From an uncultured virus (IMG/VR IMGVR_UViG_3300010296_000006) (Duplodnaviria; Heunggongvirae; Uroviricota; Caudoviricetes), in the IMG/VR virus record IMGVR_UViG_3300010296_000006: a stretch of 64,000 bases of DNA. One strand, written 5' to 3'. The translations under genes and the position numbers were made by a program. The notes beneath the pieces are model-generated. The model saw nothing but the letters and a program-made list of their open reading frames with translations. It was not told where the DNA came from and searched no databases. The stretch's first letter is position 1, and each line of letters opens with the position of its first letter. Shown here piece by piece: positions 1 through 64,000 of this stretch.

Positions 1-386
1 CGACTACAGTTACTTGTCATATGGACGGAAGTGTAATTAGTAGCAGGAACATCATCAGCAAGATGCTGAAGAATATCCAAGTATCCTGGATGAAAAGTAG
101 GCTCACCCCCAGAAAGGCTAAAATGAAAACTATTAAAACCGTTGCCACGTGCTTGCCTCTTTATTTCATCAATAGTCTTAAGACATAAGTCGGTGGGTCT
201 GTGGTCTTTACGATCTGATCGGGCGTAGGGCCAACAATAGCTGCAACGATAATTACAAAACCTACCAAGAAGCCAACTAACAGTAAAGATATCTCTATAC
301 AAAAGAGTACGTTGACCGACTTGCACAATGTCGTCAAAGGGAATCTTTGTAAAGTCATAGTTACTCCATTTTAAATCTTCTGTCAT
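1..386 (-). CDS. Radical SAM protein (family C), 5' part only; runs off the left edge and is absent from the ORF track
   Basis: Manual translation from ATG at 386: MTEDLKWSNY...VSWLLGRFCNYRCSYCWPY...FSLSGGEPTFHPG...MTSNCS. Has CxxxCxxC and GGEP, and is open to position 1. Confidence 0.9.
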   Translation of the reverse strand, partial: MTEDLKWSNYDFTKIPFDDIVQVGQRTLLYRDIFTVSWLLGRFCNYRCSYCWPYARSDRKDHRPTDLCLKTIDEIKRQARGNGFNSFHFSLSGGEPTFHPGYLDILQHLADDVPATNYTSVHMTSNCS

Positions 387-391
387 AGTTT

Positions 392-419
392 ATTATAACA
401 CCTTTAAGTTTTATGTCAA
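392..419 (-). promoter_or_regulatory. sigma70-type promoter, extended -10
   Basis: TTGACA-16 nt-TATAAT (TGtTATAAT), 5 nt before the ATG at 386. Confidence 0.75.
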
Positions 420-1156
420 CCATAAGGAAAGTTTACATTTTCACCATTATCATATATGTAGCGCCCAAATGCATAAAGTCTTTCTAAACATGGAAAACAA
501 TGATTGCAATGATTAAAGTTGTTAAGATCAGTAAAGTTTTCTTCTGTATGTGAAGCACAACTATTTGTTAAGGGAAAAAGCCAATCTAGTGCCATTAGGG
601 CTTTGTAAGCATAATACACATCTTTTTTATCTACTGCGCAAAAAGGTGTATTTTGCAAAACACTAGCACTATCCGTGTATAAGTCCACTGTAGACATTGA
701 TTTTGTTAACTGGTCTCGAGATTTATCTCTATTTTGCAAGTGCCACAATGCCCTGTTTGGGTCCATATTATATCTTACATAGTTTTTCATTATACTTGCA
801 GCTACATATTCTATAGGCGGATTAATAGTCATGCCACTATAAACTATATCTATATTTTTCTTTTTTATAGTTTTTTCAACTGCTGCATCGAGTCTTTCAA
901 CATAATCATTATGTTTTCCAAAAACTACAATATGCTCTAAGGGATTTTTACCAGTTATCTCTGCCACCTTGTTAATGATTCTTCTAGTAACAGGACCATA
1001 AAATGGTTTATGGTCAGTTTGTAAAGTTATTGGATATATGTTTGCATCAGGATATGCTAGGCAACAGGCATAATAAACAATAGTACTGTCGGCTCCGCCA
1101 CTAAACTTTACTGCTATATTTTTAAAGTTTTTGTTGTAATAGAATCCATCAAACAT
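416..1156 (-). CDS. QueC-like PP-loop ATPase with C-terminal Zn-binding Cys cluster
   Basis: FSGGADS PP-loop; TNSC...HCNHCFPCLER. Confidence 0.75.
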   Translation of the reverse strand: MFDGFYYNKNFKNIAVKFSGGADSTIVYYACCLAYPDANIYPITLQTDHKPFYGPVTRRIINKVAEITGKNPLEHIVVFGKHNDYVERLDAAVEKTIKKKNIDIVYSGMTINPPIEYVAASIMKNYVRYNMDPNRALWHLQNRDKSRDQLTKSMSTVDLYTDSASVLQNTPFCAVDKKDVYYAYKALMALDWLFPLTNSCASHTEENFTDLNNFNHCNHCFPCLERLYAFGRYIYDNGENVNFPYG

Positions 1157-2022
1157 TAAATGATCCTATTGAATCCATACCATCTTTCAGCACAAAAGAA
1201 ACAGTGTTCGCAATGCTTGTGATCGGGTCCTATTCCATGAAACTCAGTAGTATCCTCACAACTAAATGTCAAAGGATATAAAATATCCATCATGCCTAAG
1301 TCTTTATATGCTTTGTAAACTACACGTTTATCACCAGTAGCGAACGGTCTATTAAAGTATACATTATTAAAATGTAATAAAGGATCAAACGGTTGATAAG
1401 GTTTTGCTGAAGGTTTTCTTGGCTTTAAACCAAGTTTAAAAAGAATATAGTTGTGCTCCGTGTTCCAATCATACACATAATCTTTAGTTTGATGTATTTT
1501 TACTTGTGCATATGTCTTTGTTGTATTATACAATGTTTTATACCAAGGAGGCGGATCTCGTGATACATCTCTTTTGTTTATATGATACATAATAGATTCG
1601 TAATCAAATCCCAAATCTTTATGATTATTTCTTAAAAAAGCAGACATAGCACTATACTTTGGATTTTTTGTTAAACCACTATATACGATTTCAAGATTTT
1701 GTTCTTCTATTGCTTTCTTAACTATTTCATTTTGTCCTTCAATATAAACTTGCTCGTTACTAAAGCCTTCGTGTTCTTTGTAAATAGTATAATGTTTTGC
1801 AGGAGATTTTCCAGTAAGTTCAGTAACTTTTTCTATTATGCGTTCGGCATATGCAATATAATAAGGTTTACCAGATGTTGCTAATGTAATAGGAAAAATG
1901 TTTGTATCAGTTCCTGCATAAAACTTACATACAGCATAATATATTATACTACTATCAGCACCGCCCGATAGTTTTACTGCAACATTTTTAAATTTTTTGT
2001 CTAGTTTTATATTATCTATCAT
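1156..2022 (-). CDS. QueC-like PP-loop ATPase (start revised to ATG 2022)
   Basis: LSGGADS; TFSCE...HCEHCFFCAER; MIDNIKLDKKFKNV aligns with the neighbour's N-terminus; ATGA overlap with the upstream stop. Confidence 0.78.
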   Translation of the reverse strand: MIDNIKLDKKFKNVAVKLSGGADSSIIYYAVCKFYAGTDTNIFPITLATSGKPYYIAYAERIIEKVTELTGKSPAKHYTIYKEHEGFSNEQVYIEGQNEIVKKAIEEQNLEIVYSGLTKNPKYSAMSAFLRNNHKDLGFDYESIMYHINKRDVSRDPPPWYKTLYNTTKTYAQVKIHQTKDYVYDWNTEHNYILFKLGLKPRKPSAKPYQPFDPLLHFNNVYFNRPFATGDKRVVYKAYKDLGMMDILYPLTFSCEDTTEFHGIGPDHKHCEHCFFCAERWYGFNRII

Positions 2023-2741
2023 ACTATTTTTCCAAATCCATACCAGCGTTCTAAACAGAAAAAACAATGTCCACAATGTTTTACTGTTTCAATATTTTTG
2101 TAGTCATCTGGGTCTTCACAACTAAACGTCAAAGGATATAAAACGTCTAACATATCCAAATCTTTGTATGCTTTATATGTTACTTTTTTATCACCAGATA
2201 TAAACGGAAAGTTAGCTATAACTTTTCCATTACCGTGTACAGAGTCAACAGGTCCCCACTCAAAAGGATTATCTCTTGCAATATCTCTTTTATTGTTGTG
2301 ATGATGCACTCTATCCATGTCTATTTTAAATGTTTCAGCATTGTCATTTAAAAACTTTATTAGTGTAGGATTGTGCGGATTAACAGTTAAGCCACTGTAA
2401 ACTATTTCTAAATCTTCACAACTAATAGCGTAATCCATTAGGTTGTCTTGACTATCAATATATTGCTGTCCTAAATCATCTACAGTATCATCGTCTTCAA
2501 AATACGTATAATGTTTTGTAGGATATACTCCAAGCAAATCGCCTACAGTCTGTATTATACGATTTGCTCCGTCTATATACCACGGTTTACGTTTTGTGGC
2601 TATAGTGATAGGAAAAATATTTGTATCAGTATCTTTGTAATATTTACAGATAGCATAATATAATATACTACTATCAGCACCTCCTGATAATCTTATACCT
2701 ACATTTTTAAACTTTTTATCTAAAACTAGATCATCAATCAT
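2019..2741 (-). CDS. QueC-like PP-loop ATPase
   Basis: LSGGADS; TFSCE...HCGHCFFCLER. Confidence 0.78.
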   Translation of the reverse strand: MIDDLVLDKKFKNVGIRLSGGADSSILYYAICKYYKDTDTNIFPITIATKRKPWYIDGANRIIQTVGDLLGVYPTKHYTYFEDDDTVDDLGQQYIDSQDNLMDYAISCEDLEIVYSGLTVNPHNPTLIKFLNDNAETFKIDMDRVHHHNNKRDIARDNPFEWGPVDSVHGNGKVIANFPFISGDKKVTYKAYKDLDMLDVLYPLTFSCEDPDDYKNIETVKHCGHCFFCLERWYGFGKIV

Positions 2742-3805
2742 AAATGAGAATCTCCGATAAGCTCTTTACATTTTTTAATACAGAGATTAATATTTTGCTG
2801 TTCTTTGTCAATAAAACTCCAAACTTGACCCTGTAATATATCTGCTATCGGACGATGTAAGACATTATGATCATGTCTATCTAAAAAGTCATATGTACTC
2901 CAGAGTTTCTCTAACTCCCTAAGATTTCCCATCCAACAACAAGGTACCAAATATCCATCAGCACTAATGTATATATTACCTTTTGTTTTGTGAAACTTCG
3001 AAACTGAGCTATCTTTTCTAGCAGGACATTCAACACACTCTAAGGTGATATTTGCATCTCGTAACTCTTTAAAAGATTTTCCATTGATGTTATCACCTTT
3101 TCCTTTTTCATACCATTCTGGTATTTCTACTTTTTCTATTTTCACTTTTTCAGGTGTTTTTTTCTTAGGCGTATTTTCAACTGTTTCAACCTCAGACCTA
3201 CCAGATTGTATAATATTAAAACTAACAAATCCTTCTTCGTCTGCACGTTTTTTAACATCGTCGAGTTGGTGTTTATTATGACTAAAAACTATAAACTGCC
3301 AAACAGCTTTGCCGCCGTGTTTAATATATGTTTTAAAGTTTTCTTCCAACACATTCCATTTAACATTTTTCCTGTAGATATGATTGGTATCTTCTAAACC
3401 ATCAATGCCAAAATGTACATATAGGTTTGTGTTAGAACTTATCTCTCCTAAACGTTTCCAAAAATCTACATTACGTGTACCACCGTTTGTTGCAACTGCA
3501 ATATTCATTGTGTTGTTTAAAGATAAAAAATATTCTGTTATTTCTATCATTTCAGGGTTTGTTGTAGGTTCGTCAACATTACCACAATAATGTAAGTAGT
3601 CTAAGTTTGACCAATCGTATTTGCCAAAAATGTTTTTTATCTGGTCAAGAGTAAAATATGTGTTATTTAAATTTGCGGAAGGCCTTCTACCTTTTTTAAA
3701 ATCTACCCATTGTTCCCATCGGTCACATTGAGGACATGCAGCGTTACAGTAGTTTGTTAGTTCTATTTGTATTCTGCCGATTTCGCTTACATCAAACCAT
3801 GCCAT
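2738..3805 (-). CDS. Radical SAM protein (family B)
   Basis: IELTNYCNAACPQC; CGNVDEP; TNGG; FGIDGLEDTNHIYR; C-terminal PCC...CIKKC. Confidence 0.88.
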   Translation of the reverse strand: MAWFDVSEIGRIQIELTNYCNAACPQCDRWEQWVDFKKGRRPSANLNNTYFTLDQIKNIFGKYDWSNLDYLHYCGNVDEPTTNPEMIEITEYFLSLNNTMNIAVATNGGTRNVDFWKRLGEISSNTNLYVHFGIDGLEDTNHIYRKNVKWNVLEENFKTYIKHGGKAVWQFIVFSHNKHQLDDVKKRADEEGFVSFNIIQSGRSEVETVENTPKKKTPEKVKIEKVEIPEWYEKGKGDNINGKSFKELRDANITLECVECPARKDSSVSKFHKTKGNIYISADGYLVPCCWMGNLRELEKLWSTYDFLDRHDHNVLHRPIADILQGQVWSFIDKEQQNINLCIKKCKELIGDSHL

Positions 3806-3813
3806 AAAAAGTC

Positions 3814-4818
3814 CTATATAAATTCTATGTTGATAACTTTATCTTCACTGTCATCAACTTCATATCCATATTGCCCTTCTATTATTATTGTGCCTCTCGA
3901 AACGTCTTGTCTTGGTTTTCCTATACCTAAAAACAGGCCTGTGTTAACAACAGGTCTAGTAATGCCAAACCTTTCTACAAGTGTATCAAACAAATCTTTC
4001 CATCTAACACATGCACAAAATCCTGTTCTATATCCAAGTGTTGCGGCTGTGTGTGCTGCAACTCCAGCACATATACCTAAGTTTTGATCAAAGTTTGTGT
4101 AAAAATCATCACCAAAAGGATTATAAACAGAATCAGGATCTTCTGGGACAAACATTAAAAGCAAAGGTGCCATTACCTGTCCATTTCTGTGCAATGGTCT
4201 ATCAAAATCAGGATTAGTAGGATCTTCGCTATAATCGTAACACACCCTGTTAAACTCTTTATTTCTACTCACAATCATTCTAAAATACTGCTTATTTTGC
4301 TTTGATGGCATATTTATACATGCCTGCATAATAGTAGTAAAATCATCTTCGGGTATTTCTTGATCAAAGTCAAAGTTACGTTGACATCTTTCTGCAATGA
4401 ATGATGCTTTAACTGGATCCATTTCTGTAAATATAGGCCCTGTGTCTAACTGATTTAAAAGTATACTAAATGTTTCATTTACAGCTTGTTCTACAGCAAA
4501 AGACATATTATGATCAGCTAAATGTTTTAACATAAGAGGTTTTAAAATATTGTAAGTATCTCTTTCTGCATCTGTAGTACGAATCTGTCTTTTTCCAAAC
4601 TTATAAAACTCCTCAATGATAAACTGCATTTTTTTATCATTTCCCCATCTTAGTTTTTCACATACTGCATCATAAACTTTTGACATGTCTGTTTTACATT
4701 TATAGAAGTTATCAGTACGAGTTGGATGGTTATTTTGAATCCAAGTTGCTAGTGTCTCGATGTCATCATTTTTGTAAGACTTTAATATTTCTGCTGCTTC
4801 TAAACTTATAATTGGCAT
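3814..4818 (-). CDS. Protein with C-terminal nitroreductase-like (FMN) domain and unknown N-terminal half
   Basis: ERCQRNFD...MPSKQNKQYF...AAHTAATLGYRTGFC...LGIGKP resembles the RRSxR / APSxxNxQ / AxxLGLxxC / xxxGxP nitroreductase pattern. Confidence 0.6.
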   Translation of the reverse strand: MPIISLEAAEILKSYKNDDIETLATWIQNNHPTRTDNFYKCKTDMSKVYDAVCEKLRWGNDKKMQFIIEEFYKFGKRQIRTTDAERDTYNILKPLMLKHLADHNMSFAVEQAVNETFSILLNQLDTGPIFTEMDPVKASFIAERCQRNFDFDQEIPEDDFTTIMQACINMPSKQNKQYFRMIVSRNKEFNRVCYDYSEDPTNPDFDRPLHRNGQVMAPLLLMFVPEDPDSVYNPFGDDFYTNFDQNLGICAGVAAHTAATLGYRTGFCACVRWKDLFDTLVERFGITRPVVNTGLFLGIGKPRQDVSRGTIIIEGQYGYEVDDSEDKVINIEFI

Positions 4819-4828
4819 TTTCTATTCC

Positions 4829-5992
4829 TTAATATGCTTTCAGCATACGAATAATAGAGTTATCTTTGTTTTCTTTTTTTACTTCTTGTTGAAACACTGG
4901 CGTTAAATCTTTCGTATGCTTTTCAAATATTTCTTTTGCTACATTAGTATTTAACGCTTTTGGCGAACATAATCCACACCCACAATAAAATTTTGGACAT
5001 TTTATTACTGGCATAACACCTGATTCTAAAGTATTTTTTAGGTTGGTGTTAATAAGATCAAATCTACTTGCTTTTCCTATAGGACCTATTTCACCTTCTA
5101 GATTAACTTGACATGTTTGATGATGCCAAACACCATCTAGCTCACTGTTAATAAACAAGAAGTCCCAGTTAACCATACAGTTCCAACCATTGAAGTTGTT
5201 TTCAGGAACAAACCTTCCTTCTGACCATTTATTATCTATACAAAGGTTAAGTCCTCTACCTGCACAACAAGGACGTCCTATGTTTTGCGCCATTTCGCAA
5301 CTTTTGGCTTTTTTGTTTACTTTCTCTTTTTTGCCTCTACTCCAATAGTCTTTAAACCATTGGTGTTGTTCTTCGGTGTAAATATGCGCAGATCCATCCT
5401 CAACGTCTTTTGGATTTCCGCTATCTCCTATAACTCTTGGAGTATATTTAACTCCGAGTTCATCAAGCCAATCTGCAACAGCAATACACTCATCAAAATA
5501 ATCTTTATGAAACATTAAGTTTATTCTAAAGTTGTAATCTGCTTCTTTCATTGCAATAATATTATTACGCACAAGTTGTTCTTCAATCTTGCTTTGTTCA
5601 GCATGCCAGCTTACAGTGCAACTATCAATGTTATCAATAATCTGTTGGCATTTTTTTGGTGTGTAACAACCATTAGTTGTAATATTTGTTTTAACTTTTG
5701 GATATTTTTCTTCACAGTATTCTATAAATCTAAAAAAGTCAGGATTTATTGTTGGCTCACCTCCTGTAAAGGCAAGTGTGGTTTTCTTTTGTTGCTTCCT
5801 ATACTTGTTTAGCATATCAGTATATTCTACAATACCGTCTAATGTATGTACCAAAACATCAAACGGTGTGTTTGGGCTTGTTTTATTACTATGGTGCGGG
5901 CCACAATATGTACAAGCATATGTACATCTTCTTCCCAAGTCCCATACTACATCAAAACTATCATTATCTATTTGATCAATTGCGTTGAACAT
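4829..5992 (-). CDS. Radical SAM protein (family C2, Cys-rich C-terminus)
   Basis: WDLGRRCTYACTYC; TGGEPT; RPCCAGR; NFNGWNC; CPKFYCGCGLCSPKA. Confidence 0.9.
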   Translation of the reverse strand: MFNAIDQIDNDSFDVVWDLGRRCTYACTYCGPHHSNKTSPNTPFDVLVHTLDGIVEYTDMLNKYRKQQKKTTLAFTGGEPTINPDFFRFIEYCEEKYPKVKTNITTNGCYTPKKCQQIIDNIDSCTVSWHAEQSKIEEQLVRNNIIAMKEADYNFRINLMFHKDYFDECIAVADWLDELGVKYTPRVIGDSGNPKDVEDGSAHIYTEEQHQWFKDYWSRGKKEKVNKKAKSCEMAQNIGRPCCAGRGLNLCIDNKWSEGRFVPENNFNGWNCMVNWDFLFINSELDGVWHHQTCQVNLEGEIGPIGKASRFDLINTNLKNTLESGVMPVIKCPKFYCGCGLCSPKALNTNVAKEIFEKHTKDLTPVFQQEVKKENKDNSIIRMLKAY

Positions 5993-6653
5993 CTACAGAT
6001 CCAAATCCTATTATTGCACGTTTCCATTCAGTACTAACTTCGGGAATATCGTTTGTTGAAAGGAACCAACTGCTGCTATGCCATCGAGCTGCATCAAACA
6101 GCATGAGTGTGCCTAGTTCCCATTTGTAAACACTATCTACTTTTAAATCAGCATATTCTTTTGCATACAAGCAATCAGCTGGATTATATTTTAAAACTTC
6201 TTCGTCATATTTCCATTTTGTTCTATACTCAAAGATTTCGTCGTTATCTCTGTACCGCATTTCTCCTTTGCGATACATCATTTTTCTTGGAATATAACTA
6301 ATCCTATCGTAGTTTACTGTATAGGGCTGTTTACAGTTCCATTCTAAAGGAATAATACATCCTACAACAGTATGGCAATCTACTTTGTCATCCCATGGAA
6401 CAGTTTCGTAATCAGTATGTAAACCTGCTGGCTCTCCGCTATGAAAATAATCAAAGTTCCAATCATTAAATGTTGCGTTGAGATTTACAAGATAATCTTG
6501 TAAAAAAGCCTTATCTTTTTTTGACAAACTGCAAAATAGATTGTGTCCTCTTAGACCAGTAACCTTTGCTTTGCTTTCAGATAGAATATTTCTAAACTCA
6601 TTTTTATGATATTCAATATCAATATCGATTTTATGAGAACCAAAATCATACAT
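5976..6653 (-). CDS. Putative 2OG-Fe(II) oxygenase-like protein
   Basis: GLHTD...LFDAARWHSS...KRAI matches the HxD...H...R arrangement. Confidence 0.45.
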   Translation of the reverse strand: MYDFGSHKIDIDIEYHKNEFRNILSESKAKVTGLRGHNLFCSLSKKDKAFLQDYLVNLNATFNDWNFDYFHSGEPAGLHTDYETVPWDDKVDCHTVVGCIIPLEWNCKQPYTVNYDRISYIPRKMMYRKGEMRYRDNDEIFEYRTKWKYDEEVLKYNPADCLYAKEYADLKVDSVYKWELGTLMLFDAARWHSSSWFLSTNDIPEVSTEWKRAIIGFGSVDVQRN

Positions 6654-7167
6654 GTATTACAAAACTACCTTTTGCTCTATCTATTAGATTGTATTCTTTT
6701 ATTGTGTCTTGTATAATAGGACCATATTTTTTATGGTTATAATTTCTTCCGATAACCAACCCATTTGGTTTTGTTAAACTCAAAGCCTTTATATACGCAC
6801 TTTTCCAATCTACACTACTACTTACCAATCCCATGCTTACTATATCATATTTTTGATCAGTTTTAAAATCATCAAAATACATTTCATAGGTTTTAGCAAA
6901 AGGACAATGACTTATAAACATTTCTTTTGTGATAACTTCTTTTAGGTTATCTTCATCAAAGTATCCTTTATCCCAATCAACTTGTAATCTAACTTGTTCT
7001 TGTTCCCATGGATCAACTGCATGATAATCAGCATTAGGAAAATCATTATATAAGTAAGTAAACAATCTACCGTTTGCTGCTCCTACTTCTAATATAGAAC
7101 TAAATGGTTTCATATATTTTTTTACAAGATCCATTTCTTGCAAACTAATCCAACCTTCAGCAATCAT
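6646..7167 (-). CDS. Class I SAM-dependent methyltransferase
   Basis: ILEVGAANGR; AVDPW; YDIVS; LTKPNGLVIG. Confidence 0.7.
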   Translation of the reverse strand: MIAEGWISLQEMDLVKKYMKPFSSILEVGAANGRLFTYLYNDFPNADYHAVDPWEQEQVRLQVDWDKGYFDEDNLKEVITKEMFISHCPFAKTYEMYFDDFKTDQKYDIVSMGLVSSSVDWKSAYIKALSLTKPNGLVIGRNYNHKKYGPIIQDTIKEYNLIDRAKGSFVIHV

Positions 7168-7748
7168 TTACGCAACTTTTCAATTTTTTGTTTGCTTATT
7201 ACAAAAGATCCAAAAGCAACATCAAGAACTTCATATTTTCTCATAGCTTTTCGAGGACATTGAGCTCCTCTAAAATCTGGTTTCTGCACTATATTTCTAC
7301 CTACAATGTAACCATCGTCTTTAAGCATACTAAATGCTTTTTTATAAACATCTTTCCATCTTACTTCAGGATTATTCATACCCATACTAATAACATCAAA
7401 CTTCATGTCTGTTTCAAAATCTTCAAATGGCATATCATAACAGGTTGCAAAAGGAATAGCTTTTTTTAAATTTTCATGAGTAGCTCTTGCACCTCTATTG
7501 CCATTATCAAAATAACGTTTGCTATGATCGAGTTGAATATAGACTTCTCTTTTACTTAACGGATCAACTGATACATAGTTCCAGTTAGGGTGTTTCCAAT
7601 ACAAAAAATCAAATAATCTACCAAACGCACTACCAGTTTCTAAAATATTTCCTACTTCCGGTTTCATCCATTTGCTAACTAATTCACATTCGTCTCTTCT
7701 AATCCATCCCTCAAGTAAAGGCGCTTGGTTATCACCAAAGTTACTCAT
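7164..7748 (-). CDS. Class I SAM-dependent methyltransferase (paralog of 6646)
   Basis: ILETGSAFGRLF; SVDP; FDVISMG; LKDDGYIVGRN. Confidence 0.68.
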   Translation of the reverse strand: MSNFGDNQAPLLEGWIRRDECELVSKWMKPEVGNILETGSAFGRLFDFLYWKHPNWNYVSVDPLSKREVYIQLDHSKRYFDNGNRGARATHENLKKAIPFATCYDMPFEDFETDMKFDVISMGMNNPEVRWKDVYKKAFSMLKDDGYIVGRNIVQKPDFRGAQCPRKAMRKYEVLDVAFGSFVISKQKIEKLRK

Positions 7749-8193
7749 ACAAACTCCTTATTAACTTCCACCAGTGACTGTTTCTATCTGACATTAGTTC
7801 GTCCCAATCGACTGCTAGTGCTAACTGCAAGTTTACTCGAAGATTATTATTGTTAAAAACAGCATGTGGAGATTGTGTGTCAATCATTACAGTAGTATTT
7901 ATGGCTCCACCAGTTGTATGAACAGGTGCATAATCGTCAGTTAATGGATGCAATATCACAGTTTGTCTATCAAATCTTGCAGAATCTGTATGCCAGTCTT
8001 GCACCATGTTTGGATACATTTTCATTACACATGCACGAGGCATATGTCTAAACTCAGTTGGACCAAAATGTAAAGAACTGCTTGTTCCAGTCTGTGTGTT
8101 TGTATGGTTAATAAATATATCACTGTCAACTAAAGAAAGCAAATGCTTTTTTTCTTCTTTTGTAACAAAGTTAGGTAACTTCAAAAAACTCAT
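7741..8193 (-). CDS. Small 2OG-Fe(II)/cupin-like oxygenase
   Basis: WHTD...PHAVFN...RVNLQ. Confidence 0.55.
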   Translation of the reverse strand: MSFLKLPNFVTKEEKKHLLSLVDSDIFINHTNTQTGTSSSLHFGPTEFRHMPRACVMKMYPNMVQDWHTDSARFDRQTVILHPLTDDYAPVHTTGGAINTTVMIDTQSPHAVFNNNNLRVNLQLALAVDWDELMSDRNSHWWKLIRSLYE

Positions 8194-9122
8194 TTTCGTT
8201 CACCTTGCTCTATTTTATTTAGACCTTTATCGGTTCCTCTTAAATCAAATACACCATCAATAAGAAAACGTAACGGCGTTCTAATACCGTATTGATTAAT
8301 ACCATCTTTTCCTTCGTCTATCCATCCAACGTGAATACTATCACTTTCAAGCAATCCAAAATCTTTACAAACTTTTTCATACAAATGTTTATAGTTGCTC
8401 CACCAATAATCAACACCAAATGATTTTATCATTTCTGTACCTATCCACATGTCACTTACGTTTGAATAGTCAAAATCGTTCATTATGCTTATAGGACCAT
8501 TTACACGCTCTCTTGTATAACGTATACCAATACGTTGACTTCCCATTCCAAATGCTTTACTTAAACTTACACTAACACTTTTTACCGCAGGATGTGAAAC
8601 GTCAAAATCAAAGTTACGACATTGCCCAAACCAAGCACCGTCAATGTGTACCGGTATATCGTTATCTTGACAATGATCTAATAACTTGTCAAAGTCTTCG
8701 TGATAGTTTGTTGTAATACAACTTGGATAGCTTGTGACAAAAACATTGCCTTTTGTAAGTTCTTTATAATCTTCGATTTGTTTAACTTTAAAATCAGTTA
8801 ACCTGCGATGATATTTGTATTCGCCTTTAAAAGTTGTTATGTTTTTGCCATGTAACTGGTGTAACTCGTCTAACTGATGTGTAGTTCCTATTATTGCATC
8901 TTTCCTACTAAAAGAATCTATATTAGTATATTTCACAAGTTTGTGTTCTTTTATCCACATATCCATATGATCTAAAAACTTGTCTTTATAAGCATGAGGA
9001 TTTTTTGGATAATCTGCCATATTTAGTTGAGCTCTAAACTTATTAAACATACTTACAAACATAGGACGCTGTCTGCGTGTACCTAAGTGTTCTAATGTTA
9101 AATCATCGTATTTTATATCCAT
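8190..9122 (-). CDS. PLP-dependent enzyme (fold type I aminotransferase-like)
   Basis: VHIDGAW; SLSKAFG...RIG (PLP-lysine motif). Confidence 0.7.
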   Translation of the reverse strand: MDIKYDDLTLEHLGTRRQRPMFVSMFNKFRAQLNMADYPKNPHAYKDKFLDHMDMWIKEHKLVKYTNIDSFSRKDAIIGTTHQLDELHQLHGKNITTFKGEYKYHRRLTDFKVKQIEDYKELTKGNVFVTSYPSCITTNYHEDFDKLLDHCQDNDIPVHIDGAWFGQCRNFDFDVSHPAVKSVSVSLSKAFGMGSQRIGIRYTRERVNGPISIMNDFDYSNVSDMWIGTEMIKSFGVDYWWSNYKHLYEKVCKDFGLLESDSIHVGWIDEGKDGINQYGIRTPLRFLIDGVFDLRGTDKGLNKIEQGERK

Positions 9123-10009
9123 TTTTCTACCACAGCATCTAGTTTACAAGGACATGCTCTATAATCACATACTATAGGGTCTTTAGGTAAAGTATATGTT
9201 CCAGTTTTTATATTTCCTAAACTACCACCAACACCTTTTGTACATCTTTTAATATTACCATCTGGTTCAACCATAAGTCTACGTATTCCAGCAGTGCATG
9301 TATATCCTTCAAACTTATGCAATCCTTTATCTAAGACTTTCATAAAACGCATAGGTTCTCCATCAAAATGTAAGTTTTGAGGTATTTTCCAATTTATACC
9401 AAAAGGTTTCATTTTATGCCAACTATTGTTTTGTATCCATTCACGTTGTTCGTCTGTATATTCAAAATAACTTGTACCATCAATACTTGTTCTTGTGAAC
9501 TTAGGTGTTATTTCTACATTTAGATCTTGTAATCTTTCGTACAACAACTTAGCTCTTTCGTAGTTATCTGGTACAATCATTAAAGGAATGCTAACACTAG
9601 CTTTGTGCTGCATTATTTTTGCAACTTCGTAAAAATGATCATCATTAGCTTCTTCGGCATGCCAGCTTAAAAACACAAAAGCGTTTTGAGTTTTAAACTT
9701 TTCCCAATACCTTAGTGTTCTACTTGCATTTGTAGCATATTCAACAAACACATCTTCGTCGCTTATTGTATCTACAAAATCTTGAAACTTAGGCCACACA
9801 GTAGGTTCACCACCTAGCACTTCAACATAAATGTATTTGTTTTGTTTTTTAACGTTTTTGATTAAATCTATATAAGGTTGCCAATCAGTAGGCCATCTAT
9901 AACTGCCATCTCTATGATAATCATTACAATACGAACAACTAAAGTTGCATACATTATGTACAAAAAGAGTTAATACACAACAATCAAGGTTTTCATTTGT
10001 TATATGCAT
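9113..10009 (-). CDS. Radical SAM protein (family C); start revised to ATG 10009
   Basis: CNFSCSYC; GGEPT; FEGYTCTAG...GGSLGNI...CDYRACPC. Confidence 0.88.
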   Translation of the reverse strand: MHITNENLDCCVLTLFVHNVCNFSCSYCNDYHRDGSYRWPTDWQPYIDLIKNVKKQNKYIYVEVLGGEPTVWPKFQDFVDTISDEDVFVEYATNASRTLRYWEKFKTQNAFVFLSWHAEEANDDHFYEVAKIMQHKASVSIPLMIVPDNYERAKLLYERLQDLNVEITPKFTRTSIDGTSYFEYTDEQREWIQNNSWHKMKPFGINWKIPQNLHFDGEPMRFMKVLDKGLHKFEGYTCTAGIRRLMVEPDGNIKRCTKGVGGSLGNIKTGTYTLPKDPIVCDYRACPCKLDAVVEKWI

Positions 10010-11375
10010 CAAACAACTCCTTGTACTGAGGCACAATGTCTAATATATTTTGTTTACGTATTTCATCAAGTTTTACTGTAACATCAACAAACTCTTCTAA
10101 CCATGTGTTGCCACTCCAGCACATACCTTCTGAATAATCTTCACTCATCATAAACTTAATAACACCATTTGCAATTTTTGAAAAATCTTTTTTAATCTTT
10201 TCGTCAAAATCTGTATTGTCTATCCAGTCTATGTGTTCTTGATAATAATCTGCAACTTGATCTTTAATATATTGAGGTAGAACTTTTACATTATAATATT
10301 TTGGACTATGGCACATATGATGAGAAACAATAGGACGTGAATCAGACACAGGATTAAATCTAGTTAATCCACTTTCAGTTAACTTCCATTTCATAAACTC
10401 AACAAAATGAAACACGTTCATAGGTGTAACAGTAAATGCAAACCAACCTTTAAGATTGATATTTGGATTTTGATCAATCTTTAGCATGTTTTTATAAACA
10501 CTATCAAAGTTTGCAGGAGTACGTTGATAGTTAAATACATCTCCTGTTCCATCAATACTTACACCTAATCGTACTTGTTTAAAATTTTCCCACATTTTTA
10601 TTAATCTATCAGGAACATTTGTTAGATTTGTATTATATTCTAAACGCATATCTTTTGCTGTTCCATTTGCAACAATACGTTCTAAACTTTCAAAATGTTC
10701 ATCAATGATTAAAGGTTCTCCACCTACAATGTAAAGTTTTTTTGCTTTTGCAGCATACTTTTCAAAGTTATGCCAATACATATTATTGTTTTGGAACCAA
10801 TCATACTGATCAGTATGATATTTTCCTTTATCATTTTTAACTAGTTCTATTTTTTCATGTGTATCATTATAATGAGTTCTACCAGTCAGCTTCACATGAT
10901 CTTCATACCATTTGTGGCTATCAGTTGGACCACACATACGACACTTTAAGTTACAAAAGTTACCATATCTAATATCAACAAAGTTGATATCTTGTTTTGT
11001 TACATCAAGTGTTCCATCTTCTTGAGTTATTTCTTTTGCTTTTTCATAATCAATATGATTACCAAACCAACGTTCCCAGTCTTCTTTTTCATATTCTCTA
11101 CGACTTCGAATACCATTTAACTCTTCTTGTCTACAACGTTCACACTCAGGATGCCATTCACCTTTAAGCATTGCTGCACGTACTTCTTTCAAAATAGGCG
11201 CATTACGTGCTTCATTCCAATCATCTTTACCTGCATTGTACGTAGTACCATCTTCTTTTTTCATTATACCACGTTGTGGACTATAACTGTTTGTGTTACA
11301 GCAAATACGTAAATCACCATTATTTCTTAGGTTAATACTATTCCACGGTAATGGACAGAATCTACAATCACTCAT
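9993..11375 (-). CDS. Radical SAM protein with N-terminal twitch/SPASM-like domain (family A)
   Basis: FCPLPW...ICC...CERC precedes CNLKCRMC; GGEPL; SIDG. Confidence 0.9.
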   Translation of the reverse strand: MSDCRFCPLPWNSINLRNNGDLRICCNTNSYSPQRGIMKKEDGTTYNAGKDDWNEARNAPILKEVRAAMLKGEWHPECERCRQEELNGIRSRREYEKEDWERWFGNHIDYEKAKEITQEDGTLDVTKQDINFVDIRYGNFCNLKCRMCGPTDSHKWYEDHVKLTGRTHYNDTHEKIELVKNDKGKYHTDQYDWFQNNNMYWHNFEKYAAKAKKLYIVGGEPLIIDEHFESLERIVANGTAKDMRLEYNTNLTNVPDRLIKMWENFKQVRLGVSIDGTGDVFNYQRTPANFDSVYKNMLKIDQNPNINLKGWFAFTVTPMNVFHFVEFMKWKLTESGLTRFNPVSDSRPIVSHHMCHSPKYYNVKVLPQYIKDQVADYYQEHIDWIDNTDFDEKIKKDFSKIANGVIKFMMSEDYSEGMCWSGNTWLEEFVDVTVKLDEIRKQNILDIVPQYKELFDAYNK

Positions 11376-12777
11376 AAACTATCTCCTGTAACAATGGAAA
11401 TACTTCTCCAAACTTTGTTTCCCAACCACGTTGTTTATTAATAAGTTGTAAGTATTCTCTAGTTTCAGGAAGTCTTGCACTCCAATCTTCTGCATTCATA
11501 AAACGGATTATACCTTGATATCTTTTAATCCCGTACGGTGCTGCTAAAAACTGTTCTTTTGTAACACCAGCTTCTTTAACACCTGTAAAACTTTGCCAGT
11601 TATCTTCTACCCAAGGATAAAACTCATGTTCATATTTGTTACTAATCTTTTGTTTTATATGTTTTGGTAAAACTTTTACATTAAGTTGTGGTGGCCAATA
11701 TGCAAAATGCATGTTTACACCTCCGGCTCCTAATGGCCATTTGTTTATTTTTTTAAATCCTTGGCTTACTTTCCATTGTATAAACTCAGGTATGTAACCT
11801 ATATTCAACGCCATAATCGTTGTTGCAGTTGTAACTTCAACTTGTGGTGCAGTATTGTCTAACTTGTGAAAAACTTCTTCTTGATGTTCCCATTGGCTTG
11901 GATATCTAATATAGTCATTGTGTTTGCCCGCAGCATCAATACTGTAATGAAATCTTACACGTTTAAACTCTGCCCATAAATCAAATAAATCATCTCGCCA
12001 CTCTACTGCATTACTATTGTAACGCAATTCAATCTTATTAGCATACCCTCGTTTAATACATTCTTCTAACAAATCGTAATGCTCGTCAATAATCAAACTT
12101 TCGCCGCCTGCAAAATACAACTGGTAAAGATTAGGCACTTGATCAAATAAATCTTCCCAAAATCTAGGATTATTTTTATGCCAGTTATAACTAGCACCGT
12201 GATTTCTACCTTTGTTTTCCCACTGACTTGTACCTTTTAACTTTTCGTTTTTCATATTAGGATACATTTGTTGCCATTCTTTAATCCAGCCGCTGGAATC
12301 ATGAGGACTGCACATTACACATGCTAGTTGGCACTTAGTACCCATTCGTAAATCAATATAACGTATTTTTGTAGGAATACTACCATCTTCATTTGTTTCT
12401 TGTGCGAGTTTTTCTAAATCATATCTATGTCCCCAATATTGTGTTTCCCAGTTTCTTTTGCTTAAATGACCTGCATCTTCTTCTTTATAACATTTAAGAC
12501 AACTGGCTGGTTTTTCACCACGTAGCATCATGTTCCTTACATTACGCATGTAACTACTATTCCAGGCTTCGTCTAAACTAGTGTGGTTAAAATTTGCAGG
12601 AATGCCATCATCATTTTTTACAACGCCAACTTCGCCGCCACCAATTTTATTACTACTATCAGGATCTTGTACACTACTAGCATTACTAGTACAACAGGTT
12701 CTCATTTTACCGTCTGGTCTGCTAGATAAGTGTAACCATGGCAATGCACAGAACGTAGGGGATATATTATCAGTCAT
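11368..12777 (-). CDS. Radical SAM protein (family A)
   Basis: FCALPW...TCC...CLKC; CQLACVMC; AGGES. Confidence 0.9.
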   Translation of the reverse strand: MTDNISPTFCALPWLHLSSRPDGKMRTCCTSNASSVQDPDSSNKIGGGEVGVVKNDDGIPANFNHTSLDEAWNSSYMRNVRNMMLRGEKPASCLKCYKEEDAGHLSKRNWETQYWGHRYDLEKLAQETNEDGSIPTKIRYIDLRMGTKCQLACVMCSPHDSSGWIKEWQQMYPNMKNEKLKGTSQWENKGRNHGASYNWHKNNPRFWEDLFDQVPNLYQLYFAGGESLIIDEHYDLLEECIKRGYANKIELRYNSNAVEWRDDLFDLWAEFKRVRFHYSIDAAGKHNDYIRYPSQWEHQEEVFHKLDNTAPQVEVTTATTIMALNIGYIPEFIQWKVSQGFKKINKWPLGAGGVNMHFAYWPPQLNVKVLPKHIKQKISNKYEHEFYPWVEDNWQSFTGVKEAGVTKEQFLAAPYGIKRYQGIIRFMNAEDWSARLPETREYLQLINKQRGWETKFGEVFPLLQEIVYE

Positions 12778-13912
12778 TTATTTTATTTTTTACCATTTCG
12801 TATATGTCTGGATTGATATCTTTAAACTTAATACCTTGAAAGTTATCTAAAATATCAATACTTTTTAATAAGGTTTTGTATTCCGGCTCATACTTATCAT
12901 TTGCCAACACAAGTTGATTGAAGTTAGCGCCTATGCCCTTATTCATTTTTTCTATTCTTTCATTCATTTCAAGCTGATATATCGACAAGTACTTTGGACG
13001 CTGCAAAGGATTGCACCAGAAAGATATGCCATAAGTTTCGCAAAACTTTTCTAGTTTATCTATCATATTAAAGTTAAGTATATTTATCGTTGCTGTATTA
13101 CTCAAAATTATATTTTTACTTCTTTCCTTGAGTTGTACCCATTTTTGTACATTATTTTCAATTTGCTGCCAACTTATGCCATATCTTAAACATTCGGCTA
13201 ACGATCCGACTGCATCTAGGCTAAAACTTATTTCACATTTTTTAAACATTAAAAGTTTATCTATTAGTTCTTGTTTAGGAAAAATACTTCCATTTGTGTT
13301 TATGAATAAAGATACTTTACTCATATCACAACTATTATACAGTTTTTCAAAAAACTTGTCAAGATGTTTAGCATAAAATGGTTCACCTCCAATAAGCCTT
13401 ATACTTTCTATACTTGACAAATCGGTTTTGTTCCAAACATCGATAAACTTGTTTTGATATTGCTTGTATGTTACGTTTGTTCTATTTGTAAATAAATCAA
13501 TATCATTTTTTGCAAAATCATTTATAACACTTTTTGCACTGCCCCATTTACTACTAGCAGCTGGACCACACATCCTGCACATCATATTACATGTGTAATC
13601 AATACTTATTTCTAGTTCAACAGTTGAGCCTGTATCCTGTGTTAGGATATTATTATCGACAAGATAGTTTCCATATTGTCGCCTACTTTCACGACCAGCT
13701 TCTTCATCTTCTTTACACATCCAGCAACCAGTTGGCCACTTGTCTTCATTTAAAGTCTTTTGAATATATTTAAAATGATTGCTATTAGATACTTCGTCTA
13801 GATTTTCAACTTCATACAAATACGGAGTATCTCCTGTATACTTACAACATGGCAAAATTTTGCCATCCATGTCTACCATACTTCTTCCATTATATGCATA
13901 AAAACAATTCAT
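12770..13912 (-). CDS. Radical SAM protein (family A); start revised to ATG 13912
   Basis: MNCFY...PCC...CWMC; CNMMCRMC; GGEPF; TNGS. Confidence 0.87.
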   Translation of the reverse strand: MNCFYAYNGRSMVDMDGKILPCCKYTGDTPYLYEVENLDEVSNSNHFKYIQKTLNEDKWPTGCWMCKEDEEAGRESRRQYGNYLVDNNILTQDTGSTVELEISIDYTCNMMCRMCGPAASSKWGSAKSVINDFAKNDIDLFTNRTNVTYKQYQNKFIDVWNKTDLSSIESIRLIGGEPFYAKHLDKFFEKLYNSCDMSKVSLFINTNGSIFPKQELIDKLLMFKKCEISFSLDAVGSLAECLRYGISWQQIENNVQKWVQLKERSKNIILSNTATINILNFNMIDKLEKFCETYGISFWCNPLQRPKYLSIYQLEMNERIEKMNKGIGANFNQLVLANDKYEPEYKTLLKSIDILDNFQGIKFKDINPDIYEMVKNKIND

Positions 13913-15039
13913 ACTTTCTCCAACATATAACTTGCCCATGGATACCTATCTAAAAACTTTTCATTACATTTATAGTCCCAAATAGTAAGTGCATAAAGTT
14001 TTAAGTCTTTACAATCTTTTATTGTAGGTTGTGTTGTTTCGTACATTACTTTTTTTTGAAATGCGTACCAACGTCTATTAGCATTTACAAGATTCATCTT
14101 TGCAAACGATTTATAAAAATCTTCTCTTATACTTTCTGGAATAAATCTAAAGTTCATAAAATTAAAATTTTCTACTTCATTATAGTGTACCATTGCTTTT
14201 GGAAACTGATTAGCCCAGTCAAAAAAGTTATGTATATCTAAATAGTTTAAAATTCCAACACATGGATTAATACTTACATTACATTTACTATTATAAAACT
14301 TAATAAAGTTTTTTTCTATTGTATTCCATTTACTAGGGTATCGTTGATATTCCAATGTATCTTTAATGCCATCAATACTACAACACAACCACGAAGTTTT
14401 AAACTTTTCTAATGCATTTAATATCCTAGGTTTTGCAGATGTTACATTTGTAATAAACTCTATTTCTAAATCTGTTTTGCCCAGTTCAACTAATTTCACC
14501 AAAAACTCTTCAACTTCGGGCATTATAAAAGGTTCACCGCCGGCAAATCTTATTTTTTCTAAATCTGGTAAATCTAAAATAAGTTCAAAAAGTTTACTTT
14601 GATCAGGAACTTTTGATGGCATATTTTCAACCAAAGGTGTATGTATGCCTTTGCTTTTTAACTCTAATCCTAGTTTTACTAACTGATCAGTTTCTTGAGG
14701 TTGACACATTTTGCATTGTAGATTACATTTATTGCTTAGTCTAATATCAACAAACTTTATGCTAGGCGTAGTTTCTTTCCTTATATCGTCAAAACGCCAA
14801 CTATGATTATATTTGTCTTCGGCAATCCAGCAGTTTTCACACAACTTGTGTCTTATGCCATTGTCTAAACTTTCTCGAACTTCATTAAAAATATTATGAT
14901 TTTTATAATATGTATTTAAATCAGAAACATCGGTCCAGTCTACCTTAAAGTTATCTATATCTGTTTGCATACAGCACTGAGTAATATTGCCAGTATTGAA
15001 GTACAGACTGTTATATGTTTTTGGACAATGTAAAGACAT
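13909..15039 (-). CDS. Radical SAM protein (family A); start revised to ATG 15039
   Basis: HCPK...QCC...CENC; CNLQCKMC; GGEPF; TAAGTA motif 4 nt before this ATG. Confidence 0.87.
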   Translation of the reverse strand: MSLHCPKTYNSLYFNTGNITQCCMQTDIDNFKVDWTDVSDLNTYYKNHNIFNEVRESLDNGIRHKLCENCWIAEDKYNHSWRFDDIRKETTPSIKFVDIRLSNKCNLQCKMCQPQETDQLVKLGLELKSKGIHTPLVENMPSKVPDQSKLFELILDLPDLEKIRFAGGEPFIMPEVEEFLVKLVELGKTDLEIEFITNVTSAKPRILNALEKFKTSWLCCSIDGIKDTLEYQRYPSKWNTIEKNFIKFYNSKCNVSINPCVGILNYLDIHNFFDWANQFPKAMVHYNEVENFNFMNFRFIPESIREDFYKSFAKMNLVNANRRWYAFQKKVMYETTQPTIKDCKDLKLYALTIWDYKCNEKFLDRYPWASYMLEKV

Positions 15040-15046
15040 ACAGTAC

Positions 15047-16126
15047 TTATTTAAACTGCTCTCCAAACGGATCAAACTCGATACCACATTTCATACTACA
15101 AACTTTAAGTTTTCCATTACTACAACCTTTAGTATTCCAACTTGCTTCAATGTTGTCAAATATTCCTGTGTCAAATACTGCACGTAGTCCGTGTTTTTTA
15201 GCACTGATTGCATCTTTGCCGCCAGCTGTATCTATAAAATCCCATATTTGTTCTACTTTTGGATCAGGATTCCACCATTTGTACATACGTCCAGCAGTCC
15301 AACAACACGGCATGGCAAGTCCTTCTGCTGTTATAAACAAGTTGCCTTCGTCTTTTACTTTACATTTTATAGGTACTACATCATAGTATGCATCCATGCT
15401 ACCGTACTTTTCTAGTAGAGCATCTTGTTTACTTAATGCTTTGTTAAGATATTTTTCATCGGGCTTTTTTAATTCGGCAGTTTTGTTGCCTTTTTTGTCA
15501 ACTGCTTGGTGCGATTCTTTCTTTTCAGTTTTAGCAGTAACAAATCTACCTGTTTTCTTTGCTTGGAACTTTTCAAAACCCCATTGGTTAGCTAACTCTT
15601 CTGCTTGTTCAACTTGATGTTGATTGTGTTCAAATATTAAGAAGTCCCAACGTGCTCTGCCACCAGCAGCAATAAAACTGTGCATTGCTCTTTCTACATT
15701 GTCCCAGACAACACCCTGCCTGTATAAATGATTAGTGTCCCTAAGACCGTCAACGCTGAAAATAACAGTACCCATCCTGCCAAAGACTTTGGCCAATTCA
15801 CTCCACCACGCTTCATCTCTTGCTCCTGCATTTGTGTTCATAGAAAGCCAAATGTCTTTGTTGTGCTCTCTAAAGTATTTAAATATTTCAAGTGTGTCTC
15901 GTGCAACAATAGGATCACCCAAGTTACCACACATGTACATTGTTTTTAGTTGTGCAATAAACTCAGGCTCAAATATACGTTTACAATCTTCTAGTGTAAG
16001 TTCGCTTAAATCTATGTGCGGATTTACAGCGCCACCGTTTTGATTGCGATCACACATAGGACAACTGGCTTGACAGTTTTGTGTATTTTCTAAATGAATT
16101 GTTGTTATATTTTCATATTTGTACAT
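15047..16126 (-). CDS. Radical SAM protein (family B)
   Basis: LENTQNCQASCPMCDR; CGNLGDP; FSVDGLRDTNHLYR; PCCW...CSMKCG. Confidence 0.9.
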   Translation of the reverse strand: MYKYENITTIHLENTQNCQASCPMCDRNQNGGAVNPHIDLSELTLEDCKRIFEPEFIAQLKTMYMCGNLGDPIVARDTLEIFKYFREHNKDIWLSMNTNAGARDEAWWSELAKVFGRMGTVIFSVDGLRDTNHLYRQGVVWDNVERAMHSFIAAGGRARWDFLIFEHNQHQVEQAEELANQWGFEKFQAKKTGRFVTAKTEKKESHQAVDKKGNKTAELKKPDEKYLNKALSKQDALLEKYGSMDAYYDVVPIKCKVKDEGNLFITAEGLAMPCCWTAGRMYKWWNPDPKVEQIWDFIDTAGGKDAISAKKHGLRAVFDTGIFDNIEASWNTKGCSNGKLKVCSMKCGIEFDPFGEQFK

Positions 16127-16778
16127 TGTTTTCGATCCAATCCGTTAACTTATCAAATACTATTTTATGATATTCTACAGGCATATGATTAGCCAACATA
16201 TCATATACCTCAATTTTATCCGGCAGTGGATATATATCTTTCATTGTTTTAGAAAAAATGTGTAAGTTAGGATTTAGTTTTAAATTTTCTGTATTGGGTT
16301 TATTAAAACAATATATTACAAGAACTTTTTTAAATCTAGGTGCCCACATGTTAATCATTCCAAGATTTTTTTGCTGTTCTAACATGCCCCACAAAGGTGA
16401 TAAACTAAGCATCCATCGTTTACAAAATTTTTTATAGTGTCTGTATTTCTTTTTTAACTGAGATACTTCTTTTTCTCCACTTAAAAACTGATTTGCTACT
16501 ATTTCTGTTGTTAAGAATTGATGCTCAGGATCTGTCCAAAATGAAAAGTTTTGTCTTTTTTGTGAAGAAACAAAAAATAGTACTGTTACATCTTTTGTAT
16601 CTATGTCTGCTTTTTCATAGGCAATAAACATTTGTTCCAATGACCAATCTACGCCGGTTCCGCCAATCGCATAATTTTTAACATCATAATATTTTTCTAG
16701 CATGATAGGCCAACTGTTTTCAAATTGTGGAAGACGACTAGCATAACTATCTCCAAATATCCAAATTTTTTCATTCAT
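16113..16778 (-). CDS. SGNH/GDSL-like protein
   Basis: IFGDSY; NYAIGGTG; C-terminal NH. Confidence 0.5.
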   Translation of the reverse strand: MNEKIWIFGDSYASRLPQFENSWPIMLEKYYDVKNYAIGGTGVDWSLEQMFIAYEKADIDTKDVTVLFFVSSQKRQNFSFWTDPEHQFLTTEIVANQFLSGEKEVSQLKKKYRHYKKFCKRWMLSLSPLWGMLEQQKNLGMINMWAPRFKKVLVIYCFNKPNTENLKLNPNLHIFSKTMKDIYPLPDKIEVYDMLANHMPVEYHKIVFDKLTDWIENNVQI

Positions 16779-16992
16779 CTTGTAACAACTTTACATCTTT
16801 TCCTGGGCCCGTCTTACTAGGCAAATCACCATACTCATTAATATACCATTCGATCACAGCTTTATACCATTTTTGACTATCATGGTGTGCTTCTTTATTA
16901 AACTGCCAAATATTATTATTAGTAGCTTGCATTGTACTCAGTGCTCTTGCACTTTCTTTTTGTAACTCTCTTAAACTTAAATCGTTAATCAT
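16771..16992 (-). CDS. Small hypothetical protein (73 aa)
   Basis: ORF overlaps both neighbours, consistent with translational coupling. Confidence 0.65.
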   Translation of the reverse strand: MINDLSLRELQKESARALSTMQATNNNIWQFNKEAHHDSQKWYKAVIEWYINEYGDLPSKTGPGKDVKLLQDE

Positions 16993-17942
16993 AGACGTCC
17001 AATCAACATAAATCTTTTGTAGCCAGGTAGTTCGAGTTCGCCTGCATATTCTAATCTACTCATAGGAAATCTTTTTTGCATATGATCTATACTATGAACA
17101 CATTCAACATGATCTTCGTGATCAAACAAGTTATTCGTCTGTATGACAAAGAGCGGATCAGAAGGCAATGGTCTATATTTAAATTTGTAATACCATATGT
17201 GATCCATATGTTCAGCACTTGTATTAATAATCAAATCTGGTACAGTTTTTTCTTTATAACTATTTTCTTTTTTGTAGTTTTTTACTTCATATTCTACACC
17301 TGTTCTACTTAACCAAGGCATAATAGTTTCAGGATTTTGATCATCATCACGCAAAGGTAAATCTAGTTCAGCAGACTTAACTTTATAATCTCCTATTAAA
17401 TCTAGATTAAAAACATAATCGCTTATTTCACATGCTGTTTTATCAATATCAAAAACTCTCATTTTATCAAAACTAATACCAGCATTTTCTAAATAAAGTC
17501 TTGTTTGGCCAAACCATCCTGCATGAACGTGTATCATGTCAAACTTTTTTTGTATTTTTGATAACTCTTGTGTCATCCATATTTTGCTTTTTACTTGTCC
17601 TCTGCTGAATGCATCGGCAAGATGTTTCATATTGTAATCTTTTCTGCCATATTTGTGAAATATATCTAGTAACTTAACATTAGGTAAACGCTTACGCATT
17701 ACACTAACTGTTTCTACAAAATCAATATCTTCGTTTTCTAACAACTTAAAATAAAAGTTAAACCTTGAAAGTTTTTCAGTTGCATCTCCTGCATCGGATA
17801 GACAAAGATTTTTTACACTATTTGCTTTGTTATCACTAAAATATACTGAAATCAACTGATCTACAAATAACTTTGCAAGATAATCATTTTCAAAATCTAA
17901 ATAATCTTGAAGTCCATATAACCAACTAGGTGGTTGCATCAA
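16989..17942 (-). CDS. Methyltransferase-fold protein (paralog of 37222)
   Basis: GQVKSKIW; HAGWFG; FDID; INTSAEH; IQTNN. Confidence 0.55.
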   Translation of the reverse strand: MMQPPSWLYGLQDYLDFENDYLAKLFVDQLISVYFSDNKANSVKNLCLSDAGDATEKLSRFNFYFKLLENEDIDFVETVSVMRKRLPNVKLLDIFHKYGRKDYNMKHLADAFSRGQVKSKIWMTQELSKIQKKFDMIHVHAGWFGQTRLYLENAGISFDKMRVFDIDKTACEISDYVFNLDLIGDYKVKSAELDLPLRDDDQNPETIMPWLSRTGVEYEVKNYKKENSYKEKTVPDLIINTSAEHMDHIWYYKFKYRPLPSDPLFVIQTNNLFDHEDHVECVHSIDHMQKRFPMSRLEYAGELELPGYKRFMLIGRL

Positions 17943-20448
17943 ACTGCTCCTTTAGCCAATCAAAGTCATTGATTTTCCTCAATGCTTGTATATTATTTTT
18001 ATTATTACTTCCGTATTCTTGTCCTGCTTTAGCACCTTCAATTGCATAAGATCCAAACTTTCTATCGGCACCTATATTTGTCCAAGTCCATAATCTTTCA
18101 TCGGTTTCTTTGTCTTGCTGTCTATCAATAACTTTTGAAGACAACTTGCAACATTCTCTAAATGCACTTTTCCATGTTTCAAATGGATCGGTATTAAAAG
18201 CAGTTAATACACTCATTTCGCCTACAGCTTTAAACTTGTCACTAATGCTAGTTGTCATGTCAGGTTTACTTGTATCCATATTTATTGTTAGTTCTGTTGG
18301 AAATAGTTTGACTCCTCCGTAACCATATACCAAATCATTTACAGGATTAACACTACGCCAAACATGAACAGTATCTTTATCCCATTGCGCACATTGGTAA
18401 TCAAACTTAAACTCATCTAATATAATAGCATCGCCGTCAACAATCCAAAACATATGAGTATCAACAAGTTTAGCACCTTCAATATGAGCTTGGTGAATAC
18501 CTTTTACTCCATGTACTCTTTTTGCACGAGGAAAACGATTAAGCAATCTTTGATAGTTTTGATCAGCAAGTTTTTCTTTATAACTTATAAACACAATATC
18601 ATATGGTTTTGGAGTACTAATAATAATAGGAACTTCTTTTTTAGCTGATATAAACTTGTAATCAAACTCTCTTTTGCTAAACTTTGCTTTCTTACTGCAT
18701 AGAACTATACCATCATAGTATTTTCCATTAAGATATGCATGGTTTATTTCTCTATTATAGGTTTCATCATGCGTAAAATATGTATCATATTTAAATCTGT
18801 CTGTTGTATTAACATAATCAGGTATAATCCAAAACATTTCAGTTTTTGAAGTTTTAAGTGCTTCTAAGTAATCGTCATATGTTTTTGGTTTGAATATTTC
18901 ATACTTAACTGGGCCGCTTGCTTCAATATCCCATTCCTTTGCATTAACTAAAAATCTATGTTCTATTTCTTTTTTTGTTACCGGAACATGTTTACTTAAC
19001 AAAAATAATCCGTTACGTTTATCTTTGCAATGTAAGAAGTTATGATTAGTTTTTCTGTCATATTCGTTATTGTGTGTAAAATACAAATCAGGAATGTTTG
19101 CAGTAATATTTGCACTACTCATCCAAAACATTTCTGTTTTACTGTTATCTAAAGCGTACAGATACTCTTCATAAGTATCAACTTCAAATATGTCATATTG
19201 CTTTTTTACACTACCAACTATATTCCATTGTTTTGCATTGACTAAAAATCTGTGTTCAACTTCACGCTGTGTTAGGGGACGATGCTTGCTGCAAAGGAAC
19301 AATCCGTTATACAAATCTTCTCCTTGCACCCTGTGTATAAATGCATGATTTTGTTTTCTATCATACTCGTTGTCGTGTGTGAAATAAACATCAGGTATAG
19401 TAGCTGAAATGTTAGCACTACTCATCCAAAACATTTCTGTAACACTATTCTCCAAAGCATCAAGATATTGATCATATGTATCAATTTCAAACACATTGTA
19501 TACTACAGCATTACTTGCTTCAATATTCCATTCCTTTGCATTAACTAAAAATCTATGTTCTATTTCACGTTGTGTAACTTGAACGTGTTTACTAAACAAA
19601 AATAGTCCGTTACGTTTATCTTTACAATGTAAGAAGTTATGATTGGTTTTTCTATCATATTCATTATCATGAGCAAAATGCAAACTTGGTATTTTGCTAG
19701 AAATGTTGTTGCTATCTCCCCAAAACATTTCAGTTTCACTAGTTTTCAAAGCAAATAAATAATCATCATACGAATCTATTTTAAATACATCATAAACAGT
19801 TTGTGTGCTACCAACTACATCACTATGTTCGATACGATTTACTAAAAATCTATGTTCTATTTCTTTGTGTGTAGCAATAGATTTTTTGCTGCACAAAAAC
19901 AAACCATTATAATCACCATATTCAGTGATCCATGCATGATTTTGTGATCGTAACTGCGATTCATGATGTGTAATATAATAACTGTTAACCAGTTCTTTGT
20001 TGTGTTTTATATTTTTTGTACTAATCCAAAACAAATCGGTTGTACTGTTTTCAACTGCTTGTAAATATTGATCATAAGTGTCTACATAAAATAAATCAAA
20101 TGGCTTAGGTTTACTTGCAACAATATCAACTTCTTTCCTATTTACAAAAAATCTGTGTTTTAGTTCTTTGTCAGATATTTCACGAGATTTTGGAACTAAC
20201 GATACACCATCATAATGCAAGCCATTTTTAAAAACGTGTACAAAATCTTTACTCCAGTCATCAACAATATAGTCAAACTGAAAATCATTGTCTATTACAA
20301 TATCATCAAAAACTATGTAATAGAAATCTGTCAAAGAAAGTTCTTTAGCTTGCTTTATATTAGAAGCAAACTTCAATAAAGGCAAACGTTGTTTTATTTC
20401 TTTGTAATATTTGGTTTTTTGATCAGAAATATATATGATATCGTACAT
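17926..20448 (-). CDS. Large protein with tandem ~100-aa repeats and C-terminal GT-A-like domain; start revised to ATG 20448
   Basis: C-terminal YDIVFISY...AKRVHGVKG...AH...IVDGD is homologous to the 51635 protein; five internal repeats; consensus promoter just upstream of ATG 20448. Confidence 0.75.
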   Translation of the reverse strand: MYDIIYISDQKTKYYKEIKQRLPLLKFASNIKQAKELSLTDFYYIVFDDIVIDNDFQFDYIVDDWSKDFVHVFKNGLHYDGVSLVPKSREISDKELKHRFFVNRKEVDIVASKPKPFDLFYVDTYDQYLQAVENSTTDLFWISTKNIKHNKELVNSYYITHHESQLRSQNHAWITEYGDYNGLFLCSKKSIATHKEIEHRFLVNRIEHSDVVGSTQTVYDVFKIDSYDDYLFALKTSETEMFWGDSNNISSKIPSLHFAHDNEYDRKTNHNFLHCKDKRNGLFLFSKHVQVTQREIEHRFLVNAKEWNIEASNAVVYNVFEIDTYDQYLDALENSVTEMFWMSSANISATIPDVYFTHDNEYDRKQNHAFIHRVQGEDLYNGLFLCSKHRPLTQREVEHRFLVNAKQWNIVGSVKKQYDIFEVDTYEEYLYALDNSKTEMFWMSSANITANIPDLYFTHNNEYDRKTNHNFLHCKDKRNGLFLLSKHVPVTKKEIEHRFLVNAKEWDIEASGPVKYEIFKPKTYDDYLEALKTSKTEMFWIIPDYVNTTDRFKYDTYFTHDETYNREINHAYLNGKYYDGIVLCSKKAKFSKREFDYKFISAKKEVPIIISTPKPYDIVFISYKEKLADQNYQRLLNRFPRAKRVHGVKGIHQAHIEGAKLVDTHMFWIVDGDAIILDEFKFDYQCAQWDKDTVHVWRSVNPVNDLVYGYGGVKLFPTELTINMDTSKPDMTTSISDKFKAVGEMSVLTAFNTDPFETWKSAFRECCKLSSKVIDRQQDKETDERLWTWTNIGADRKFGSYAIEGAKAGQEYGSNNKNNIQALRKINDFDWLKEQFDATT
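18610..20105 (-). repeat. Five intragenic tandem repeats of about 300 nt (about 100 aa)
   Basis: Unit consensus (Y/F)DxFxxDTYxxYLxALxxSxTEMFW...YxxHxxxYxRxxNHxF...GxxLxSK...ExEHRFLVNAKEW. Near-identical DNA ccattcctttgcattaactaaaaatctatgttctatttc occurs near 18931 and 19528. Confidence 0.88.
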
Positions 20449-20455
20449 TGTTTTT

Positions 20456-20484
20456 ATTATATAGCAAATAAGAAAGGCTGTCAA
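20456..20484 (-). promoter_or_regulatory. sigma70-type promoter
   Basis: TTGACA-17 nt-TATAAT, 7 nt before ATG 20448. Confidence 0.78.
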
Positions 20485-20498
20485 TATTTATGTAAGGA

Positions 20499-20522
20499 TA
20501 AATATGTTATAAGGAGATTTCT
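20499..20522 (+). promoter_or_regulatory. Late-promoter-like TAAATA plus Shine-Dalgarno AAGGAG
   Basis: gaTAAATAtgttatAAGGAGatttctATG. Confidence 0.55.
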
Positions 20523-22853
20523 ATGAGTTTTTCAGAAGGTGCATCATACAGAATTAATATAGTAGGCGAAGATAGCTCTATGATATTAGACAGCTACACA
20601 AGTCGTGTCAAAGCAACTATTGTTGGTTCTGATAACACTGTTTTAGTTGACAAAGATACAAATACTATTTTAGCTACTTTGAGTGCTAACATTATTGACA
20701 CTGATGGAAATGTTGCTTACAACACTGCAACAAACTCATTTTCAGGTAACTTATTGAATGACATAGGTGGTATTGCTTACAACAAAGATACTAGTACATT
20801 TTATGGAAACTTTAGAGGTACATTAAGAGCAGCTGATGGCGATGTTATAGTTAATAATGAAACTAAGCAAGTGTATGGAGATTTTCAGGGAGACCTTTAT
20901 AACGCTAATGGTATAAAGGTTTATGATAGTGTCACAGATAATATTAATGTAACATCAATAACAGGTAGCGGCAGTGGATTACGTAATGTAGATGCAGATA
21001 CACTTGACGGATTAGCACCTTCATTTTATTTAGACTGGAATAATATAACTAACAAACCATCAACAATGAGTGGTTATGGTATAACTGACGGCAATGTAGG
21101 CAGCGCAGTTGTAGATGAAGACGATCCTGCTTTATTAGATCTTGAACTCAGTATAACTAACACCTTAACTAGATCAATAAATGAAACTAGAGCGTATGTT
21201 AATGATACAGTAGACGAACTTAGAGGTAGTGCATGGAACTTAATTTATAATGGCGATACTGTATTAGACGTAGAAAAAGCAACTTTTTACGGCACTGTTA
21301 TCGGGGATGTTAGAACACCAGAAGGAGCACCTTTAATCGAAGATGGATTTATTTCTGCTAGTATTAGAGGAGCTCAAATATTTGACTTTAGTAATAATCT
21401 TGTAATAGATGCAAATAGTAAATCTTTACATGCAAATATCTATGCTTCAGATTCATCAATGTTACTTGACTTTACAGATAGACTATTAATCGGTAATGTA
21501 GAAGGTAATATTTATAACTCTTTTGGATTAGTATTAGATAGCGAAAACGCTATAGGACATATTGATGTATCAGGTAATATTATAAACAAATGGGGTTCAT
21601 ATGCATATGATAAGGTATCTGATATATTCAGCGGTGCTTTTAAAGGTCATATAGTAAACGACAACGGTGATTTAGTTATTGATACTAACAACGCTGTGTA
21701 TTTGCCGCTATCTGGTAACATTGTTGACGATGATGGTATGATACATTATGATAGTATAACAAATACTTTTAGTGGCAGTTTTATAGGTAACTTGAGTAAT
21801 ACTGATGGAGATACTATTGTTGATGTGTTTTCAAAAAATCTTCGTGGAAATTTAACAGGCAACATGTATAATGCAGATGGTCAGATAATAATTGATCATA
21901 AAACAGATGTTTTTTACGGCACACTTAGAGGTAGAGCTACTGGATTATTAGTAAACGAAGACTCTTTCGAAACAGTATTTGATATAACTGATTCAAGATT
22001 TTATACAACTGTAAGTGCTCCTACATTTAGAGGAGATTTTGCAGGAAATCTTGTAGATGCCGATGGTGTTAATATAATAACTTATAGCTCAGGAGATATC
22101 AATGCTAACCAAGTTACAGGTAGCTTTGTGGGTAACGTTACTGGTGATGTTTTAGGTGATGTAACAGGAAGCCTCTATAATGACGAAGGGACTTGTGTAC
22201 TTAATGTACGAGACGGGTCTTTTAAAGGCATTATAACAAACCACGCAGGAGATGTGCTATTTGATCAATCATCAATTAATGTTGCTGATGGCAACTTTGG
22301 AGGAAATGTAACTGCGAATCAACTAAAAACTGCCGGAGTAACAATCGATAGTACTATTAATCTTAAACAACCAGTTGACCGAGAAGCATTGGTAATAGAA
22401 TGTTTACCATTATCAGGACGCCTACACAGTACCAACTTAGGAATACTATTAAGAAAATCAGCAGGTACTTTGGAAAATCCATTGCCTACTGAACCAGGCG
22501 ATCAGATATCTTTTATTGGCTTTGGTTCTAGAACAGTACCATCTGAAGGTGACGAGGATTGGGATTATGATTTCAACTATTCTATGACAGGTGCAATAGG
22601 ATTTAGAGTAGATGCAGAAGCCGATGTCAGTACCTATAACATGCCAGGCGAGTTTGTTGTTACCCAATGTTATCATGATGGAATACAAAGAGATTCTTTA
22701 ACTGTAAATGCACATGGTCAAACAACTGCTACACTAAAAGATCTTACAGTTGTAGGTGAAACAGGAAATACTCCAACCAACACAACAACTCCTGTACAAT
22801 GGTTAGAAGTCACTGTAAACGGCGAAACTAGATACATGCCATTGTATACTTGA
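20523..22853 (+). CDS. Fibre/structural-like protein with Gly/Asn/Asp-rich beta repeats
   Basis: Recurring FxGxLxxxxGxxxxD units; DADTLDG...YLDWNNITNKP motif of the type seen in phage fibres; strong SD. Confidence 0.55.
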   Translation: MSFSEGASYRINIVGEDSSMILDSYTSRVKATIVGSDNTVLVDKDTNTILATLSANIIDTDGNVAYNTATNSFSGNLLNDIGGIAYNKDTSTFYGNFRGTLRAADGDVIVNNETKQVYGDFQGDLYNANGIKVYDSVTDNINVTSITGSGSGLRNVDADTLDGLAPSFYLDWNNITNKPSTMSGYGITDGNVGSAVVDEDDPALLDLELSITNTLTRSINETRAYVNDTVDELRGSAWNLIYNGDTVLDVEKATFYGTVIGDVRTPEGAPLIEDGFISASIRGAQIFDFSNNLVIDANSKSLHANIYASDSSMLLDFTDRLLIGNVEGNIYNSFGLVLDSENAIGHIDVSGNIINKWGSYAYDKVSDIFSGAFKGHIVNDNGDLVIDTNNAVYLPLSGNIVDDDGMIHYDSITNTFSGSFIGNLSNTDGDTIVDVFSKNLRGNLTGNMYNADGQIIIDHKTDVFYGTLRGRATGLLVNEDSFETVFDITDSRFYTTVSAPTFRGDFAGNLVDADGVNIITYSSGDINANQVTGSFVGNVTGDVLGDVTGSLYNDEGTCVLNVRDGSFKGIITNHAGDVLFDQSSINVADGNFGGNVTANQLKTAGVTIDSTINLKQPVDREALVIECLPLSGRLHSTNLGILLRKSAGTLENPLPTEPGDQISFIGFGSRTVPSEGDEDWDYDFNYSMTGAIGFRVDAEADVSTYNMPGEFVVTQCYHDGIQRDSLTVNAHGQTTATLKDLTVVGETGNTPTNTTTPVQWLEVTVNGETRYMPLYT

Positions 22854-22877
22854 CAACAACAAAAACTTTAGTATAAT
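22850..22877 (+). promoter_or_regulatory. sigma70-type promoter
   Basis: TTGACA-16 nt-TATAAT, 6 nt before ATG 22884. Confidence 0.75.
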
Positions 22878-22883
22878 AGTAAA

Positions 22884-23570
22884 ATGGATTATATGTTGTA
22901 TTACAACAATGTCCCAGGCAAGGGGCGTTGTAGAAATAACTTGATTTACACCAGTTTGATAAGCACTGACAAGACTGTGTTCTGTCAGTATTATTGGAAT
23001 GATCCTGCATACCACAAAGGTATGAACAAAGTGGTTGATCCTAATCTCATGCATGATAAATGGTGTAGAGATTTGAAGTTTAGTAATATAATGGTTAACA
23101 AAAAGCCTAAGATTGTACCTAAACTTTTAAATGTAGATTTAAAGACCAAAAAACTATGTTGGCGTATTCAAGGTGCAGACTTTTGGGAACAAACAGGCTG
23201 CACACAAGACTTTGATAGTGTATTGCCAGATTGGCAGGATCAAATGTTGGACATATTAGCAGCATACAGAGAACTTGGCATTTGGAAATACAGTTTACAT
23301 CCTAGCAGTTATTTTGTTATCAACGGCAGACTTAAAAGCATTAATCATTTTTTCTGTTATGAGGATAAAGAAGAAGAAATATGTATTGCAGATTGCTTGT
23401 CACACATCAGCGATGACAGATTGTCCCAGTTGATGCCTATGGTAAAAGCCAACGGATTAAATATAAACAAGCCTGTGCCGTTTTCAGTATTAGGACAACT
23501 TGCACTAGATAGTTTTGTAGACAGTTATCCAGCAGACTTTATTGCAAAAGCAAAGGACATTTATGTATAG
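22884..23570 (+). CDS. Kinase-like-fold protein with degenerate catalytic motifs (paralog of 46154)
   Basis: NLIYTSLISTDKTVFC aligns with NIVYVPRISPNKSIFC; VPKLL; KYSLHPSSYF...LKSINHF. Confidence 0.4.
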   Translation: MDYMLYYNNVPGKGRCRNNLIYTSLISTDKTVFCQYYWNDPAYHKGMNKVVDPNLMHDKWCRDLKFSNIMVNKKPKIVPKLLNVDLKTKKLCWRIQGADFWEQTGCTQDFDSVLPDWQDQMLDILAAYRELGIWKYSLHPSSYFVINGRLKSINHFFCYEDKEEEICIADCLSHISDDRLSQLMPMVKANGLNINKPVPFSVLGQLALDSFVDSYPADFIAKAKDIYV

Positions 23571-24183
23571 TGTAAAAAAATACAATCCTATGTTGGATTT
23601 AGAAGATTTTTATGCAGAAGCAGCCCGTAGAGGTTTTGATAACAACAGCAATAGACAAGTACTAGCAGAAAGTTTTGCACATTTTGAAGCCAGCAGTGTT
23701 TGGTTGTTGTACTGGCACGACCGTCCTATGGGCAGCGTAGCAGTACACAGCTTAGAAGAATTACCATTAGGTGATGCATACCGTATTGGTGCAAGAACCT
23801 GTTTGCTGACAGGTATTGATCCACACGGTAGACTGTTTACTCGCAATCAAATCAAAACACACCAAGGTCCTGCGCCACAAATATTGTTGCCCATATGCAT
23901 GGAATGGGCAGGATTAGACAAAGACTTGTATATCAGCAGCAACGATAGTCCAGTTGCAACACAACAACATGTGCATAGATTCTATTGTCCATTATTACGC
24001 AGTATAGGCATACTAGAAGATCCTATCGAACTGGATTATCGCAACGAGTTTCAGTATTTTTGGCGAGTAAATACCAAAGAGTTTTATCGGCAACTAGAAG
24101 AACATTGGTGGCCAGAATGTAGATCTGCTATGATTCAATGGCGTAAAGATTATTCAGGCGAAATCCAAACTCCTTGGGTGTAA
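23563..24183 (+). CDS. Hypothetical protein (possible GNAT-like fold)
   Basis: Coupled ORF; VWLLY...PMGSVAVH...YRIGARTC gives only a weak resemblance. Confidence 0.45.
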   Translation: MYSVKKYNPMLDLEDFYAEAARRGFDNNSNRQVLAESFAHFEASSVWLLYWHDRPMGSVAVHSLEELPLGDAYRIGARTCLLTGIDPHGRLFTRNQIKTHQGPAPQILLPICMEWAGLDKDLYISSNDSPVATQQHVHRFYCPLLRSIGILEDPIELDYRNEFQYFWRVNTKEFYRQLEEHWWPECRSAMIQWRKDYSGEIQTPWV

Positions 24184-24808
24184 GTTGTTCTAGTTCATCT
24201 AAATAATAGCGTTCTACTTCAAACGCAACACCCCTTTGTGTCTTTTTAAAGTTGTTGATTATGCCTTTTTTGTTTGCCCAGTTTAACCAAGGTGACATAA
24301 CTTTGTCAAATGTAAATCTAGGATTTTCGCCGCCAGGTGTAATCAATACTCGTTCTTTATCTAGCAGTGTGTTTTTGCGTAGCAATAATCTTACCACAAG
24401 TTGAAATCTAGTATACTCACCAAAGTTAGCAGCACTATGAGTTTTTCCTGCATCCATCAAGTATACATTACCATCAGGATACAAAAAATAGTTAGTGTTG
24501 CTGTCTATGTCTATTAATGCAGAACAATCTCCTGTGATGTTTACATGATATCTATCGTCAATATCACTGTGTGCATAGTAACAGGTACCCGATTCTTGTC
24601 GTATTATTCTTGCCTCTCCGCAGAAAGGCAGTTTGTCCAATAGAGTTTCTATCGGAGTACCTTTGTATTCATCTTTAACAACCCATTTGTCGTAAAAAAA
24701 GTCACCTGTTGGTTTGTTGAGTGTTAGTCTATGTGTATCATAATCACATATTCTTTGTAGATACTGTTGCTCAACCTCACTTACAGAATAAATCGTGTTC
24801 GCAATCAT
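24128..24808 (-). CDS. Asp/Asn beta-hydroxylase-like (2OG/cupin) protein
   Basis: YYAHSDIDDRYH...THSAANFG...RFQLV. Confidence 0.55.
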   Translation of the reverse strand: MIANTIYSVSEVEQQYLQRICDYDTHRLTLNKPTGDFFYDKWVVKDEYKGTPIETLLDKLPFCGEARIIRQESGTCYYAHSDIDDRYHVNITGDCSALIDIDSNTNYFLYPDGNVYLMDAGKTHSAANFGEYTRFQLVVRLLLRKNTLLDKERVLITPGGENPRFTFDKVMSPWLNWANKKGIINNFKKTQRGVAFEVERYYLDELEQLTPKEFGFRLNNLYAIES

Positions 24809-24834
24809 AATGATATTTAGCCAATAAATACAGT

Positions 24835-25425
24835 ATGAGAATATTAATGACAGGTGCTACCAGTGATGTAGGCAGAGTTGTGTTTGATCATATTGCTCAA
24901 GATCATCATGTTGCTTGTATTAGCAGAAGCACAGGCTTCGACCTGAGATTTCCTGAAAAGAATCTAGAATATCTAGTGCAAGACTATGATGTGTTTTTAA
25001 ATCTTGCAAACATTGATTATTTTCAAGGCGATGCGCTGTATCAAGTATACGATGTATTTGAAAAACAACAAACTGATACTCCAAAAAAGATAATCAGCTT
25101 TGGTAGTTTGGTAACTGAACTGCCTATGCGTATTATTGTTGACAGTAATAACGCATATTACAATAGATCAAGAGAACAAAGCGAATACATAGGACAAAAA
25201 CTCTACTTGGAAAAAGTACACAATGAGTGTGTACAACGACATTTAGCAGGATACAGCAACGGTTATGCTATGCCACAAAGTGTGTTGCTCAAACTGGGCA
25301 ATGTGTTTGAAAAAAAGGAACGCAGTCACGAACCTTATACAACTGAAGCACAGTTGTTGGAAGTAATAGATGCTGTGTTGCTGGGTTCGAACTATATTCC
25401 TACTGTTGAAGTGCGTTGGAACTAG
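24835..25425 (+). CDS. Short-chain dehydrogenase-like (Rossmann) protein
   Basis: MRILMTGATSDVG; DVFLNLA; IISFGS; YIGQK. Confidence 0.6.
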   Translation: MRILMTGATSDVGRVVFDHIAQDHHVACISRSTGFDLRFPEKNLEYLVQDYDVFLNLANIDYFQGDALYQVYDVFEKQQTDTPKKIISFGSLVTELPMRIIVDSNNAYYNRSREQSEYIGQKLYLEKVHNECVQRHLAGYSNGYAMPQSVLLKLGNVFEKKERSHEPYTTEAQLLEVIDAVLLGSNYIPTVEVRWN

Positions 25426-26222
25426 TAGTGATCTAAACTACCAATACCCACACGGTTTCTAAAACGTTCTGTAAACACACCATCAATACGCATACCATAA
25501 CTTTGCTGCATTAGCCTGTCGCCACCGTGCCAATCTTGGTCATTCCAAAATGCTGCACGACTGTTGATATAAACTTTGCGTTGTGTTTCAGGATCCCAAA
25601 TGTAAAACGGTGCCCGTGTGTTGGGTCTTATGTGTATAAACTCATTTCTGTGGTCACTGTAATCTTGTATGCCTTTGCTGCCGTCTAGATCTCTGTGTTC
25701 AAACGGAATACCATCGTGCTCTCTGTGGAAAAACATCACTCTGCCTAAATGTTCAAACACTTCACCTTGCAAACTTTCAACCCATTTTACTACATTAGGA
25801 AAAAACTCTGCTTCAGGTGCTAAATTGCGTTTTGCAGTCCTGTCGTCCCAGCTGCCTTCTTCCCACAAGAAGTAATATATGTAAGGATCATATGCACCCA
25901 TTGCCATTTTTAAATATCTCGTGAACTTGTTTCTTGTTTCATGATCTTTGATGTTGCAGTACAAATCCCAGCCACCTGTTTTTACAGGATCATCGTCAGG
26001 CAATGCTAGGTATTCATCAAGTGCAGCAAATATAGGCTTCCAGTTTAGTGTATAACTCATGTACTTTGGATCAAATCCTGGCTTCATCCATGTACCTTCT
26101 TTGGCATGCATTCTTCCTTCAGCAAATCCTCTGTATATTTCAGGTTGCAATCTGTCAAACTCGTCGAGATTTACCCATGCACTCATGTCAACATATGGCA
26201 TTCCGCCAATACCTCTAATCAT
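25422..26222 (-). CDS. Hypothetical protein, possibly 2OG-Fe(II)-like
   Basis: FEHRD...DWHGG...MRIDG. Confidence 0.45.
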   Translation of the reverse strand: MIRGIGGMPYVDMSAWVNLDEFDRLQPEIYRGFAEGRMHAKEGTWMKPGFDPKYMSYTLNWKPIFAALDEYLALPDDDPVKTGGWDLYCNIKDHETRNKFTRYLKMAMGAYDPYIYYFLWEEGSWDDRTAKRNLAPEAEFFPNVVKWVESLQGEVFEHLGRVMFFHREHDGIPFEHRDLDGSKGIQDYSDHRNEFIHIRPNTRAPFYIWDPETQRKVYINSRAAFWNDQDWHGGDRLMQQSYGMRIDGVFTERFRNRVGIGSLDHY

Positions 26223-26760
26223 AGCGTTTTCCTATAATGTTCATTGTAAACTTTTTTTGCAATCCAGCATTTACACCAGCGTGATAGTCTCTCCAACTGC
26301 TCCATTGATACACATCTCCTGCTGTATACCCATATGCACACTCGTTGCCTACAAAAAATGCATGTCCTGGCATACTTTTTGTAATATGCACATGGTATCT
26401 TTCTACACCAGGTTGATCAAACTCAGTTTCATCGTCTTGAAAGTCATAATGCAGTGGAGCATATTCTCCAGGATGTATAGCACTGATCCATGTGCTGATG
26501 TTTTCAATACCAATCCAATTACATACTGCGTCAACTGTGCTGTGTGAAAAGTTTGTACCACTCAAATACATGTCCCAACCCACTGTTCCTCCAGCATCAG
26601 TTAACACATATCCAGCATCATTCCATTGTTTGTGCATTCCGTTTGCGTTAGGATGGTCTGCTTGGTGATGTCCTGGTCCTCTTTTTGCAGGAGTATTGTG
26701 CATGAGTTGCACCAACAGTTGTGTCCAGTCTATACTATCACAGTTTCCTACATATCGCAT
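26215..26760 (-). CDS. 2OG-Fe(II)/cupin-like oxygenase
   Basis: WISAIHPGEYAPLHYD...DYHAGVNAG..KKF. Confidence 0.6.
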   Translation of the reverse strand: MRYVGNCDSIDWTQLLVQLMHNTPAKRGPGHHQADHPNANGMHKQWNDAGYVLTDAGGTVGWDMYLSGTNFSHSTVDAVCNWIGIENISTWISAIHPGEYAPLHYDFQDDETEFDQPGVERYHVHITKSMPGHAFFVGNECAYGYTAGDVYQWSSWRDYHAGVNAGLQKKFTMNIIGKRYD

Positions 26761-27278
26761 CTTAACCCCACATAGTTGTATTGGAACTTGGGCACCATAC
26801 TGGCATTTACACCTGCATGATAGTCAGTATAATGATCCCATTGATACACACTACCTACTGCATCGTTGTAACAAATACCATCTTTTACAAAAAATGCTTG
26901 TCCAGGATGCCACGGTGATATATTTGCAGTGTATCTCACAACATCGTCAAAGGGCAAGTCAGCATCATCTTGGTGCCAATCCCAATGCCACGGTGCAGTT
27001 TTACCTGGCTTTACACAGCTGATCCAACTTCTTATGTGTGTTGCACCAACATATGTTTCAAACAGTCGAGTTACACCCGGATCATAGTCTTTATCTGGAT
27101 AAAAGTTTAACCATTCGATGCTGTTCATGTTGTAGCCAGCGTTTTTTAGATTGTTGAACATGTTTGTTACAGGTGGTACATCCGGCAAGTTTGCACTGCT
27201 GTTGTATCCTGTGTCAATGTCCAGCCAATCTATGAGATTTTTCCAGTCTATAGTATTACATATACCAATATATTGCAT
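26748..27278 (-). CDS. 2OG-Fe(II)/cupin-like oxygenase (tandem paralog); start revised to ATG 27278
   Basis: MQYIGICNTIDW matches the neighbour's MRYVGNCDSIDW; PGKTAPWHWD...DYHAGVNAS..PKF. Confidence 0.62.
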   Translation of the reverse strand: MQYIGICNTIDWKNLIDWLDIDTGYNSSANLPDVPPVTNMFNNLKNAGYNMNSIEWLNFYPDKDYDPGVTRLFETYVGATHIRSWISCVKPGKTAPWHWDWHQDDADLPFDDVVRYTANISPWHPGQAFFVKDGICYNDAVGSVYQWDHYTDYHAGVNASMVPKFQYNYVGLRCDM

Positions 27279-27306
27279 ATGGTATTTATATACCAATAAG
27301 TACAGT
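27279..27306. promoter_or_regulatory. Back-to-back late-promoter-like motifs
   Basis: TATAAATA 4 nt before ATG 27278 (-) and TAAGTA 4 nt before ATG 27307 (+). Confidence 0.6.
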
Positions 27307-27984
27307 ATGATAGATGTTGATTCAAAGTACAGCAAAATAGGCATAAGCATCAGTGGTGGAGCAGACAGTGCATTACTTGCTTGGATGATTTGTAAACAGA
27401 GCAGAGCACAAATACATTTTGTTTATCAAATCCGTATGTGGAAGACTAGACCGTGGCAAGAATACTATGCAGATAGAGTAATGCGCTGGTTTAGATACAA
27501 CTTTCCGCATGAGTTTGTAGTACACAAGAACTTTGTGCCACCAGAAATGGAAGAGCCGCACACAGATTATATCACAGACGAATACGGCGAACAAAAACCA
27601 GGCAATAGAATCATACTTAGAGCACACAATGAGTACATTGCACACACGCAACAACTAGATGCATGGTATGCAGGTGTTACACTAAATCCACCTGTAACAC
27701 TAGAGGGTGAGTTAGACGATAGAAACACGCCCAGTTACGAAAAGCACAAAGTAATACATGGTGTAAATGTACATCATCCATTTGTAGACAAGGCCAAAGA
27801 TTGGGTGATGAGACAGTACTTGGACAACAACTTGCACGAACTGCTGAGACTTACTAGAAGTTGCGAAGGTGAGTTTGAAGGAATAGACTACACTAACTAT
27901 CGTTACGGAGAAGATGTGTACGAATGTGGCAAATGTTTTTGGTGCAGAGAAAGAAAATGGGGCTTGGATAATGCATTCCAGTAA
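27307..27984 (+). CDS. QueC-like PP-loop ATPase; start revised to ATG 27307
   Basis: ISGGADS; YAGVTLNP; TRSCE...CGKCFWCRER. Confidence 0.78.
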   Translation: MIDVDSKYSKIGISISGGADSALLAWMICKQSRAQIHFVYQIRMWKTRPWQEYYADRVMRWFRYNFPHEFVVHKNFVPPEMEEPHTDYITDEYGEQKPGNRIILRAHNEYIAHTQQLDAWYAGVTLNPPVTLEGELDDRNTPSYEKHKVIHGVNVHHPFVDKAKDWVMRQYLDNNLHELLRLTRSCEGEFEGIDYTNYRYGEDVYECGKCFWCRERKWGLDNAFQ

Positions 27985-29221
27985 TACATTTTGTATGCAT
28001 CCATTTACAGGACTTGCTACTAGAGAAGACGGTGCTATCAAAGTGTGCTGTCGCAGTCAACCTATTGGCTGGATACAGAACGAAACACTGGAGCAAGCAT
28101 GGAACAACGATGCTATGCGTACAGTAAGACAGCAAGTACTCAACAACGAAATACCAGATGTGTGCGTACCTTGCTTTGATTTAGAAGCACAGGGTGTAGA
28201 AAGTTTAAGACAAAGACATATCCGAGATAGTTTTCCTGATTCTAGAATAAACTTGTATCCAAATGCGCTAGACAAACTAAATGACGACTATACCATGCCA
28301 TTTGAGTTTCCTACTATTGAGATAAAAATCAACAACTTGTGCAATCTCAAATGCAGAATGTGCAATCCATTAGACAGTACGCAATGGAAAGACTGGGAAC
28401 AAGTTGAAAAGTTTTATGAAGAAGAAGGCAACTACCTAGTGGATGCTGTGCGCAAACTAGGATTAACACGAGCACCATACATTGGTTTGTTTGAAGATAG
28501 TGCAGAGTTTTGGAGCAACCTTGAAAAACTGTTACCATATTTCCGCAGAGTTGAGTTTGCTGGTGGTGAGCCACTGATGGATCCTAATCACTATCGCATT
28601 TTAGACTTGTTAGCACCATACGGCGAAAACATTGAAATAAAGTATGCTACAAACGGCACAGTGACGGGTATAAAGGGCGGAAGGACCATACACGACTATT
28701 GGCCTAAGTTTAAAAACGTGGTCGTAAATGTAAGCATAGACGGGCTACACGATGTTTATGAATACATTAGAGGCAATGGTAAGTTTGAAGAAATGGAAGA
28801 AAATGTCAAAATTTTTAAGAGCTTTCCCAATGTTAAATATGTTGTAGGTGCTTGCACAGTGCAAGCAGGTAATGTTATGCAACTACCAGATATTATTGAT
28901 TACTTTTTAAATACCATGGGCATTGTTTTTTATTCACACAGAGTAAACTATCCAAATGTATTGAGTGCTCAGTGTTTGCCTCTAGAATACAAAGAAGTTG
29001 TAGTTGATCGATTGACCGCAATGAAAGAGATAGTGCCAAAGTACCCTATTATGGCTGTGGATGATAGATTGTTGCCAATAACACTGCAACAAATACAGGA
29101 TAATATCAACTTTTTAATGGCTAGAGACTTGAGCGACAAATGGCCGCAAACACTGGAGTTCAATCACAGACTAGATGCAAGCAGGAATCAAAGAAAGTTT
29201 GAGCAGGTATGTTTAGGGTAG
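27971..29221 (+). CDS. Radical SAM protein (family A); start revised to ATG 27971
   Basis: FCMHPF...VCC...CVPC; CNLKCRMC; GGEPL; SIDG. Confidence 0.9.
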   Translation: MHSSNTFCMHPFTGLATREDGAIKVCCRSQPIGWIQNETLEQAWNNDAMRTVRQQVLNNEIPDVCVPCFDLEAQGVESLRQRHIRDSFPDSRINLYPNALDKLNDDYTMPFEFPTIEIKINNLCNLKCRMCNPLDSTQWKDWEQVEKFYEEEGNYLVDAVRKLGLTRAPYIGLFEDSAEFWSNLEKLLPYFRRVEFAGGEPLMDPNHYRILDLLAPYGENIEIKYATNGTVTGIKGGRTIHDYWPKFKNVVVNVSIDGLHDVYEYIRGNGKFEEMEENVKIFKSFPNVKYVVGACTVQAGNVMQLPDIIDYFLNTMGIVFYSHRVNYPNVLSAQCLPLEYKEVVVDRLTAMKEIVPKYPIMAVDDRLLPITLQQIQDNINFLMARDLSDKWPQTLEFNHRLDASRNQRKFEQVCLG

Positions 29222-30105
29222 AAAATCGCTGGCCTCATTATGCAGACAGTGTGAAAATAGAATGGAACTTGGGCAAACGCTGCAATCTAGATTGCACATA
29301 TTGTCCTCCTGAAATACACGACTTGATAAGTCCACACACAAATGCAGGTACACTTTTCAATACTGTTGATGAGATAAGCAAAATACCAAATGCTAGAATC
29401 AGCTTCACCGGTGGAGAACCAACTGTGCATCCTGCTTTCGAAGATTTACTAGAGTATGCAAGACCCAAGATAAAGTGGTTAAGTGTTACAACCAACGGCA
29501 CAAGGACCACAGAGTTTTATGAACGCATACCTGTAAACTATATTGTGTTCAGTTTACACTTTGAGGATACTCAATGGAGTAAAAGATTAAACAATATTAT
29601 CAACTTTGCAACTGCAACAGAAAGTTTGAAGTTTCCAAAGGATTATCATATTGCACTAATGGCACATCAGGATCATATGAGTGATGTCAAAAAAGCAGCA
29701 GCATATCTCACTGGACACGAAATACCATACACAGTTAGAAGAATAAGATGGACAGAAAAGCACGATTGGTTTGACGATTTAAAATACAATCAAAATGACT
29801 TGGATTGGATAATGCGCAACACTGCAACTGCTCAACCCAATACACTGATAGACGAACACGAACTAAAGCACGCCAACGATGTAATAAAAGAACATCTAAA
29901 TCAGTTCGAAGGATGGAACTGTATGGCAGGTATAGAAAGCCTAATGATAAACTGGGACGGTGAAGTACACAGAGCCACTTGTAGAGTAGGTGGAAGTTTG
30001 GGAAATATATACAATAACACATTCAAACTACCAGAGGAGCCTGTTGTTTGCACACGCAAGTGGTGTACTTGTGCCGCAGACATTAATATAACAAAATGGA
30101 AGTAG
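29209..30105 (+). CDS. Radical SAM protein (family C)
   Basis: WNLGKRCNLDCTYC; GGEPT; FEGWNCMAG...GGSLGNI...CTRKWCTC. Confidence 0.9.
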   Translation: MFRVENRWPHYADSVKIEWNLGKRCNLDCTYCPPEIHDLISPHTNAGTLFNTVDEISKIPNARISFTGGEPTVHPAFEDLLEYARPKIKWLSVTTNGTRTTEFYERIPVNYIVFSLHFEDTQWSKRLNNIINFATATESLKFPKDYHIALMAHQDHMSDVKKAAAYLTGHEIPYTVRRIRWTEKHDWFDDLKYNQNDLDWIMRNTATAQPNTLIDEHELKHANDVIKEHLNQFEGWNCMAGIESLMINWDGEVHRATCRVGGSLGNIYNNTFKLPEEPVVCTRKWCTCAADINITKWK

Positions 30106-31157
30106 AAGCAATAAAACTAGCCAAACCCGAACCCATGACAGTTACATGGGATATAGGGCGCCGCTGCAACTTTGACTGTACATATTGCGAAAGCGATAGG
30201 CACAATACCTACAGTCCGCCTACATTATGGGAGGACCTGTTAGAAACATACAACTTTGTTAAAAACTACACAATGATGTATAACCAACCAAATGCAAACA
30301 TCAACTTCACAGGGGGCGAACCAACTGTTAATCCCCGCTTTTGGGACTTTGTACAACATATCAAAGACACCAGTGACTTTACTGTTGGACTTACCAGCAA
30401 TGGCACATGGCCAGAAAAATATATTGATATTATCAAACAAAACATTGTAGGAGTTACGTTAAGTTACCATACTGAAGCAAAACATTTTAGTAAACAACGA
30501 ACTATAGACAATGCTAAACTACTGAAAGACAACAATGTATGGCTAACAGTGAATGTAATGATGCACACCGATCATTGGGACGAGTGTATAGAAACAGTTG
30601 ACATTTTACAAAAATATGGTATAATAGTATTTCCTACTATAATTGGAGACGGTAACTTGGGAACAACAGAGTGGTTCAAAGACAGCGAAGGTGTATTGCG
30701 CAGAACAAGTCATCCTTACACGCAACAGCAACAAGCATGGTTCTTTGATTACCACGGTATAGATGCAAAAACACAAGAACAAATATTAAGTGGTAATCAA
30801 ATGCCAAGAGGTTGCTGCGGAAATAGAGATATATTGGGCAAGTGCAACAACTGTTGGAGTAAAATAAGTGCTGTAAACACAAACTTTGAAGGTTGGTATT
30901 GTAGTGTAAACAAACACTTTTTACACATAGACCAACACACACAAAAAGTGTATCATCATCAGACTTGCAAAGCCAAGTTTGAAGGCAGAGGTGCAATAGG
31001 CAGTTTGCGGAACACAGATGGTATACTCAACTATGTGCTGGAAAACCAAGGCAGAACCATTGTGTGTCCAAACAGTAGGTGCGGATGTGGCATGTGTGTG
31101 CCTAAAGCAAGATCAAGGAGCGAGTATGAAAGCATTACCAGACCTACCACTGTATGA
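30096..31157 (+). CDS. Radical SAM protein (family C2)
   Basis: WDIGRRCNFDCTYC; RGCCGNR; HHQTC; CPNSRCGCGMCVPKA. Confidence 0.9.
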   Translation: MEVEAIKLAKPEPMTVTWDIGRRCNFDCTYCESDRHNTYSPPTLWEDLLETYNFVKNYTMMYNQPNANINFTGGEPTVNPRFWDFVQHIKDTSDFTVGLTSNGTWPEKYIDIIKQNIVGVTLSYHTEAKHFSKQRTIDNAKLLKDNNVWLTVNVMMHTDHWDECIETVDILQKYGIIVFPTIIGDGNLGTTEWFKDSEGVLRRTSHPYTQQQQAWFFDYHGIDAKTQEQILSGNQMPRGCCGNRDILGKCNNCWSKISAVNTNFEGWYCSVNKHFLHIDQHTQKVYHHQTCKAKFEGRGAIGSLRNTDGILNYVLENQGRTIVCPNSRCGCGMCVPKARSRSEYESITRPTTV

Positions 31158-31815
31158 TCAAGTGACTTGGATATTCCAAGAAAGCAACTTTGATTATATT
31201 GAACTGGATTATCCTATGCTTAATATCGATCAGTACAAAGCAGAAGCAGAACTTGCTGAAGATTACTATGTGGATCACAGAGACGAAAGCACAGGCGAAG
31301 GTTCGCACCAAGGTTGGCAGGCTTGTACACTGTATGGCATAGACACAGACAAAACCAATCACTGGTGGGTTTATGATTATGAACTGCCACCTGCGCACGA
31401 TTGGACAGAACTAGGAGACTTGTGTCAATATATCAAAAACTTTTGGTTGCAGTTTCCTGCAGAGTTTGTTTATAGAAGTAGATTTATGCGACTTGGTGCA
31501 GGCGGTATGATAGACACACACAACGACAATCCGGGTGACATAGATTTAAGTGCATGGCACACACTGCAAATACCAATCAACACTGCTATCAATCATCCAG
31601 CAGGATGTGAGATGCATGTTGAAAACACTGTTGTTCCATTTGCCGATGGAAAACAGTTTTTGGTAAACATTTTCAAAGATCACAATGTGCATAATCCAAC
31701 TGACACAGATAGAATACACAACATTACACATGTTATTCCAGGCAGTATGCACACACTATTTGCAAATCTTGTTGTAAGGAGTTATAAGAAGCAATATGAT
31801 AAAGTATCCGGGTAA
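31126..31815 (+). CDS. Asp/Asn beta-hydroxylase-like oxygenase; start revised to ATG 31126
   Basis: RFMRLGAGGMIDTHND...DHNVHNPTDTDRIH; AGGAG precedes the ATG. Confidence 0.6.
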   Translation: MKALPDLPLYDQVTWIFQESNFDYIELDYPMLNIDQYKAEAELAEDYYVDHRDESTGEGSHQGWQACTLYGIDTDKTNHWWVYDYELPPAHDWTELGDLCQYIKNFWLQFPAEFVYRSRFMRLGAGGMIDTHNDNPGDIDLSAWHTLQIPINTAINHPAGCEMHVENTVVPFADGKQFLVNIFKDHNVHNPTDTDRIHNITHVIPGSMHTLFANLVVRSYKKQYDKVSG

Positions 31816-32887
31816 GTTTCACAGCAGAGAAGACTTTTGTGTTGTTATTGTAGACGATACTCACAAGTACTCTGGCATTACAAAAGAATATGTAAAAAAT
31901 CAGGCAGACTACACAATACAAAACTGTGTTGGTATGAACTTTGATGTGTATGTTACAAGAGACGAAGAACAAACATTAAAACAACTACAATATGAAAAAG
32001 CAGTTGTTATAAGCCCTGCTACTGAGTTTTTATACGGCGAGCAGTTTTTTGAAAGTATAAAAGGAGATTATTTCCTATTAGGACATTTATTGGATATGGG
32101 AGATGCATTTTATACTTTACATCCTCAATGTTACGTAGTAAACTTAAAACTTTTAGAAGTAGAAATAGGACAGGAGCAACATTGCATTCAACACAGACAA
32201 GTTATACCAATTAGGACAGAACAAAATATTCACGACTGGTATACTCCTTTAGAGATTGAAGCAAGTTGGAAAGTTGGAACTTATAATCATAAACTGCATG
32301 GATACAATGCTATCGGAGTTGGGTTACGACAGGGATACAAAATTTTATCTTTTAACGAAAAGCAACGTTCTCTGAAAAACTATATATATCCTGATGGAAC
32401 TGGAATAGATTTCATACACAAACGTCATAGATTTGCGTTAACAGAACTAGTTTATAATGAAAACACAGGAAGTGATAATCTACCTATTCATGAACGCACT
32501 ACTTTAGAAACTGTTGTTTTACCAGCAAGCGGTAATTTATATGAAAAACTTGGAGACGAAAACACCTTATTTATTTTTTATGATCATAGTCCTACAGCAT
32601 TAGAAAATATTAAAAGTAAAACAAAGCATATTAATGCAGAGTATCATCATATAGATGTTATCGCTGAAACTGATGATTTTATAAAAATAATAGAAAATAG
32701 ACCTGGACGTTTATATATAGAAATGAGTAATGTTTTCTGTTTTGAATGCACTACTCCATTTTACAGTTTAGAATATAGAAAGAAAGCAGAAGAAAAACTA
32801 ATAAGTTTTGCAGATCGATTTGATTATTGGATACATTTTGATCAACGAGCAGGTGATATTATTGATTTACCTTATTGGCATTACTAA
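31796..32887 (+). CDS. Hypothetical protein (363 aa)
   Basis: Long ORF coupled to the upstream gene; no motif recognised. Confidence 0.7.
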   Translation: MIKYPGKFHSREDFCVVIVDDTHKYSGITKEYVKNQADYTIQNCVGMNFDVYVTRDEEQTLKQLQYEKAVVISPATEFLYGEQFFESIKGDYFLLGHLLDMGDAFYTLHPQCYVVNLKLLEVEIGQEQHCIQHRQVIPIRTEQNIHDWYTPLEIEASWKVGTYNHKLHGYNAIGVGLRQGYKILSFNEKQRSLKNYIYPDGTGIDFIHKRHRFALTELVYNENTGSDNLPIHERTTLETVVLPASGNLYEKLGDENTLFIFYDHSPTALENIKSKTKHINAEYHHIDVIAETDDFIKIIENRPGRLYIEMSNVFCFECTTPFYSLEYRKKAEEKLISFADRFDYWIHFDQRAGDIIDLPYWHY

Positions 32888-33920
32888 GTTGTTCACTAGG
32901 TGATATTAGTTTATTTCCGCATGTTCTAGCACAAGTGTATAGTTTGTTTATTGACCAGTATTTTTCCCAAACTGATTGATATTGATCGCTCTCTACTATG
33001 TCTATTATGCTAGATTTTAAAACATTTGTATCACCTAAATCTTTTATAAGCATTTCGTATTGGTTTTCTATGTGTAATCTAATATCATCAAGTTTAGGAT
33101 TTTCATAAGGTTGGTATGGTATGCTTGCAAGAAAACAACACGGAAATAAGTTTTTGTGAGCATCAATATATATTTCTTTGCTATGTTTAGCATAACATGT
33201 TATAGTTGTGCTATCTACATACTCTTGTATATTTTCTAAATCATTATCTGTAAGTTTAATATTAGAACTTAATGAACTAGGATATAAAAAATATTGAAAT
33301 CGTATTTTTTTATCAAAAACTCCAAAGCTATCATCAAAAGCAAATCTGCTGCTGTGTTTAACATAAAAATCTTTAAATCCATAAGAACGACTTAAATCTC
33401 TTGCTGTTTCAATTTGATGTTCATTGTGTCTAAATACTAAAAAACTCCATACTGCATTTCCGCCATTTAATATAAAATGTTTTGCATTAGATAAAACTTT
33501 TTCATAAGAAGTTCCAATCCTATATATTGAATGTGTATCCTTTAAACCATCTAAAGAAAAAACTACTTTGTGATTTGTAGGTAAACAGCTAGGTAGACTA
33601 GTCCACCAGTCAGCATTATGCATTCCGCCATTTGTGTGTATTTCAATACTTTTTTGTTTTTGTTTTAGGTATTGTAATATTTTTAATATATCAGGACATA
33701 TCATAGGATCTCCAAAGTTTCCGCAGATATAAAAGTGTTGAATAAACTTTAGGCTAACATCATCAAATACTTTAATAAAATCATCAATACTCCAGTCACA
33801 AATTTTGATTCTACTATTTTCTAATCCGCCATGCCAGTTACGATCGCACATAGGACAACTTGCTTGACATCTATTGGTAAGTTCTATATGTACAGTTTTG
33901 ATGTCTTTATAACGAATCAT
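32859..33920 (-). CDS. Radical SAM protein (family B); start revised to ATG 33920
   Basis: IELTNRCQASCPMCDR; CGNFGDP; FSLDGLKDTHSIYR; PCC...CARTCG. Confidence 0.9.
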   Translation of the reverse strand: MIRYKDIKTVHIELTNRCQASCPMCDRNWHGGLENSRIKICDWSIDDFIKVFDDVSLKFIQHFYICGNFGDPMICPDILKILQYLKQKQKSIEIHTNGGMHNADWWTSLPSCLPTNHKVVFSLDGLKDTHSIYRIGTSYEKVLSNAKHFILNGGNAVWSFLVFRHNEHQIETARDLSRSYGFKDFYVKHSSRFAFDDSFGVFDKKIRFQYFLYPSSLSSNIKLTDNDLENIQEYVDSTTITCYAKHSKEIYIDAHKNLFPCCFLASIPYQPYENPKLDDIRLHIENQYEMLIKDLGDTNVLKSSIIDIVESDQYQSVWEKYWSINKLYTCARTCGNKLISPSEQLSNANKVNQ

Positions 33921-34929
33921 ACAGTTGTTTTGTCCTTGCTTTAGGCGCACATATACCGCACCAACATGTTTTCTTTTTGCATATTATAGTGCCAGTGGTA
34001 CCTAGTCTATCCAATATTTCTTTTGTATTATTGAGTGTACCAATAGGTCCTATGCCGCCGTCCCAATTCATTTTACAATCCTTGTTTGTGTACACCATTT
34101 TGCTGTGTTGTTGCACATACAAAAAATGTTTGTCCACACTGCAATGCCAGCCAGCAAAACGATTTTCAACTTTGTCTACAGTGCATCCATCTGAACAAAG
34201 TTTTGCTCCACCGCAACAAGCTCTTTTGTCTCCTAGATCAAATCCCCTTGTTATTATAGACAGCAGTTTCTTGTTTAACTTTGTAGGAGATTCGCCACGC
34301 AAGTATTTTACTTGTTCAGCATTGTAGTTAAATCTAAAATCTAACCAGTGATGATCTATTTCTCGCAAGTGGTAAGGCACCTTTGATTTTTTACACCATT
34401 CAACCATTGCAACACACTTTTCCCAATATTTTGGATGCATCATGATGTTGACTTGAAACTGTTTTTTATTGGCTTTTAAACCCATTACATTGTGTTTAAA
34501 AATTTTAACTTGCTTTGATTCTGTTTCAGCATGAAATGTTACAGTGTAATAATCTATATACTTCATCATTGTATTCCATAGATTGTTTCCTACAACACCG
34601 TTTGTAATAGTACTGACATTAATATTTTTACCAGAATCTTTTATCCTGTAATGCAAGTGCTGAAATACATTTAAAATGCCAGGTTGGAAGAAACTTTCTC
34701 CACCTTGTATGTTAATACCTGCATACTGTTGCTCTATAGGTTTTGTATCTAGTATTCTACTGGTGTATTCTATAATAAAATCAGCAGTAGTCAAACAATC
34801 TTGCCATTCAGGATGATTAGTTTTGTTATTATGTCCATCACCGCAATATGAACAATCAAGATTGCATTTAAGAGTAGTTTCCCATTGTACATCAAACATT
34901 TTGGGACTAACAGGTTTTAAAATGTCCAT
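33907..34929 (-). CDS. Radical SAM protein (family C2); start revised to ATG 34929
   Basis: CNLDCSYC; GGES; RACCGG; FAGWHCSV; CKKKTCWCGICAPKA. Confidence 0.88.
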   Translation of the reverse strand: MDILKPVSPKMFDVQWETTLKCNLDCSYCGDGHNNKTNHPEWQDCLTTADFIIEYTSRILDTKPIEQQYAGINIQGGESFFQPGILNVFQHLHYRIKDSGKNINVSTITNGVVGNNLWNTMMKYIDYYTVTFHAETESKQVKIFKHNVMGLKANKKQFQVNIMMHPKYWEKCVAMVEWCKKSKVPYHLREIDHHWLDFRFNYNAEQVKYLRGESPTKLNKKLLSIITRGFDLGDKRACCGGAKLCSDGCTVDKVENRFAGWHCSVDKHFLYVQQHSKMVYTNKDCKMNWDGGIGPIGTLNNTKEILDRLGTTGTIICKKKTCWCGICAPKARTKQLYDSL

Positions 34930-35846
34930 TTGCTTATTCCCATTTCTCCACTGCAAGTGCATTGTGTTTGTTCACATATCACAGGCTCTGTCCTTGCTGT
35001 AAACTTATTTACAAAATCGTCGTCATAAAAGTTGCAATCATACAAATGCTGTGTGCAGTTGCCGCTGATTACACCTGTTCTAAATATAGTAAAAATATCC
35101 AAACCAAGATTGCATTTGAATCCAAAAAAGTTGTTGTATCCGTTTATGTGAAACCAGTTATCATTGTCTATCTTAACAGTGCTTGAATCGGTTTCTACAA
35201 ATATTTCAGTGCGCTTTACCCTTGCAGCATTAATATACCAATCAATCTCTGGATACCTTTTCACACTTTTACTCAAATATTCTTTCTGTGTATCTGTGTA
35301 TTCAGCAGAACCTATTACAGGCTTTGCAATAACCGTAAACGGATATTTGCTGTTTGTCAACTGTTCAACTATGTGTATACATTTATCAAAGCACAGTGGA
35401 TTCATCAACACATCTGCATTGCATTCTATATTATGTTCGTAAAGCAAATCCAGCAGAGCAATACTGTGTTTGATATTTGTGTATTCGTGATGTATGCTGA
35501 CATTGACTATGTCAAATATATCTATGTGCCGTTTCCACCAACCGATACTTTTGCTGCCATTGGTACTGATTTTAAACACTACATCAAACTCTGTTTTTAG
35601 CTTATTCATAACAGACGGTAAGTCTTTCCATATTGTAGGCTCTCCACCAATCAAGTATATCAGCACAGGTTTATTGTAACTGTGCAGCAAATGCCTCAAG
35701 TTTTTGTAAAACAGTTGTTCATCAGGCCAAGGCATAGTGCCGCTGTTACTGTCAGGAAAACAATAACTGCATTTGAAGTTGCAGAGATTGCCCAGCATTA
35801 TCTCTATCTGAAGTCTGTTTTTAAGATTGGTTATACGTTTGATCAT
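34917..35846 (-). CDS. Radical SAM protein (family C)
   Basis: LGNLCNFKCSYC; GGEPT; FFGFKCNLG...CEQTQCTC. Confidence 0.88.
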   Translation of the reverse strand: MIKRITNLKNRLQIEIMLGNLCNFKCSYCFPDSNSGTMPWPDEQLFYKNLRHLLHSYNKPVLIYLIGGEPTIWKDLPSVMNKLKTEFDVVFKISTNGSKSIGWWKRHIDIFDIVNVSIHHEYTNIKHSIALLDLLYEHNIECNADVLMNPLCFDKCIHIVEQLTNSKYPFTVIAKPVIGSAEYTDTQKEYLSKSVKRYPEIDWYINAARVKRTEIFVETDSSTVKIDNDNWFHINGYNNFFGFKCNLGLDIFTIFRTGVISGNCTQHLYDCNFYDDDFVNKFTARTEPVICEQTQCTCSGEMGISKWTF

Positions 35847-37225
35847 AACAAATGTGCAAGTTCAGGAAATACATCCTTAGCATTTACTCCTCTTATTGCA
35901 TCCAGTTTGTTTACATATTCTTTGAAGCCTGGCAACAAATGACTGTTGTCCTGTGCATCCATGTGATTTAGTATTGCTTCCCAACGGCGCCAACCATAAG
36001 GATTCTGTTCCCAAAACACAGGATCTTTTGTGTAAAAGTCGTACAAGTAACTTTTGAACTTGGCAAACAAATCTCTTATTTCTGCTTTGTCCTCTTTGGG
36101 CAGTATTTGTATACTCATAAATGTTGGAATATACAGCAAGTGCATGTTTATCAGTCCACCGCCTGCTCTTACACCTCTGATCATTTCAGTGTTTACTTTG
36201 CTGAAGTTTTGTGTGTTTTTCCAATGTATAAAATCAGGTAAGTGTTTGATATTAAATATTTGTATAGCAGTGGCAATGCTTGGACGAATGTTGTCAGGTG
36301 TGCGATCCAGCATGTGCAAGTTGCGTTCTACAGTTGCCCAATCAGTTGGATATCTAATGTAGTTGTTTCTTGGTCCAGCAGCATCAATACTTACACCTAC
36401 TTTTACTAGATCAAAGTGTTTCCAAAGTTCGATAAGATCCTCGTCTACCAGAATACCGTTGGTGTTGTATCGCAATCTAATGTGCGTATTATGCCCACTG
36501 CGTACTATTTCTTCAATAAACTTTTTGTGCTCTGCAATCATTAATGGTTCGCCACCTGCAAAGTACACTTCCTTCAAGTTGGGTATTTGCTTGTACAACT
36601 GTTCCCAGAATATTTCATTTTCATGCCACTTGTTGTTGAAAGCAGCTTTGTCCCATTGCATTTGTCGCTTTACTTCAGGATCTTCCAGTTGTGGCTCTAG
36701 CACTTTCCAGTCTTTTACCCACTTGCTGCTGTCATGCGGTGAACACATTACACACTTGATGTTGCAAGTATGCCCTAATCTCAAATCTAGGTATTGCAGT
36801 TCGTTTTTGTATGTGCCATCTTGATGTGTGTTGTTCAACAGTTCTTCTACATCAAGTCCACGCTCCATCCATGTGCCTGTTTCCCACAAGCGTTTGCTAA
36901 CAACACCTTGTGACTCTTCTGCAAAGCACTTGGTACAACTTGCAGGTATAGAACCTTCCATCATGGTTGTGCGTACACTTTTCATATAATCGCTGTTCCA
37001 CGCTTGCATAGGAGTAACAGTATTGAAGTTGATAGGATCACCGTTTTGCTGTTTGACTAATCCTACCGTGTGATCTGAACCTGCACCACTAGCATTAGCA
37101 CTGCAACACAATCGCATGTCTCCGTTGGGTCTTGTTGCCATGTGTATCCACGGCAATGCACAAAATGTTGGAGTGGTTTTTTCAGCAATAGTGTTTTGCA
37201 CCATTGCAATCAAGTCTTTGTTCAT
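35843..37225 (-). CDS. Radical SAM protein (family A; closest by eye to 11368)
   Basis: PTFCALPW...LCCSANAS...CTKC; CNIKCVMCSPHDSS; GGEPL. Confidence 0.9.
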   Translation of the reverse strand: MNKDLIAMVQNTIAEKTTPTFCALPWIHMATRPNGDMRLCCSANASGAGSDHTVGLVKQQNGDPINFNTVTPMQAWNSDYMKSVRTTMMEGSIPASCTKCFAEESQGVVSKRLWETGTWMERGLDVEELLNNTHQDGTYKNELQYLDLRLGHTCNIKCVMCSPHDSSKWVKDWKVLEPQLEDPEVKRQMQWDKAAFNNKWHENEIFWEQLYKQIPNLKEVYFAGGEPLMIAEHKKFIEEIVRSGHNTHIRLRYNTNGILVDEDLIELWKHFDLVKVGVSIDAAGPRNNYIRYPTDWATVERNLHMLDRTPDNIRPSIATAIQIFNIKHLPDFIHWKNTQNFSKVNTEMIRGVRAGGGLINMHLLYIPTFMSIQILPKEDKAEIRDLFAKFKSYLYDFYTKDPVFWEQNPYGWRRWEAILNHMDAQDNSHLLPGFKEYVNKLDAIRGVNAKDVFPELAHLL

Positions 37226-37827
37226 TTTTCTCCAATCAAAAGGAATCGATTGTATAAAGGCAGTTCTAAAGTGTCATGCTGTTTTATATATCTAAGTTTA
37301 CTATGTTCATAAAAATCTACTACATTGGCAAAGCATCTAATGTGTTCAGGCAAGTCATAATAGTTATTGCTTTGTAGAACTATTAAACTAGTCGAAGGCA
37401 CTTTAGATAACCATTTATCATACTGTTCTTGACTAATATGTTCTGTGCTTGTATTGATAACAACATCAGGATCAAACTCATATTCATATTCACACATATC
37501 AGCAGTAATAGCATTAAACTTGCCTAACATTTCTTGTCTTTTACAAATCATATTTGCAGTTTCTACGCAACTTGAATCAATGTCTACACTGCGAATGTCA
37601 TTTATTTTCATATTGCTGTTAAATAACAAACTTGCAAGCACGCCATTCCAGCCGCCATGTATTACTATATTGAGAGGTTTGTCGGGTACATGTTTAGATA
37701 ACTGGTTTACAAGCCATACTTTGCTTTTGAGTTGTCCTTTCCAAAAACTTTCAAGTACACCAAAGTGATTTTCACTGTTGCGTATTGCATCCATCCAAAA
37801 TGCTACATCATCTAAATCTACCAGCAT
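37222..37827 (-). CDS. Methyltransferase-fold protein (paralog of 16989)
   Basis: GQLKSKVW; HGGWNG; SVDID; INTSTEH; LQSNN. Confidence 0.58.
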   Translation of the reverse strand: MLVDLDDVAFWMDAIRNSENHFGVLESFWKGQLKSKVWLVNQLSKHVPDKPLNIVIHGGWNGVLASLLFNSNMKINDIRSVDIDSSCVETANMICKRQEMLGKFNAITADMCEYEYEFDPDVVINTSTEHISQEQYDKWLSKVPSTSLIVLQSNNYYDLPEHIRCFANVVDFYEHSKLRYIKQHDTLELPLYNRFLLIGEK

Positions 37828-38948
37828 GTTTTAACCATACTTTTTTGTATCTTGATAAAGTGTTTTAGATTGTGTTTTCTTATTTGTTTAGTCATACTAT
37901 TCATTTCTGCAACACTATATTTTTGTTGTGCTTCATTTAATGCATCGATTGCACTAAACAATCGAGTGCTTTCATCTTCTGAATCATAGCTTTCGTTTAT
38001 TATACACGAAAATGTTTTAAAGCCAAGTTTTTTTAGGTATTGAAGTGTATTTTTTGGACCTATTACTATAAATGCTTGTTTGCATACTATAGGTTTCCAC
38101 ATTTTTTCACTAAGGAATATATGATAATGTTTTTGATGTACAGTATGATAATGAGTTTCAGTAACTATATTAAAAAAACAATCGTTATATATTCCTGGAT
38201 TATAATCATGAGGTCTACAACCTGCTGAAAAATCCTCTGTATCGATATTTAAAGGTAGTTTTTTCCATAACTCTGTTTGTTGTGTTTTTAAAATCTGTTT
38301 ATGTTTGTCTGAATAGTTATGACTATAAGGAAACAATAGTTGTTCAGGTGTAAGTTTGTTTGTATCTTTTTCATAATGATTATCTAAACAGCTTACCTTA
38401 CCTATGTTAGGTCGTAACAAGTTTAAGTGATTTAGATAAGCAACAGTTTGCATACGATGCGCTCGAGGACGATTGTTTAAACAACAATATACATAGTCTT
38501 TTGTATAAGGTATATTATCTAATGGCTGATCATAATAGTTGTCGTATACTCTATGATACCATTCGGGATAATAAAATACTTGAAATGTTTTTTTAAGTTT
38601 TTTTTCACGTAACCAACGATTATATTCAGCTTCTGCTTGATATAATCCTGTAGCAAAATATATTTTGTTTATACAATCGTATTTTTGTGTGCATTCATAA
38701 AGATCTGGAAAATATCTTAGTGCATATCCTTCTAAAACATCAGAAAACAATACATAAACATCTTTATTGTTTTTTGCTTCTTGTATTTTATCTTCACAGT
38801 TGAATATATTTGCAATAGGAACTATAAAAAAATATTTGCCACTAGGATTAGCTAACCACTCACTATATTTTTTGGTGTGTAAGTTAAACGGTTCAATGTA
38901 TCTTGTGTGTTTTACATCGCAATAGTTTATTTTATTATTTGTTTCCAA
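37818..38948 (-). CDS. Putative glycosyltransferase-like protein (GT-B/GT10-like C-terminus)
   Basis: CLNNRPRAHR; FNIVTET...FLSEKMWKPI...GFKTF...ESYD. Confidence 0.5.
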   Translation of the reverse strand: METNNKINYCDVKHTRYIEPFNLHTKKYSEWLANPSGKYFFIVPIANIFNCEDKIQEAKNNKDVYVLFSDVLEGYALRYFPDLYECTQKYDCINKIYFATGLYQAEAEYNRWLREKKLKKTFQVFYYPEWYHRVYDNYYDQPLDNIPYTKDYVYCCLNNRPRAHRMQTVAYLNHLNLLRPNIGKVSCLDNHYEKDTNKLTPEQLLFPYSHNYSDKHKQILKTQQTELWKKLPLNIDTEDFSAGCRPHDYNPGIYNDCFFNIVTETHYHTVHQKHYHIFLSEKMWKPIVCKQAFIVIGPKNTLQYLKKLGFKTFSCIINESYDSEDESTRLFSAIDALNEAQQKYSVAEMNSMTKQIRKHNLKHFIKIQKSMVKTCW

Positions 38949-39838
38949 TGGTGAATGGTCCTATCTATTCCTTCTTCATAGGTAATTTTAGGTGCCCATC
39001 CTGTAACTTCGGTGATTTTATTGTGGTTACTGTTTAGCCACCAAATCTCTCCATGTCGTGGATCTTTTGTATCCCAGTTGATTTGTCCATTCCAATCAAG
39101 TTTTTCAGCAATATATTCTGCACAATGTCTAATTTTGCGGGGATCGTCTGGCCCAATAGTAAATATATTTCCTTTAACTTTATCGCCATTAGTAATAACT
39201 GCCATCCATGCATCAAGCAAATCTTCAATATAGATAAAGTTTCTATAAGGTTCACTATAACCTAGGTTGCAAGTATCACCTTTAAGCATTTGACTAATAA
39301 TCTGTTCAGTTACAAAAAAGTCGTTATCTTTACGACCATACGCATTTGTTTGTCTAAAACTTGCCCAGTTCAACCCGTATGCTCGTTCTGCATACTCTAA
39401 GTATTTTTCACAACCATATTTTGCAACTGCATATGGAGCATTAGGATGAGGAATAGTATTCTCATCAAATGCTACACTATTTACATATGTACCTGTTACT
39501 TCTACTTCGTCACTAATAGGTTGCCAACCATAGACTTCCATTGTGCTTGCAAACACAAAGTACGGCATAGGATCAACTGCTCTACAGGCTTCAATAAGAT
39601 TTACTGTTCCTACATAGTTTACTTCGCTGAAACTTACCTGTTCATAAAAACTTTTTTGCACTTCGGTTCTTGCAGCCAAGTGAACAACAATATCAGGTTT
39701 GATTTCTTTAACTTCTTGTTGTACACCTGTGTGATGTGTTAAATCACTTTTCAGTTCAAATACTTCACCTATTGTTTTAAGTCTTGGTAGTAAATGTTGT
39801 CCGATAAATCCGCTCGATCCTGTCAATAATATTCTCAT
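38927..39838 (-). CDS. NAD-dependent NDP-sugar epimerase/dehydratase
   Basis: TGSSGFIG; VHLAA; YAVAK (YxxxK); RNFIYIED. Confidence 0.9.
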   Translation of the reverse strand: MRILLTGSSGFIGQHLLPRLKTIGEVFELKSDLTHHTGVQQEVKEIKPDIVVHLAARTEVQKSFYEQVSFSEVNYVGTVNLIEACRAVDPMPYFVFASTMEVYGWQPISDEVEVTGTYVNSVAFDENTIPHPNAPYAVAKYGCEKYLEYAERAYGLNWASFRQTNAYGRKDNDFFVTEQIISQMLKGDTCNLGYSEPYRNFIYIEDLLDAWMAVITNGDKVKGNIFTIGPDDPRKIRHCAEYIAEKLDWNGQINWDTKDPRHGEIWWLNSNHNKITEVTGWAPKITYEEGIDRTIHHWKQIIK

Positions 39839-39839
39839 G

Positions 39840-40901
39840 TTAACTTTTTAAAAACTCCATTAGTGGTTCATAACTATTTACACATTCCAAATAAGTTTGC
39901 AACTGTTTGTGAACATCTGTATTATTTTTACAAAAACTTTCAAAGCCTTCTGGAACAAACCGTTTAGTTTTTAAATGGTCTAAATAAACTTCAAAGTTAT
40001 ACTCAGCAATATCTTTAGTAACATTATATAATTCGTGTTTATCTATCAAACAAAGATCACGTACTTGTTTTATAAACATATCACATCTTTTTTCATCGTG
40101 TATTTCTTTATCAAACTTATAATCAATAATATTATCAAAAAGTTTAAATCCTATATTGTTTAAATACATATTAGAATATGGTGCTCCCCATATTAAAAAA
40201 GGCCGTTGATGGTATATTGCTTTATAAGTTTTTTCAGTTATAAACAAACAGTCTAAATTGCTTTCACTGATAACACTGAAAACACTATTAGCAAACTCAT
40301 TAGGCGGTACAAATATATCACACATTCCGTTACTTTGATGAAACTTTTTGTCAAAATTAAGATTTTTTGGCTCCCAATATTTAAAATCCCATAAAGATTG
40401 GTAATCTTCATAATCAAACTCATGCCAACTTATATAACCATAGTCAAATAAACCTTCACCATACAACTTGTCTATAAACATACTCCTCCACCAATGAGGT
40501 CTGCCGTTTAGGCTTACAAAATGTTTATCAAGTTTTGTTGGATCAGGTTTGATAGGATATACACCATGCTTGTTTCTAAATGCAAGTCTATGTGCAAAAT
40601 AATTCTCCCAATGTTTTATATCAAAATCAATGTGTTTATATCTAAAGTTTAAACGTTTATCAGTACATGCTCCATAGTAAGATGTAACTTTTATATTTTT
40701 TAGTTTTGCATACTCTAATGTTTTGTAAACTGCCGACGAAGAGCCTCCTAAAAGAACAGGTTCCCATTCTTCAGGAGCAATAATAATAATTTCTTTTGTT
40801 TGTGGATTATCAATACATTTCATTACTTGTTCAGGTGTATTAGGTCCCCAAGCATAAAAAACATGTGTTCCATTATTTTGATGGTATTTTAACTCATACA
40901 T
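39840..40901 (-). CDS. Putative glycosyltransferase-like protein (paralog of 37818); start revised to ATG 40901
   Basis: SLNGRPHWWR; FSVISES...FITEKTYKAI...PFLIWG...GFKLF. Confidence 0.5.
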   Translation of the reverse strand: MYELKYHQNNGTHVFYAWGPNTPEQVMKCIDNPQTKEIIIIAPEEWEPVLLGGSSSAVYKTLEYAKLKNIKVTSYYGACTDKRLNFRYKHIDFDIKHWENYFAHRLAFRNKHGVYPIKPDPTKLDKHFVSLNGRPHWWRSMFIDKLYGEGLFDYGYISWHEFDYEDYQSLWDFKYWEPKNLNFDKKFHQSNGMCDIFVPPNEFANSVFSVISESNLDCLFITEKTYKAIYHQRPFLIWGAPYSNMYLNNIGFKLFDNIIDYKFDKEIHDEKRCDMFIKQVRDLCLIDKHELYNVTKDIAEYNFEVYLDHLKTKRFVPEGFESFCKNNTDVHKQLQTYLECVNSYEPLMEFLKS

Positions 40902-40912
40902 AAATATACTTA
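40901..40912. promoter_or_regulatory. Minimal bidirectional late-promoter-like element
   Basis: TAAATA (+, 40901-40906) and TAAGTA (-, 40907-40912), each 5 nt from the ATG of its gene. Confidence 0.55.
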
Positions 40913-41514
40913 TGTTTGAAATAGTTAATGAGTTTGAAAATGCGATTGCAGACTTTTTTGGAGCGCCGTGTGCAGTAAGCACAGACTGTTGTACTCATGC
41001 TATAGAGTTATGTTTACGGTATAAAAAAATCAAAAAAACCACTGTTCCAAACCATACATACCTAAGTATTCCTTTAACTCTTAAAAAACTAGATATAAGT
41101 TTTAGTTTTAACAGAGAGCAATGGACTGAGTATTATAAACTATCAAACACTAATATTATTGATGCTGCTACACTTTGGAGGCAAAATAGTTATATTCCTG
41201 GCACACTTATGTGTATAAGTTTTCAATACAAAAAACATTTAAGTTTAGGTAGAGCAGGCATGATATTATGCGATAATGTAGTAGATTGTGCGAACTTATT
41301 AAAAATGGGATATGACGGTAGACACAGAAATGCTCCTTGGCCTGAACAAAAAATAACTAGTATGGGATACCATTACTACTTAACTCCAGAAACTGCACAA
41401 CTTGGGTTAGACAAACTGCCAGATGCTATACAACGTACTCCAAAAATTTGGTCTTGGAAAGATTATCCTGATATATCAAATAACTATATCTTCAAGGATA
41501 TACCTGTTTCTTGA
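40912..41514 (+). CDS. DegT/DnrJ/EryC1/StrS-family PLP aminotransferase, short form
   Basis: FENAIADFFG...AVSTDCCTHAIEL; IIDAA; SFQYKKHL..GRAGMI; GYHY. Confidence 0.78.
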   Translation: MFEIVNEFENAIADFFGAPCAVSTDCCTHAIELCLRYKKIKKTTVPNHTYLSIPLTLKKLDISFSFNREQWTEYYKLSNTNIIDAATLWRQNSYIPGTLMCISFQYKKHLSLGRAGMILCDNVVDCANLLKMGYDGRHRNAPWPEQKITSMGYHYYLTPETAQLGLDKLPDAIQRTPKIWSWKDYPDISNNYIFKDIPVS

Positions 41515-42285
41515 ATATTTTTTTAAATCTTTGAAGTCAGATCTCAAATACAAGTTGTTATGTATATAATTATAAACTGGGTCAAGATTTGTTACTATAT
41601 CATTTTCTATAACAAAATCTTCAATCATGTTTGAAAATAAAGTAAATCTGTCAAGTGTTTTTTCTCTTATTTTCCATCCCAGTGACGGATAAATCCAATC
41701 TTTGACTTTTTGCATATGGCCTTTTATATCAGGATGACTATCTTGTAATTTTCCAAACGGTAAGTTAGTTTCAAACATATGCCAACTGATTTCTGGAAGT
41801 TCTTTTTCATAAAAATGCTTTAACATGTCCCATTGTTCAGAATGATCAAAAAATATAGCTGCCTCATTTGTATAAGGTGTAAAGCTGTGTCCTTGCCATA
41901 TAATATTATCTTTATACAGTTTATTTACATATATAATTGACGTCATATTTTTAACTAAATCGTTTTGCATACTCCAATGATTTGTTAGCCATGTTCTATT
42001 ATTGTAAGGACTACCTGTGTTAAAAACACTTCCATGAGCTTTCCACATTCCATTGTCAAATCTATCCTCACGACTAAAACTACTCCACAATATCATTATT
42101 TTATCGTCTGGTGTAAACTTGTGTTTTATATCAGCTTCGAGTATTCTGTGTTGTATTCCTACATTACCTAAGCCTGCTAAACCAAAATTGTAAAGTTCTA
42201 ACTCTTTATCATATGCAATAATGTTTGCCCATGTTGGCCACATGTAACTTGTAAAACTACAACCAAAAGTGAATAATCTACTCAT
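41476..42285 (-). CDS. SGNH-like protein
   Basis: TFGCSFT; NFGLAGLGN; WSSFSRED; DSHP. Confidence 0.5.
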   Translation of the reverse strand: MSRLFTFGCSFTSYMWPTWANIIAYDKELELYNFGLAGLGNVGIQHRILEADIKHKFTPDDKIMILWSSFSREDRFDNGMWKAHGSVFNTGSPYNNRTWLTNHWSMQNDLVKNMTSIIYVNKLYKDNIIWQGHSFTPYTNEAAIFFDHSEQWDMLKHFYEKELPEISWHMFETNLPFGKLQDSHPDIKGHMQKVKDWIYPSLGWKIREKTLDRFTLFSNMIEDFVIENDIVTNLDPVYNYIHNNLYLRSDFKDLKKYSRNRYILEDIVI

Positions 42286-42305
42286 ATAATGTCCTTAAAT
42301 ATAGT

Positions 42306-43313
42306 ATGAATATTTATAGCTCAAATGAATGGGATCCATTAAAGAAGGTTTTAGTTGGCGTTGCAGACTACTGCCGTATTCCTGAAATGGACAAAAGTCT
42401 ACGTTGTATAAACTATGCAGATAGACAGGATGTAAGTGATGTAAAGGCTGGTCTATATCCTGATCAAGTTGTTGAAGAAAGCAACGAAGATTTAGATAAG
42501 TTTGTTGCTTTTCTCGAAGGCGAAGGCGTTGAAGTTGTTAGACCTAAACGTACACCTGATGTTGAATACTACAACTATTGTCCTCGTGATACTGTATTTG
42601 TTCATAAAAAAGGATTTCTTGCAACGCCGATGAGTTTGCGAGCAAGAAGGAGAGAGTTTCATCATATGCTACCCCACATTGGAGGCGTAGAACTAAGCCC
42701 TCAATATAATAATGACGACCTCTACGATGAAACTTGTGTTGGCGATCCTGATCGACTAGCACTTACTGAAGTAGCGCCTTGCTTTGATGCTGCTAATGCT
42801 ATTCGTGCAAATGATGACATTTTGTATCTAGTAAGTAATAGCGGAAACAAAGCAGGTGCTGCCTATTTAGATCAATGGCTCAATAAGCCTAGATATGATT
42901 TTCAAGAATGGGGTGATAAAAAAGTACATACACTTGAAAATGTTTACAGTTATATGCACATTGATAGCACTATTGCATTTTTACGTGAAGGACTATTACT
43001 AGCTAATCCAAGTAGAATTAAAAGTAAAGATGTTTTGCCTGGTCCGTTCAAGGATTGGGATATTATTTGGGCGCCGGATCCTGTTGATGCAGGACATTAT
43101 CCAGGGCTATGCAACAGTAGTATTTGGACTTGGAATGTAAACTTGTTTAGTGTTAATCCTAATCTAGTTGTATTAGAAGAACATCAAGATCCTACACGTA
43201 AAGCACTAGAAGCACACGGTATTGAGTGTGCTATGTTGCCATTGCGTCACGCACGTACATTAGGCGGTTGTTTCCATTGCTGCACACTAGATCTTATGCG
43301 TGAAATCGGGTAA
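42306..43313 (+). CDS. Amidinotransferase (glycine/inosamine-phosphate amidinotransferase family)
   Basis: NEWDPLKKVLVG; YCPRD; FDAAN; HIDSTI; GGCFHCCTLD (catalytic Asp/His/Cys motifs). Confidence 0.88.
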   Translation: MNIYSSNEWDPLKKVLVGVADYCRIPEMDKSLRCINYADRQDVSDVKAGLYPDQVVEESNEDLDKFVAFLEGEGVEVVRPKRTPDVEYYNYCPRDTVFVHKKGFLATPMSLRARRREFHHMLPHIGGVELSPQYNNDDLYDETCVGDPDRLALTEVAPCFDAANAIRANDDILYLVSNSGNKAGAAYLDQWLNKPRYDFQEWGDKKVHTLENVYSYMHIDSTIAFLREGLLLANPSRIKSKDVLPGPFKDWDIIWAPDPVDAGHYPGLCNSSIWTWNVNLFSVNPNLVVLEEHQDPTRKALEAHGIECAMLPLRHARTLGGCFHCCTLDLMREIG

Positions 43314-44075
43314 CGAAAGCAAGCCTTTTAACTTTTCTACAGTTTCTTGATGCCATTCTTTTCCGTCATGCATCATGTCTCTTGCTTTCATAGATCCATT
43401 TTTACATCTAATAACCCATAATCTATATGGACTATTTAATATACGTTCATGATCCATTTCCCATGAAAAATTTAAAACAGGAACATTCATGCTTTTCCAC
43501 AATAAGTTAAAATGATCAAACCATAATCTATTAGCAAAATGTAGCTCACCGTAGTCCATGATATATCTTTTTCTATACCAAGTTCCGTCTATATCTCTCG
43601 ATTCTGCACGATCAGTGAACCGATAATCATTGTTATTGTGATAGATAAAACTTTTGCGTGTATGTGCTGGCCATTGTACTATAACAATTTTAGGAATAGG
43701 AAAGTTATTTTTAATCCATTGTGATGCTTGATAGCACTGAATATCACAACCGGTACCTTGATTTGCTGCATTATACACATCGGTTTCTAAATATTTTGAT
43801 ATTTTCCAAGACCAAGTTTGATCGTGGTGTAATCCTACACCTTCGGTATAACTACATCCAAATGTTAAAACAAAATCATGAGACAAATCGGCAACCGATT
43901 TTGTTCTGTGTCCATATTCGTTAAATTTATATTCAATATTTACACCAGCCCATTCCCAACTAGGATTTCGTTTACATTCTCTGTAATAATCGTCTTGTTC
44001 TCGTTGAGACATAAACTTCATAGTTTTGTTTATTCTTTCTGGATTAATAAGTAAACCGTTATCGTGTAACTCCAT
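43287..44075 (-). CDS. SGNH-like protein
   Basis: YKFNEYGHR; TFGCSYTEGVG; YNAANQG; RDMMH. Confidence 0.5.
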   Translation of the reverse strand: MELHDNGLLINPERINKTMKFMSQREQDDYYRECKRNPSWEWAGVNIEYKFNEYGHRTKSVADLSHDFVLTFGCSYTEGVGLHHDQTWSWKISKYLETDVYNAANQGTGCDIQCYQASQWIKNNFPIPKIVIVQWPAHTRKSFIYHNNNDYRFTDRAESRDIDGTWYRKRYIMDYGELHFANRLWFDHFNLLWKSMNVPVLNFSWEMDHERILNSPYRLWVIRCKNGSMKARDMMHDGKEWHQETVEKLKGLLSLPDFTHKI

Positions 44076-44126
44076 TTGATGTTCCTATAAATATCTAATA
44101 TATTTAATGTTAAAGGACTTTATATT

Positions 44127-45458
44127 TTGACAAACTGGTTTATGGGCATCTATTTTAGACCAAAAAATAATCTTTTACCCGAACTTATATCAGAAACAGG
44201 CACAAGAAGACCTATGACAGATATCAGTACCATAGATCAACTTGTTGATTTAATCAGAGAATCTAATATTACTGATTCTACTCATCCTATTGCAGTGTTT
44301 AATGGCACTCATACTATAGATCATTTAGATAGTTTATTGATTTCAGAACAACACAAAAAGATTTTGCAAGAAAAAACAATCGGATTTTATTTTTATGAAC
44401 CTTTGACACATTACAAATATAATCCTAATGGACATAAACAACCACACATTTTAAAAATAGATAACGCACCCGAAGAACTTAAAGACATTAGAGCATATGA
44501 ACTAGATAGTCTAAACGAATGGGCAACTAAACACAATTTTAACAACGTAAATGTTTATTGTACAGATTACAAATGTTGGGAGTATTATCAACCTAAATAT
44601 CCTAATATAAAACTACTATCTATGGACTTATTTGTAGAATGGTGGACATGTCATGTTAAGTTAAGAGATAGAAAAAACTTTATACAAAATCGAGAAGAAA
44701 TGCCTCCGGAGTTTTTTCCTGAAAAAATAGTAAAAAAGTTTTGGAGTGGAGCATGGAGATATGATCCAAGCAGACATTTTATCACAGCATTTTTAGCAGG
44801 CAAAAATATGCTAGATACAAATCATGTTAGTTTTTATTATGGCATGTCAAACGAGGATATGAAAAGAAGAATGTGGTTTCCTTGGAAAGAGTTTGAGTTA
44901 CGACATCCTGCACTGTCTAATATTTTACTCGAAGGTAATACAATTTTACAAGAAAAAGTTCCTTTAAGTTTTGCAGTTAACAATCCTGCTAAAAAAGGAG
45001 CAAATGATAGTATTGAGCCTGAGGATAGTGGCTTAAACGCAAGAACTACGCACGATCCAACAGATACCTATTTTGAAAGTTTTTGTGCTATTGTTCAAGA
45101 AAGCAGAGTTACACAACCGTGGCCTAACATTAGCGAAAAAACTCTAAACGCAATAAAAAGTTATAGACCGTTTTTACTTTGTGGAGCACCTGGTGTTTTA
45201 CAAATGCTAAAAGACATGGGCTTTAAAACATTTGACAAATACTGGCCAGAAGATTATGACGATATAATATCAAATAAAGATAGACTTGCACGTATTTGCG
45301 AAATAATAGAATACATTGATAGTTTTACAATAGAAGAAATGAAACTAATGTATCAAGACATGGAAGAGATCCTTATACACAATCATAACAACATAAAGTC
45401 AATACCAAACTTTTATGTTAAAATAAATGAACAACTAGGTGAAATAATCATTGAATAG
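44127..45458 (+). CDS. Putative glycosyltransferase-like protein (third paralog); true start may be ATG 44142
   Basis: FCAIVQES...ISEKTLNAI...PFLLCG...GFKTF...EDYD. Confidence 0.5.
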   Translation: MTNWFMGIYFRPKNNLLPELISETGTRRPMTDISTIDQLVDLIRESNITDSTHPIAVFNGTHTIDHLDSLLISEQHKKILQEKTIGFYFYEPLTHYKYNPNGHKQPHILKIDNAPEELKDIRAYELDSLNEWATKHNFNNVNVYCTDYKCWEYYQPKYPNIKLLSMDLFVEWWTCHVKLRDRKNFIQNREEMPPEFFPEKIVKKFWSGAWRYDPSRHFITAFLAGKNMLDTNHVSFYYGMSNEDMKRRMWFPWKEFELRHPALSNILLEGNTILQEKVPLSFAVNNPAKKGANDSIEPEDSGLNARTTHDPTDTYFESFCAIVQESRVTQPWPNISEKTLNAIKSYRPFLLCGAPGVLQMLKDMGFKTFDKYWPEDYDDIISNKDRLARICEIIEYIDSFTIEEMKLMYQDMEEILIHNHNNIKSIPNFYVKINEQLGEIIIE

Positions 45459-46193
45459 TTTATCTGCCCAATATTCGTGTGCATCTTCTTTATGATGCCA
45501 AAATTTTTGTCCAGATATATCAAAGCCTTTATCTTTACAATGTTCCCAAAAACTTTCTTCTGGGTTATCAAAGTTTTTAAACCTATTTCTATCTATTTTA
45601 TTTCTGTAAAACTGATATCTACCTCCGTTTTTACATGCTTGAAATGCATTTGCAAAAATAAAGGGCGCTTCTATATTTTTGATAATAGTTTGTGTTTGTA
45701 TAATATTTAAATATCTTTTTACATACCAATGAGTACTACTGTAAAATAAATGTTTCCTTAATACCTTTTGATTATTATCAAACTTTTTTGGAAACAGTTT
45801 ACTAGAATGATCATGATGTACATGTCCAGCCTGTTTATCTGGAACATAATCTACAAAATCGTATACATCATTTAAACTATCATCAGGTGTATCATAAAAC
45901 ATTTCTGTTCTATGTTCACCTGTCCAATGTATTAAAAACAAGGTATTTTTTGCACGTCGAGGATTATCTAGTATATAAAATAAAGTTGTTCTAGCTATGT
46001 AATCATTACTAGCACCAGGTACACTTAAATCTGTTTTATCTACACCTAATCTATTTGCTAGTTTAGCACCAAAAGATCGTTTTCTGTTTTCAGGATGGTC
46101 TCCTAATCCACTTCTAAAAATTTCACTTCCGGCTGCATGACTACAACCATTGATTAATATGTTTGTAAATTTGTAGTCAGACAAACTGGCCAT
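45435..46193 (-). CDS. SGNH-like protein
   Basis: INGCSHAAG; LSVPGASN; HWT...RTE; C-terminal HH...AH..WA. Confidence 0.48.
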   Translation of the reverse strand: MASLSDYKFTNILINGCSHAAGSEIFRSGLGDHPENRKRSFGAKLANRLGVDKTDLSVPGASNDYIARTTLFYILDNPRRAKNTLFLIHWTGEHRTEMFYDTPDDSLNDVYDFVDYVPDKQAGHVHHDHSSKLFPKKFDNNQKVLRKHLFYSSTHWYVKRYLNIIQTQTIIKNIEAPFIFANAFQACKNGGRYQFYRNKIDRNRFKNFDNPEESFWEHCKDKGFDISGQKFWHHKEDAHEYWADKLFNDYFT

Positions 46194-46804
46194 TCTCCTC
46201 TATTATTTTTAATAACTTCAATATACATATCTTTGAGATTTACTAATCCGTCAGTTGTATGTCTTTCATAATAAAACTTGTTGATATTACCTAAAATAAC
46301 TTCAATTTTATCCATGTGGATATAAGGAGAGTTTAAACTAGCACATGCATAAAAATCATGTATGCGTACATTATCATTATCATCTAAATATGCATTATGA
46401 GGATAAAAGTTCATTTTAATCATATTATGTTTTTCTAATGCATCGAGAACATCATTTACTTTATTTGTGTAATCATTCTTCCATTTGGCTTTTTCTATTA
46501 AATGATTTAAACTTGTATCATACCATTTGAAAAATATCAGTTGTTTCTTTTTATCGATATCAATAATCTCTGGAGCAAACTTTTCTTTTTGAACATGCTC
46601 TAGCCATTTGCATTCATTTTCAAAAAAGAAATCGATATGTGCTTGGGTATATCCTGCTCTATCAAAAAAGTATCTGCGATCATATTGATATTGCATACAA
46701 AATATGCTTTTATTTGGACTAATGCGAGGAACATAAACAATGTTAGGACGTACCATTCCTCTGTTTTGATACTTATAAAATATTTGCCATTCTTCTATAT
46801 TCAT
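46154..46804 (-). CDS. Kinase-like-fold protein
   Basis: ENECKWL...FAPEII; KMNFYPHNAYL...VRIHDF resembles the catalytic-loop and DFG regions. Confidence 0.45.
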   Translation of the reverse strand: MNIEEWQIFYKYQNRGMVRPNIVYVPRISPNKSIFCMQYQYDRRYFFDRAGYTQAHIDFFFENECKWLEHVQKEKFAPEIIDIDKKKQLIFFKWYDTSLNHLIEKAKWKNDYTNKVNDVLDALEKHNMIKMNFYPHNAYLDDNDNVRIHDFYACASLNSPYIHMDKIEVILGNINKFYYERHTTDGLVNLKDMYIEVIKNNRGEWPVCLTTNLQTY

Positions 46805-47763
46805 AATCGTTCTTTTGGTATAATAATATCAGTTCCGCAATGACAATGCTCTTTACTACATATAACAGGTCTTGTAGTAAATTGCAAGTCTTTATCTAAA
46901 ATATTTCCATGATTTCTTCCAACACCGCAACTTGCACTTGATATTTCTCCTCTTGGATTAATAAAAAGAGCATCATCTACAAAACATTTCCAGCCTTTAA
47001 AAAAGTTTTGTCGGGCAGCAATAATCTTGTTACTGTTAATAGGTTCAATAGTATCAGTATAATGTGCCATGCTTACAGCTTTGTTTGGATTGTAAGGCTT
47101 GGGAAGTTTTTCAACAGTTTCAAACTGTGCTTCTTCTAAAAACTTTACTTTTTCAGGATCACTGTACTCCCAAGGTCCTGCATTCACACTCATTTCATCA
47201 AACAGAGGTGTCCATTCTAAGTTATAGTTTGGTACTTCTTCTCTTACCCGATTTCCAAACTCAACAATCTCCCAAAAGCGTTCTTCGTGCATCAGCATTT
47301 TTGTACACAAATAGTTTACTTTGTCGCACAAAAACTTTGCGTTTTCAATATACCTTTCTTTCTTACTAAACTCTACATGAAAACTTGCAACAATGTCATT
47401 AAACAAATGATAATGTTGCTCCCAATATTTTTTTGGTCTACTAAGATTTGTGTTTACACTAACTGTTAAACTATCACCTAACCAATCTTTTAGGTATTCT
47501 GTAAGAGGAATAAAGTTTTCCCAATGTGTTGGTTCTCCTCCGCTGTAGAATATTTTAAAATATTTGTATCCTTTGTCTTGGTAAGTTTTAAAAATCTTTG
47601 TTACATTTTCAATATATTGATCTAGGTTACCATTATTTCTAACATCTCCTGCCCAGTTACCTGGATTGCAATAAGTACACTGAAAGTTACAAAAGTTGTT
47701 TACTTGCCAAGTAATACAAGCATACGGTTCTGCCATAGGTGTAATTTTTAGTAACTTAGACAT
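46801..47763 (-). CDS. Radical SAM protein (family C)
   Basis: WQVNNFCNFQCTYC; GGEPT; FKGWKC...GNI...CSKEHCHC. Confidence 0.9.
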   Translation of the reverse strand: MSKLLKITPMAEPYACITWQVNNFCNFQCTYCNPGNWAGDVRNNGNLDQYIENVTKIFKTYQDKGYKYFKIFYSGGEPTHWENFIPLTEYLKDWLGDSLTVSVNTNLSRPKKYWEQHYHLFNDIVASFHVEFSKKERYIENAKFLCDKVNYLCTKMLMHEERFWEIVEFGNRVREEVPNYNLEWTPLFDEMSVNAGPWEYSDPEKVKFLEEAQFETVEKLPKPYNPNKAVSMAHYTDTIEPINSNKIIAARQNFFKGWKCFVDDALFINPRGEISSASCGVGRNHGNILDKDLQFTTRPVICSKEHCHCGTDIIIPKERL

Positions 47764-49039
47764 AGTTTCTTAACCATTCCATTTCAGGAAATGTGCTCCA
47801 AAAATCTTCTCCACGATATTGATCTAATCTATGATTATTGTCAAAAAACTGCTTTAGTTTTGATTCATTTAAAGTTCCAGCGTTGAAGAACTGAATAACA
47901 CTATCAATCTTTCCAATAACATCTTTGATTATCTCAGGCTTAGCCATTGCTCGATCTTTAATTTTATCAAATGCCCATGCCTTGTAATCAATATATTTAC
48001 TTCTTAGTTCTTGTTTATAATGCTCAGGTATATAATCAACTCGCATAAAATCTGGACCAGTTAACATGTTAAGTCTGCAATTTTCAATATCAACTAAACC
48101 ACGCTCAACCCAGTCCATGTGAAAGTCTGGCCAGTTCCAAACATTGTACAAACTTATAGTTGGTGTTAATTCGAAATGCACATGTGGTACTTCTTCAATC
48201 ATCTGTAAACGATTACGTTCAATCTGACCCCAATCTGTTCCATGACGACTATATTCTGCTCGTGCGCCGTTGCAATCTAAACTTGCACTAACATGTATAT
48301 CGTTAAACTGCTTCCAATATTCAAGAATACTTTTACGTTTGTACTTAAAATTACTGAAGTTTGTAGTGTAACGTAATGCTACATCAGTTTTATTAGTTTC
48401 TAACCATTTATCTAATATCTTATAATGTTCTTCGGTAATAAGTGCTTCGCCGCCTGCAAAATAAACTTCTTCGCAATCCGGCAAGTATTTTTGTAAATCT
48501 TCCCAAAAGTTATTCTTTTTTGCAATATTAATAATAATCTCGCCATCATTATTAAGTATATTTGCAACTTCATGTTTACCATATAGTTCACCGTGTTCTT
48601 TAGCATGTAGACTGCTAAGTTCAGGACCACAACTACGACACTTCATGTTACAAATATTACTAAATCTTACATCTAAATATACCATACGCATTTCGTCGAT
48701 ACTACCATCGTTGTTAGTTTGCCGCACTAAATCAAAATGTTTATCTCCATACCAATGATTGTGATTTTTACGAAGAGTCCACACATAGGTCCTATCTTCT
48801 AACTCGTAACAACGTCTACAACAATCAAGTCTTTCTCCATTTAGCATAGCAAGACGCAGTTCTTTATATCTATCACTGTTCCACGCTTCTTCGATACTAC
48901 TTTGTTTTAAGTTAGCAAAAGGCTGATCGCTGTCTGCAATACAACAAGGCATAACTCTGCCATCAGGCCAGGCATGCATATGAATCCATGGTAAAATGCA
49001 AAATGCTTTGTTTTCTTTTAATAAATGTTCTTTATCCAT
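47756..49039 (-). CDS. Radical SAM protein (family A)
   Basis: FCILPW...PCC...CRRC; CNMKCRSC; AGGEA. Confidence 0.9.
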   Translation of the reverse strand: MDKEHLLKENKAFCILPWIHMHAWPDGRVMPCCIADSDQPFANLKQSSIEEAWNSDRYKELRLAMLNGERLDCCRRCYELEDRTYVWTLRKNHNHWYGDKHFDLVRQTNNDGSIDEMRMVYLDVRFSNICNMKCRSCGPELSSLHAKEHGELYGKHEVANILNNDGEIIINIAKKNNFWEDLQKYLPDCEEVYFAGGEALITEEHYKILDKWLETNKTDVALRYTTNFSNFKYKRKSILEYWKQFNDIHVSASLDCNGARAEYSRHGTDWGQIERNRLQMIEEVPHVHFELTPTISLYNVWNWPDFHMDWVERGLVDIENCRLNMLTGPDFMRVDYIPEHYKQELRSKYIDYKAWAFDKIKDRAMAKPEIIKDVIGKIDSVIQFFNAGTLNESKLKQFFDNNHRLDQYRGEDFWSTFPEMEWLRNYV

Positions 49040-50261
49040 CCATCATCTCCGCAAGTTCTGGAAAAGTTTGACAAAAGTCTTCATTTCTTATCTCGTCACG
49101 TCTTTGTATATGATGTTGAAACTGTTGTTTTTCATTGTCCCAAGTGTCTTGTTCATTTGCAAAATTCATTGCATCCTTAACGTGTAGAGATGGCCACCAT
49201 CCATCTTTACTCATAAAGTCGTAAAGTTTTTGATTGTTACTATTACCAATTTCTTTTAGACTTACTGGCAATGCATGAGCACAAAAATAAGAAGGTGTTA
49301 TTGCTCTATATATACTAATACTATCTTTATGTCTAAATAAATCTTTGTTCATTAAGTATGTAAAAAAATCAGCCAAAGTTCTATAATTAAATACACTTAG
49401 TACTGTGTTAAACTGGTAATCAATGTAATCTAAATTCCTAATACTTTTTAAGTTTTCTTCAACAACAGCCCAATCTGTTCCATGCCTCAAATATTCAGCA
49501 CGTTTTCCATAGTGATCTAAACTAGCACTTATTTCTACTTTTTTAAATCTACTCCATAAATCTAATATATCATATTTTTTATATTTGAAGTTGCTCATGT
49601 TAGTATTATATCGCAAAGTGATTTGTTTATTATATCCACCTTGTATCATTTCTTCAAGTATTTGATAATGTTCGTCTGTAATCAACGGTTCGCCACCGGC
49701 AAAATATGCCATGTCCATATGACATACTTGAGATTTTATTTCTTCTAAAAGTTTACCAGATGAATCGGCGTGATTGATTATTCTATAGTTAGGCGGAACA
49801 TGATCATGCTGTTTCATTTCTTGCGCCCATTGACTACTAAACTCTGCACCGCAGGTCCTACATTTAAAGTTGCAAATATTACTAAATCTAACATCAAAGT
49901 AACGCATTTTGAAATCTGCAACAGTTCCATCGTCTTCAGTAGTTGGAACTACTTCGTCAAAATATTTACTAAAGTTTTCTAAACTATATGTTCTAAAACT
50001 AAAAGGACTGCTTTTTTCATGTTTGTAACAATATTCACAAATACTGCTTTTTTCATCATTAAGCATTCTCAAGCGTAGTTCACGCATAAGTTTATCATTA
50101 AATATTTCAGACAAAGGTTTGTTTTTTACATTATCAAAAGGATCAGTATAATCACTGCTACAACAGGGATAAACATCACCCTTTGGGGTAACGTTTAAAT
50201 GTATCCACGGAAACATGCAAAATGTTTTACTATTTAATAACTTTTCTTTGTCAAAATCCAT
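49032..50261 (-). CDS. Radical SAM protein (family A); start revised to ATG 50261
   Basis: FCMFPW...PCC...CEYC; CNFKCRTC; GGEPL. Confidence 0.9.
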   Translation of the reverse strand: MDFDKEKLLNSKTFCMFPWIHLNVTPKGDVYPCCSSDYTDPFDNVKNKPLSEIFNDKLMRELRLRMLNDEKSSICEYCYKHEKSSPFSFRTYSLENFSKYFDEVVPTTEDDGTVADFKMRYFDVRFSNICNFKCRTCGAEFSSQWAQEMKQHDHVPPNYRIINHADSSGKLLEEIKSQVCHMDMAYFAGGEPLITDEHYQILEEMIQGGYNKQITLRYNTNMSNFKYKKYDILDLWSRFKKVEISASLDHYGKRAEYLRHGTDWAVVEENLKSIRNLDYIDYQFNTVLSVFNYRTLADFFTYLMNKDLFRHKDSISIYRAITPSYFCAHALPVSLKEIGNSNNQKLYDFMSKDGWWPSLHVKDAMNFANEQDTWDNEKQQFQHHIQRRDEIRNEDFCQTFPELAEMMDG

Positions 50262-51633
50262 TTGCTTCCTTACATAGGTCAAAGAAATCATTCATTTCAG
50301 GAAAGGTAGATTCAAAATCTACGTTACGTCTACGATCTTGTTCTTTAAAAAAGTTCCAAAAATCTCGACGACCTTCTCTAACTCTATCAGGAGTATATTC
50401 TGTAGACCTCATGTAATCAACTACACGACGAAACTTTTCGTACTCTAATTCACTAAAATGATTTTTACTACCTTCTTGTACATTTTCTCTAATAAACTGT
50501 AAATGTTTTTCCATATAGGGCAGGTACTGCTCTTTAGGCAAAATATTTATATCATATTGCAACGGCTCTTTTAGATATGGTGTATCAAAATGAATACGTT
50601 GCCATCTGCCACTGTTTACATCATTATACTTACGGCGCCATTCTAGCATTTTTTCTAGTAAAGTTTCAAACGTAGTTACACTAAACAAACTAAACGTAAT
50701 CATAAATGTTACAGGCGCAGTGGTATTACGCATAAAGTAATCTAAGTTACGTTCAAACACTTCTAAGTCTAAACCGTCTCTAATATATTCTGCACGAGGC
50801 CCCCAAGTATCAATGCTGCTGAATAACTTAAACTGTTTAATTTTATTTTGACTTAACAAACTGTTTACACTATCAGTAAACTTTTCTAGTTGTTTTTCTT
50901 TGCCGCCAAGATTACTGTTCACATTTAGTTCAAGATGTGGCTTTGGATCTTTTTCAAGTTCTTCAAACAGTCTATATGTGCTTTTTTGTATTGTAGGCTC
51001 TCCGCCAGTAACACGTAAAATGTTTAGTGTCTTGCTAACTTCAGGCCACCATTTCCACCAAGCACGTAAGTAAGGATTTTTATCTTCTTCGTATATACGA
51101 AACCAATCGATATCGTTTCTATGATTTTTAACCATGTTATATGGACCGTGTTGACGGATTTCATTGTAATATCTACTACTTGCTTTTGGATGACAATATC
51201 CGCAACGGAAGTTGCATTCATTACCAAATGAAATTTCAATATACTCAGGGTTAACATTAAAATCCCAAGGATTGAACTTTACTTCTTGCAATCTTTCTTC
51301 ACTGTAAATACTACCACTACGAATATGACGGTCACTAATATAATCGTCTCCCATGTTTTCAATATTCCAGCAATAGTTACATCCGACACATTGTTTGCCT
51401 TCTAACATCTCTCTGCGTTCTTGTTTCTTTTGTTTTGTATTATGCAACGCACTAGGATTGGTTAGGAGCTCGTCAACATCAATTTGATGAGGAGCAGGGT
51501 GATAACAACTGTGTGTTTCACCTGTTTGCAAGTAGATAGTTGTATGGTACCATTTTGCAAAACAAAATGTAGGAGAAAAATGCCTTGTTGTAATAGCATT
51601 AATACTTTTAAGTTTATCTGTATTTTCTGACAT
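50251..51633 (-). CDS. Radical SAM protein (family A variant); start revised to ATG 51633
   Basis: FCFAKW...HSCYH...CNYC; CNFRCGYC; GGEPT. Confidence 0.88.
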   Translation of the reverse strand: MSENTDKLKSINAITTRHFSPTFCFAKWYHTTIYLQTGETHSCYHPAPHQIDVDELLTNPSALHNTKQKKQERREMLEGKQCVGCNYCWNIENMGDDYISDRHIRSGSIYSEERLQEVKFNPWDFNVNPEYIEISFGNECNFRCGYCHPKASSRYYNEIRQHGPYNMVKNHRNDIDWFRIYEEDKNPYLRAWWKWWPEVSKTLNILRVTGGEPTIQKSTYRLFEELEKDPKPHLELNVNSNLGGKEKQLEKFTDSVNSLLSQNKIKQFKLFSSIDTWGPRAEYIRDGLDLEVFERNLDYFMRNTTAPVTFMITFSLFSVTTFETLLEKMLEWRRKYNDVNSGRWQRIHFDTPYLKEPLQYDINILPKEQYLPYMEKHLQFIRENVQEGSKNHFSELEYEKFRRVVDYMRSTEYTPDRVREGRRDFWNFFKEQDRRRNVDFESTFPEMNDFFDLCKEANGF

Positions 51634-51634
51634 A

Positions 51635-52558
51635 TTATCTCTTTGCAGTTCTTGGTGGATTTGTGTACACTGTTTTGAAGAACTGACTTTGATTTCCATT
51701 AAACGGCTGAGCTGCAATAGGCAAGTCAAGTTCTTCAATCAAACTATAACCAAGCGATAATGTATTATCTTCCATTTCGTCATCATTCATTTGTTTGCTA
51801 TTCCAATATTCATTAAGCCATTTAAAATCACGAACATTAACAAAATCCCAGTCTGTACACATTGTTTTGTACAAGCCTTCTCTAGCACCATAAATAGCCC
51901 ATTCACCGTTTTCAACATCGGCGCCTACCATTAACCAAACATACAATCTATGTAGATTTTTCCAATGATTTTTATGAAAATCATCTAAACTTGGTTTCAT
52001 TCCTCTGTCAAGTGCCATCTTTACACCCTCACGGAATCCAGCACGCCATGCTTGCTGTGGAGTAGCGTTATTCATTATTTCTGAATAACAACCGTTCATT
52101 TGTATATATTCAATATCCCAACAAAAATCTACTTGTGCATGTGGATTATTAGGATCTGCATTTTCATGGGTGCGCATTTCTAAGACTTTTTTCTTTGGCC
52201 AGCATTTGATTCCACCGTTACCATATTCAAGACCGTTGATTGTATTTTTGGCACTCCAACTAATCACACACTCCTCTAAACTTACATTTCTATTCCAGTG
52301 TCCATCTTCATGGTCATCTAAGTTAAAACTTTTTGTAAGAAAAGAAGGATTAATAATGTTATCACCATCTACTGTAATAAACCTATCAGTTTCGCTTAAT
52401 TCTGCACAGGCTTTATGCGCAGCATCACTACCTTCTACACCGTGTACACGTTTTGCCCACGGAATTTTTTTGCACAAATCTGCATAGTTTTTTTCTGCGT
52501 TTGGTTCATCATAGCTAAGATAAATGATATCGTAGTCTAAAACCCTAAACTCTGTCAT
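51635..52558 (-). CDS. GT-A-like (glycosyltransferase-like) protein
   Basis: YDIIYLSYDE...AKRVHGVEGSDAAH...TVDGD (DxD); YGNGGIK; AWRAGFRE. Confidence 0.55.
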   Translation of the reverse strand: MTEFRVLDYDIIYLSYDEPNAEKNYADLCKKIPWAKRVHGVEGSDAAHKACAELSETDRFITVDGDNIINPSFLTKSFNLDDHEDGHWNRNVSLEECVISWSAKNTINGLEYGNGGIKCWPKKKVLEMRTHENADPNNPHAQVDFCWDIEYIQMNGCYSEIMNNATPQQAWRAGFREGVKMALDRGMKPSLDDFHKNHWKNLHRLYVWLMVGADVENGEWAIYGAREGLYKTMCTDWDFVNVRDFKWLNEYWNSKQMNDDEMEDNTLSLGYSLIEELDLPIAAQPFNGNQSQFFKTVYTNPPRTAKR

Positions 52559-53127
52559 ACTAGTACCTCATGATAATAACTTTCAAGTCTCTTTGAAGTA
52601 TACACGCTAAATGCGTCTGGGTCAAGTTCTAAATCACTGTTAAAATCAATTGTGTGTGCATCATTTATAACTGTAGAAATATCAACTACAAAAAATCTAT
52701 GTAAATGATTTGGATTATTTTTTTTAGTTACACTAAATCCCATAACTTGATTAAAGTTTAGTTTATTTTGTTTAAAATTTTGTTGTATTTTTTTATCAAC
52801 TGTAAAAATCCATTTTTTATTTTTTGTATCTTGTGTTACTGTTAAATCTGGATTATCTGAGATTGTAGGTAACTTGTATATTTGATCGTTTATATTTTGC
52901 ATATAAGTATCTTCATTGTATATATGTTTTAACACATGCATTTTTACTTTGCTATCAAATACCACAAGATAGTTTTTAAACTGTTCTTTACCAGTTATCA
53001 AATTTTCTACATCACTTGGATCAACTTTAATAAAGTTAGCATCATCAGGAACTCTATTATAAACTCCTAAAAGATTACCATGTTCGTCAAAAGTTACATA
53101 TTTGTCTACATTCACAAATACACTCAT
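52555..53127 (-). CDS. Hypothetical protein
   Basis: Coupled ORF in the operon; no motif recognised. Confidence 0.7.
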   Translation of the reverse strand: MSVFVNVDKYVTFDEHGNLLGVYNRVPDDANFIKVDPSDVENLITGKEQFKNYLVVFDSKVKMHVLKHIYNEDTYMQNINDQIYKLPTISDNPDLTVTQDTKNKKWIFTVDKKIQQNFKQNKLNFNQVMGFSVTKKNNPNHLHRFFVVDISTVINDAHTIDFNSDLELDPDAFSVYTSKRLESYYHEVLV

Positions 53128-53954
53128 AATATTCCTTTTTCAAATGTTTCAATCATTTCTTGTGTTACAAAGTTTTTTTCAGTATAATGAAAAACTCCAG
53201 ATTGCTTATAGTTGCCTATAAACAAATCACAATCGGCATCTAAATATACACCAACCTTATCTTGCCACGACTCTGTTTTAATATCCCACCAATCTTGCCC
53301 ATGTAACTTCATGTGTGTCAAATGAGGAAAACTTGTGTTGCTAGTAACTTGTTTTTCAATATTTAAAAGTTTTACTGCGATAGCACAACTTACATCCATA
53401 CTTGGAAACTTCTGAAAGTATTTACCACCAGCAAACTGACCATAAAATAATTCCCAGTTATTCATTACAAGTTCTAGCAACTTGAAAAAGGTGTGTGTAT
53501 CATCACATTTTTTAAAATAATACAATGCACAATATATATTTGGTAACTGATGTGTTTTAAATGAATGTCTATAGTAATCTGTATTGTATGTTGTACCTCT
53601 ATATGTTTTAATATTAGAAGTAAAAAACAGATCTTTTTTATCTAAAAACTTCCACCAATGTTCAATATTTTCTAATACTAATACATCTGTATCTAATACA
53701 AATGTTTTATCAAAAGGTGTTGCATGATAAACTTTCCATCTATGTTCTGCAGAGAATCTAGATTCTTTTTGTTCATACCATGGTATTTCTACAATATCAT
53801 CAAATACACTTTTTTGTTTAGGTGTTATCTCGTCGTTAGTAATTAAACATACATTTGCATTTTTGTTATATTTTTTAATACTGCAAGCAGCTAAGTATGC
53901 TTGCTGTATATAATCGTGATTTTTATTTTCTGCTAATAATGTAAAATTAGCCAT
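53124..53954 (-). CDS. Nucleotide-diphospho-sugar transferase (GT-A) protein
   Basis: YIQQAYL...ITND; TPFDKTFVLDTD (DxD). Confidence 0.68.
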   Translation of the reverse strand: MANFTLLAENKNHDYIQQAYLAACSIKKYNKNANVCLITNDEITPKQKSVFDDIVEIPWYEQKESRFSAEHRWKVYHATPFDKTFVLDTDVLVLENIEHWWKFLDKKDLFFTSNIKTYRGTTYNTDYYRHSFKTHQLPNIYCALYYFKKCDDTHTFFKLLELVMNNWELFYGQFAGGKYFQKFPSMDVSCAIAVKLLNIEKQVTSNTSFPHLTHMKLHGQDWWDIKTESWQDKVGVYLDADCDLFIGNYKQSGVFHYTEKNFVTQEMIETFEKGIL

Positions 53955-54792
53955 TATCAATAATCCTATTCAAACTGTATTTGTTAATCACATGTACGTT
54001 GCTTCCTTTTATTCTTAAAGGTGTATACTCATTACTTTCATTTCTTTTTTGTATTAAAAATAAAAAGTTATCATCTTTTAAATCTATTAAAACATCTTTG
54101 TCTGTACAATAATACATTGTACCTGGCATTGTTCCTGCAAAGTTATTGTTTGTGTATCCATTCATAATATGTATAGCAATACTAAATGCATGATCATTTC
54201 TAAATACATTTGTGTTTAGTTTATAAAGGTTACGGTAATGTGGATAATATTCTTGTATATGCGATACTAGATCAAAAAAAGTTTTGTTAAGTTCTGTTTT
54301 TCTAAAAAATATACAAGTTGCCCAGTAAAATGTAGGCCCAATTTCACTTATAAATGTAAACTCATTTTTATCTCTCCATCCTGATAAATCAAATGCATCT
54401 TTGTATAGCAAAAGATCTTTTTGCTGTACAAAACACTCATTTAAAATGTCATTACTAACAACAAAATCTGTATCTAGTAACAAGGTTTCGTCGTAAGGAG
54501 ACAAATCATAAACACTACTTCGATTACTGTTTTTAAACTCTAGTTGTTTTTTTGCAAATATACCATCATAATATTTTTTATAGCTATATTTTTTGTCATT
54601 ATCAACTTGTATTATTTTATCAAAGACATCTACACTATTTTTGTATGTGTTATACAAGTAATCAACATTATCAGTAACTAAAGAAGTGGGCAAGTCTAAA
54701 TACTTGCGCACACGTTTTGCAAGAAAAATTGCTTGCTTTATATAATCTATTTCAGTATTATTTCGAGCTATTAAAACAACACCTTGATTCAT
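53947..54792 (-). CDS. Nucleotide-diphospho-sugar transferase (GT-A) protein, tandem paralog
   Basis: DYIKQA...VTD; SPYDETLLLDTD; RNDHAFSIA. Confidence 0.68.
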   Translation of the reverse strand: MNQGVVLIARNNTEIDYIKQAIFLAKRVRKYLDLPTSLVTDNVDYLYNTYKNSVDVFDKIIQVDNDKKYSYKKYYDGIFAKKQLEFKNSNRSSVYDLSPYDETLLLDTDFVVSNDILNECFVQQKDLLLYKDAFDLSGWRDKNEFTFISEIGPTFYWATCIFFRKTELNKTFFDLVSHIQEYYPHYRNLYKLNTNVFRNDHAFSIAIHIMNGYTNNNFAGTMPGTMYYCTDKDVLIDLKDDNFLFLIQKRNESNEYTPLRIKGSNVHVINKYSLNRIIDNG

Positions 54793-55136
54793 ACTTCAAT
54801 GATGCCCTTAACAGTTCTATTTGTTTTTAGTTTATTATATTCAGTGATATATTTATTTGCTGCTTTTGAGTACACGTTAACCATTTCACTTGCAAAAACT
54901 TTTAAATCTTCAACCTGTATTGGAATATCGTTATCATCAATAAGTACAGTTTCCTCTTGTCCTAATGCTAACAAACTTTGACAAAAACTAACTAGTCCTG
55001 GATTAACTGTAAACTGTCCTCCATTGCAAAAATATAATAAATCATCTTGGTATTGTTCTTTCAAAACTCTTTTTGTATTATCTAAAGTAATCATATAGTT
55101 ACTAAAGTCAAGAGCTTTTTCTAGTCTTTCATCCAT
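54789..55136 (-). CDS. Hypothetical protein (115 aa), first gene of the operon
   Basis: AAGGAG SD and promoter upstream. Confidence 0.75.
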   Translation of the reverse strand: MDERLEKALDFSNYMITLDNTKRVLKEQYQDDLLYFCNGGQFTVNPGLVSFCQSLLALGQEETVLIDDNDIPIQVEDLKVFASEMVNVYSKAANKYITEYNKLKTNRTVKGIIEV

Positions 55137-55156
55137 TGGAGAACTCCTTTTAAAAT

Positions 55157-55185
55157 ATTATATATTGTGTTATGCAAAAAGTCAA
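55157..55185 (-). promoter_or_regulatory. sigma70-type promoter
   Basis: TTGACT-17 nt-TATAAT, followed by AAAGGAG. Confidence 0.68.
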
Positions 55186-55188
55186 GTA

Positions 55189-56205
55189 TTAAGTGGGAGG
55201 AGTACTTAAATCTTGTGAAACATTTGTTGTAGTAGCAATAGTTGGTGCTGTTAAACTACAAGCTGTATAAGACACAGAGTTTACTGTAAAACTACTATTA
55301 GCTGTACTCGATCTAACATTACTAGTAAGTGTGCCGGTAACTGTTTCGTCAATAGGATCAAGTACACCGCCGATACCTTGACCGCCTTCGCCAACATCAC
55401 CGTCGTTGAACTCTATCCTAAATCTAACAGCATTACCATCTAATCTTGCTGAAATACTGTAATCATTATCTGCGTAAACACCGCTACCTATCTTTGTAAA
55501 AATAACTTGATAACTTGCTGTAAGATCTACATATCCGCTATTCAAAGCAGGAGTTCCGCTAGATGCTGTTGTTTCGTATTTGTTAAATGTAATAGTAGAC
55601 ATAGCAGATAGCATAGCTGCCCAATCTGTGCCTTTTGCACCAGAAGATCCTGTTAAACTAGCATCAAATCTAACAGATCCTCCACTATTAAAAAAATAGT
55701 TACGTTGAGTCGTGCTTGCAAAAGTAACTGTAACAACATGATAAACGCTTTGCACTTCTGATGCGCCGCCCCATTGTGTAGTACGTGAGCTGGTTTCTGC
55801 TGGGCTTAAATCAAAGTTACTTGGAGGATATCCAGTTGTTTCGTCATCAAAGTTTTGTATAGTTGTTATAGCACTAGTATAGTCATTGAACCCCATAAGT
55901 GTTCCATCTGTAACTGCTGTTTTGGTTCCAGTTGCTTGATTATAACCAAAACTGGTATCTGCACCTATTGTATTTCCTGCTGTTACTGTTGCTAAACTAG
56001 TGTTTAGTGCTCCTGTTTGATGTACAGATGCTTTTTGTATATCAATGTATAAATCGAATAGTTGATCTTCAGTGACTGAATCAACCTGCTGGGTAACTGC
56101 ACTACTATTCAATGTCTGGCCCCAATAAGAAACAACAATAGAACTTACATTGGTACGCATACCATTGTAATCAGTATCTTGAATCTTATCTCCTGTAGCT
56201 ACCAA
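55189..56205 (-). CDS. Putative virion structural protein (Thr/Ser/Gly-rich), TTG start
   Basis: AAGGAG SD; paralog of 56250 (WGGxSEVQSV; FFNSGG; GSGVYxDNDY; PIDExVTGTLTS). Confidence 0.6.
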   Translation of the reverse strand: MVATGDKIQDTDYNGMRTNVSSIVVSYWGQTLNSSAVTQQVDSVTEDQLFDLYIDIQKASVHQTGALNTSLATVTAGNTIGADTSFGYNQATGTKTAVTDGTLMGFNDYTSAITTIQNFDDETTGYPPSNFDLSPAETSSRTTQWGGASEVQSVYHVVTVTFASTTQRNYFFNSGGSVRFDASLTGSSGAKGTDWAAMLSAMSTITFNKYETTASSGTPALNSGYVDLTASYQVIFTKIGSGVYADNDYSISARLDGNAVRFRIEFNDGDVGEGGQGIGGVLDPIDETVTGTLTSNVRSSTANSSFTVNSVSYTACSLTAPTIATTTNVSQDLSTPPT

Positions 56206-56249
56206 AACTATTCTCCTTTATATATACCTAACATAAAAAAACAGTTTTG

Positions 56250-57137
56250 TCAAGCTAAAGTTGTTGTTGTAACATAAATTGGTGTTGCCACCTCTACATA
56301 CGAACCTGTTGCTCTAAGTTGGGATACAGAACTTGTAAGTGTACCTGTTACAGATTCATCTATTGGACCGTGTCCGCCTGCTCCGCTACCTGCTGCATCA
56401 TCGTTAAACTCTGCTTTAATAGTAATAACGCTTCCATTGGCTTTTGCTTTTAATGTATAATCATTGTCTACATAAACGCCGCTGCCTGTTTTTATTAATA
56501 ATGTTTGATATGATGTTGTTAAATCGAAGTTACCTAATCCAGAACTTGTTCCGCTATCTGCTGTAGTATTATTAGACGTAATCTTAATAGTGCCTAATGC
56601 AGATAACATACCATTCCATTCTGTATATTTGGATCCGGTACCGCCTGTTAGACTTGCTGCTAACCTTATTTCGCCGCCGCTGTTAAAAAAATGTCTTCTA
56701 TGATCTTCAGAGTTAAATGTAACTGTAAAATGATGTTCTACACTTTGTACTTCTGAAGTACCACCCCATGACGTTGATCTATCACTTGTTAACTTAGGTT
56801 CCGTTGATGCTTGTGTAGTTGCAAATATTACAGCAGCATCATTCAGTATACTTGTTGATGCAGATTCGTATTGAACATAAACTGCATCAGTAATATCTTC
56901 TTGAGAAATAACATTTGATAGTGTAGGAGATGCACCCGTTTGGTGTACCCTTGCATTTATCATGTCTGTTTTTAAATTTGTCATGTGAAATGCATTTACA
57001 GTATCACTGGTAGATACTGCTGAACTATTTAATGTTTGACCATATCCATAAGTACCTGACCCATTTCCATAAACTAGAGCAACCTTTGCTTGCATTTGGT
57101 TGTACCTAGTTACTGTGATTATTTCTCCAACTGCCAT
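56250..57137 (-). CDS. Putative virion structural protein
   Basis: Paralog of 55189; preceded by TATAAATA (57156-57163) and AAGGA. Confidence 0.6.
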   Translation of the reverse strand: MAVGEIITVTRYNQMQAKVALVYGNGSGTYGYGQTLNSSAVSTSDTVNAFHMTNLKTDMINARVHQTGASPTLSNVISQEDITDAVYVQYESASTSILNDAAVIFATTQASTEPKLTSDRSTSWGGTSEVQSVEHHFTVTFNSEDHRRHFFNSGGEIRLAASLTGGTGSKYTEWNGMLSALGTIKITSNNTTADSGTSSGLGNFDLTTSYQTLLIKTGSGVYVDNDYTLKAKANGSVITIKAEFNDDAAGSGAGGHGPIDESVTGTLTSSVSQLRATGSYVEVATPIYVTTTTLA

Positions 57138-57158
57138 ATCTTTCCTTTACTCGGGTAT

Positions 57159-58727
57159 TTATACCTGTAGTAATACCTCAACTAATTTTTCTTCTTCGTT
57201 AGTATTTGTTTCAAGAGCTACTCCAACAACTGTATCAGTTGGAATAGTAGATGCAGTACCATCTGACCAACCATAAAGTTTTTGTCCCTTACCTACTGGA
57301 AATACCACTTTAACAGGAACACGACCTTTTAAAGCTATAGCTTGTCCATCACAATCTTCATTCATTAGATAAGCAGGTTTATCGCTTATAACACCAACAG
57401 CAACTCCGCCTATTTGATAAGGTTCTATTTCAAACTTGCTGTTTTTTCCTACCATCATTACTGTTCCAACAGGATGCTCTACGCCTTCTTCAACAGTATA
57501 CTTTTCAGCAAGGTCTGCGTAACGAGCTTTTGTTGCAGTACCAGTGAAAACATTTGCAGTAATATTTCCAGCAGCATCTCTAGCTGCTATTGTATTTGGT
57601 GTGGCAGCAGTGGCAGCAGTTCTATTAGTGCCTCCTACCGATAGTGTATCAGCAGCGGTTGCTTGTCCAGTAAATGTAGTTGCATGAACATTAGCAAACT
57701 TGTTTGTGGTTTTACCCAATGTATATGTTCCATTTCCAAATGGATAAAAATGTGTGCTAGTTAATGTAGCTATTGTTGCACTTGCGCTACTACTTAAAAA
57801 TTCAAGCATGTTGTGATCTAGTTCTATAACAGGTGTATCTCCTGCAACTCCGTCACCACTAGGATCACTACCATTTCTAATTCTTACTGTTATGTCAGCA
57901 TTGTCGGTACCTACTGTAAATCCTTCGTCTGCAAACTGAGCAGTTGTTGCACCAGCACTAAAATCCAATGATGTTGTTTTTACATATTCATTTTCTGCAT
58001 GATAGACACCAGACCCATCTATTAATCCTTTTGCACTAGCAGCAGTACCCCAATAATAATGACTGTTTCCAGAACTATTACCATTAGCATCTGCCCCATA
58101 TACTGTTATGCCTTGTTTAATGGTAGAAAATACACCTACGGTTTGAAGTTCACCAGTTTCGGTTTTTATTTCAGTTGGAACTTCTGTTTGTAAACTATTC
58201 ACTGCAGGCACAAAATCTGCATTGTGATTAAATATTGCAACTATTTTATTGTCAACTACGGCAGCAATAACTGGTTTAGATATACCAGTAACATTTTCAA
58301 ACAAGGTAAAACTTTGCATAGATGTTGTACCAGTACCTGCTTTTTGTGGTCCTATTAGTATCCATGCATTGTTTTCGTTTAAACCATACAACTGATCTGT
58401 TGCTGTATTCCACCATAGATCGCCTTCTGCTCTACTAGTAGGAGTTGCACCAGATACTTCAGCACCGCCTGTGCCTTTCCATTGTGTGCCATCATAAACT
58501 TTAAGTCTATTTCCACTATTGTCAAACCAAAGTTGACCAGTAATAGGTTTTGTAGGTGCAGCAGTTCCAGAAAAGTTTTCTAACAAAAATAAAAAGTTTT
58601 CATTTTGTGCTTCACCGTAACCTGAATAGTTTTTACCTATCAGTTTTAAGTCTGTTGTTTGATCAACTGTTCCGTCTTCTACACTTGTTAGAACAGTTCC
58701 GTTGAATCTATTTATTGTATATGCCAT
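57159..58727 (-). CDS. Tail fibre-like protein with C-terminal chaperone/autocleavage-like domain
   Basis: Shared fibre N-terminus (LIGKNYSGYGE..NENF..LLENF...GQLW); C-terminal YADLAEKY...GVIS.KPAYLMN...IALKGRVPVKV. Confidence 0.65.
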   Translation of the reverse strand: MAYTINRFNGTVLTSVEDGTVDQTTDLKLIGKNYSGYGEAQNENFLFLLENFSGTAAPTKPITGQLWFDNSGNRLKVYDGTQWKGTGGAEVSGATPTSRAEGDLWWNTATDQLYGLNENNAWILIGPQKAGTGTTSMQSFTLFENVTGISKPVIAAVVDNKIVAIFNHNADFVPAVNSLQTEVPTEIKTETGELQTVGVFSTIKQGITVYGADANGNSSGNSHYYWGTAASAKGLIDGSGVYHAENEYVKTTSLDFSAGATTAQFADEGFTVGTDNADITVRIRNGSDPSGDGVAGDTPVIELDHNMLEFLSSSASATIATLTSTHFYPFGNGTYTLGKTTNKFANVHATTFTGQATAADTLSVGGTNRTAATAATPNTIAARDAAGNITANVFTGTATKARYADLAEKYTVEEGVEHPVGTVMMVGKNSKFEIEPYQIGGVAVGVISDKPAYLMNEDCDGQAIALKGRVPVKVVFPVGKGQKLYGWSDGTASTIPTDTVVGVALETNTNEEEKLVEVLLQV

Positions 58728-58763
58728 AGTTATCTAACCTTGTTATGTTAATGTATTTACCAG

Positions 58764-60608
58764 TTAAACGCTGGAAACTAAATCAGTGTCAAACTGCCAT
58801 TGCTGCGATCCGTTAACAACAAAACGTTTTAAACTTCGAACAACAGTTAATGTAATACCTTGATTGTTCTGTGCAGTGAAAGCAATGTCTTGTAAAACAC
58901 TTTGGTTTTCTGTACCGTTTTTGTCAACAGTAACGAAACTTTTAGACAATCCATCAGTAGCATCATAGTTGTATGTTCCTGTTTGTGTAGTGCCATGTAC
59001 TCTACAATATACTCCTGGATTTTTTGTAATAGCAGGAAATAAATCTTCTATTACTAATGCAATATCACTGTTAGACAATCCTGTAATATCTAATGCAAGT
59101 GCTTCGTCTCTATCTAGTGTTGCCGCATCTACATATCCTTTTGTTGCAGCAGTATTTGGATCGTCACTAACTTCTGGTGTCCCAACATTTAATATCTTAT
59201 TGTTATTTGTAAGTGTAATATCACCACCTACTGTTAATGTCATTGCAGTTGAAACTGTTAAAGTACTACTGTTTAAAGTAAAGTTGTCTACTGAAAGTTC
59301 AGTTAATGTGCCTATTTGTGTAAGTCCTAATGCATTTGTAACACTAGGTGCTAAAGCAGTTGCAGATAATACTTCATTTCCGCCTATTTTATAATGATAA
59401 CCAGCAGGAACATCAATATACGAATGTGGTGTCCAAGCATCAGTAGCAAACTTCCATGTCCATGACTTTGAATTACTTTCGTACCCTTCTGGGCCTCCTC
59501 TAATAACAAGCCCTGCATCGTCAATATCTGCACTGTCCGGATATGTGCTACTGTCGTCTGCAACTGCTAGTTCAATCTGATGGTCTTCTAACTGTAAAGT
59601 ATTTGTAGACAAATAAGTAGTTGGGCCTAAAACTGTAAGACTTCCCGAAACTCGCATATCACCTGTAAAATCAAAATCGGTGGTAGGAGCACTATTTTTA
59701 AAACCAATTCTATAAACATCATTATCAATAAAAATAACATCCGTTGGAGTTCCAGATCTTGTAACCTGTATTGCAAAATCATCAGTATTAGATGTAGAGC
59801 GTGCTACTACTTTTCCTGTTTCTGCTTTGAGTAATATTTCAAGGTTAGGACCTATTTTTAATCCTTCTACGTTAGTAACTTGTAATCTAGCACTTACTTC
59901 TTGCGTGGTTGTTCCAGCTTTTATTAAAAAATCATTTGGTGAATACAATGTACTACCATCATATAGGTTACTTGTACTGTTAGCATTACCATAGAAACTA
60001 AAGTCACTTTGAAGTTCTGTTGCAATAGTAATACCCGCTTTGACTACTAGAGAAAATCCTGTTAGTTTAGTTAAGTTATCGGTTGTAGTTGCAGCAGTAA
60101 ATGCTTCTCTGCTAATAAGCATAGCAGGTTGATTACCAATTTTGTATATTGTTACAGTTTTACGCTGCCCGTATCTATCAATCAATGTTACAGGTTGTAC
60201 TCCGGTATATCCTTGAGTGCTATTAAACTGAGGACCAGCTAAAATAACATCTACACCGTCGCTAAAATACATTTGTTGATTAACACTGTCAATCCATATA
60301 TCACCGGCTAACATCGAAGGCTGTGTTGCACTTACAACAGTTGTATCTGTATTTCTAAACTGTGTGCCATCGTATACTTTTAACCTGCCATCGCTTGTAT
60401 CGTACCAAATTTGTCCTCTCAACGGATTGTCAGGTTCTGCAGAGTTCGCAAAGTTTTCTAGTATTTTGACAAAGTTTTCATTCATTACCTCGCCATAACT
60501 TGTTGTATTTCTACCAATCAACGTTACGTCAATAGTTTCTGAATCAATCTTGCCATCTACAAGATCAACTAATAGTGTACCATCTGTTTTGTTTATTTTA
60601 TACGCCAT
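58764..60608 (-). CDS. Tail fibre-like protein
   Basis: Shared N-terminus (LIGRN...YGE..NENF..ILENFA...GQIWYD); AATKGYVD motif. Confidence 0.65.
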   Translation of the reverse strand: MAYKINKTDGTLLVDLVDGKIDSETIDVTLIGRNTTSYGEVMNENFVKILENFANSAEPDNPLRGQIWYDTSDGRLKVYDGTQFRNTDTTVVSATQPSMLAGDIWIDSVNQQMYFSDGVDVILAGPQFNSTQGYTGVQPVTLIDRYGQRKTVTIYKIGNQPAMLISREAFTAATTTDNLTKLTGFSLVVKAGITIATELQSDFSFYGNANSTSNLYDGSTLYSPNDFLIKAGTTTQEVSARLQVTNVEGLKIGPNLEILLKAETGKVVARSTSNTDDFAIQVTRSGTPTDVIFIDNDVYRIGFKNSAPTTDFDFTGDMRVSGSLTVLGPTTYLSTNTLQLEDHQIELAVADDSSTYPDSADIDDAGLVIRGGPEGYESNSKSWTWKFATDAWTPHSYIDVPAGYHYKIGGNEVLSATALAPSVTNALGLTQIGTLTELSVDNFTLNSSTLTVSTAMTLTVGGDITLTNNNKILNVGTPEVSDDPNTAATKGYVDAATLDRDEALALDITGLSNSDIALVIEDLFPAITKNPGVYCRVHGTTQTGTYNYDATDGLSKSFVTVDKNGTENQSVLQDIAFTAQNNQGITLTVVRSLKRFVVNGSQQWQFDTDLVSSV

Positions 60609-60620
60609 ATTTACTCCTGC

Positions 60621-62687
60621 TTATGTAGATGGTCCAATGTACATGATGTAGTTCATTACAACACTAGGGCTGGTTACGCTAAACTTTTCACCAACTTCTT
60701 GATTAATATTATCAATATTTTGTGTTGTAAATGACACTCCATCAACACCGCCTGTTTTATCTATTCCATATCCTGCTGTATTTCCTACAAGGTTATTTGC
60801 TGTTGCGCCTGTATCTGAACCGTCACCTGCATTTGTTAATGCTAGGTATTGATTTGATGCATCCCCTTCTAAACTGTGTTCATGATTTGGTAGGTTATCT
60901 TTTGTTATCCAATCTTCTTCTCTACCTGATGTAGTACCTAGTACACTGGTTGATCCCCATGTGTCTGATGGACTTGCTTTATCATATATACGATTTGTAT
61001 CAGTGTACGAAACATCATTAGGCACATAACCTAGCACATGTCTACCTCTTAAATCTGGTACTTTAAAATACAAGGTACTTGATGGAACACCATATAAGTC
61101 TCCAATCAACGAATATAAAGAAATATAGTTAGCTTTTACAAGTTCTTGTCCATGACACAATACCCAATCTGTTTGATCTACAGGTAATGTTTCGCCTGCG
61201 TATGGCATTATCATACCTAAAAAGAATGTAGGTACTGTGCCTACTAATACCGACTGTTTAACTCTACGTATGTCGGTACCTCTAGCAATCAAAATCTCAT
61301 CAGTACCTTCGATAGTGGTAGATAATGTTTGACCTGTGATAAAAGCATCGCTTACTGTTGTAACAAACTCTTTTATACTTGTACCGCTACCATCAAATGT
61401 AAACTCAGGTGCTGTAACATGACCTGACATTCTAAAAGTTGTAGGACTTGCAAGTTTACCAGCAGAAGCCGATGTACCTGAAATATTTCCAGTAACAGTA
61501 CCTGTTAGGTTTCCTACAAAGTTATTTGCATATACAGTATTATACTGTAATGTACTGGTGCCAAGGTTGTAACTTAGATTTGTTTTTGGTGTTAAGTTTT
61601 TTGCAACAATATTTTCAGCAACATCAAGATCGCCGCCTAGATACATGTTTTGACTTATACCTACGCCGCCTGAAACAACTAAACTACCAGTACTAAAACT
61701 TGTACTACCTAAACCTCCGTTAATATTAACATTTCCACTTACTACAGCATTTCCTGTTACATCTAACGCTTCTTGTGGGGCTTCGTTTGCAATACCTATT
61801 TTCCTGTCAGGTGTAACACGTATTGCGGTTTTTACTGTACCAGCATCGTTTATTTTAAAGTCTAGGTTACCGTCTGTCGCAGTATGCCTAATCTGTGCTG
61901 TACTTCCAGTAATACTTAAACGCAATAATCCATTTTCACCAATAGCCAATCCGGTATTGTCAATAATGTTTTGTGCTTTACTAAAGTTATTGGTTACATC
62001 TTTTCTAGCAAAAGTTGACGCTGCAATATTTGTGTTAGAAATAACTAAGTTTTCTGCAGAAGTTGCTGTACCATATAACTTTGCATCGCTTGCTAGAGTA
62101 ATACCCTTTTTTAACACAGTTGCTACTGAGAATCCAGTTTCTGCTTTTTTAAGAGAAAACTCAGTTTGTGCAGTTATACTAACCGGAACATTATTTACTC
62201 TATCTATTATAACATTTTCAGTGGTATTTGTGCTGTTTATTACTTCTTCAAATCTTGATCCGGTACTAGCACCTTCACTATAATCTGGTCCAACTAAAAT
62301 ATATCCACTTCCTGTATAAACATAAACTTGACTATTTGCAGTATCTACCCAAATATCACCAATTGTACTTGCACTTGCTTGAGGTTCACTTGCTGCTTTT
62401 TTTAATCCGCTTGCACTTACCCATTGCGAACCATCATAAACTTTAAGTTGGTCTACTCCAGTTGTATTATCGTACCATAACTGTCCTTCAACTGGATTAG
62501 ACGGACTTGTTGCAGAGGCAAAGTTTTCTAACATTTGAAGAAGATTTGTGTTTAATAGTTCACCAAAATCATTATAGTTTCTACCTATTAAAGTAATACT
62601 GGTTTCACTGCTATTTGTAGCACCATCATCAACAGTTATAGCGCCTTTATTTGTAAAGTCTGTAAATCTTACTTCATAACCTGCCAT
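60621..62687 (-). CDS. Tail fibre protein with phage tail-collar domain
   Basis: Shared N-terminus; GMIMPYAG...WVLCHGQ...LYSLIGDLYG...FKVPDLRGR collar motif; ends MNYIMY. Confidence 0.8.
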   Translation of the reverse strand: MAGYEVRFTDFTNKGAITVDDGATNSSETSITLIGRNYNDFGELLNTNLLQMLENFASATSPSNPVEGQLWYDNTTGVDQLKVYDGSQWVSASGLKKAASEPQASASTIGDIWVDTANSQVYVYTGSGYILVGPDYSEGASTGSRFEEVINSTNTTENVIIDRVNNVPVSITAQTEFSLKKAETGFSVATVLKKGITLASDAKLYGTATSAENLVISNTNIAASTFARKDVTNNFSKAQNIIDNTGLAIGENGLLRLSITGSTAQIRHTATDGNLDFKINDAGTVKTAIRVTPDRKIGIANEAPQEALDVTGNAVVSGNVNINGGLGSTSFSTGSLVVSGGVGISQNMYLGGDLDVAENIVAKNLTPKTNLSYNLGTSTLQYNTVYANNFVGNLTGTVTGNISGTSASAGKLASPTTFRMSGHVTAPEFTFDGSGTSIKEFVTTVSDAFITGQTLSTTIEGTDEILIARGTDIRRVKQSVLVGTVPTFFLGMIMPYAGETLPVDQTDWVLCHGQELVKANYISLYSLIGDLYGVPSSTLYFKVPDLRGRHVLGYVPNDVSYTDTNRIYDKASPSDTWGSTSVLGTTSGREEDWITKDNLPNHEHSLEGDASNQYLALTNAGDGSDTGATANNLVGNTAGYGIDKTGGVDGVSFTTQNIDNINQEVGEKFSVTSPSVVMNYIMYIGPST

Positions 62688-62689
62688 TT

Positions 62690-63301
62690 TTACCCCTCAC
62701 TAAATCCGCTTAAACTTTGCACTCTTACAGTGTAATCTATTTGAATAAGTCTATTCAAACTTTTTTGTACAGGGTGAAAAATAACATGAGTGATTAATCT
62801 ACCAGTTCCGCTTGTGCTATAACTTTTTAATCCTAACTCATCAAAAACATATATTCCATCTTGGTTAGCAGAAGTATCAAATGCATCTTGTCCTTCAGGC
62901 TCTCCGTAATCTAATAAACATGTTACTAAAATGTCAGTATAGTTAGTACCAGATACGTGTCTAATTTCTGTTTTATTTCTAGTTGGATCGGTATTGTTAA
63001 CACTTCTGTCATCTACAACTTTATCAAATGTTTGATTATACAAAGTTGCATTTGTTCCAGTGCTGTTAGGAGTCAAATAAGTAATGATACCAGTTGGATC
63101 AACACTTGTACCGCCATTACCAAAACTCATACTATTAATAAAACCCTGTCCTTGATTGGCTAAACTTTCCGCTAATGCTATACTCATGTTTTCATAATGA
63201 ATAGCATTTCTTTTATTCACTAAAACATCGCCTGATATAGGATCATGAATTTTAATATGACCTTCAACGTGTATACCATTTAAATCTTTTAAATCTGTCA
63301 T
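62690..63301 (-). CDS. Conserved-looking virion/baseplate protein; start revised to ATG 63301
   Basis: GHIKIHDP...KRNAIHYENMS...FGNGG...THVIFHPVQKSLNR; TAAATA and AAGG upstream; lies among structural genes. Confidence 0.5.
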   Translation of the reverse strand: MTDLKDLNGIHVEGHIKIHDPISGDVLVNKRNAIHYENMSIALAESLANQGQGFINSMSFGNGGTSVDPTGIITYLTPNSTGTNATLYNQTFDKVVDDRSVNNTDPTRNKTEIRHVSGTNYTDILVTCLLDYGEPEGQDAFDTSANQDGIYVFDELGLKSYSTSGTGRLITHVIFHPVQKSLNRLIQIDYTVRVQSLSGFSEG

Positions 63302-63323
63302 TTGTTTGTACCTTATACTGTAT

Positions 63324-64000
63324 TTATTTAGGTAAGCTAATAGTTGCTCTACGGATGAATTTTGATATAGCATTATCCGAGTCACCTAAACTTTTTCCCG
63401 GATCATTCCATACTTTTCCTGTTTGTCTTACAATTTTTATTTCAGTTCCTTCTACAGGATCGTCTCTTAAATGTAAAACTGTTTCTTGTGTACTACCATC
63501 GCTGCTAATACGTGTTTCTAAACTAAAGTCAGGTTCAAGTATTGTATCACCTTCACTACTATCTAGCGCATTTGCAGGATTAAACACTGATAACTGAGTT
63601 TTAACTAACTTTTTACCAGCTACATATACATCTATTTCATTAATATCTGTTACAATATCATTTAAAATATGTTGAGTGCTATCTAGCGAAACTGCTTTAA
63701 TCGTTTGAACAATAGTTGTATCTTGGTAGTCGATTGTTTCGTTTGAACTTTGTCCATACATCCTGGTGCCTTCTTCATAAACATTTTTTACGCCGGTACC
63801 TAATGTGCCTCTTCTAAGTTGAGTAACTGTATTGTTTTTGATTTCAAAATATTCAACACGCTCACCTTCTATAAATAATACACCAGGTAGATTTTTAGAT
63901 CTATTAGGAATATATAAACCTTCGACACTTTCTAAATATATTGTATTATCATAGTAGTTTAAAGGACTTTGTAATACATAACTGTTTTCTTGATTTAAAC
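63324..64000 (-). CDS. C-terminal part of a large baseplate/structural protein; runs off the right edge
   Basis: Frame is open to the window end: LNQENSYVLQ...PGVLFIEGERVEY...QLRRGTLGTG...RMYGQS. Confidence 0.65.
   Translation of the reverse strand, partial: LNQENSYVLQSPLNYYDNTIYLESVEGLYIPNRSKNLPGVLFIEGERVEYFEIKNNTVTQLRRGTLGTGVKNVYEEGTRMYGQSSNETIDYQDTTIVQTIKAVSLDSTQHILNDIVTDINEIDVYVAGKKLVKTQLSVFNPANALDSSEGDTILEPDFSLETRISSDGSTQETVLHLRDDPVEGTEIKIVRQTGKVWNDPGKSLGDSDNAISKFIRRATISLPK

Follow-up and report, generated by a model that had tools for sequence, protein, structure and literature searches.

Linked pairs of N-terminal-twitch and C-terminal twitch-type rSAM genes in a putative tailoring island beside phage tail genes

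Results

Gene content of the island and the A-to-C adjacency

The window that we have analysed, i.e. the whole stretch of 64,000 nucleotides from an uncultured virus of the Caudoviricetes (IMG/VR IMGVR_UViG_3300010296_000006), contains 20 rSAM genes, among which are N-terminal-twitch rSAM genes (A genes), rSAM genes with C-terminal twitch-type cysteines (C genes) and C2 genes, the last two being set apart by BLAST score and by tree (Table 1). All nine A genes score above the 170-bit cut-off of the NF033640 N_Twi_rSAM model (HMM, 196-415 bits).

Table 1. Position and assignment of the rSAM genes and neighbouring features that are discussed in the text.
Feature	Coordinates	Strand	Basis
A9993, N-terminal-twitch rSAM, first gene of loose pair 1	9993..11375	-	NF033640 356 bits
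C9113, rSAM with C-terminal twitch-type cysteines, loose pair 1	9113..10036	-	PF04055; alignment
A27914, first gene of tight pair 2	27914..29221	+	NF033640 319 bits
C29209, predicted twitch-type rSAM, second gene of tight pair 2	29209..30105	+	
C2 30096, optional gene after C29209	30096..31157	+	
A35843, first gene of loose pair 3, facing pair 2	35843..37225	-	NF033640 398 bits
C34917, fast-diverging C-type rSAM, loose pair 3	34917..35846	-	
C2 33907, optional gene after C34917	33907..34962	-	
A47756, first gene of tight pair 4, last in the run A50251-A49032-A47756	47756..49039	-	NF033640 380 bits
C46801, second gene of tight pair 4	46801..47763	-	
A genes 11368, 12770 and 13909, no C next	11368..15087	-	NF033640 415, 208, 196 bits
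A genes 49032 and 50251, no C next	49032..51738	-	NF033640 364, 306 bits
C0, fifth C-type gene, truncated by the contig start, QueC-like gene upstream, no A	1..386	-	
Sugar-handling genes between pairs 3 and 4	37818..45458	.	see individual genes

The sequence-only reading had described an A gene directly followed by a C gene four times, on both strands; all four cases are present in the window sequence in the claimed transcription order, pair 2 on the plus strand and pairs 1, 3 and 4 on the minus strand, and the C2 gene that was said to come next after C in two pairs is indeed located at 30096 and at 33907. The start of A27914 is likely at 27971, and that of C9113 at about 10009 (MHITNEN behind GGAG). 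The order C-to-A has 0 cases in the window; C directly follows only 4 of the 9 A genes, A-to-A occurs five times, and the C2 gene at 4829 has no C before it. In the clade of C0, an A gene precedes in 1 of 37 phage representatives.

At least four A-to-C adjacencies are obtained with p=0.0005 in 200,000 shuffles of the 56 genes; if the labels are shuffled among the 20 rSAM slots only, p is 0.019 for A-to-C and 0.002 when the two C-to-C2 adjacencies are added, the pattern having been chosen in all of these tests after the data were seen. The reading frames do overlap at the four junctions, as had been claimed (by about 17, 13, 4 and 8 nt), but the overlap is not special to A and C: with ORFs taken from the first start codon, 38 of 43 same-strand neighbours in the window overlap, and the overlap has been dropped as evidence of partnership. 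The GC3 shared by the partners has also been dropped, because other neighbours share it too.

Conserved cysteines and predicted fold of the two partners

In those A genes in which the SPASM/twitch Pfam domain is detected, it precedes the rSAM domain; the five N-terminal cysteines that are located before the CxxxCxxC motif are invariant in 26/26 aligned A sequences; in A50251, H occurs at one of the N-terminal cysteine positions. In the C genes, the CxxxCxxC and GGE motifs are invariant in 27/27 sequences, as are the C-terminal cysteines C238, C281 and C286, with C258 present in 22 and C288 in 25. Alignments of the members of pair 2 contain eight invariant cysteines each, in 43/43 sequences of A27914 and in 43/43 of C29209. 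By motif, cysteines and modelled fold, the C genes are placed in the twitch/SPASM subclass of rSAM enzymes, with a predicted auxiliary [4Fe-4S] cluster.

The structure model of C29209 (pLDDT 90) has its closest folds in BlsE, anSME, EpeE and MoaA, with BlsE at the top (E 4e-9, TM 0.61) and with SpeY and BtrN also among the listed matches; the scores of the peptide-modifying enzymes anSME, EpeE and SkfB nearly equal that of BlsE. The twitch region of the A proteins matches the C-terminal part of BtrN (E 8e-4). At the sequence level, the top matches of the C profile are viperin-like enzymes and MoaA, and the C and C2 genes reach at most 47 bits with the models of prokaryotic viperin (NF038283) and MoaA (TIGR02666), against cut-offs of 180 and 284, respectively. 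The Atlas matches consist of viral rSAM clusters only.

Linkage of the pairs among relatives

The linkage counts have been made on dereplicated relatives, with a partner scored within two genes. C29209 is located near A27914 in 15/15 relatives, and A27914 is located upstream of C29209 in 26/26; for pair 4, C46801 is near A47756 in 11/11 (11/14 if three loci of another A clade are included) and an A47756-type gene is upstream of C46801 in 31/31. The other two pairs are looser: A9993 is followed by its C in 5/9 relatives, with C missing in 4/9, while C9113 is preceded by its A, at most two genes away, in 11/13; a C34917-type gene is found within two genes of A35843 in 7/9 and 21/25, and is missing in 2/9. 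The search with C34917 gave one identical locus only, and its relatives have therefore been drawn from loci fetched with other genes. Linkage thus holds throughout the phage loci for pairs 2 and 4, whereas pairs 1 and 3 can lose C.

Of 49 metagenome loci, which were fetched with a fusion protein and are not dereplicated, 31 could be scored: A and C are adjacent in 22, separated by one gene in 7 and by two in 1, fused in 1, and C is absent in 0. The gene after C is the same as in the window in 17/31 loci for pair 2, where it is C2 30096, and in 4/29 for pair 4; conversely, the C29209 clade precedes 21/21 members of the C2 30096 group that have a neighbour. The neighbours on the other side of the same A genes are kept in 12/15, 11/11, 8/9 and 8/9.

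Outside the phage loci, A lacks a C in the locus in 63 of 79 genome loci, so that a nearby C is the exception for cellular A genes, and the C29209 orthologue was not found in four Bdellovibrionales assemblies (possibly incomplete) that contain relatives of A27914. The description of the partners as obligate consequently suits the phage loci of pairs 2 and 4, but neither pairs 1 and 3 nor these Bdellovibrionales relatives. When bacterial and archaeal genomes were scanned with single proteins, A27914 had no match and C46801 matched one fragment; among cultured phages, distant A genes occur in 3 records and a C29209 match in none. Vibrio phage K566 is a cultured phage with such distant A genes. 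The nine-A alignment is too divergent for locus scans. Other gene orders are seen in distant relatives: C-C-A, B-C, A-C0-B, and an order in which a C29209-like gene precedes an A27914-like one.

Natural fusions

In-frame fusions join A27914 to C29209 (P0001-P0004) and A47756 to C46801 (P0017-P0020), with short linkers. In each of the eight longer clusters that were found for C29209 and C46801, the N-terminal part is the cognate A, and 0/8 of the longer forms are fused to a non-cognate gene, even though C2 often trails C29209. The fusions of pair 4 fall into two separate clades in both the A and the C tree. At locus L369, one fusion is a single ORF of 717 aa in the usual gene context, and an additional A+C fusion, from another pair, occurs at L460/L468; for C9113, no fusion was found among 757 candidates. 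The top 150 representatives, a ranking that favours A+A, include 41 long proteins, of which 25 are A+A and 1 is A+C, and B+QueC-like and methyltransferase+5976 fusions are also present. The model of the natural fusion P0002 has pLDDT 58 and pTM 0.44, a quality at which the domain arrangement is not readable.

Trees and co-divergence

The quartet tree of the A partners has a support of 96/96 (alternatives: AU p 0.02 and 0.017), that of the C partners a support of 58/9 (alternatives: AU p 0.48 and 0.45), and the best A and best C quartets are identical in shape; the trees are thus compatible with the proposed duplication of A and C as a module, the A quartet being well supported and the C quartet poorly. 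The subclades of pair 4 match in both trees, and C46801 shows the highest partial distance correlation with its A in the set (0.63). Excess co-divergence is absent in the other three pairs: the partial correlation is 0.06 for pair 1 and 0.12 for pair 3, and the distances of A27914 correlate better with those of A35843 (partial r 0.54-0.61) than with those of its own C (0.09-0.39). C34917 has a mean distance of 1.34, versus 0.39 for its A; its relatives form one clade (SH-aLRT 100). Each A-C pair is its own old, orthogroup-specific pair.

Surroundings of the pairs

Matches to tail collar and tail-fibre proteins adjoin the island. The sugar-handling genes include an NAD epimerase/dehydratase gene at 38927, a short DegT-like gene at 40912 and an amidinotransferase gene at 42306 that resembles inosamine-phosphate amidinotransferase (E 2e-55). 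Genes 37818, 39840 and 44127 may form a GT10-like family; the GT8 and GT10 signals are weak, a glycosyltransferase assignment is weak or lacking in three cases, and PDB profile searches with the families of 37818 and 51635 gave no useful match. The island also holds four weakly matching QueC-like genes (about 20 bits or less, against the TIGR00364 cut-off of 150), two methyltransferase genes and two Asp/Asn-hydroxylase-like genes; no match to QueD, FolE or DpdA was found among the 64 window proteins scanned.

Discussion

Proposed roles of the partners and alternative explanations

Starting from what has been observed directly, namely the adjacency, the intact SAM-cluster and twitch cysteines of both partners, the linkage counts and the natural fusions, we moderately favour the reading in which four old, orthogroup-specific pairs are located in a tailoring island next to tail genes, and in which pairs 2 and 4 carry out consecutive radical steps on one substrate, probably a sugar or a cyclitol. 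Consecutive steps on one molecule are likely because these two pairs are always together in the related phages examined and are sometimes fused. A and C would belong to one pathway branch, with an intermediate diffusing between them, as between CofH and CofG, both in the split form and in the fused FbiC; C would add a step for which its A is needed, since C nearly always retains its A while A can lose C, and C2 may be a further optional step after C. The product might decorate virion proteins (e.g. tail fibres) or the host surface, a suggestion that we make less firmly than that of the A-C pathway. The amidinotransferase, DegT-like and NAD epimerase genes, the weak GT8 and GT10 signals, the tail matches and the BlsE-like fold of C29209 fit the favoured reading; the similar conservation of the neighbours on the other side of A, the many A+A fusions, the distance correlations of pairs 1 to 3, the genome loci in which A has no C, the nearly equal fold scores of peptide-modifying enzymes and the weak glycosyltransferase calls speak against it.

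It is somewhat unlikely, though worth serious consideration, that the order is simply inherited, i.e. that a dense operon is conserved, that A has expanded in tandem, that C happens to end each A run and that neighbours fuse easily, with a broad shared pathway but no one-to-one link. The similar conservation of the other neighbours of A, the general overlap of reading frames, the A+A, B+QueC-like and methyltransferase+5976 fusions, the deviating orders in distant relatives and a p of just 0.019 in the rSAM-only shuffle all agree with mere inheritance; the linkage of pairs 2 and 4 while the genes after C vary, and the lack of non-cognate partners in the eight longer forms, do not. The obligate hetero-complexes of the sequence-only reading, where each A would bind its own C in a four-cluster unit, with transfer of electrons or of a radical intermediate inside it and with copying of the whole unit as a module, appear quite improbable: several relatives have no C after A9993 and A35843, the Bdellovibrionales assemblies (unless incomplete) lack the C29209 orthologue, the C quartet is poorly supported, and three of the four pairs show no excess co-divergence. 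The short linkers of the cognate fusions, the shared quartet shape and the behaviour of pair 4 in both trees are what such complexes would predict, and electron transfer from one rSAM enzyme to another has a precedent in the available text of PMC10470005.

A third possibility, which we consider unlikely, accepts the pairing and replaces the sugar by a DNA base, a nucleotide or a protein residue, e.g. in a 7-deazaguanine-like or peptide modification. The QueC-like, methyltransferase and hydroxylase-like genes of the island, the viperin-like and MoaA matches of the C profile and the close folds of anSME, EpeE and SkfB point in this direction, against which stand the very low QueC-like scores, the missing QueD, FolE and DpdA matches among the 64 window proteins scanned, and an island that adjoins tail genes and has enzymes of the amino- and amidino-sugar type. 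We would also give rather little weight to the boldest reading, in which the tight pairs would be a new dual rSAM machine that combines a twitch-rSAM with an rSAM-twitch protein and has four iron-sulfur clusters in all, one unit that is either split or fused and a module that phages have copied for new virion sugar chemistry.

Comparison with known systems

The NF033640 model describes single proteins and mentions no C partner. We know of no tested function for this family, and our literature search on it found no study. The 20 rSAM genes of the island are too many for a blind assay; linkage and fusions single out two pairs, and with P0002 and P0017, which are natural single-chain versions, a first NF033640 function can be approached most directly. 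If the pairs do act sequentially on a sugar, phages would encode radical glycan chemistry; if A and C bind each other, they would represent a new two-enzyme rSAM architecture.

BlsE, BtrN, SpeY, MoaA, EpeE and anSME match the C29209 model, and BtrN also the A twitch region, with an identity of 13-20%, too low for a transfer of function, and to our knowledge none of them is paired with an N-terminal-twitch partner. In F0 synthase, the available text of PMC8498797 describes two rSAM domains that act in sequence through a diffusing intermediate, either as CofG and CofH or as the fused FbiC. A and C resemble this system in being separate or fused depending on the lineage, an analogy of organisation only, as CofG and CofH are not found by sequence or fold among the listed matches of our profile and fold searches; unlike CofG and CofH, both A and C carry twitch-type cysteines, located at opposite ends.

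As for the setting, the available portions of the sources list rSAM, 2OG and QueC-like genes (PMC11898562), concern a different phage lineage (PMC12619734), or describe the host recognition cluster of pelagimyophages, in which glycosyltransferases and cassettes of rSAM genes occupy a variable island close to the tail genes (PMC7029224). In the cyanophage S-SCSM2R, rSAM, aminotransferase and amidinotransferase genes occur together (PMC12801897, in the text available), and the window combines the same three enzyme types; the accessible parts of PMC7029224 and PMC12801897 specify neither subfamilies nor pairs or fusions of rSAM genes, whereas the window has the 20 rSAM genes described above.

Adjacent genes of the rSAM island

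The window spans the initial 64 kb of a virus record that consists of one contig of 122,393 bases. Between position 1 and 51738 lie 20 rSAM genes, each bearing the motif CxxxCxxC, and none occurs among the ORFs of at least 90 aa in the remainder of the contig. Tail collar, tail-fibre and virion-protein matches follow at 57159-62687, and beyond these are genes that, from their translations, we take to encode capsid and baseplate. An ORF of 4593 aa runs from window position 63324 to contig position 77105, and ORFs of 3101 and 1409 aa are located near the contig's far end. In addition to the features listed in the table, the island contains weak GT8 (E 0.003) and GT10 (E 4e-4, in one of four homologues) signals.

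Gene families of the island, with start positions or ranges in the window
Feature	Position	Details
Family A rSAM (N-terminal twitch)		9 genes, every one above the NF033640 cut-off
Family B rSAM	2738, 15047, 32859	
Family C rSAM (C-terminal twitch)	9113, 29209, 34917, 46801; cut gene 1-386	
Family C2 rSAM	4829, 30096, 33907	
Inosamine-phosphate amidinotransferase-like protein		encoded in island; E 2e-55
Short DegT-like protein	40912-41514	about 200 aa in window and relatives versus 360-position Pfam model
NAD epimerase/dehydratase		1 in island
Methyltransferases		2 in island
Asp/Asn-hydroxylase-like oxygenases		2 in island
QueC-like PP-loop genes	416-2741 and 27151-27984	4, three in tandem; weak, far below QueC cut-off

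Genes are named here by family and start: the A-C pairs are A9993-C9113 (pair 1), A27914-C29209 (pair 2), A35843-C34917 (pair 3) and A47756-C46801 (pair 4). The sequence-only reading described these four A-to-C adjacencies, on both strands, and two C-to-C2 adjacencies, and all are present as described; the order C-to-A has 0 occurrences in the window, and the next gene is another A for five of the nine A genes. For this pattern, chosen post hoc, the A-to-C adjacency gave p=0.0005 when all 56 genes were shuffled and p=0.019 when only the rSAM labels were. Overlap of the reading frames is uninformative about partnership, because 38 of the 43 same-strand neighbours in the window overlap anyway. 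Pair 2 and its C2 face pair 3 and its C2, a layout that is retained in many relatives, the inner genes often being gone. GC3 is 0.30-0.39 at 22884-31815 and 34917-37225, versus mostly 0.16-0.28 elsewhere in the island, hinting at a separate history of this facing cassette.

Linkage in viral relatives

The four C proteins and the four A proteins each served as a query for viral loci, at most 80 per query (the best 80 of 372, of 105 and of 329 for three queries); their ORFs were called and labelled by family HMM and best window match, and near-identical anchors were collapsed. Every count includes the cluster nearest to the window itself, and the anchored counts refer to dereplicated anchors among the loci listed. 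A C gene is located within two genes of A27914 in 15/15 (13 adjacent), of A47756 in 11/11 (9 adjacent; 11/14 once three loci of another A clade, at 37-38%, are included), of A35843 in 7/9 and of A9993 in 5/9. Conversely, the cognate A is within two genes of C29209 in 26/26, of C46801 in 31/31 and of C9113 in 11/13, while the C34917-type gene is still with A35843 in 21 of 25 loci fetched with pair 2. Pairs 2 and 4 are, in these counts, always linked and pairs 1 and 3 are not, so that the proposed ‘obligate’ partnership fails as a general rule: C is absent near A9993 in 4/9 and near A35843 in 2/9.

As a control, the other-side neighbours of the same A genes were kept in 12/15, 11/11, 8/9 and 8/9; because they are about as well retained, A-C is not singled out by linkage alone. 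The gene after C is more variable, being kept in 17/31 after C29209 and in 4/29 after C46801. The subfamily table has one C clade per A clade; all 21 scored members of C2-30096 come after the C29209 clade, and the clade of C0, the fifth C-type gene, cut by the contig start, is preceded by A in 1/37. An unannotated family of 230-285 aa occurs repeatedly between A27914 and C29209 (L243:11211-12065, L194:11265-12119 and similar fetched loci); no Pfam match was found in two members.

Fusion of A with C

The longer forms of C29209 comprise four clusters among 721 candidates, and those of C46801 four among 701; the cognate A is located at the front of all eight (A27914 at 47-55%, A47756 at 39-42%), and all of these but one N-terminally cut sequence carry both CxxxCxxC motifs. 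The four C29209 fusion clusters comprise 16 sequences, of which one is a fragment; the fusions of pair 4 fall into two distinct clades, in the A tree and the C tree alike. In locus L369 one fusion is a single 717-aa ORF that follows the usual homologues of 26748, 46154 and 24128; L460 and L468, on contigs that carry tail-region homologues and are binned within a genome, hold an A+C fusion of a pair absent from the window. No C9113 fusion was found among 757 candidates, a weak negative. For two of the four pairs, 2 and 4, there is good evidence, at the level of sequence, of functional coupling; the partner-enzyme interpretation is partly supported, its hetero-complexes being putative.

Fusions between other neighbours, B+QueC-like included, count against specificity for A+C. 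Of the 150 best-ranked proteins from a profile search that mixed A and C, 41 have at least 520 aa (25 A+A, one A+C, one with a C-like fragment before A, 14 A+something else), a tally that shows fusion to be common, not its rate, since this ranking favours A+A. In L052, the homologue of one QueC-like gene is fused to a B-type rSAM, and 31018 (hydroxylase-like) and 31796, neighbours in the window, correspond to one fused protein of 733-740 aa in Bdellovibrionales (L419:18448-20658, L421:2383-4584).

Trees and co-divergence

The A quartet (9993,35843)|(27914,47756) has support 96/96 (LG+G4, with a long-branch warning), and its alternatives are rejected (AU p 0.02 and 0.017). The split of the best C tree matches that of A with support of only 58/9 (alternatives AU p 0.48 and 0.45); the same split has SH-aLRT 92 in a quick tree with extra outgroups. 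With the A split resolved and the C split weakly supported, the trees only allow duplication of the A-C pairs as modules, which had been proposed. After correction of the distance correlations for other genes in the locus, pair 4 alone stands out (0.63, n=33; the comparison values are 0.51 between 47756 and 49032 and 0.59 between 50251 and 51635); pair 2 (0.09, n=37; 0.39, n=42) is lower than A27914-A35843 (0.54, 0.61), and pairs 3 and 1 reach 0.12 and 0.06 (n=13). C34917 (34917-35846) diverges at roughly three times the rate of the adjacent A gene, with mean distances of 1.34 and 0.39 respectively, and is a candidate for a specificity-changing step.

Protein anatomy and proposed pathway

Each partner of pair 2 has eight invariant cysteines (43/43 sequences each), and both look intact, judging from their sequences. 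The C29209 model is confident (pLDDT 90) and corresponds to a twitch-type rSAM, with BlsE, anSME, EpeE and MoaA as the closest folds (13-20% identity). We infer that the island encodes a pathway for tailoring a putative sugar or cyclitol substrate, in which each tight A-C pair would perform two consecutive radical steps and C, then C2, would be droppable add-on steps. The precedent for this organisation is CofG/CofH, which occur separate or fused (FbiC) and whose domains act independently, by way of a diffusing intermediate (PMC8498797).

Phage rSAM cassettes and islands are already in print: pelagimyophages carry rSAM cassettes in a variable tail-region island (PMC7029224), and cyanophage S-SCSM2R carries rSAM, aminotransferase and amidinotransferase (PMC12801897). 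No description of A-C pairs or fusions was found in the literature searched, which was largely open-access.

Cellular and cultured-phage relatives

The bacterial and archaeal sample consists of 79 genome loci, from the best 80 of 113 matches, and in 63 of them A occurs without C in the locus; the other 16 comprise four with A then C, three with C elsewhere, two fusions and seven without an A label. Four Bdellovibrionales loci from these matches hold A27914 relatives (37-40%), one of them on a 3.0-Mb contig, close to seryl-tRNA synthetase. A genome-wide profile search of four Bdellovibrionales genomes and one more (completeness not given) returned no full-length C29209 orthologue; the best match scored 114 bits and spanned positions 4-138 of 298. 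Bdellovibrionales arrays also occur in other orders: A-C0-B, C-C-A and B-C. Around 14 solo cellular A genes, 95 of 152 adjoining ORFs were scanned: glycosyl-, sulfo-, carbamoyl- or aminotransferases adjoin six (L426, L441, L466, L477, L485, L487), and none is evident among the scanned neighbours of the other eight.

Over the fragment present in the window, the C0 family is 75-79% identical to genes of Bdellovibrionota bins (L419:3971-5116, L420, L435), and its identity to a full-length phage member is 56-57%; this may be a lead to the host or the source of the gene. In Vibrio phage K566 a few A genes form a cluster that lacks C, and RsoM2USA, a cultured phage of Ralstonia, encodes a protein resembling A50251 (35%; L368:11944-13326) that is annotated as hypothetical.
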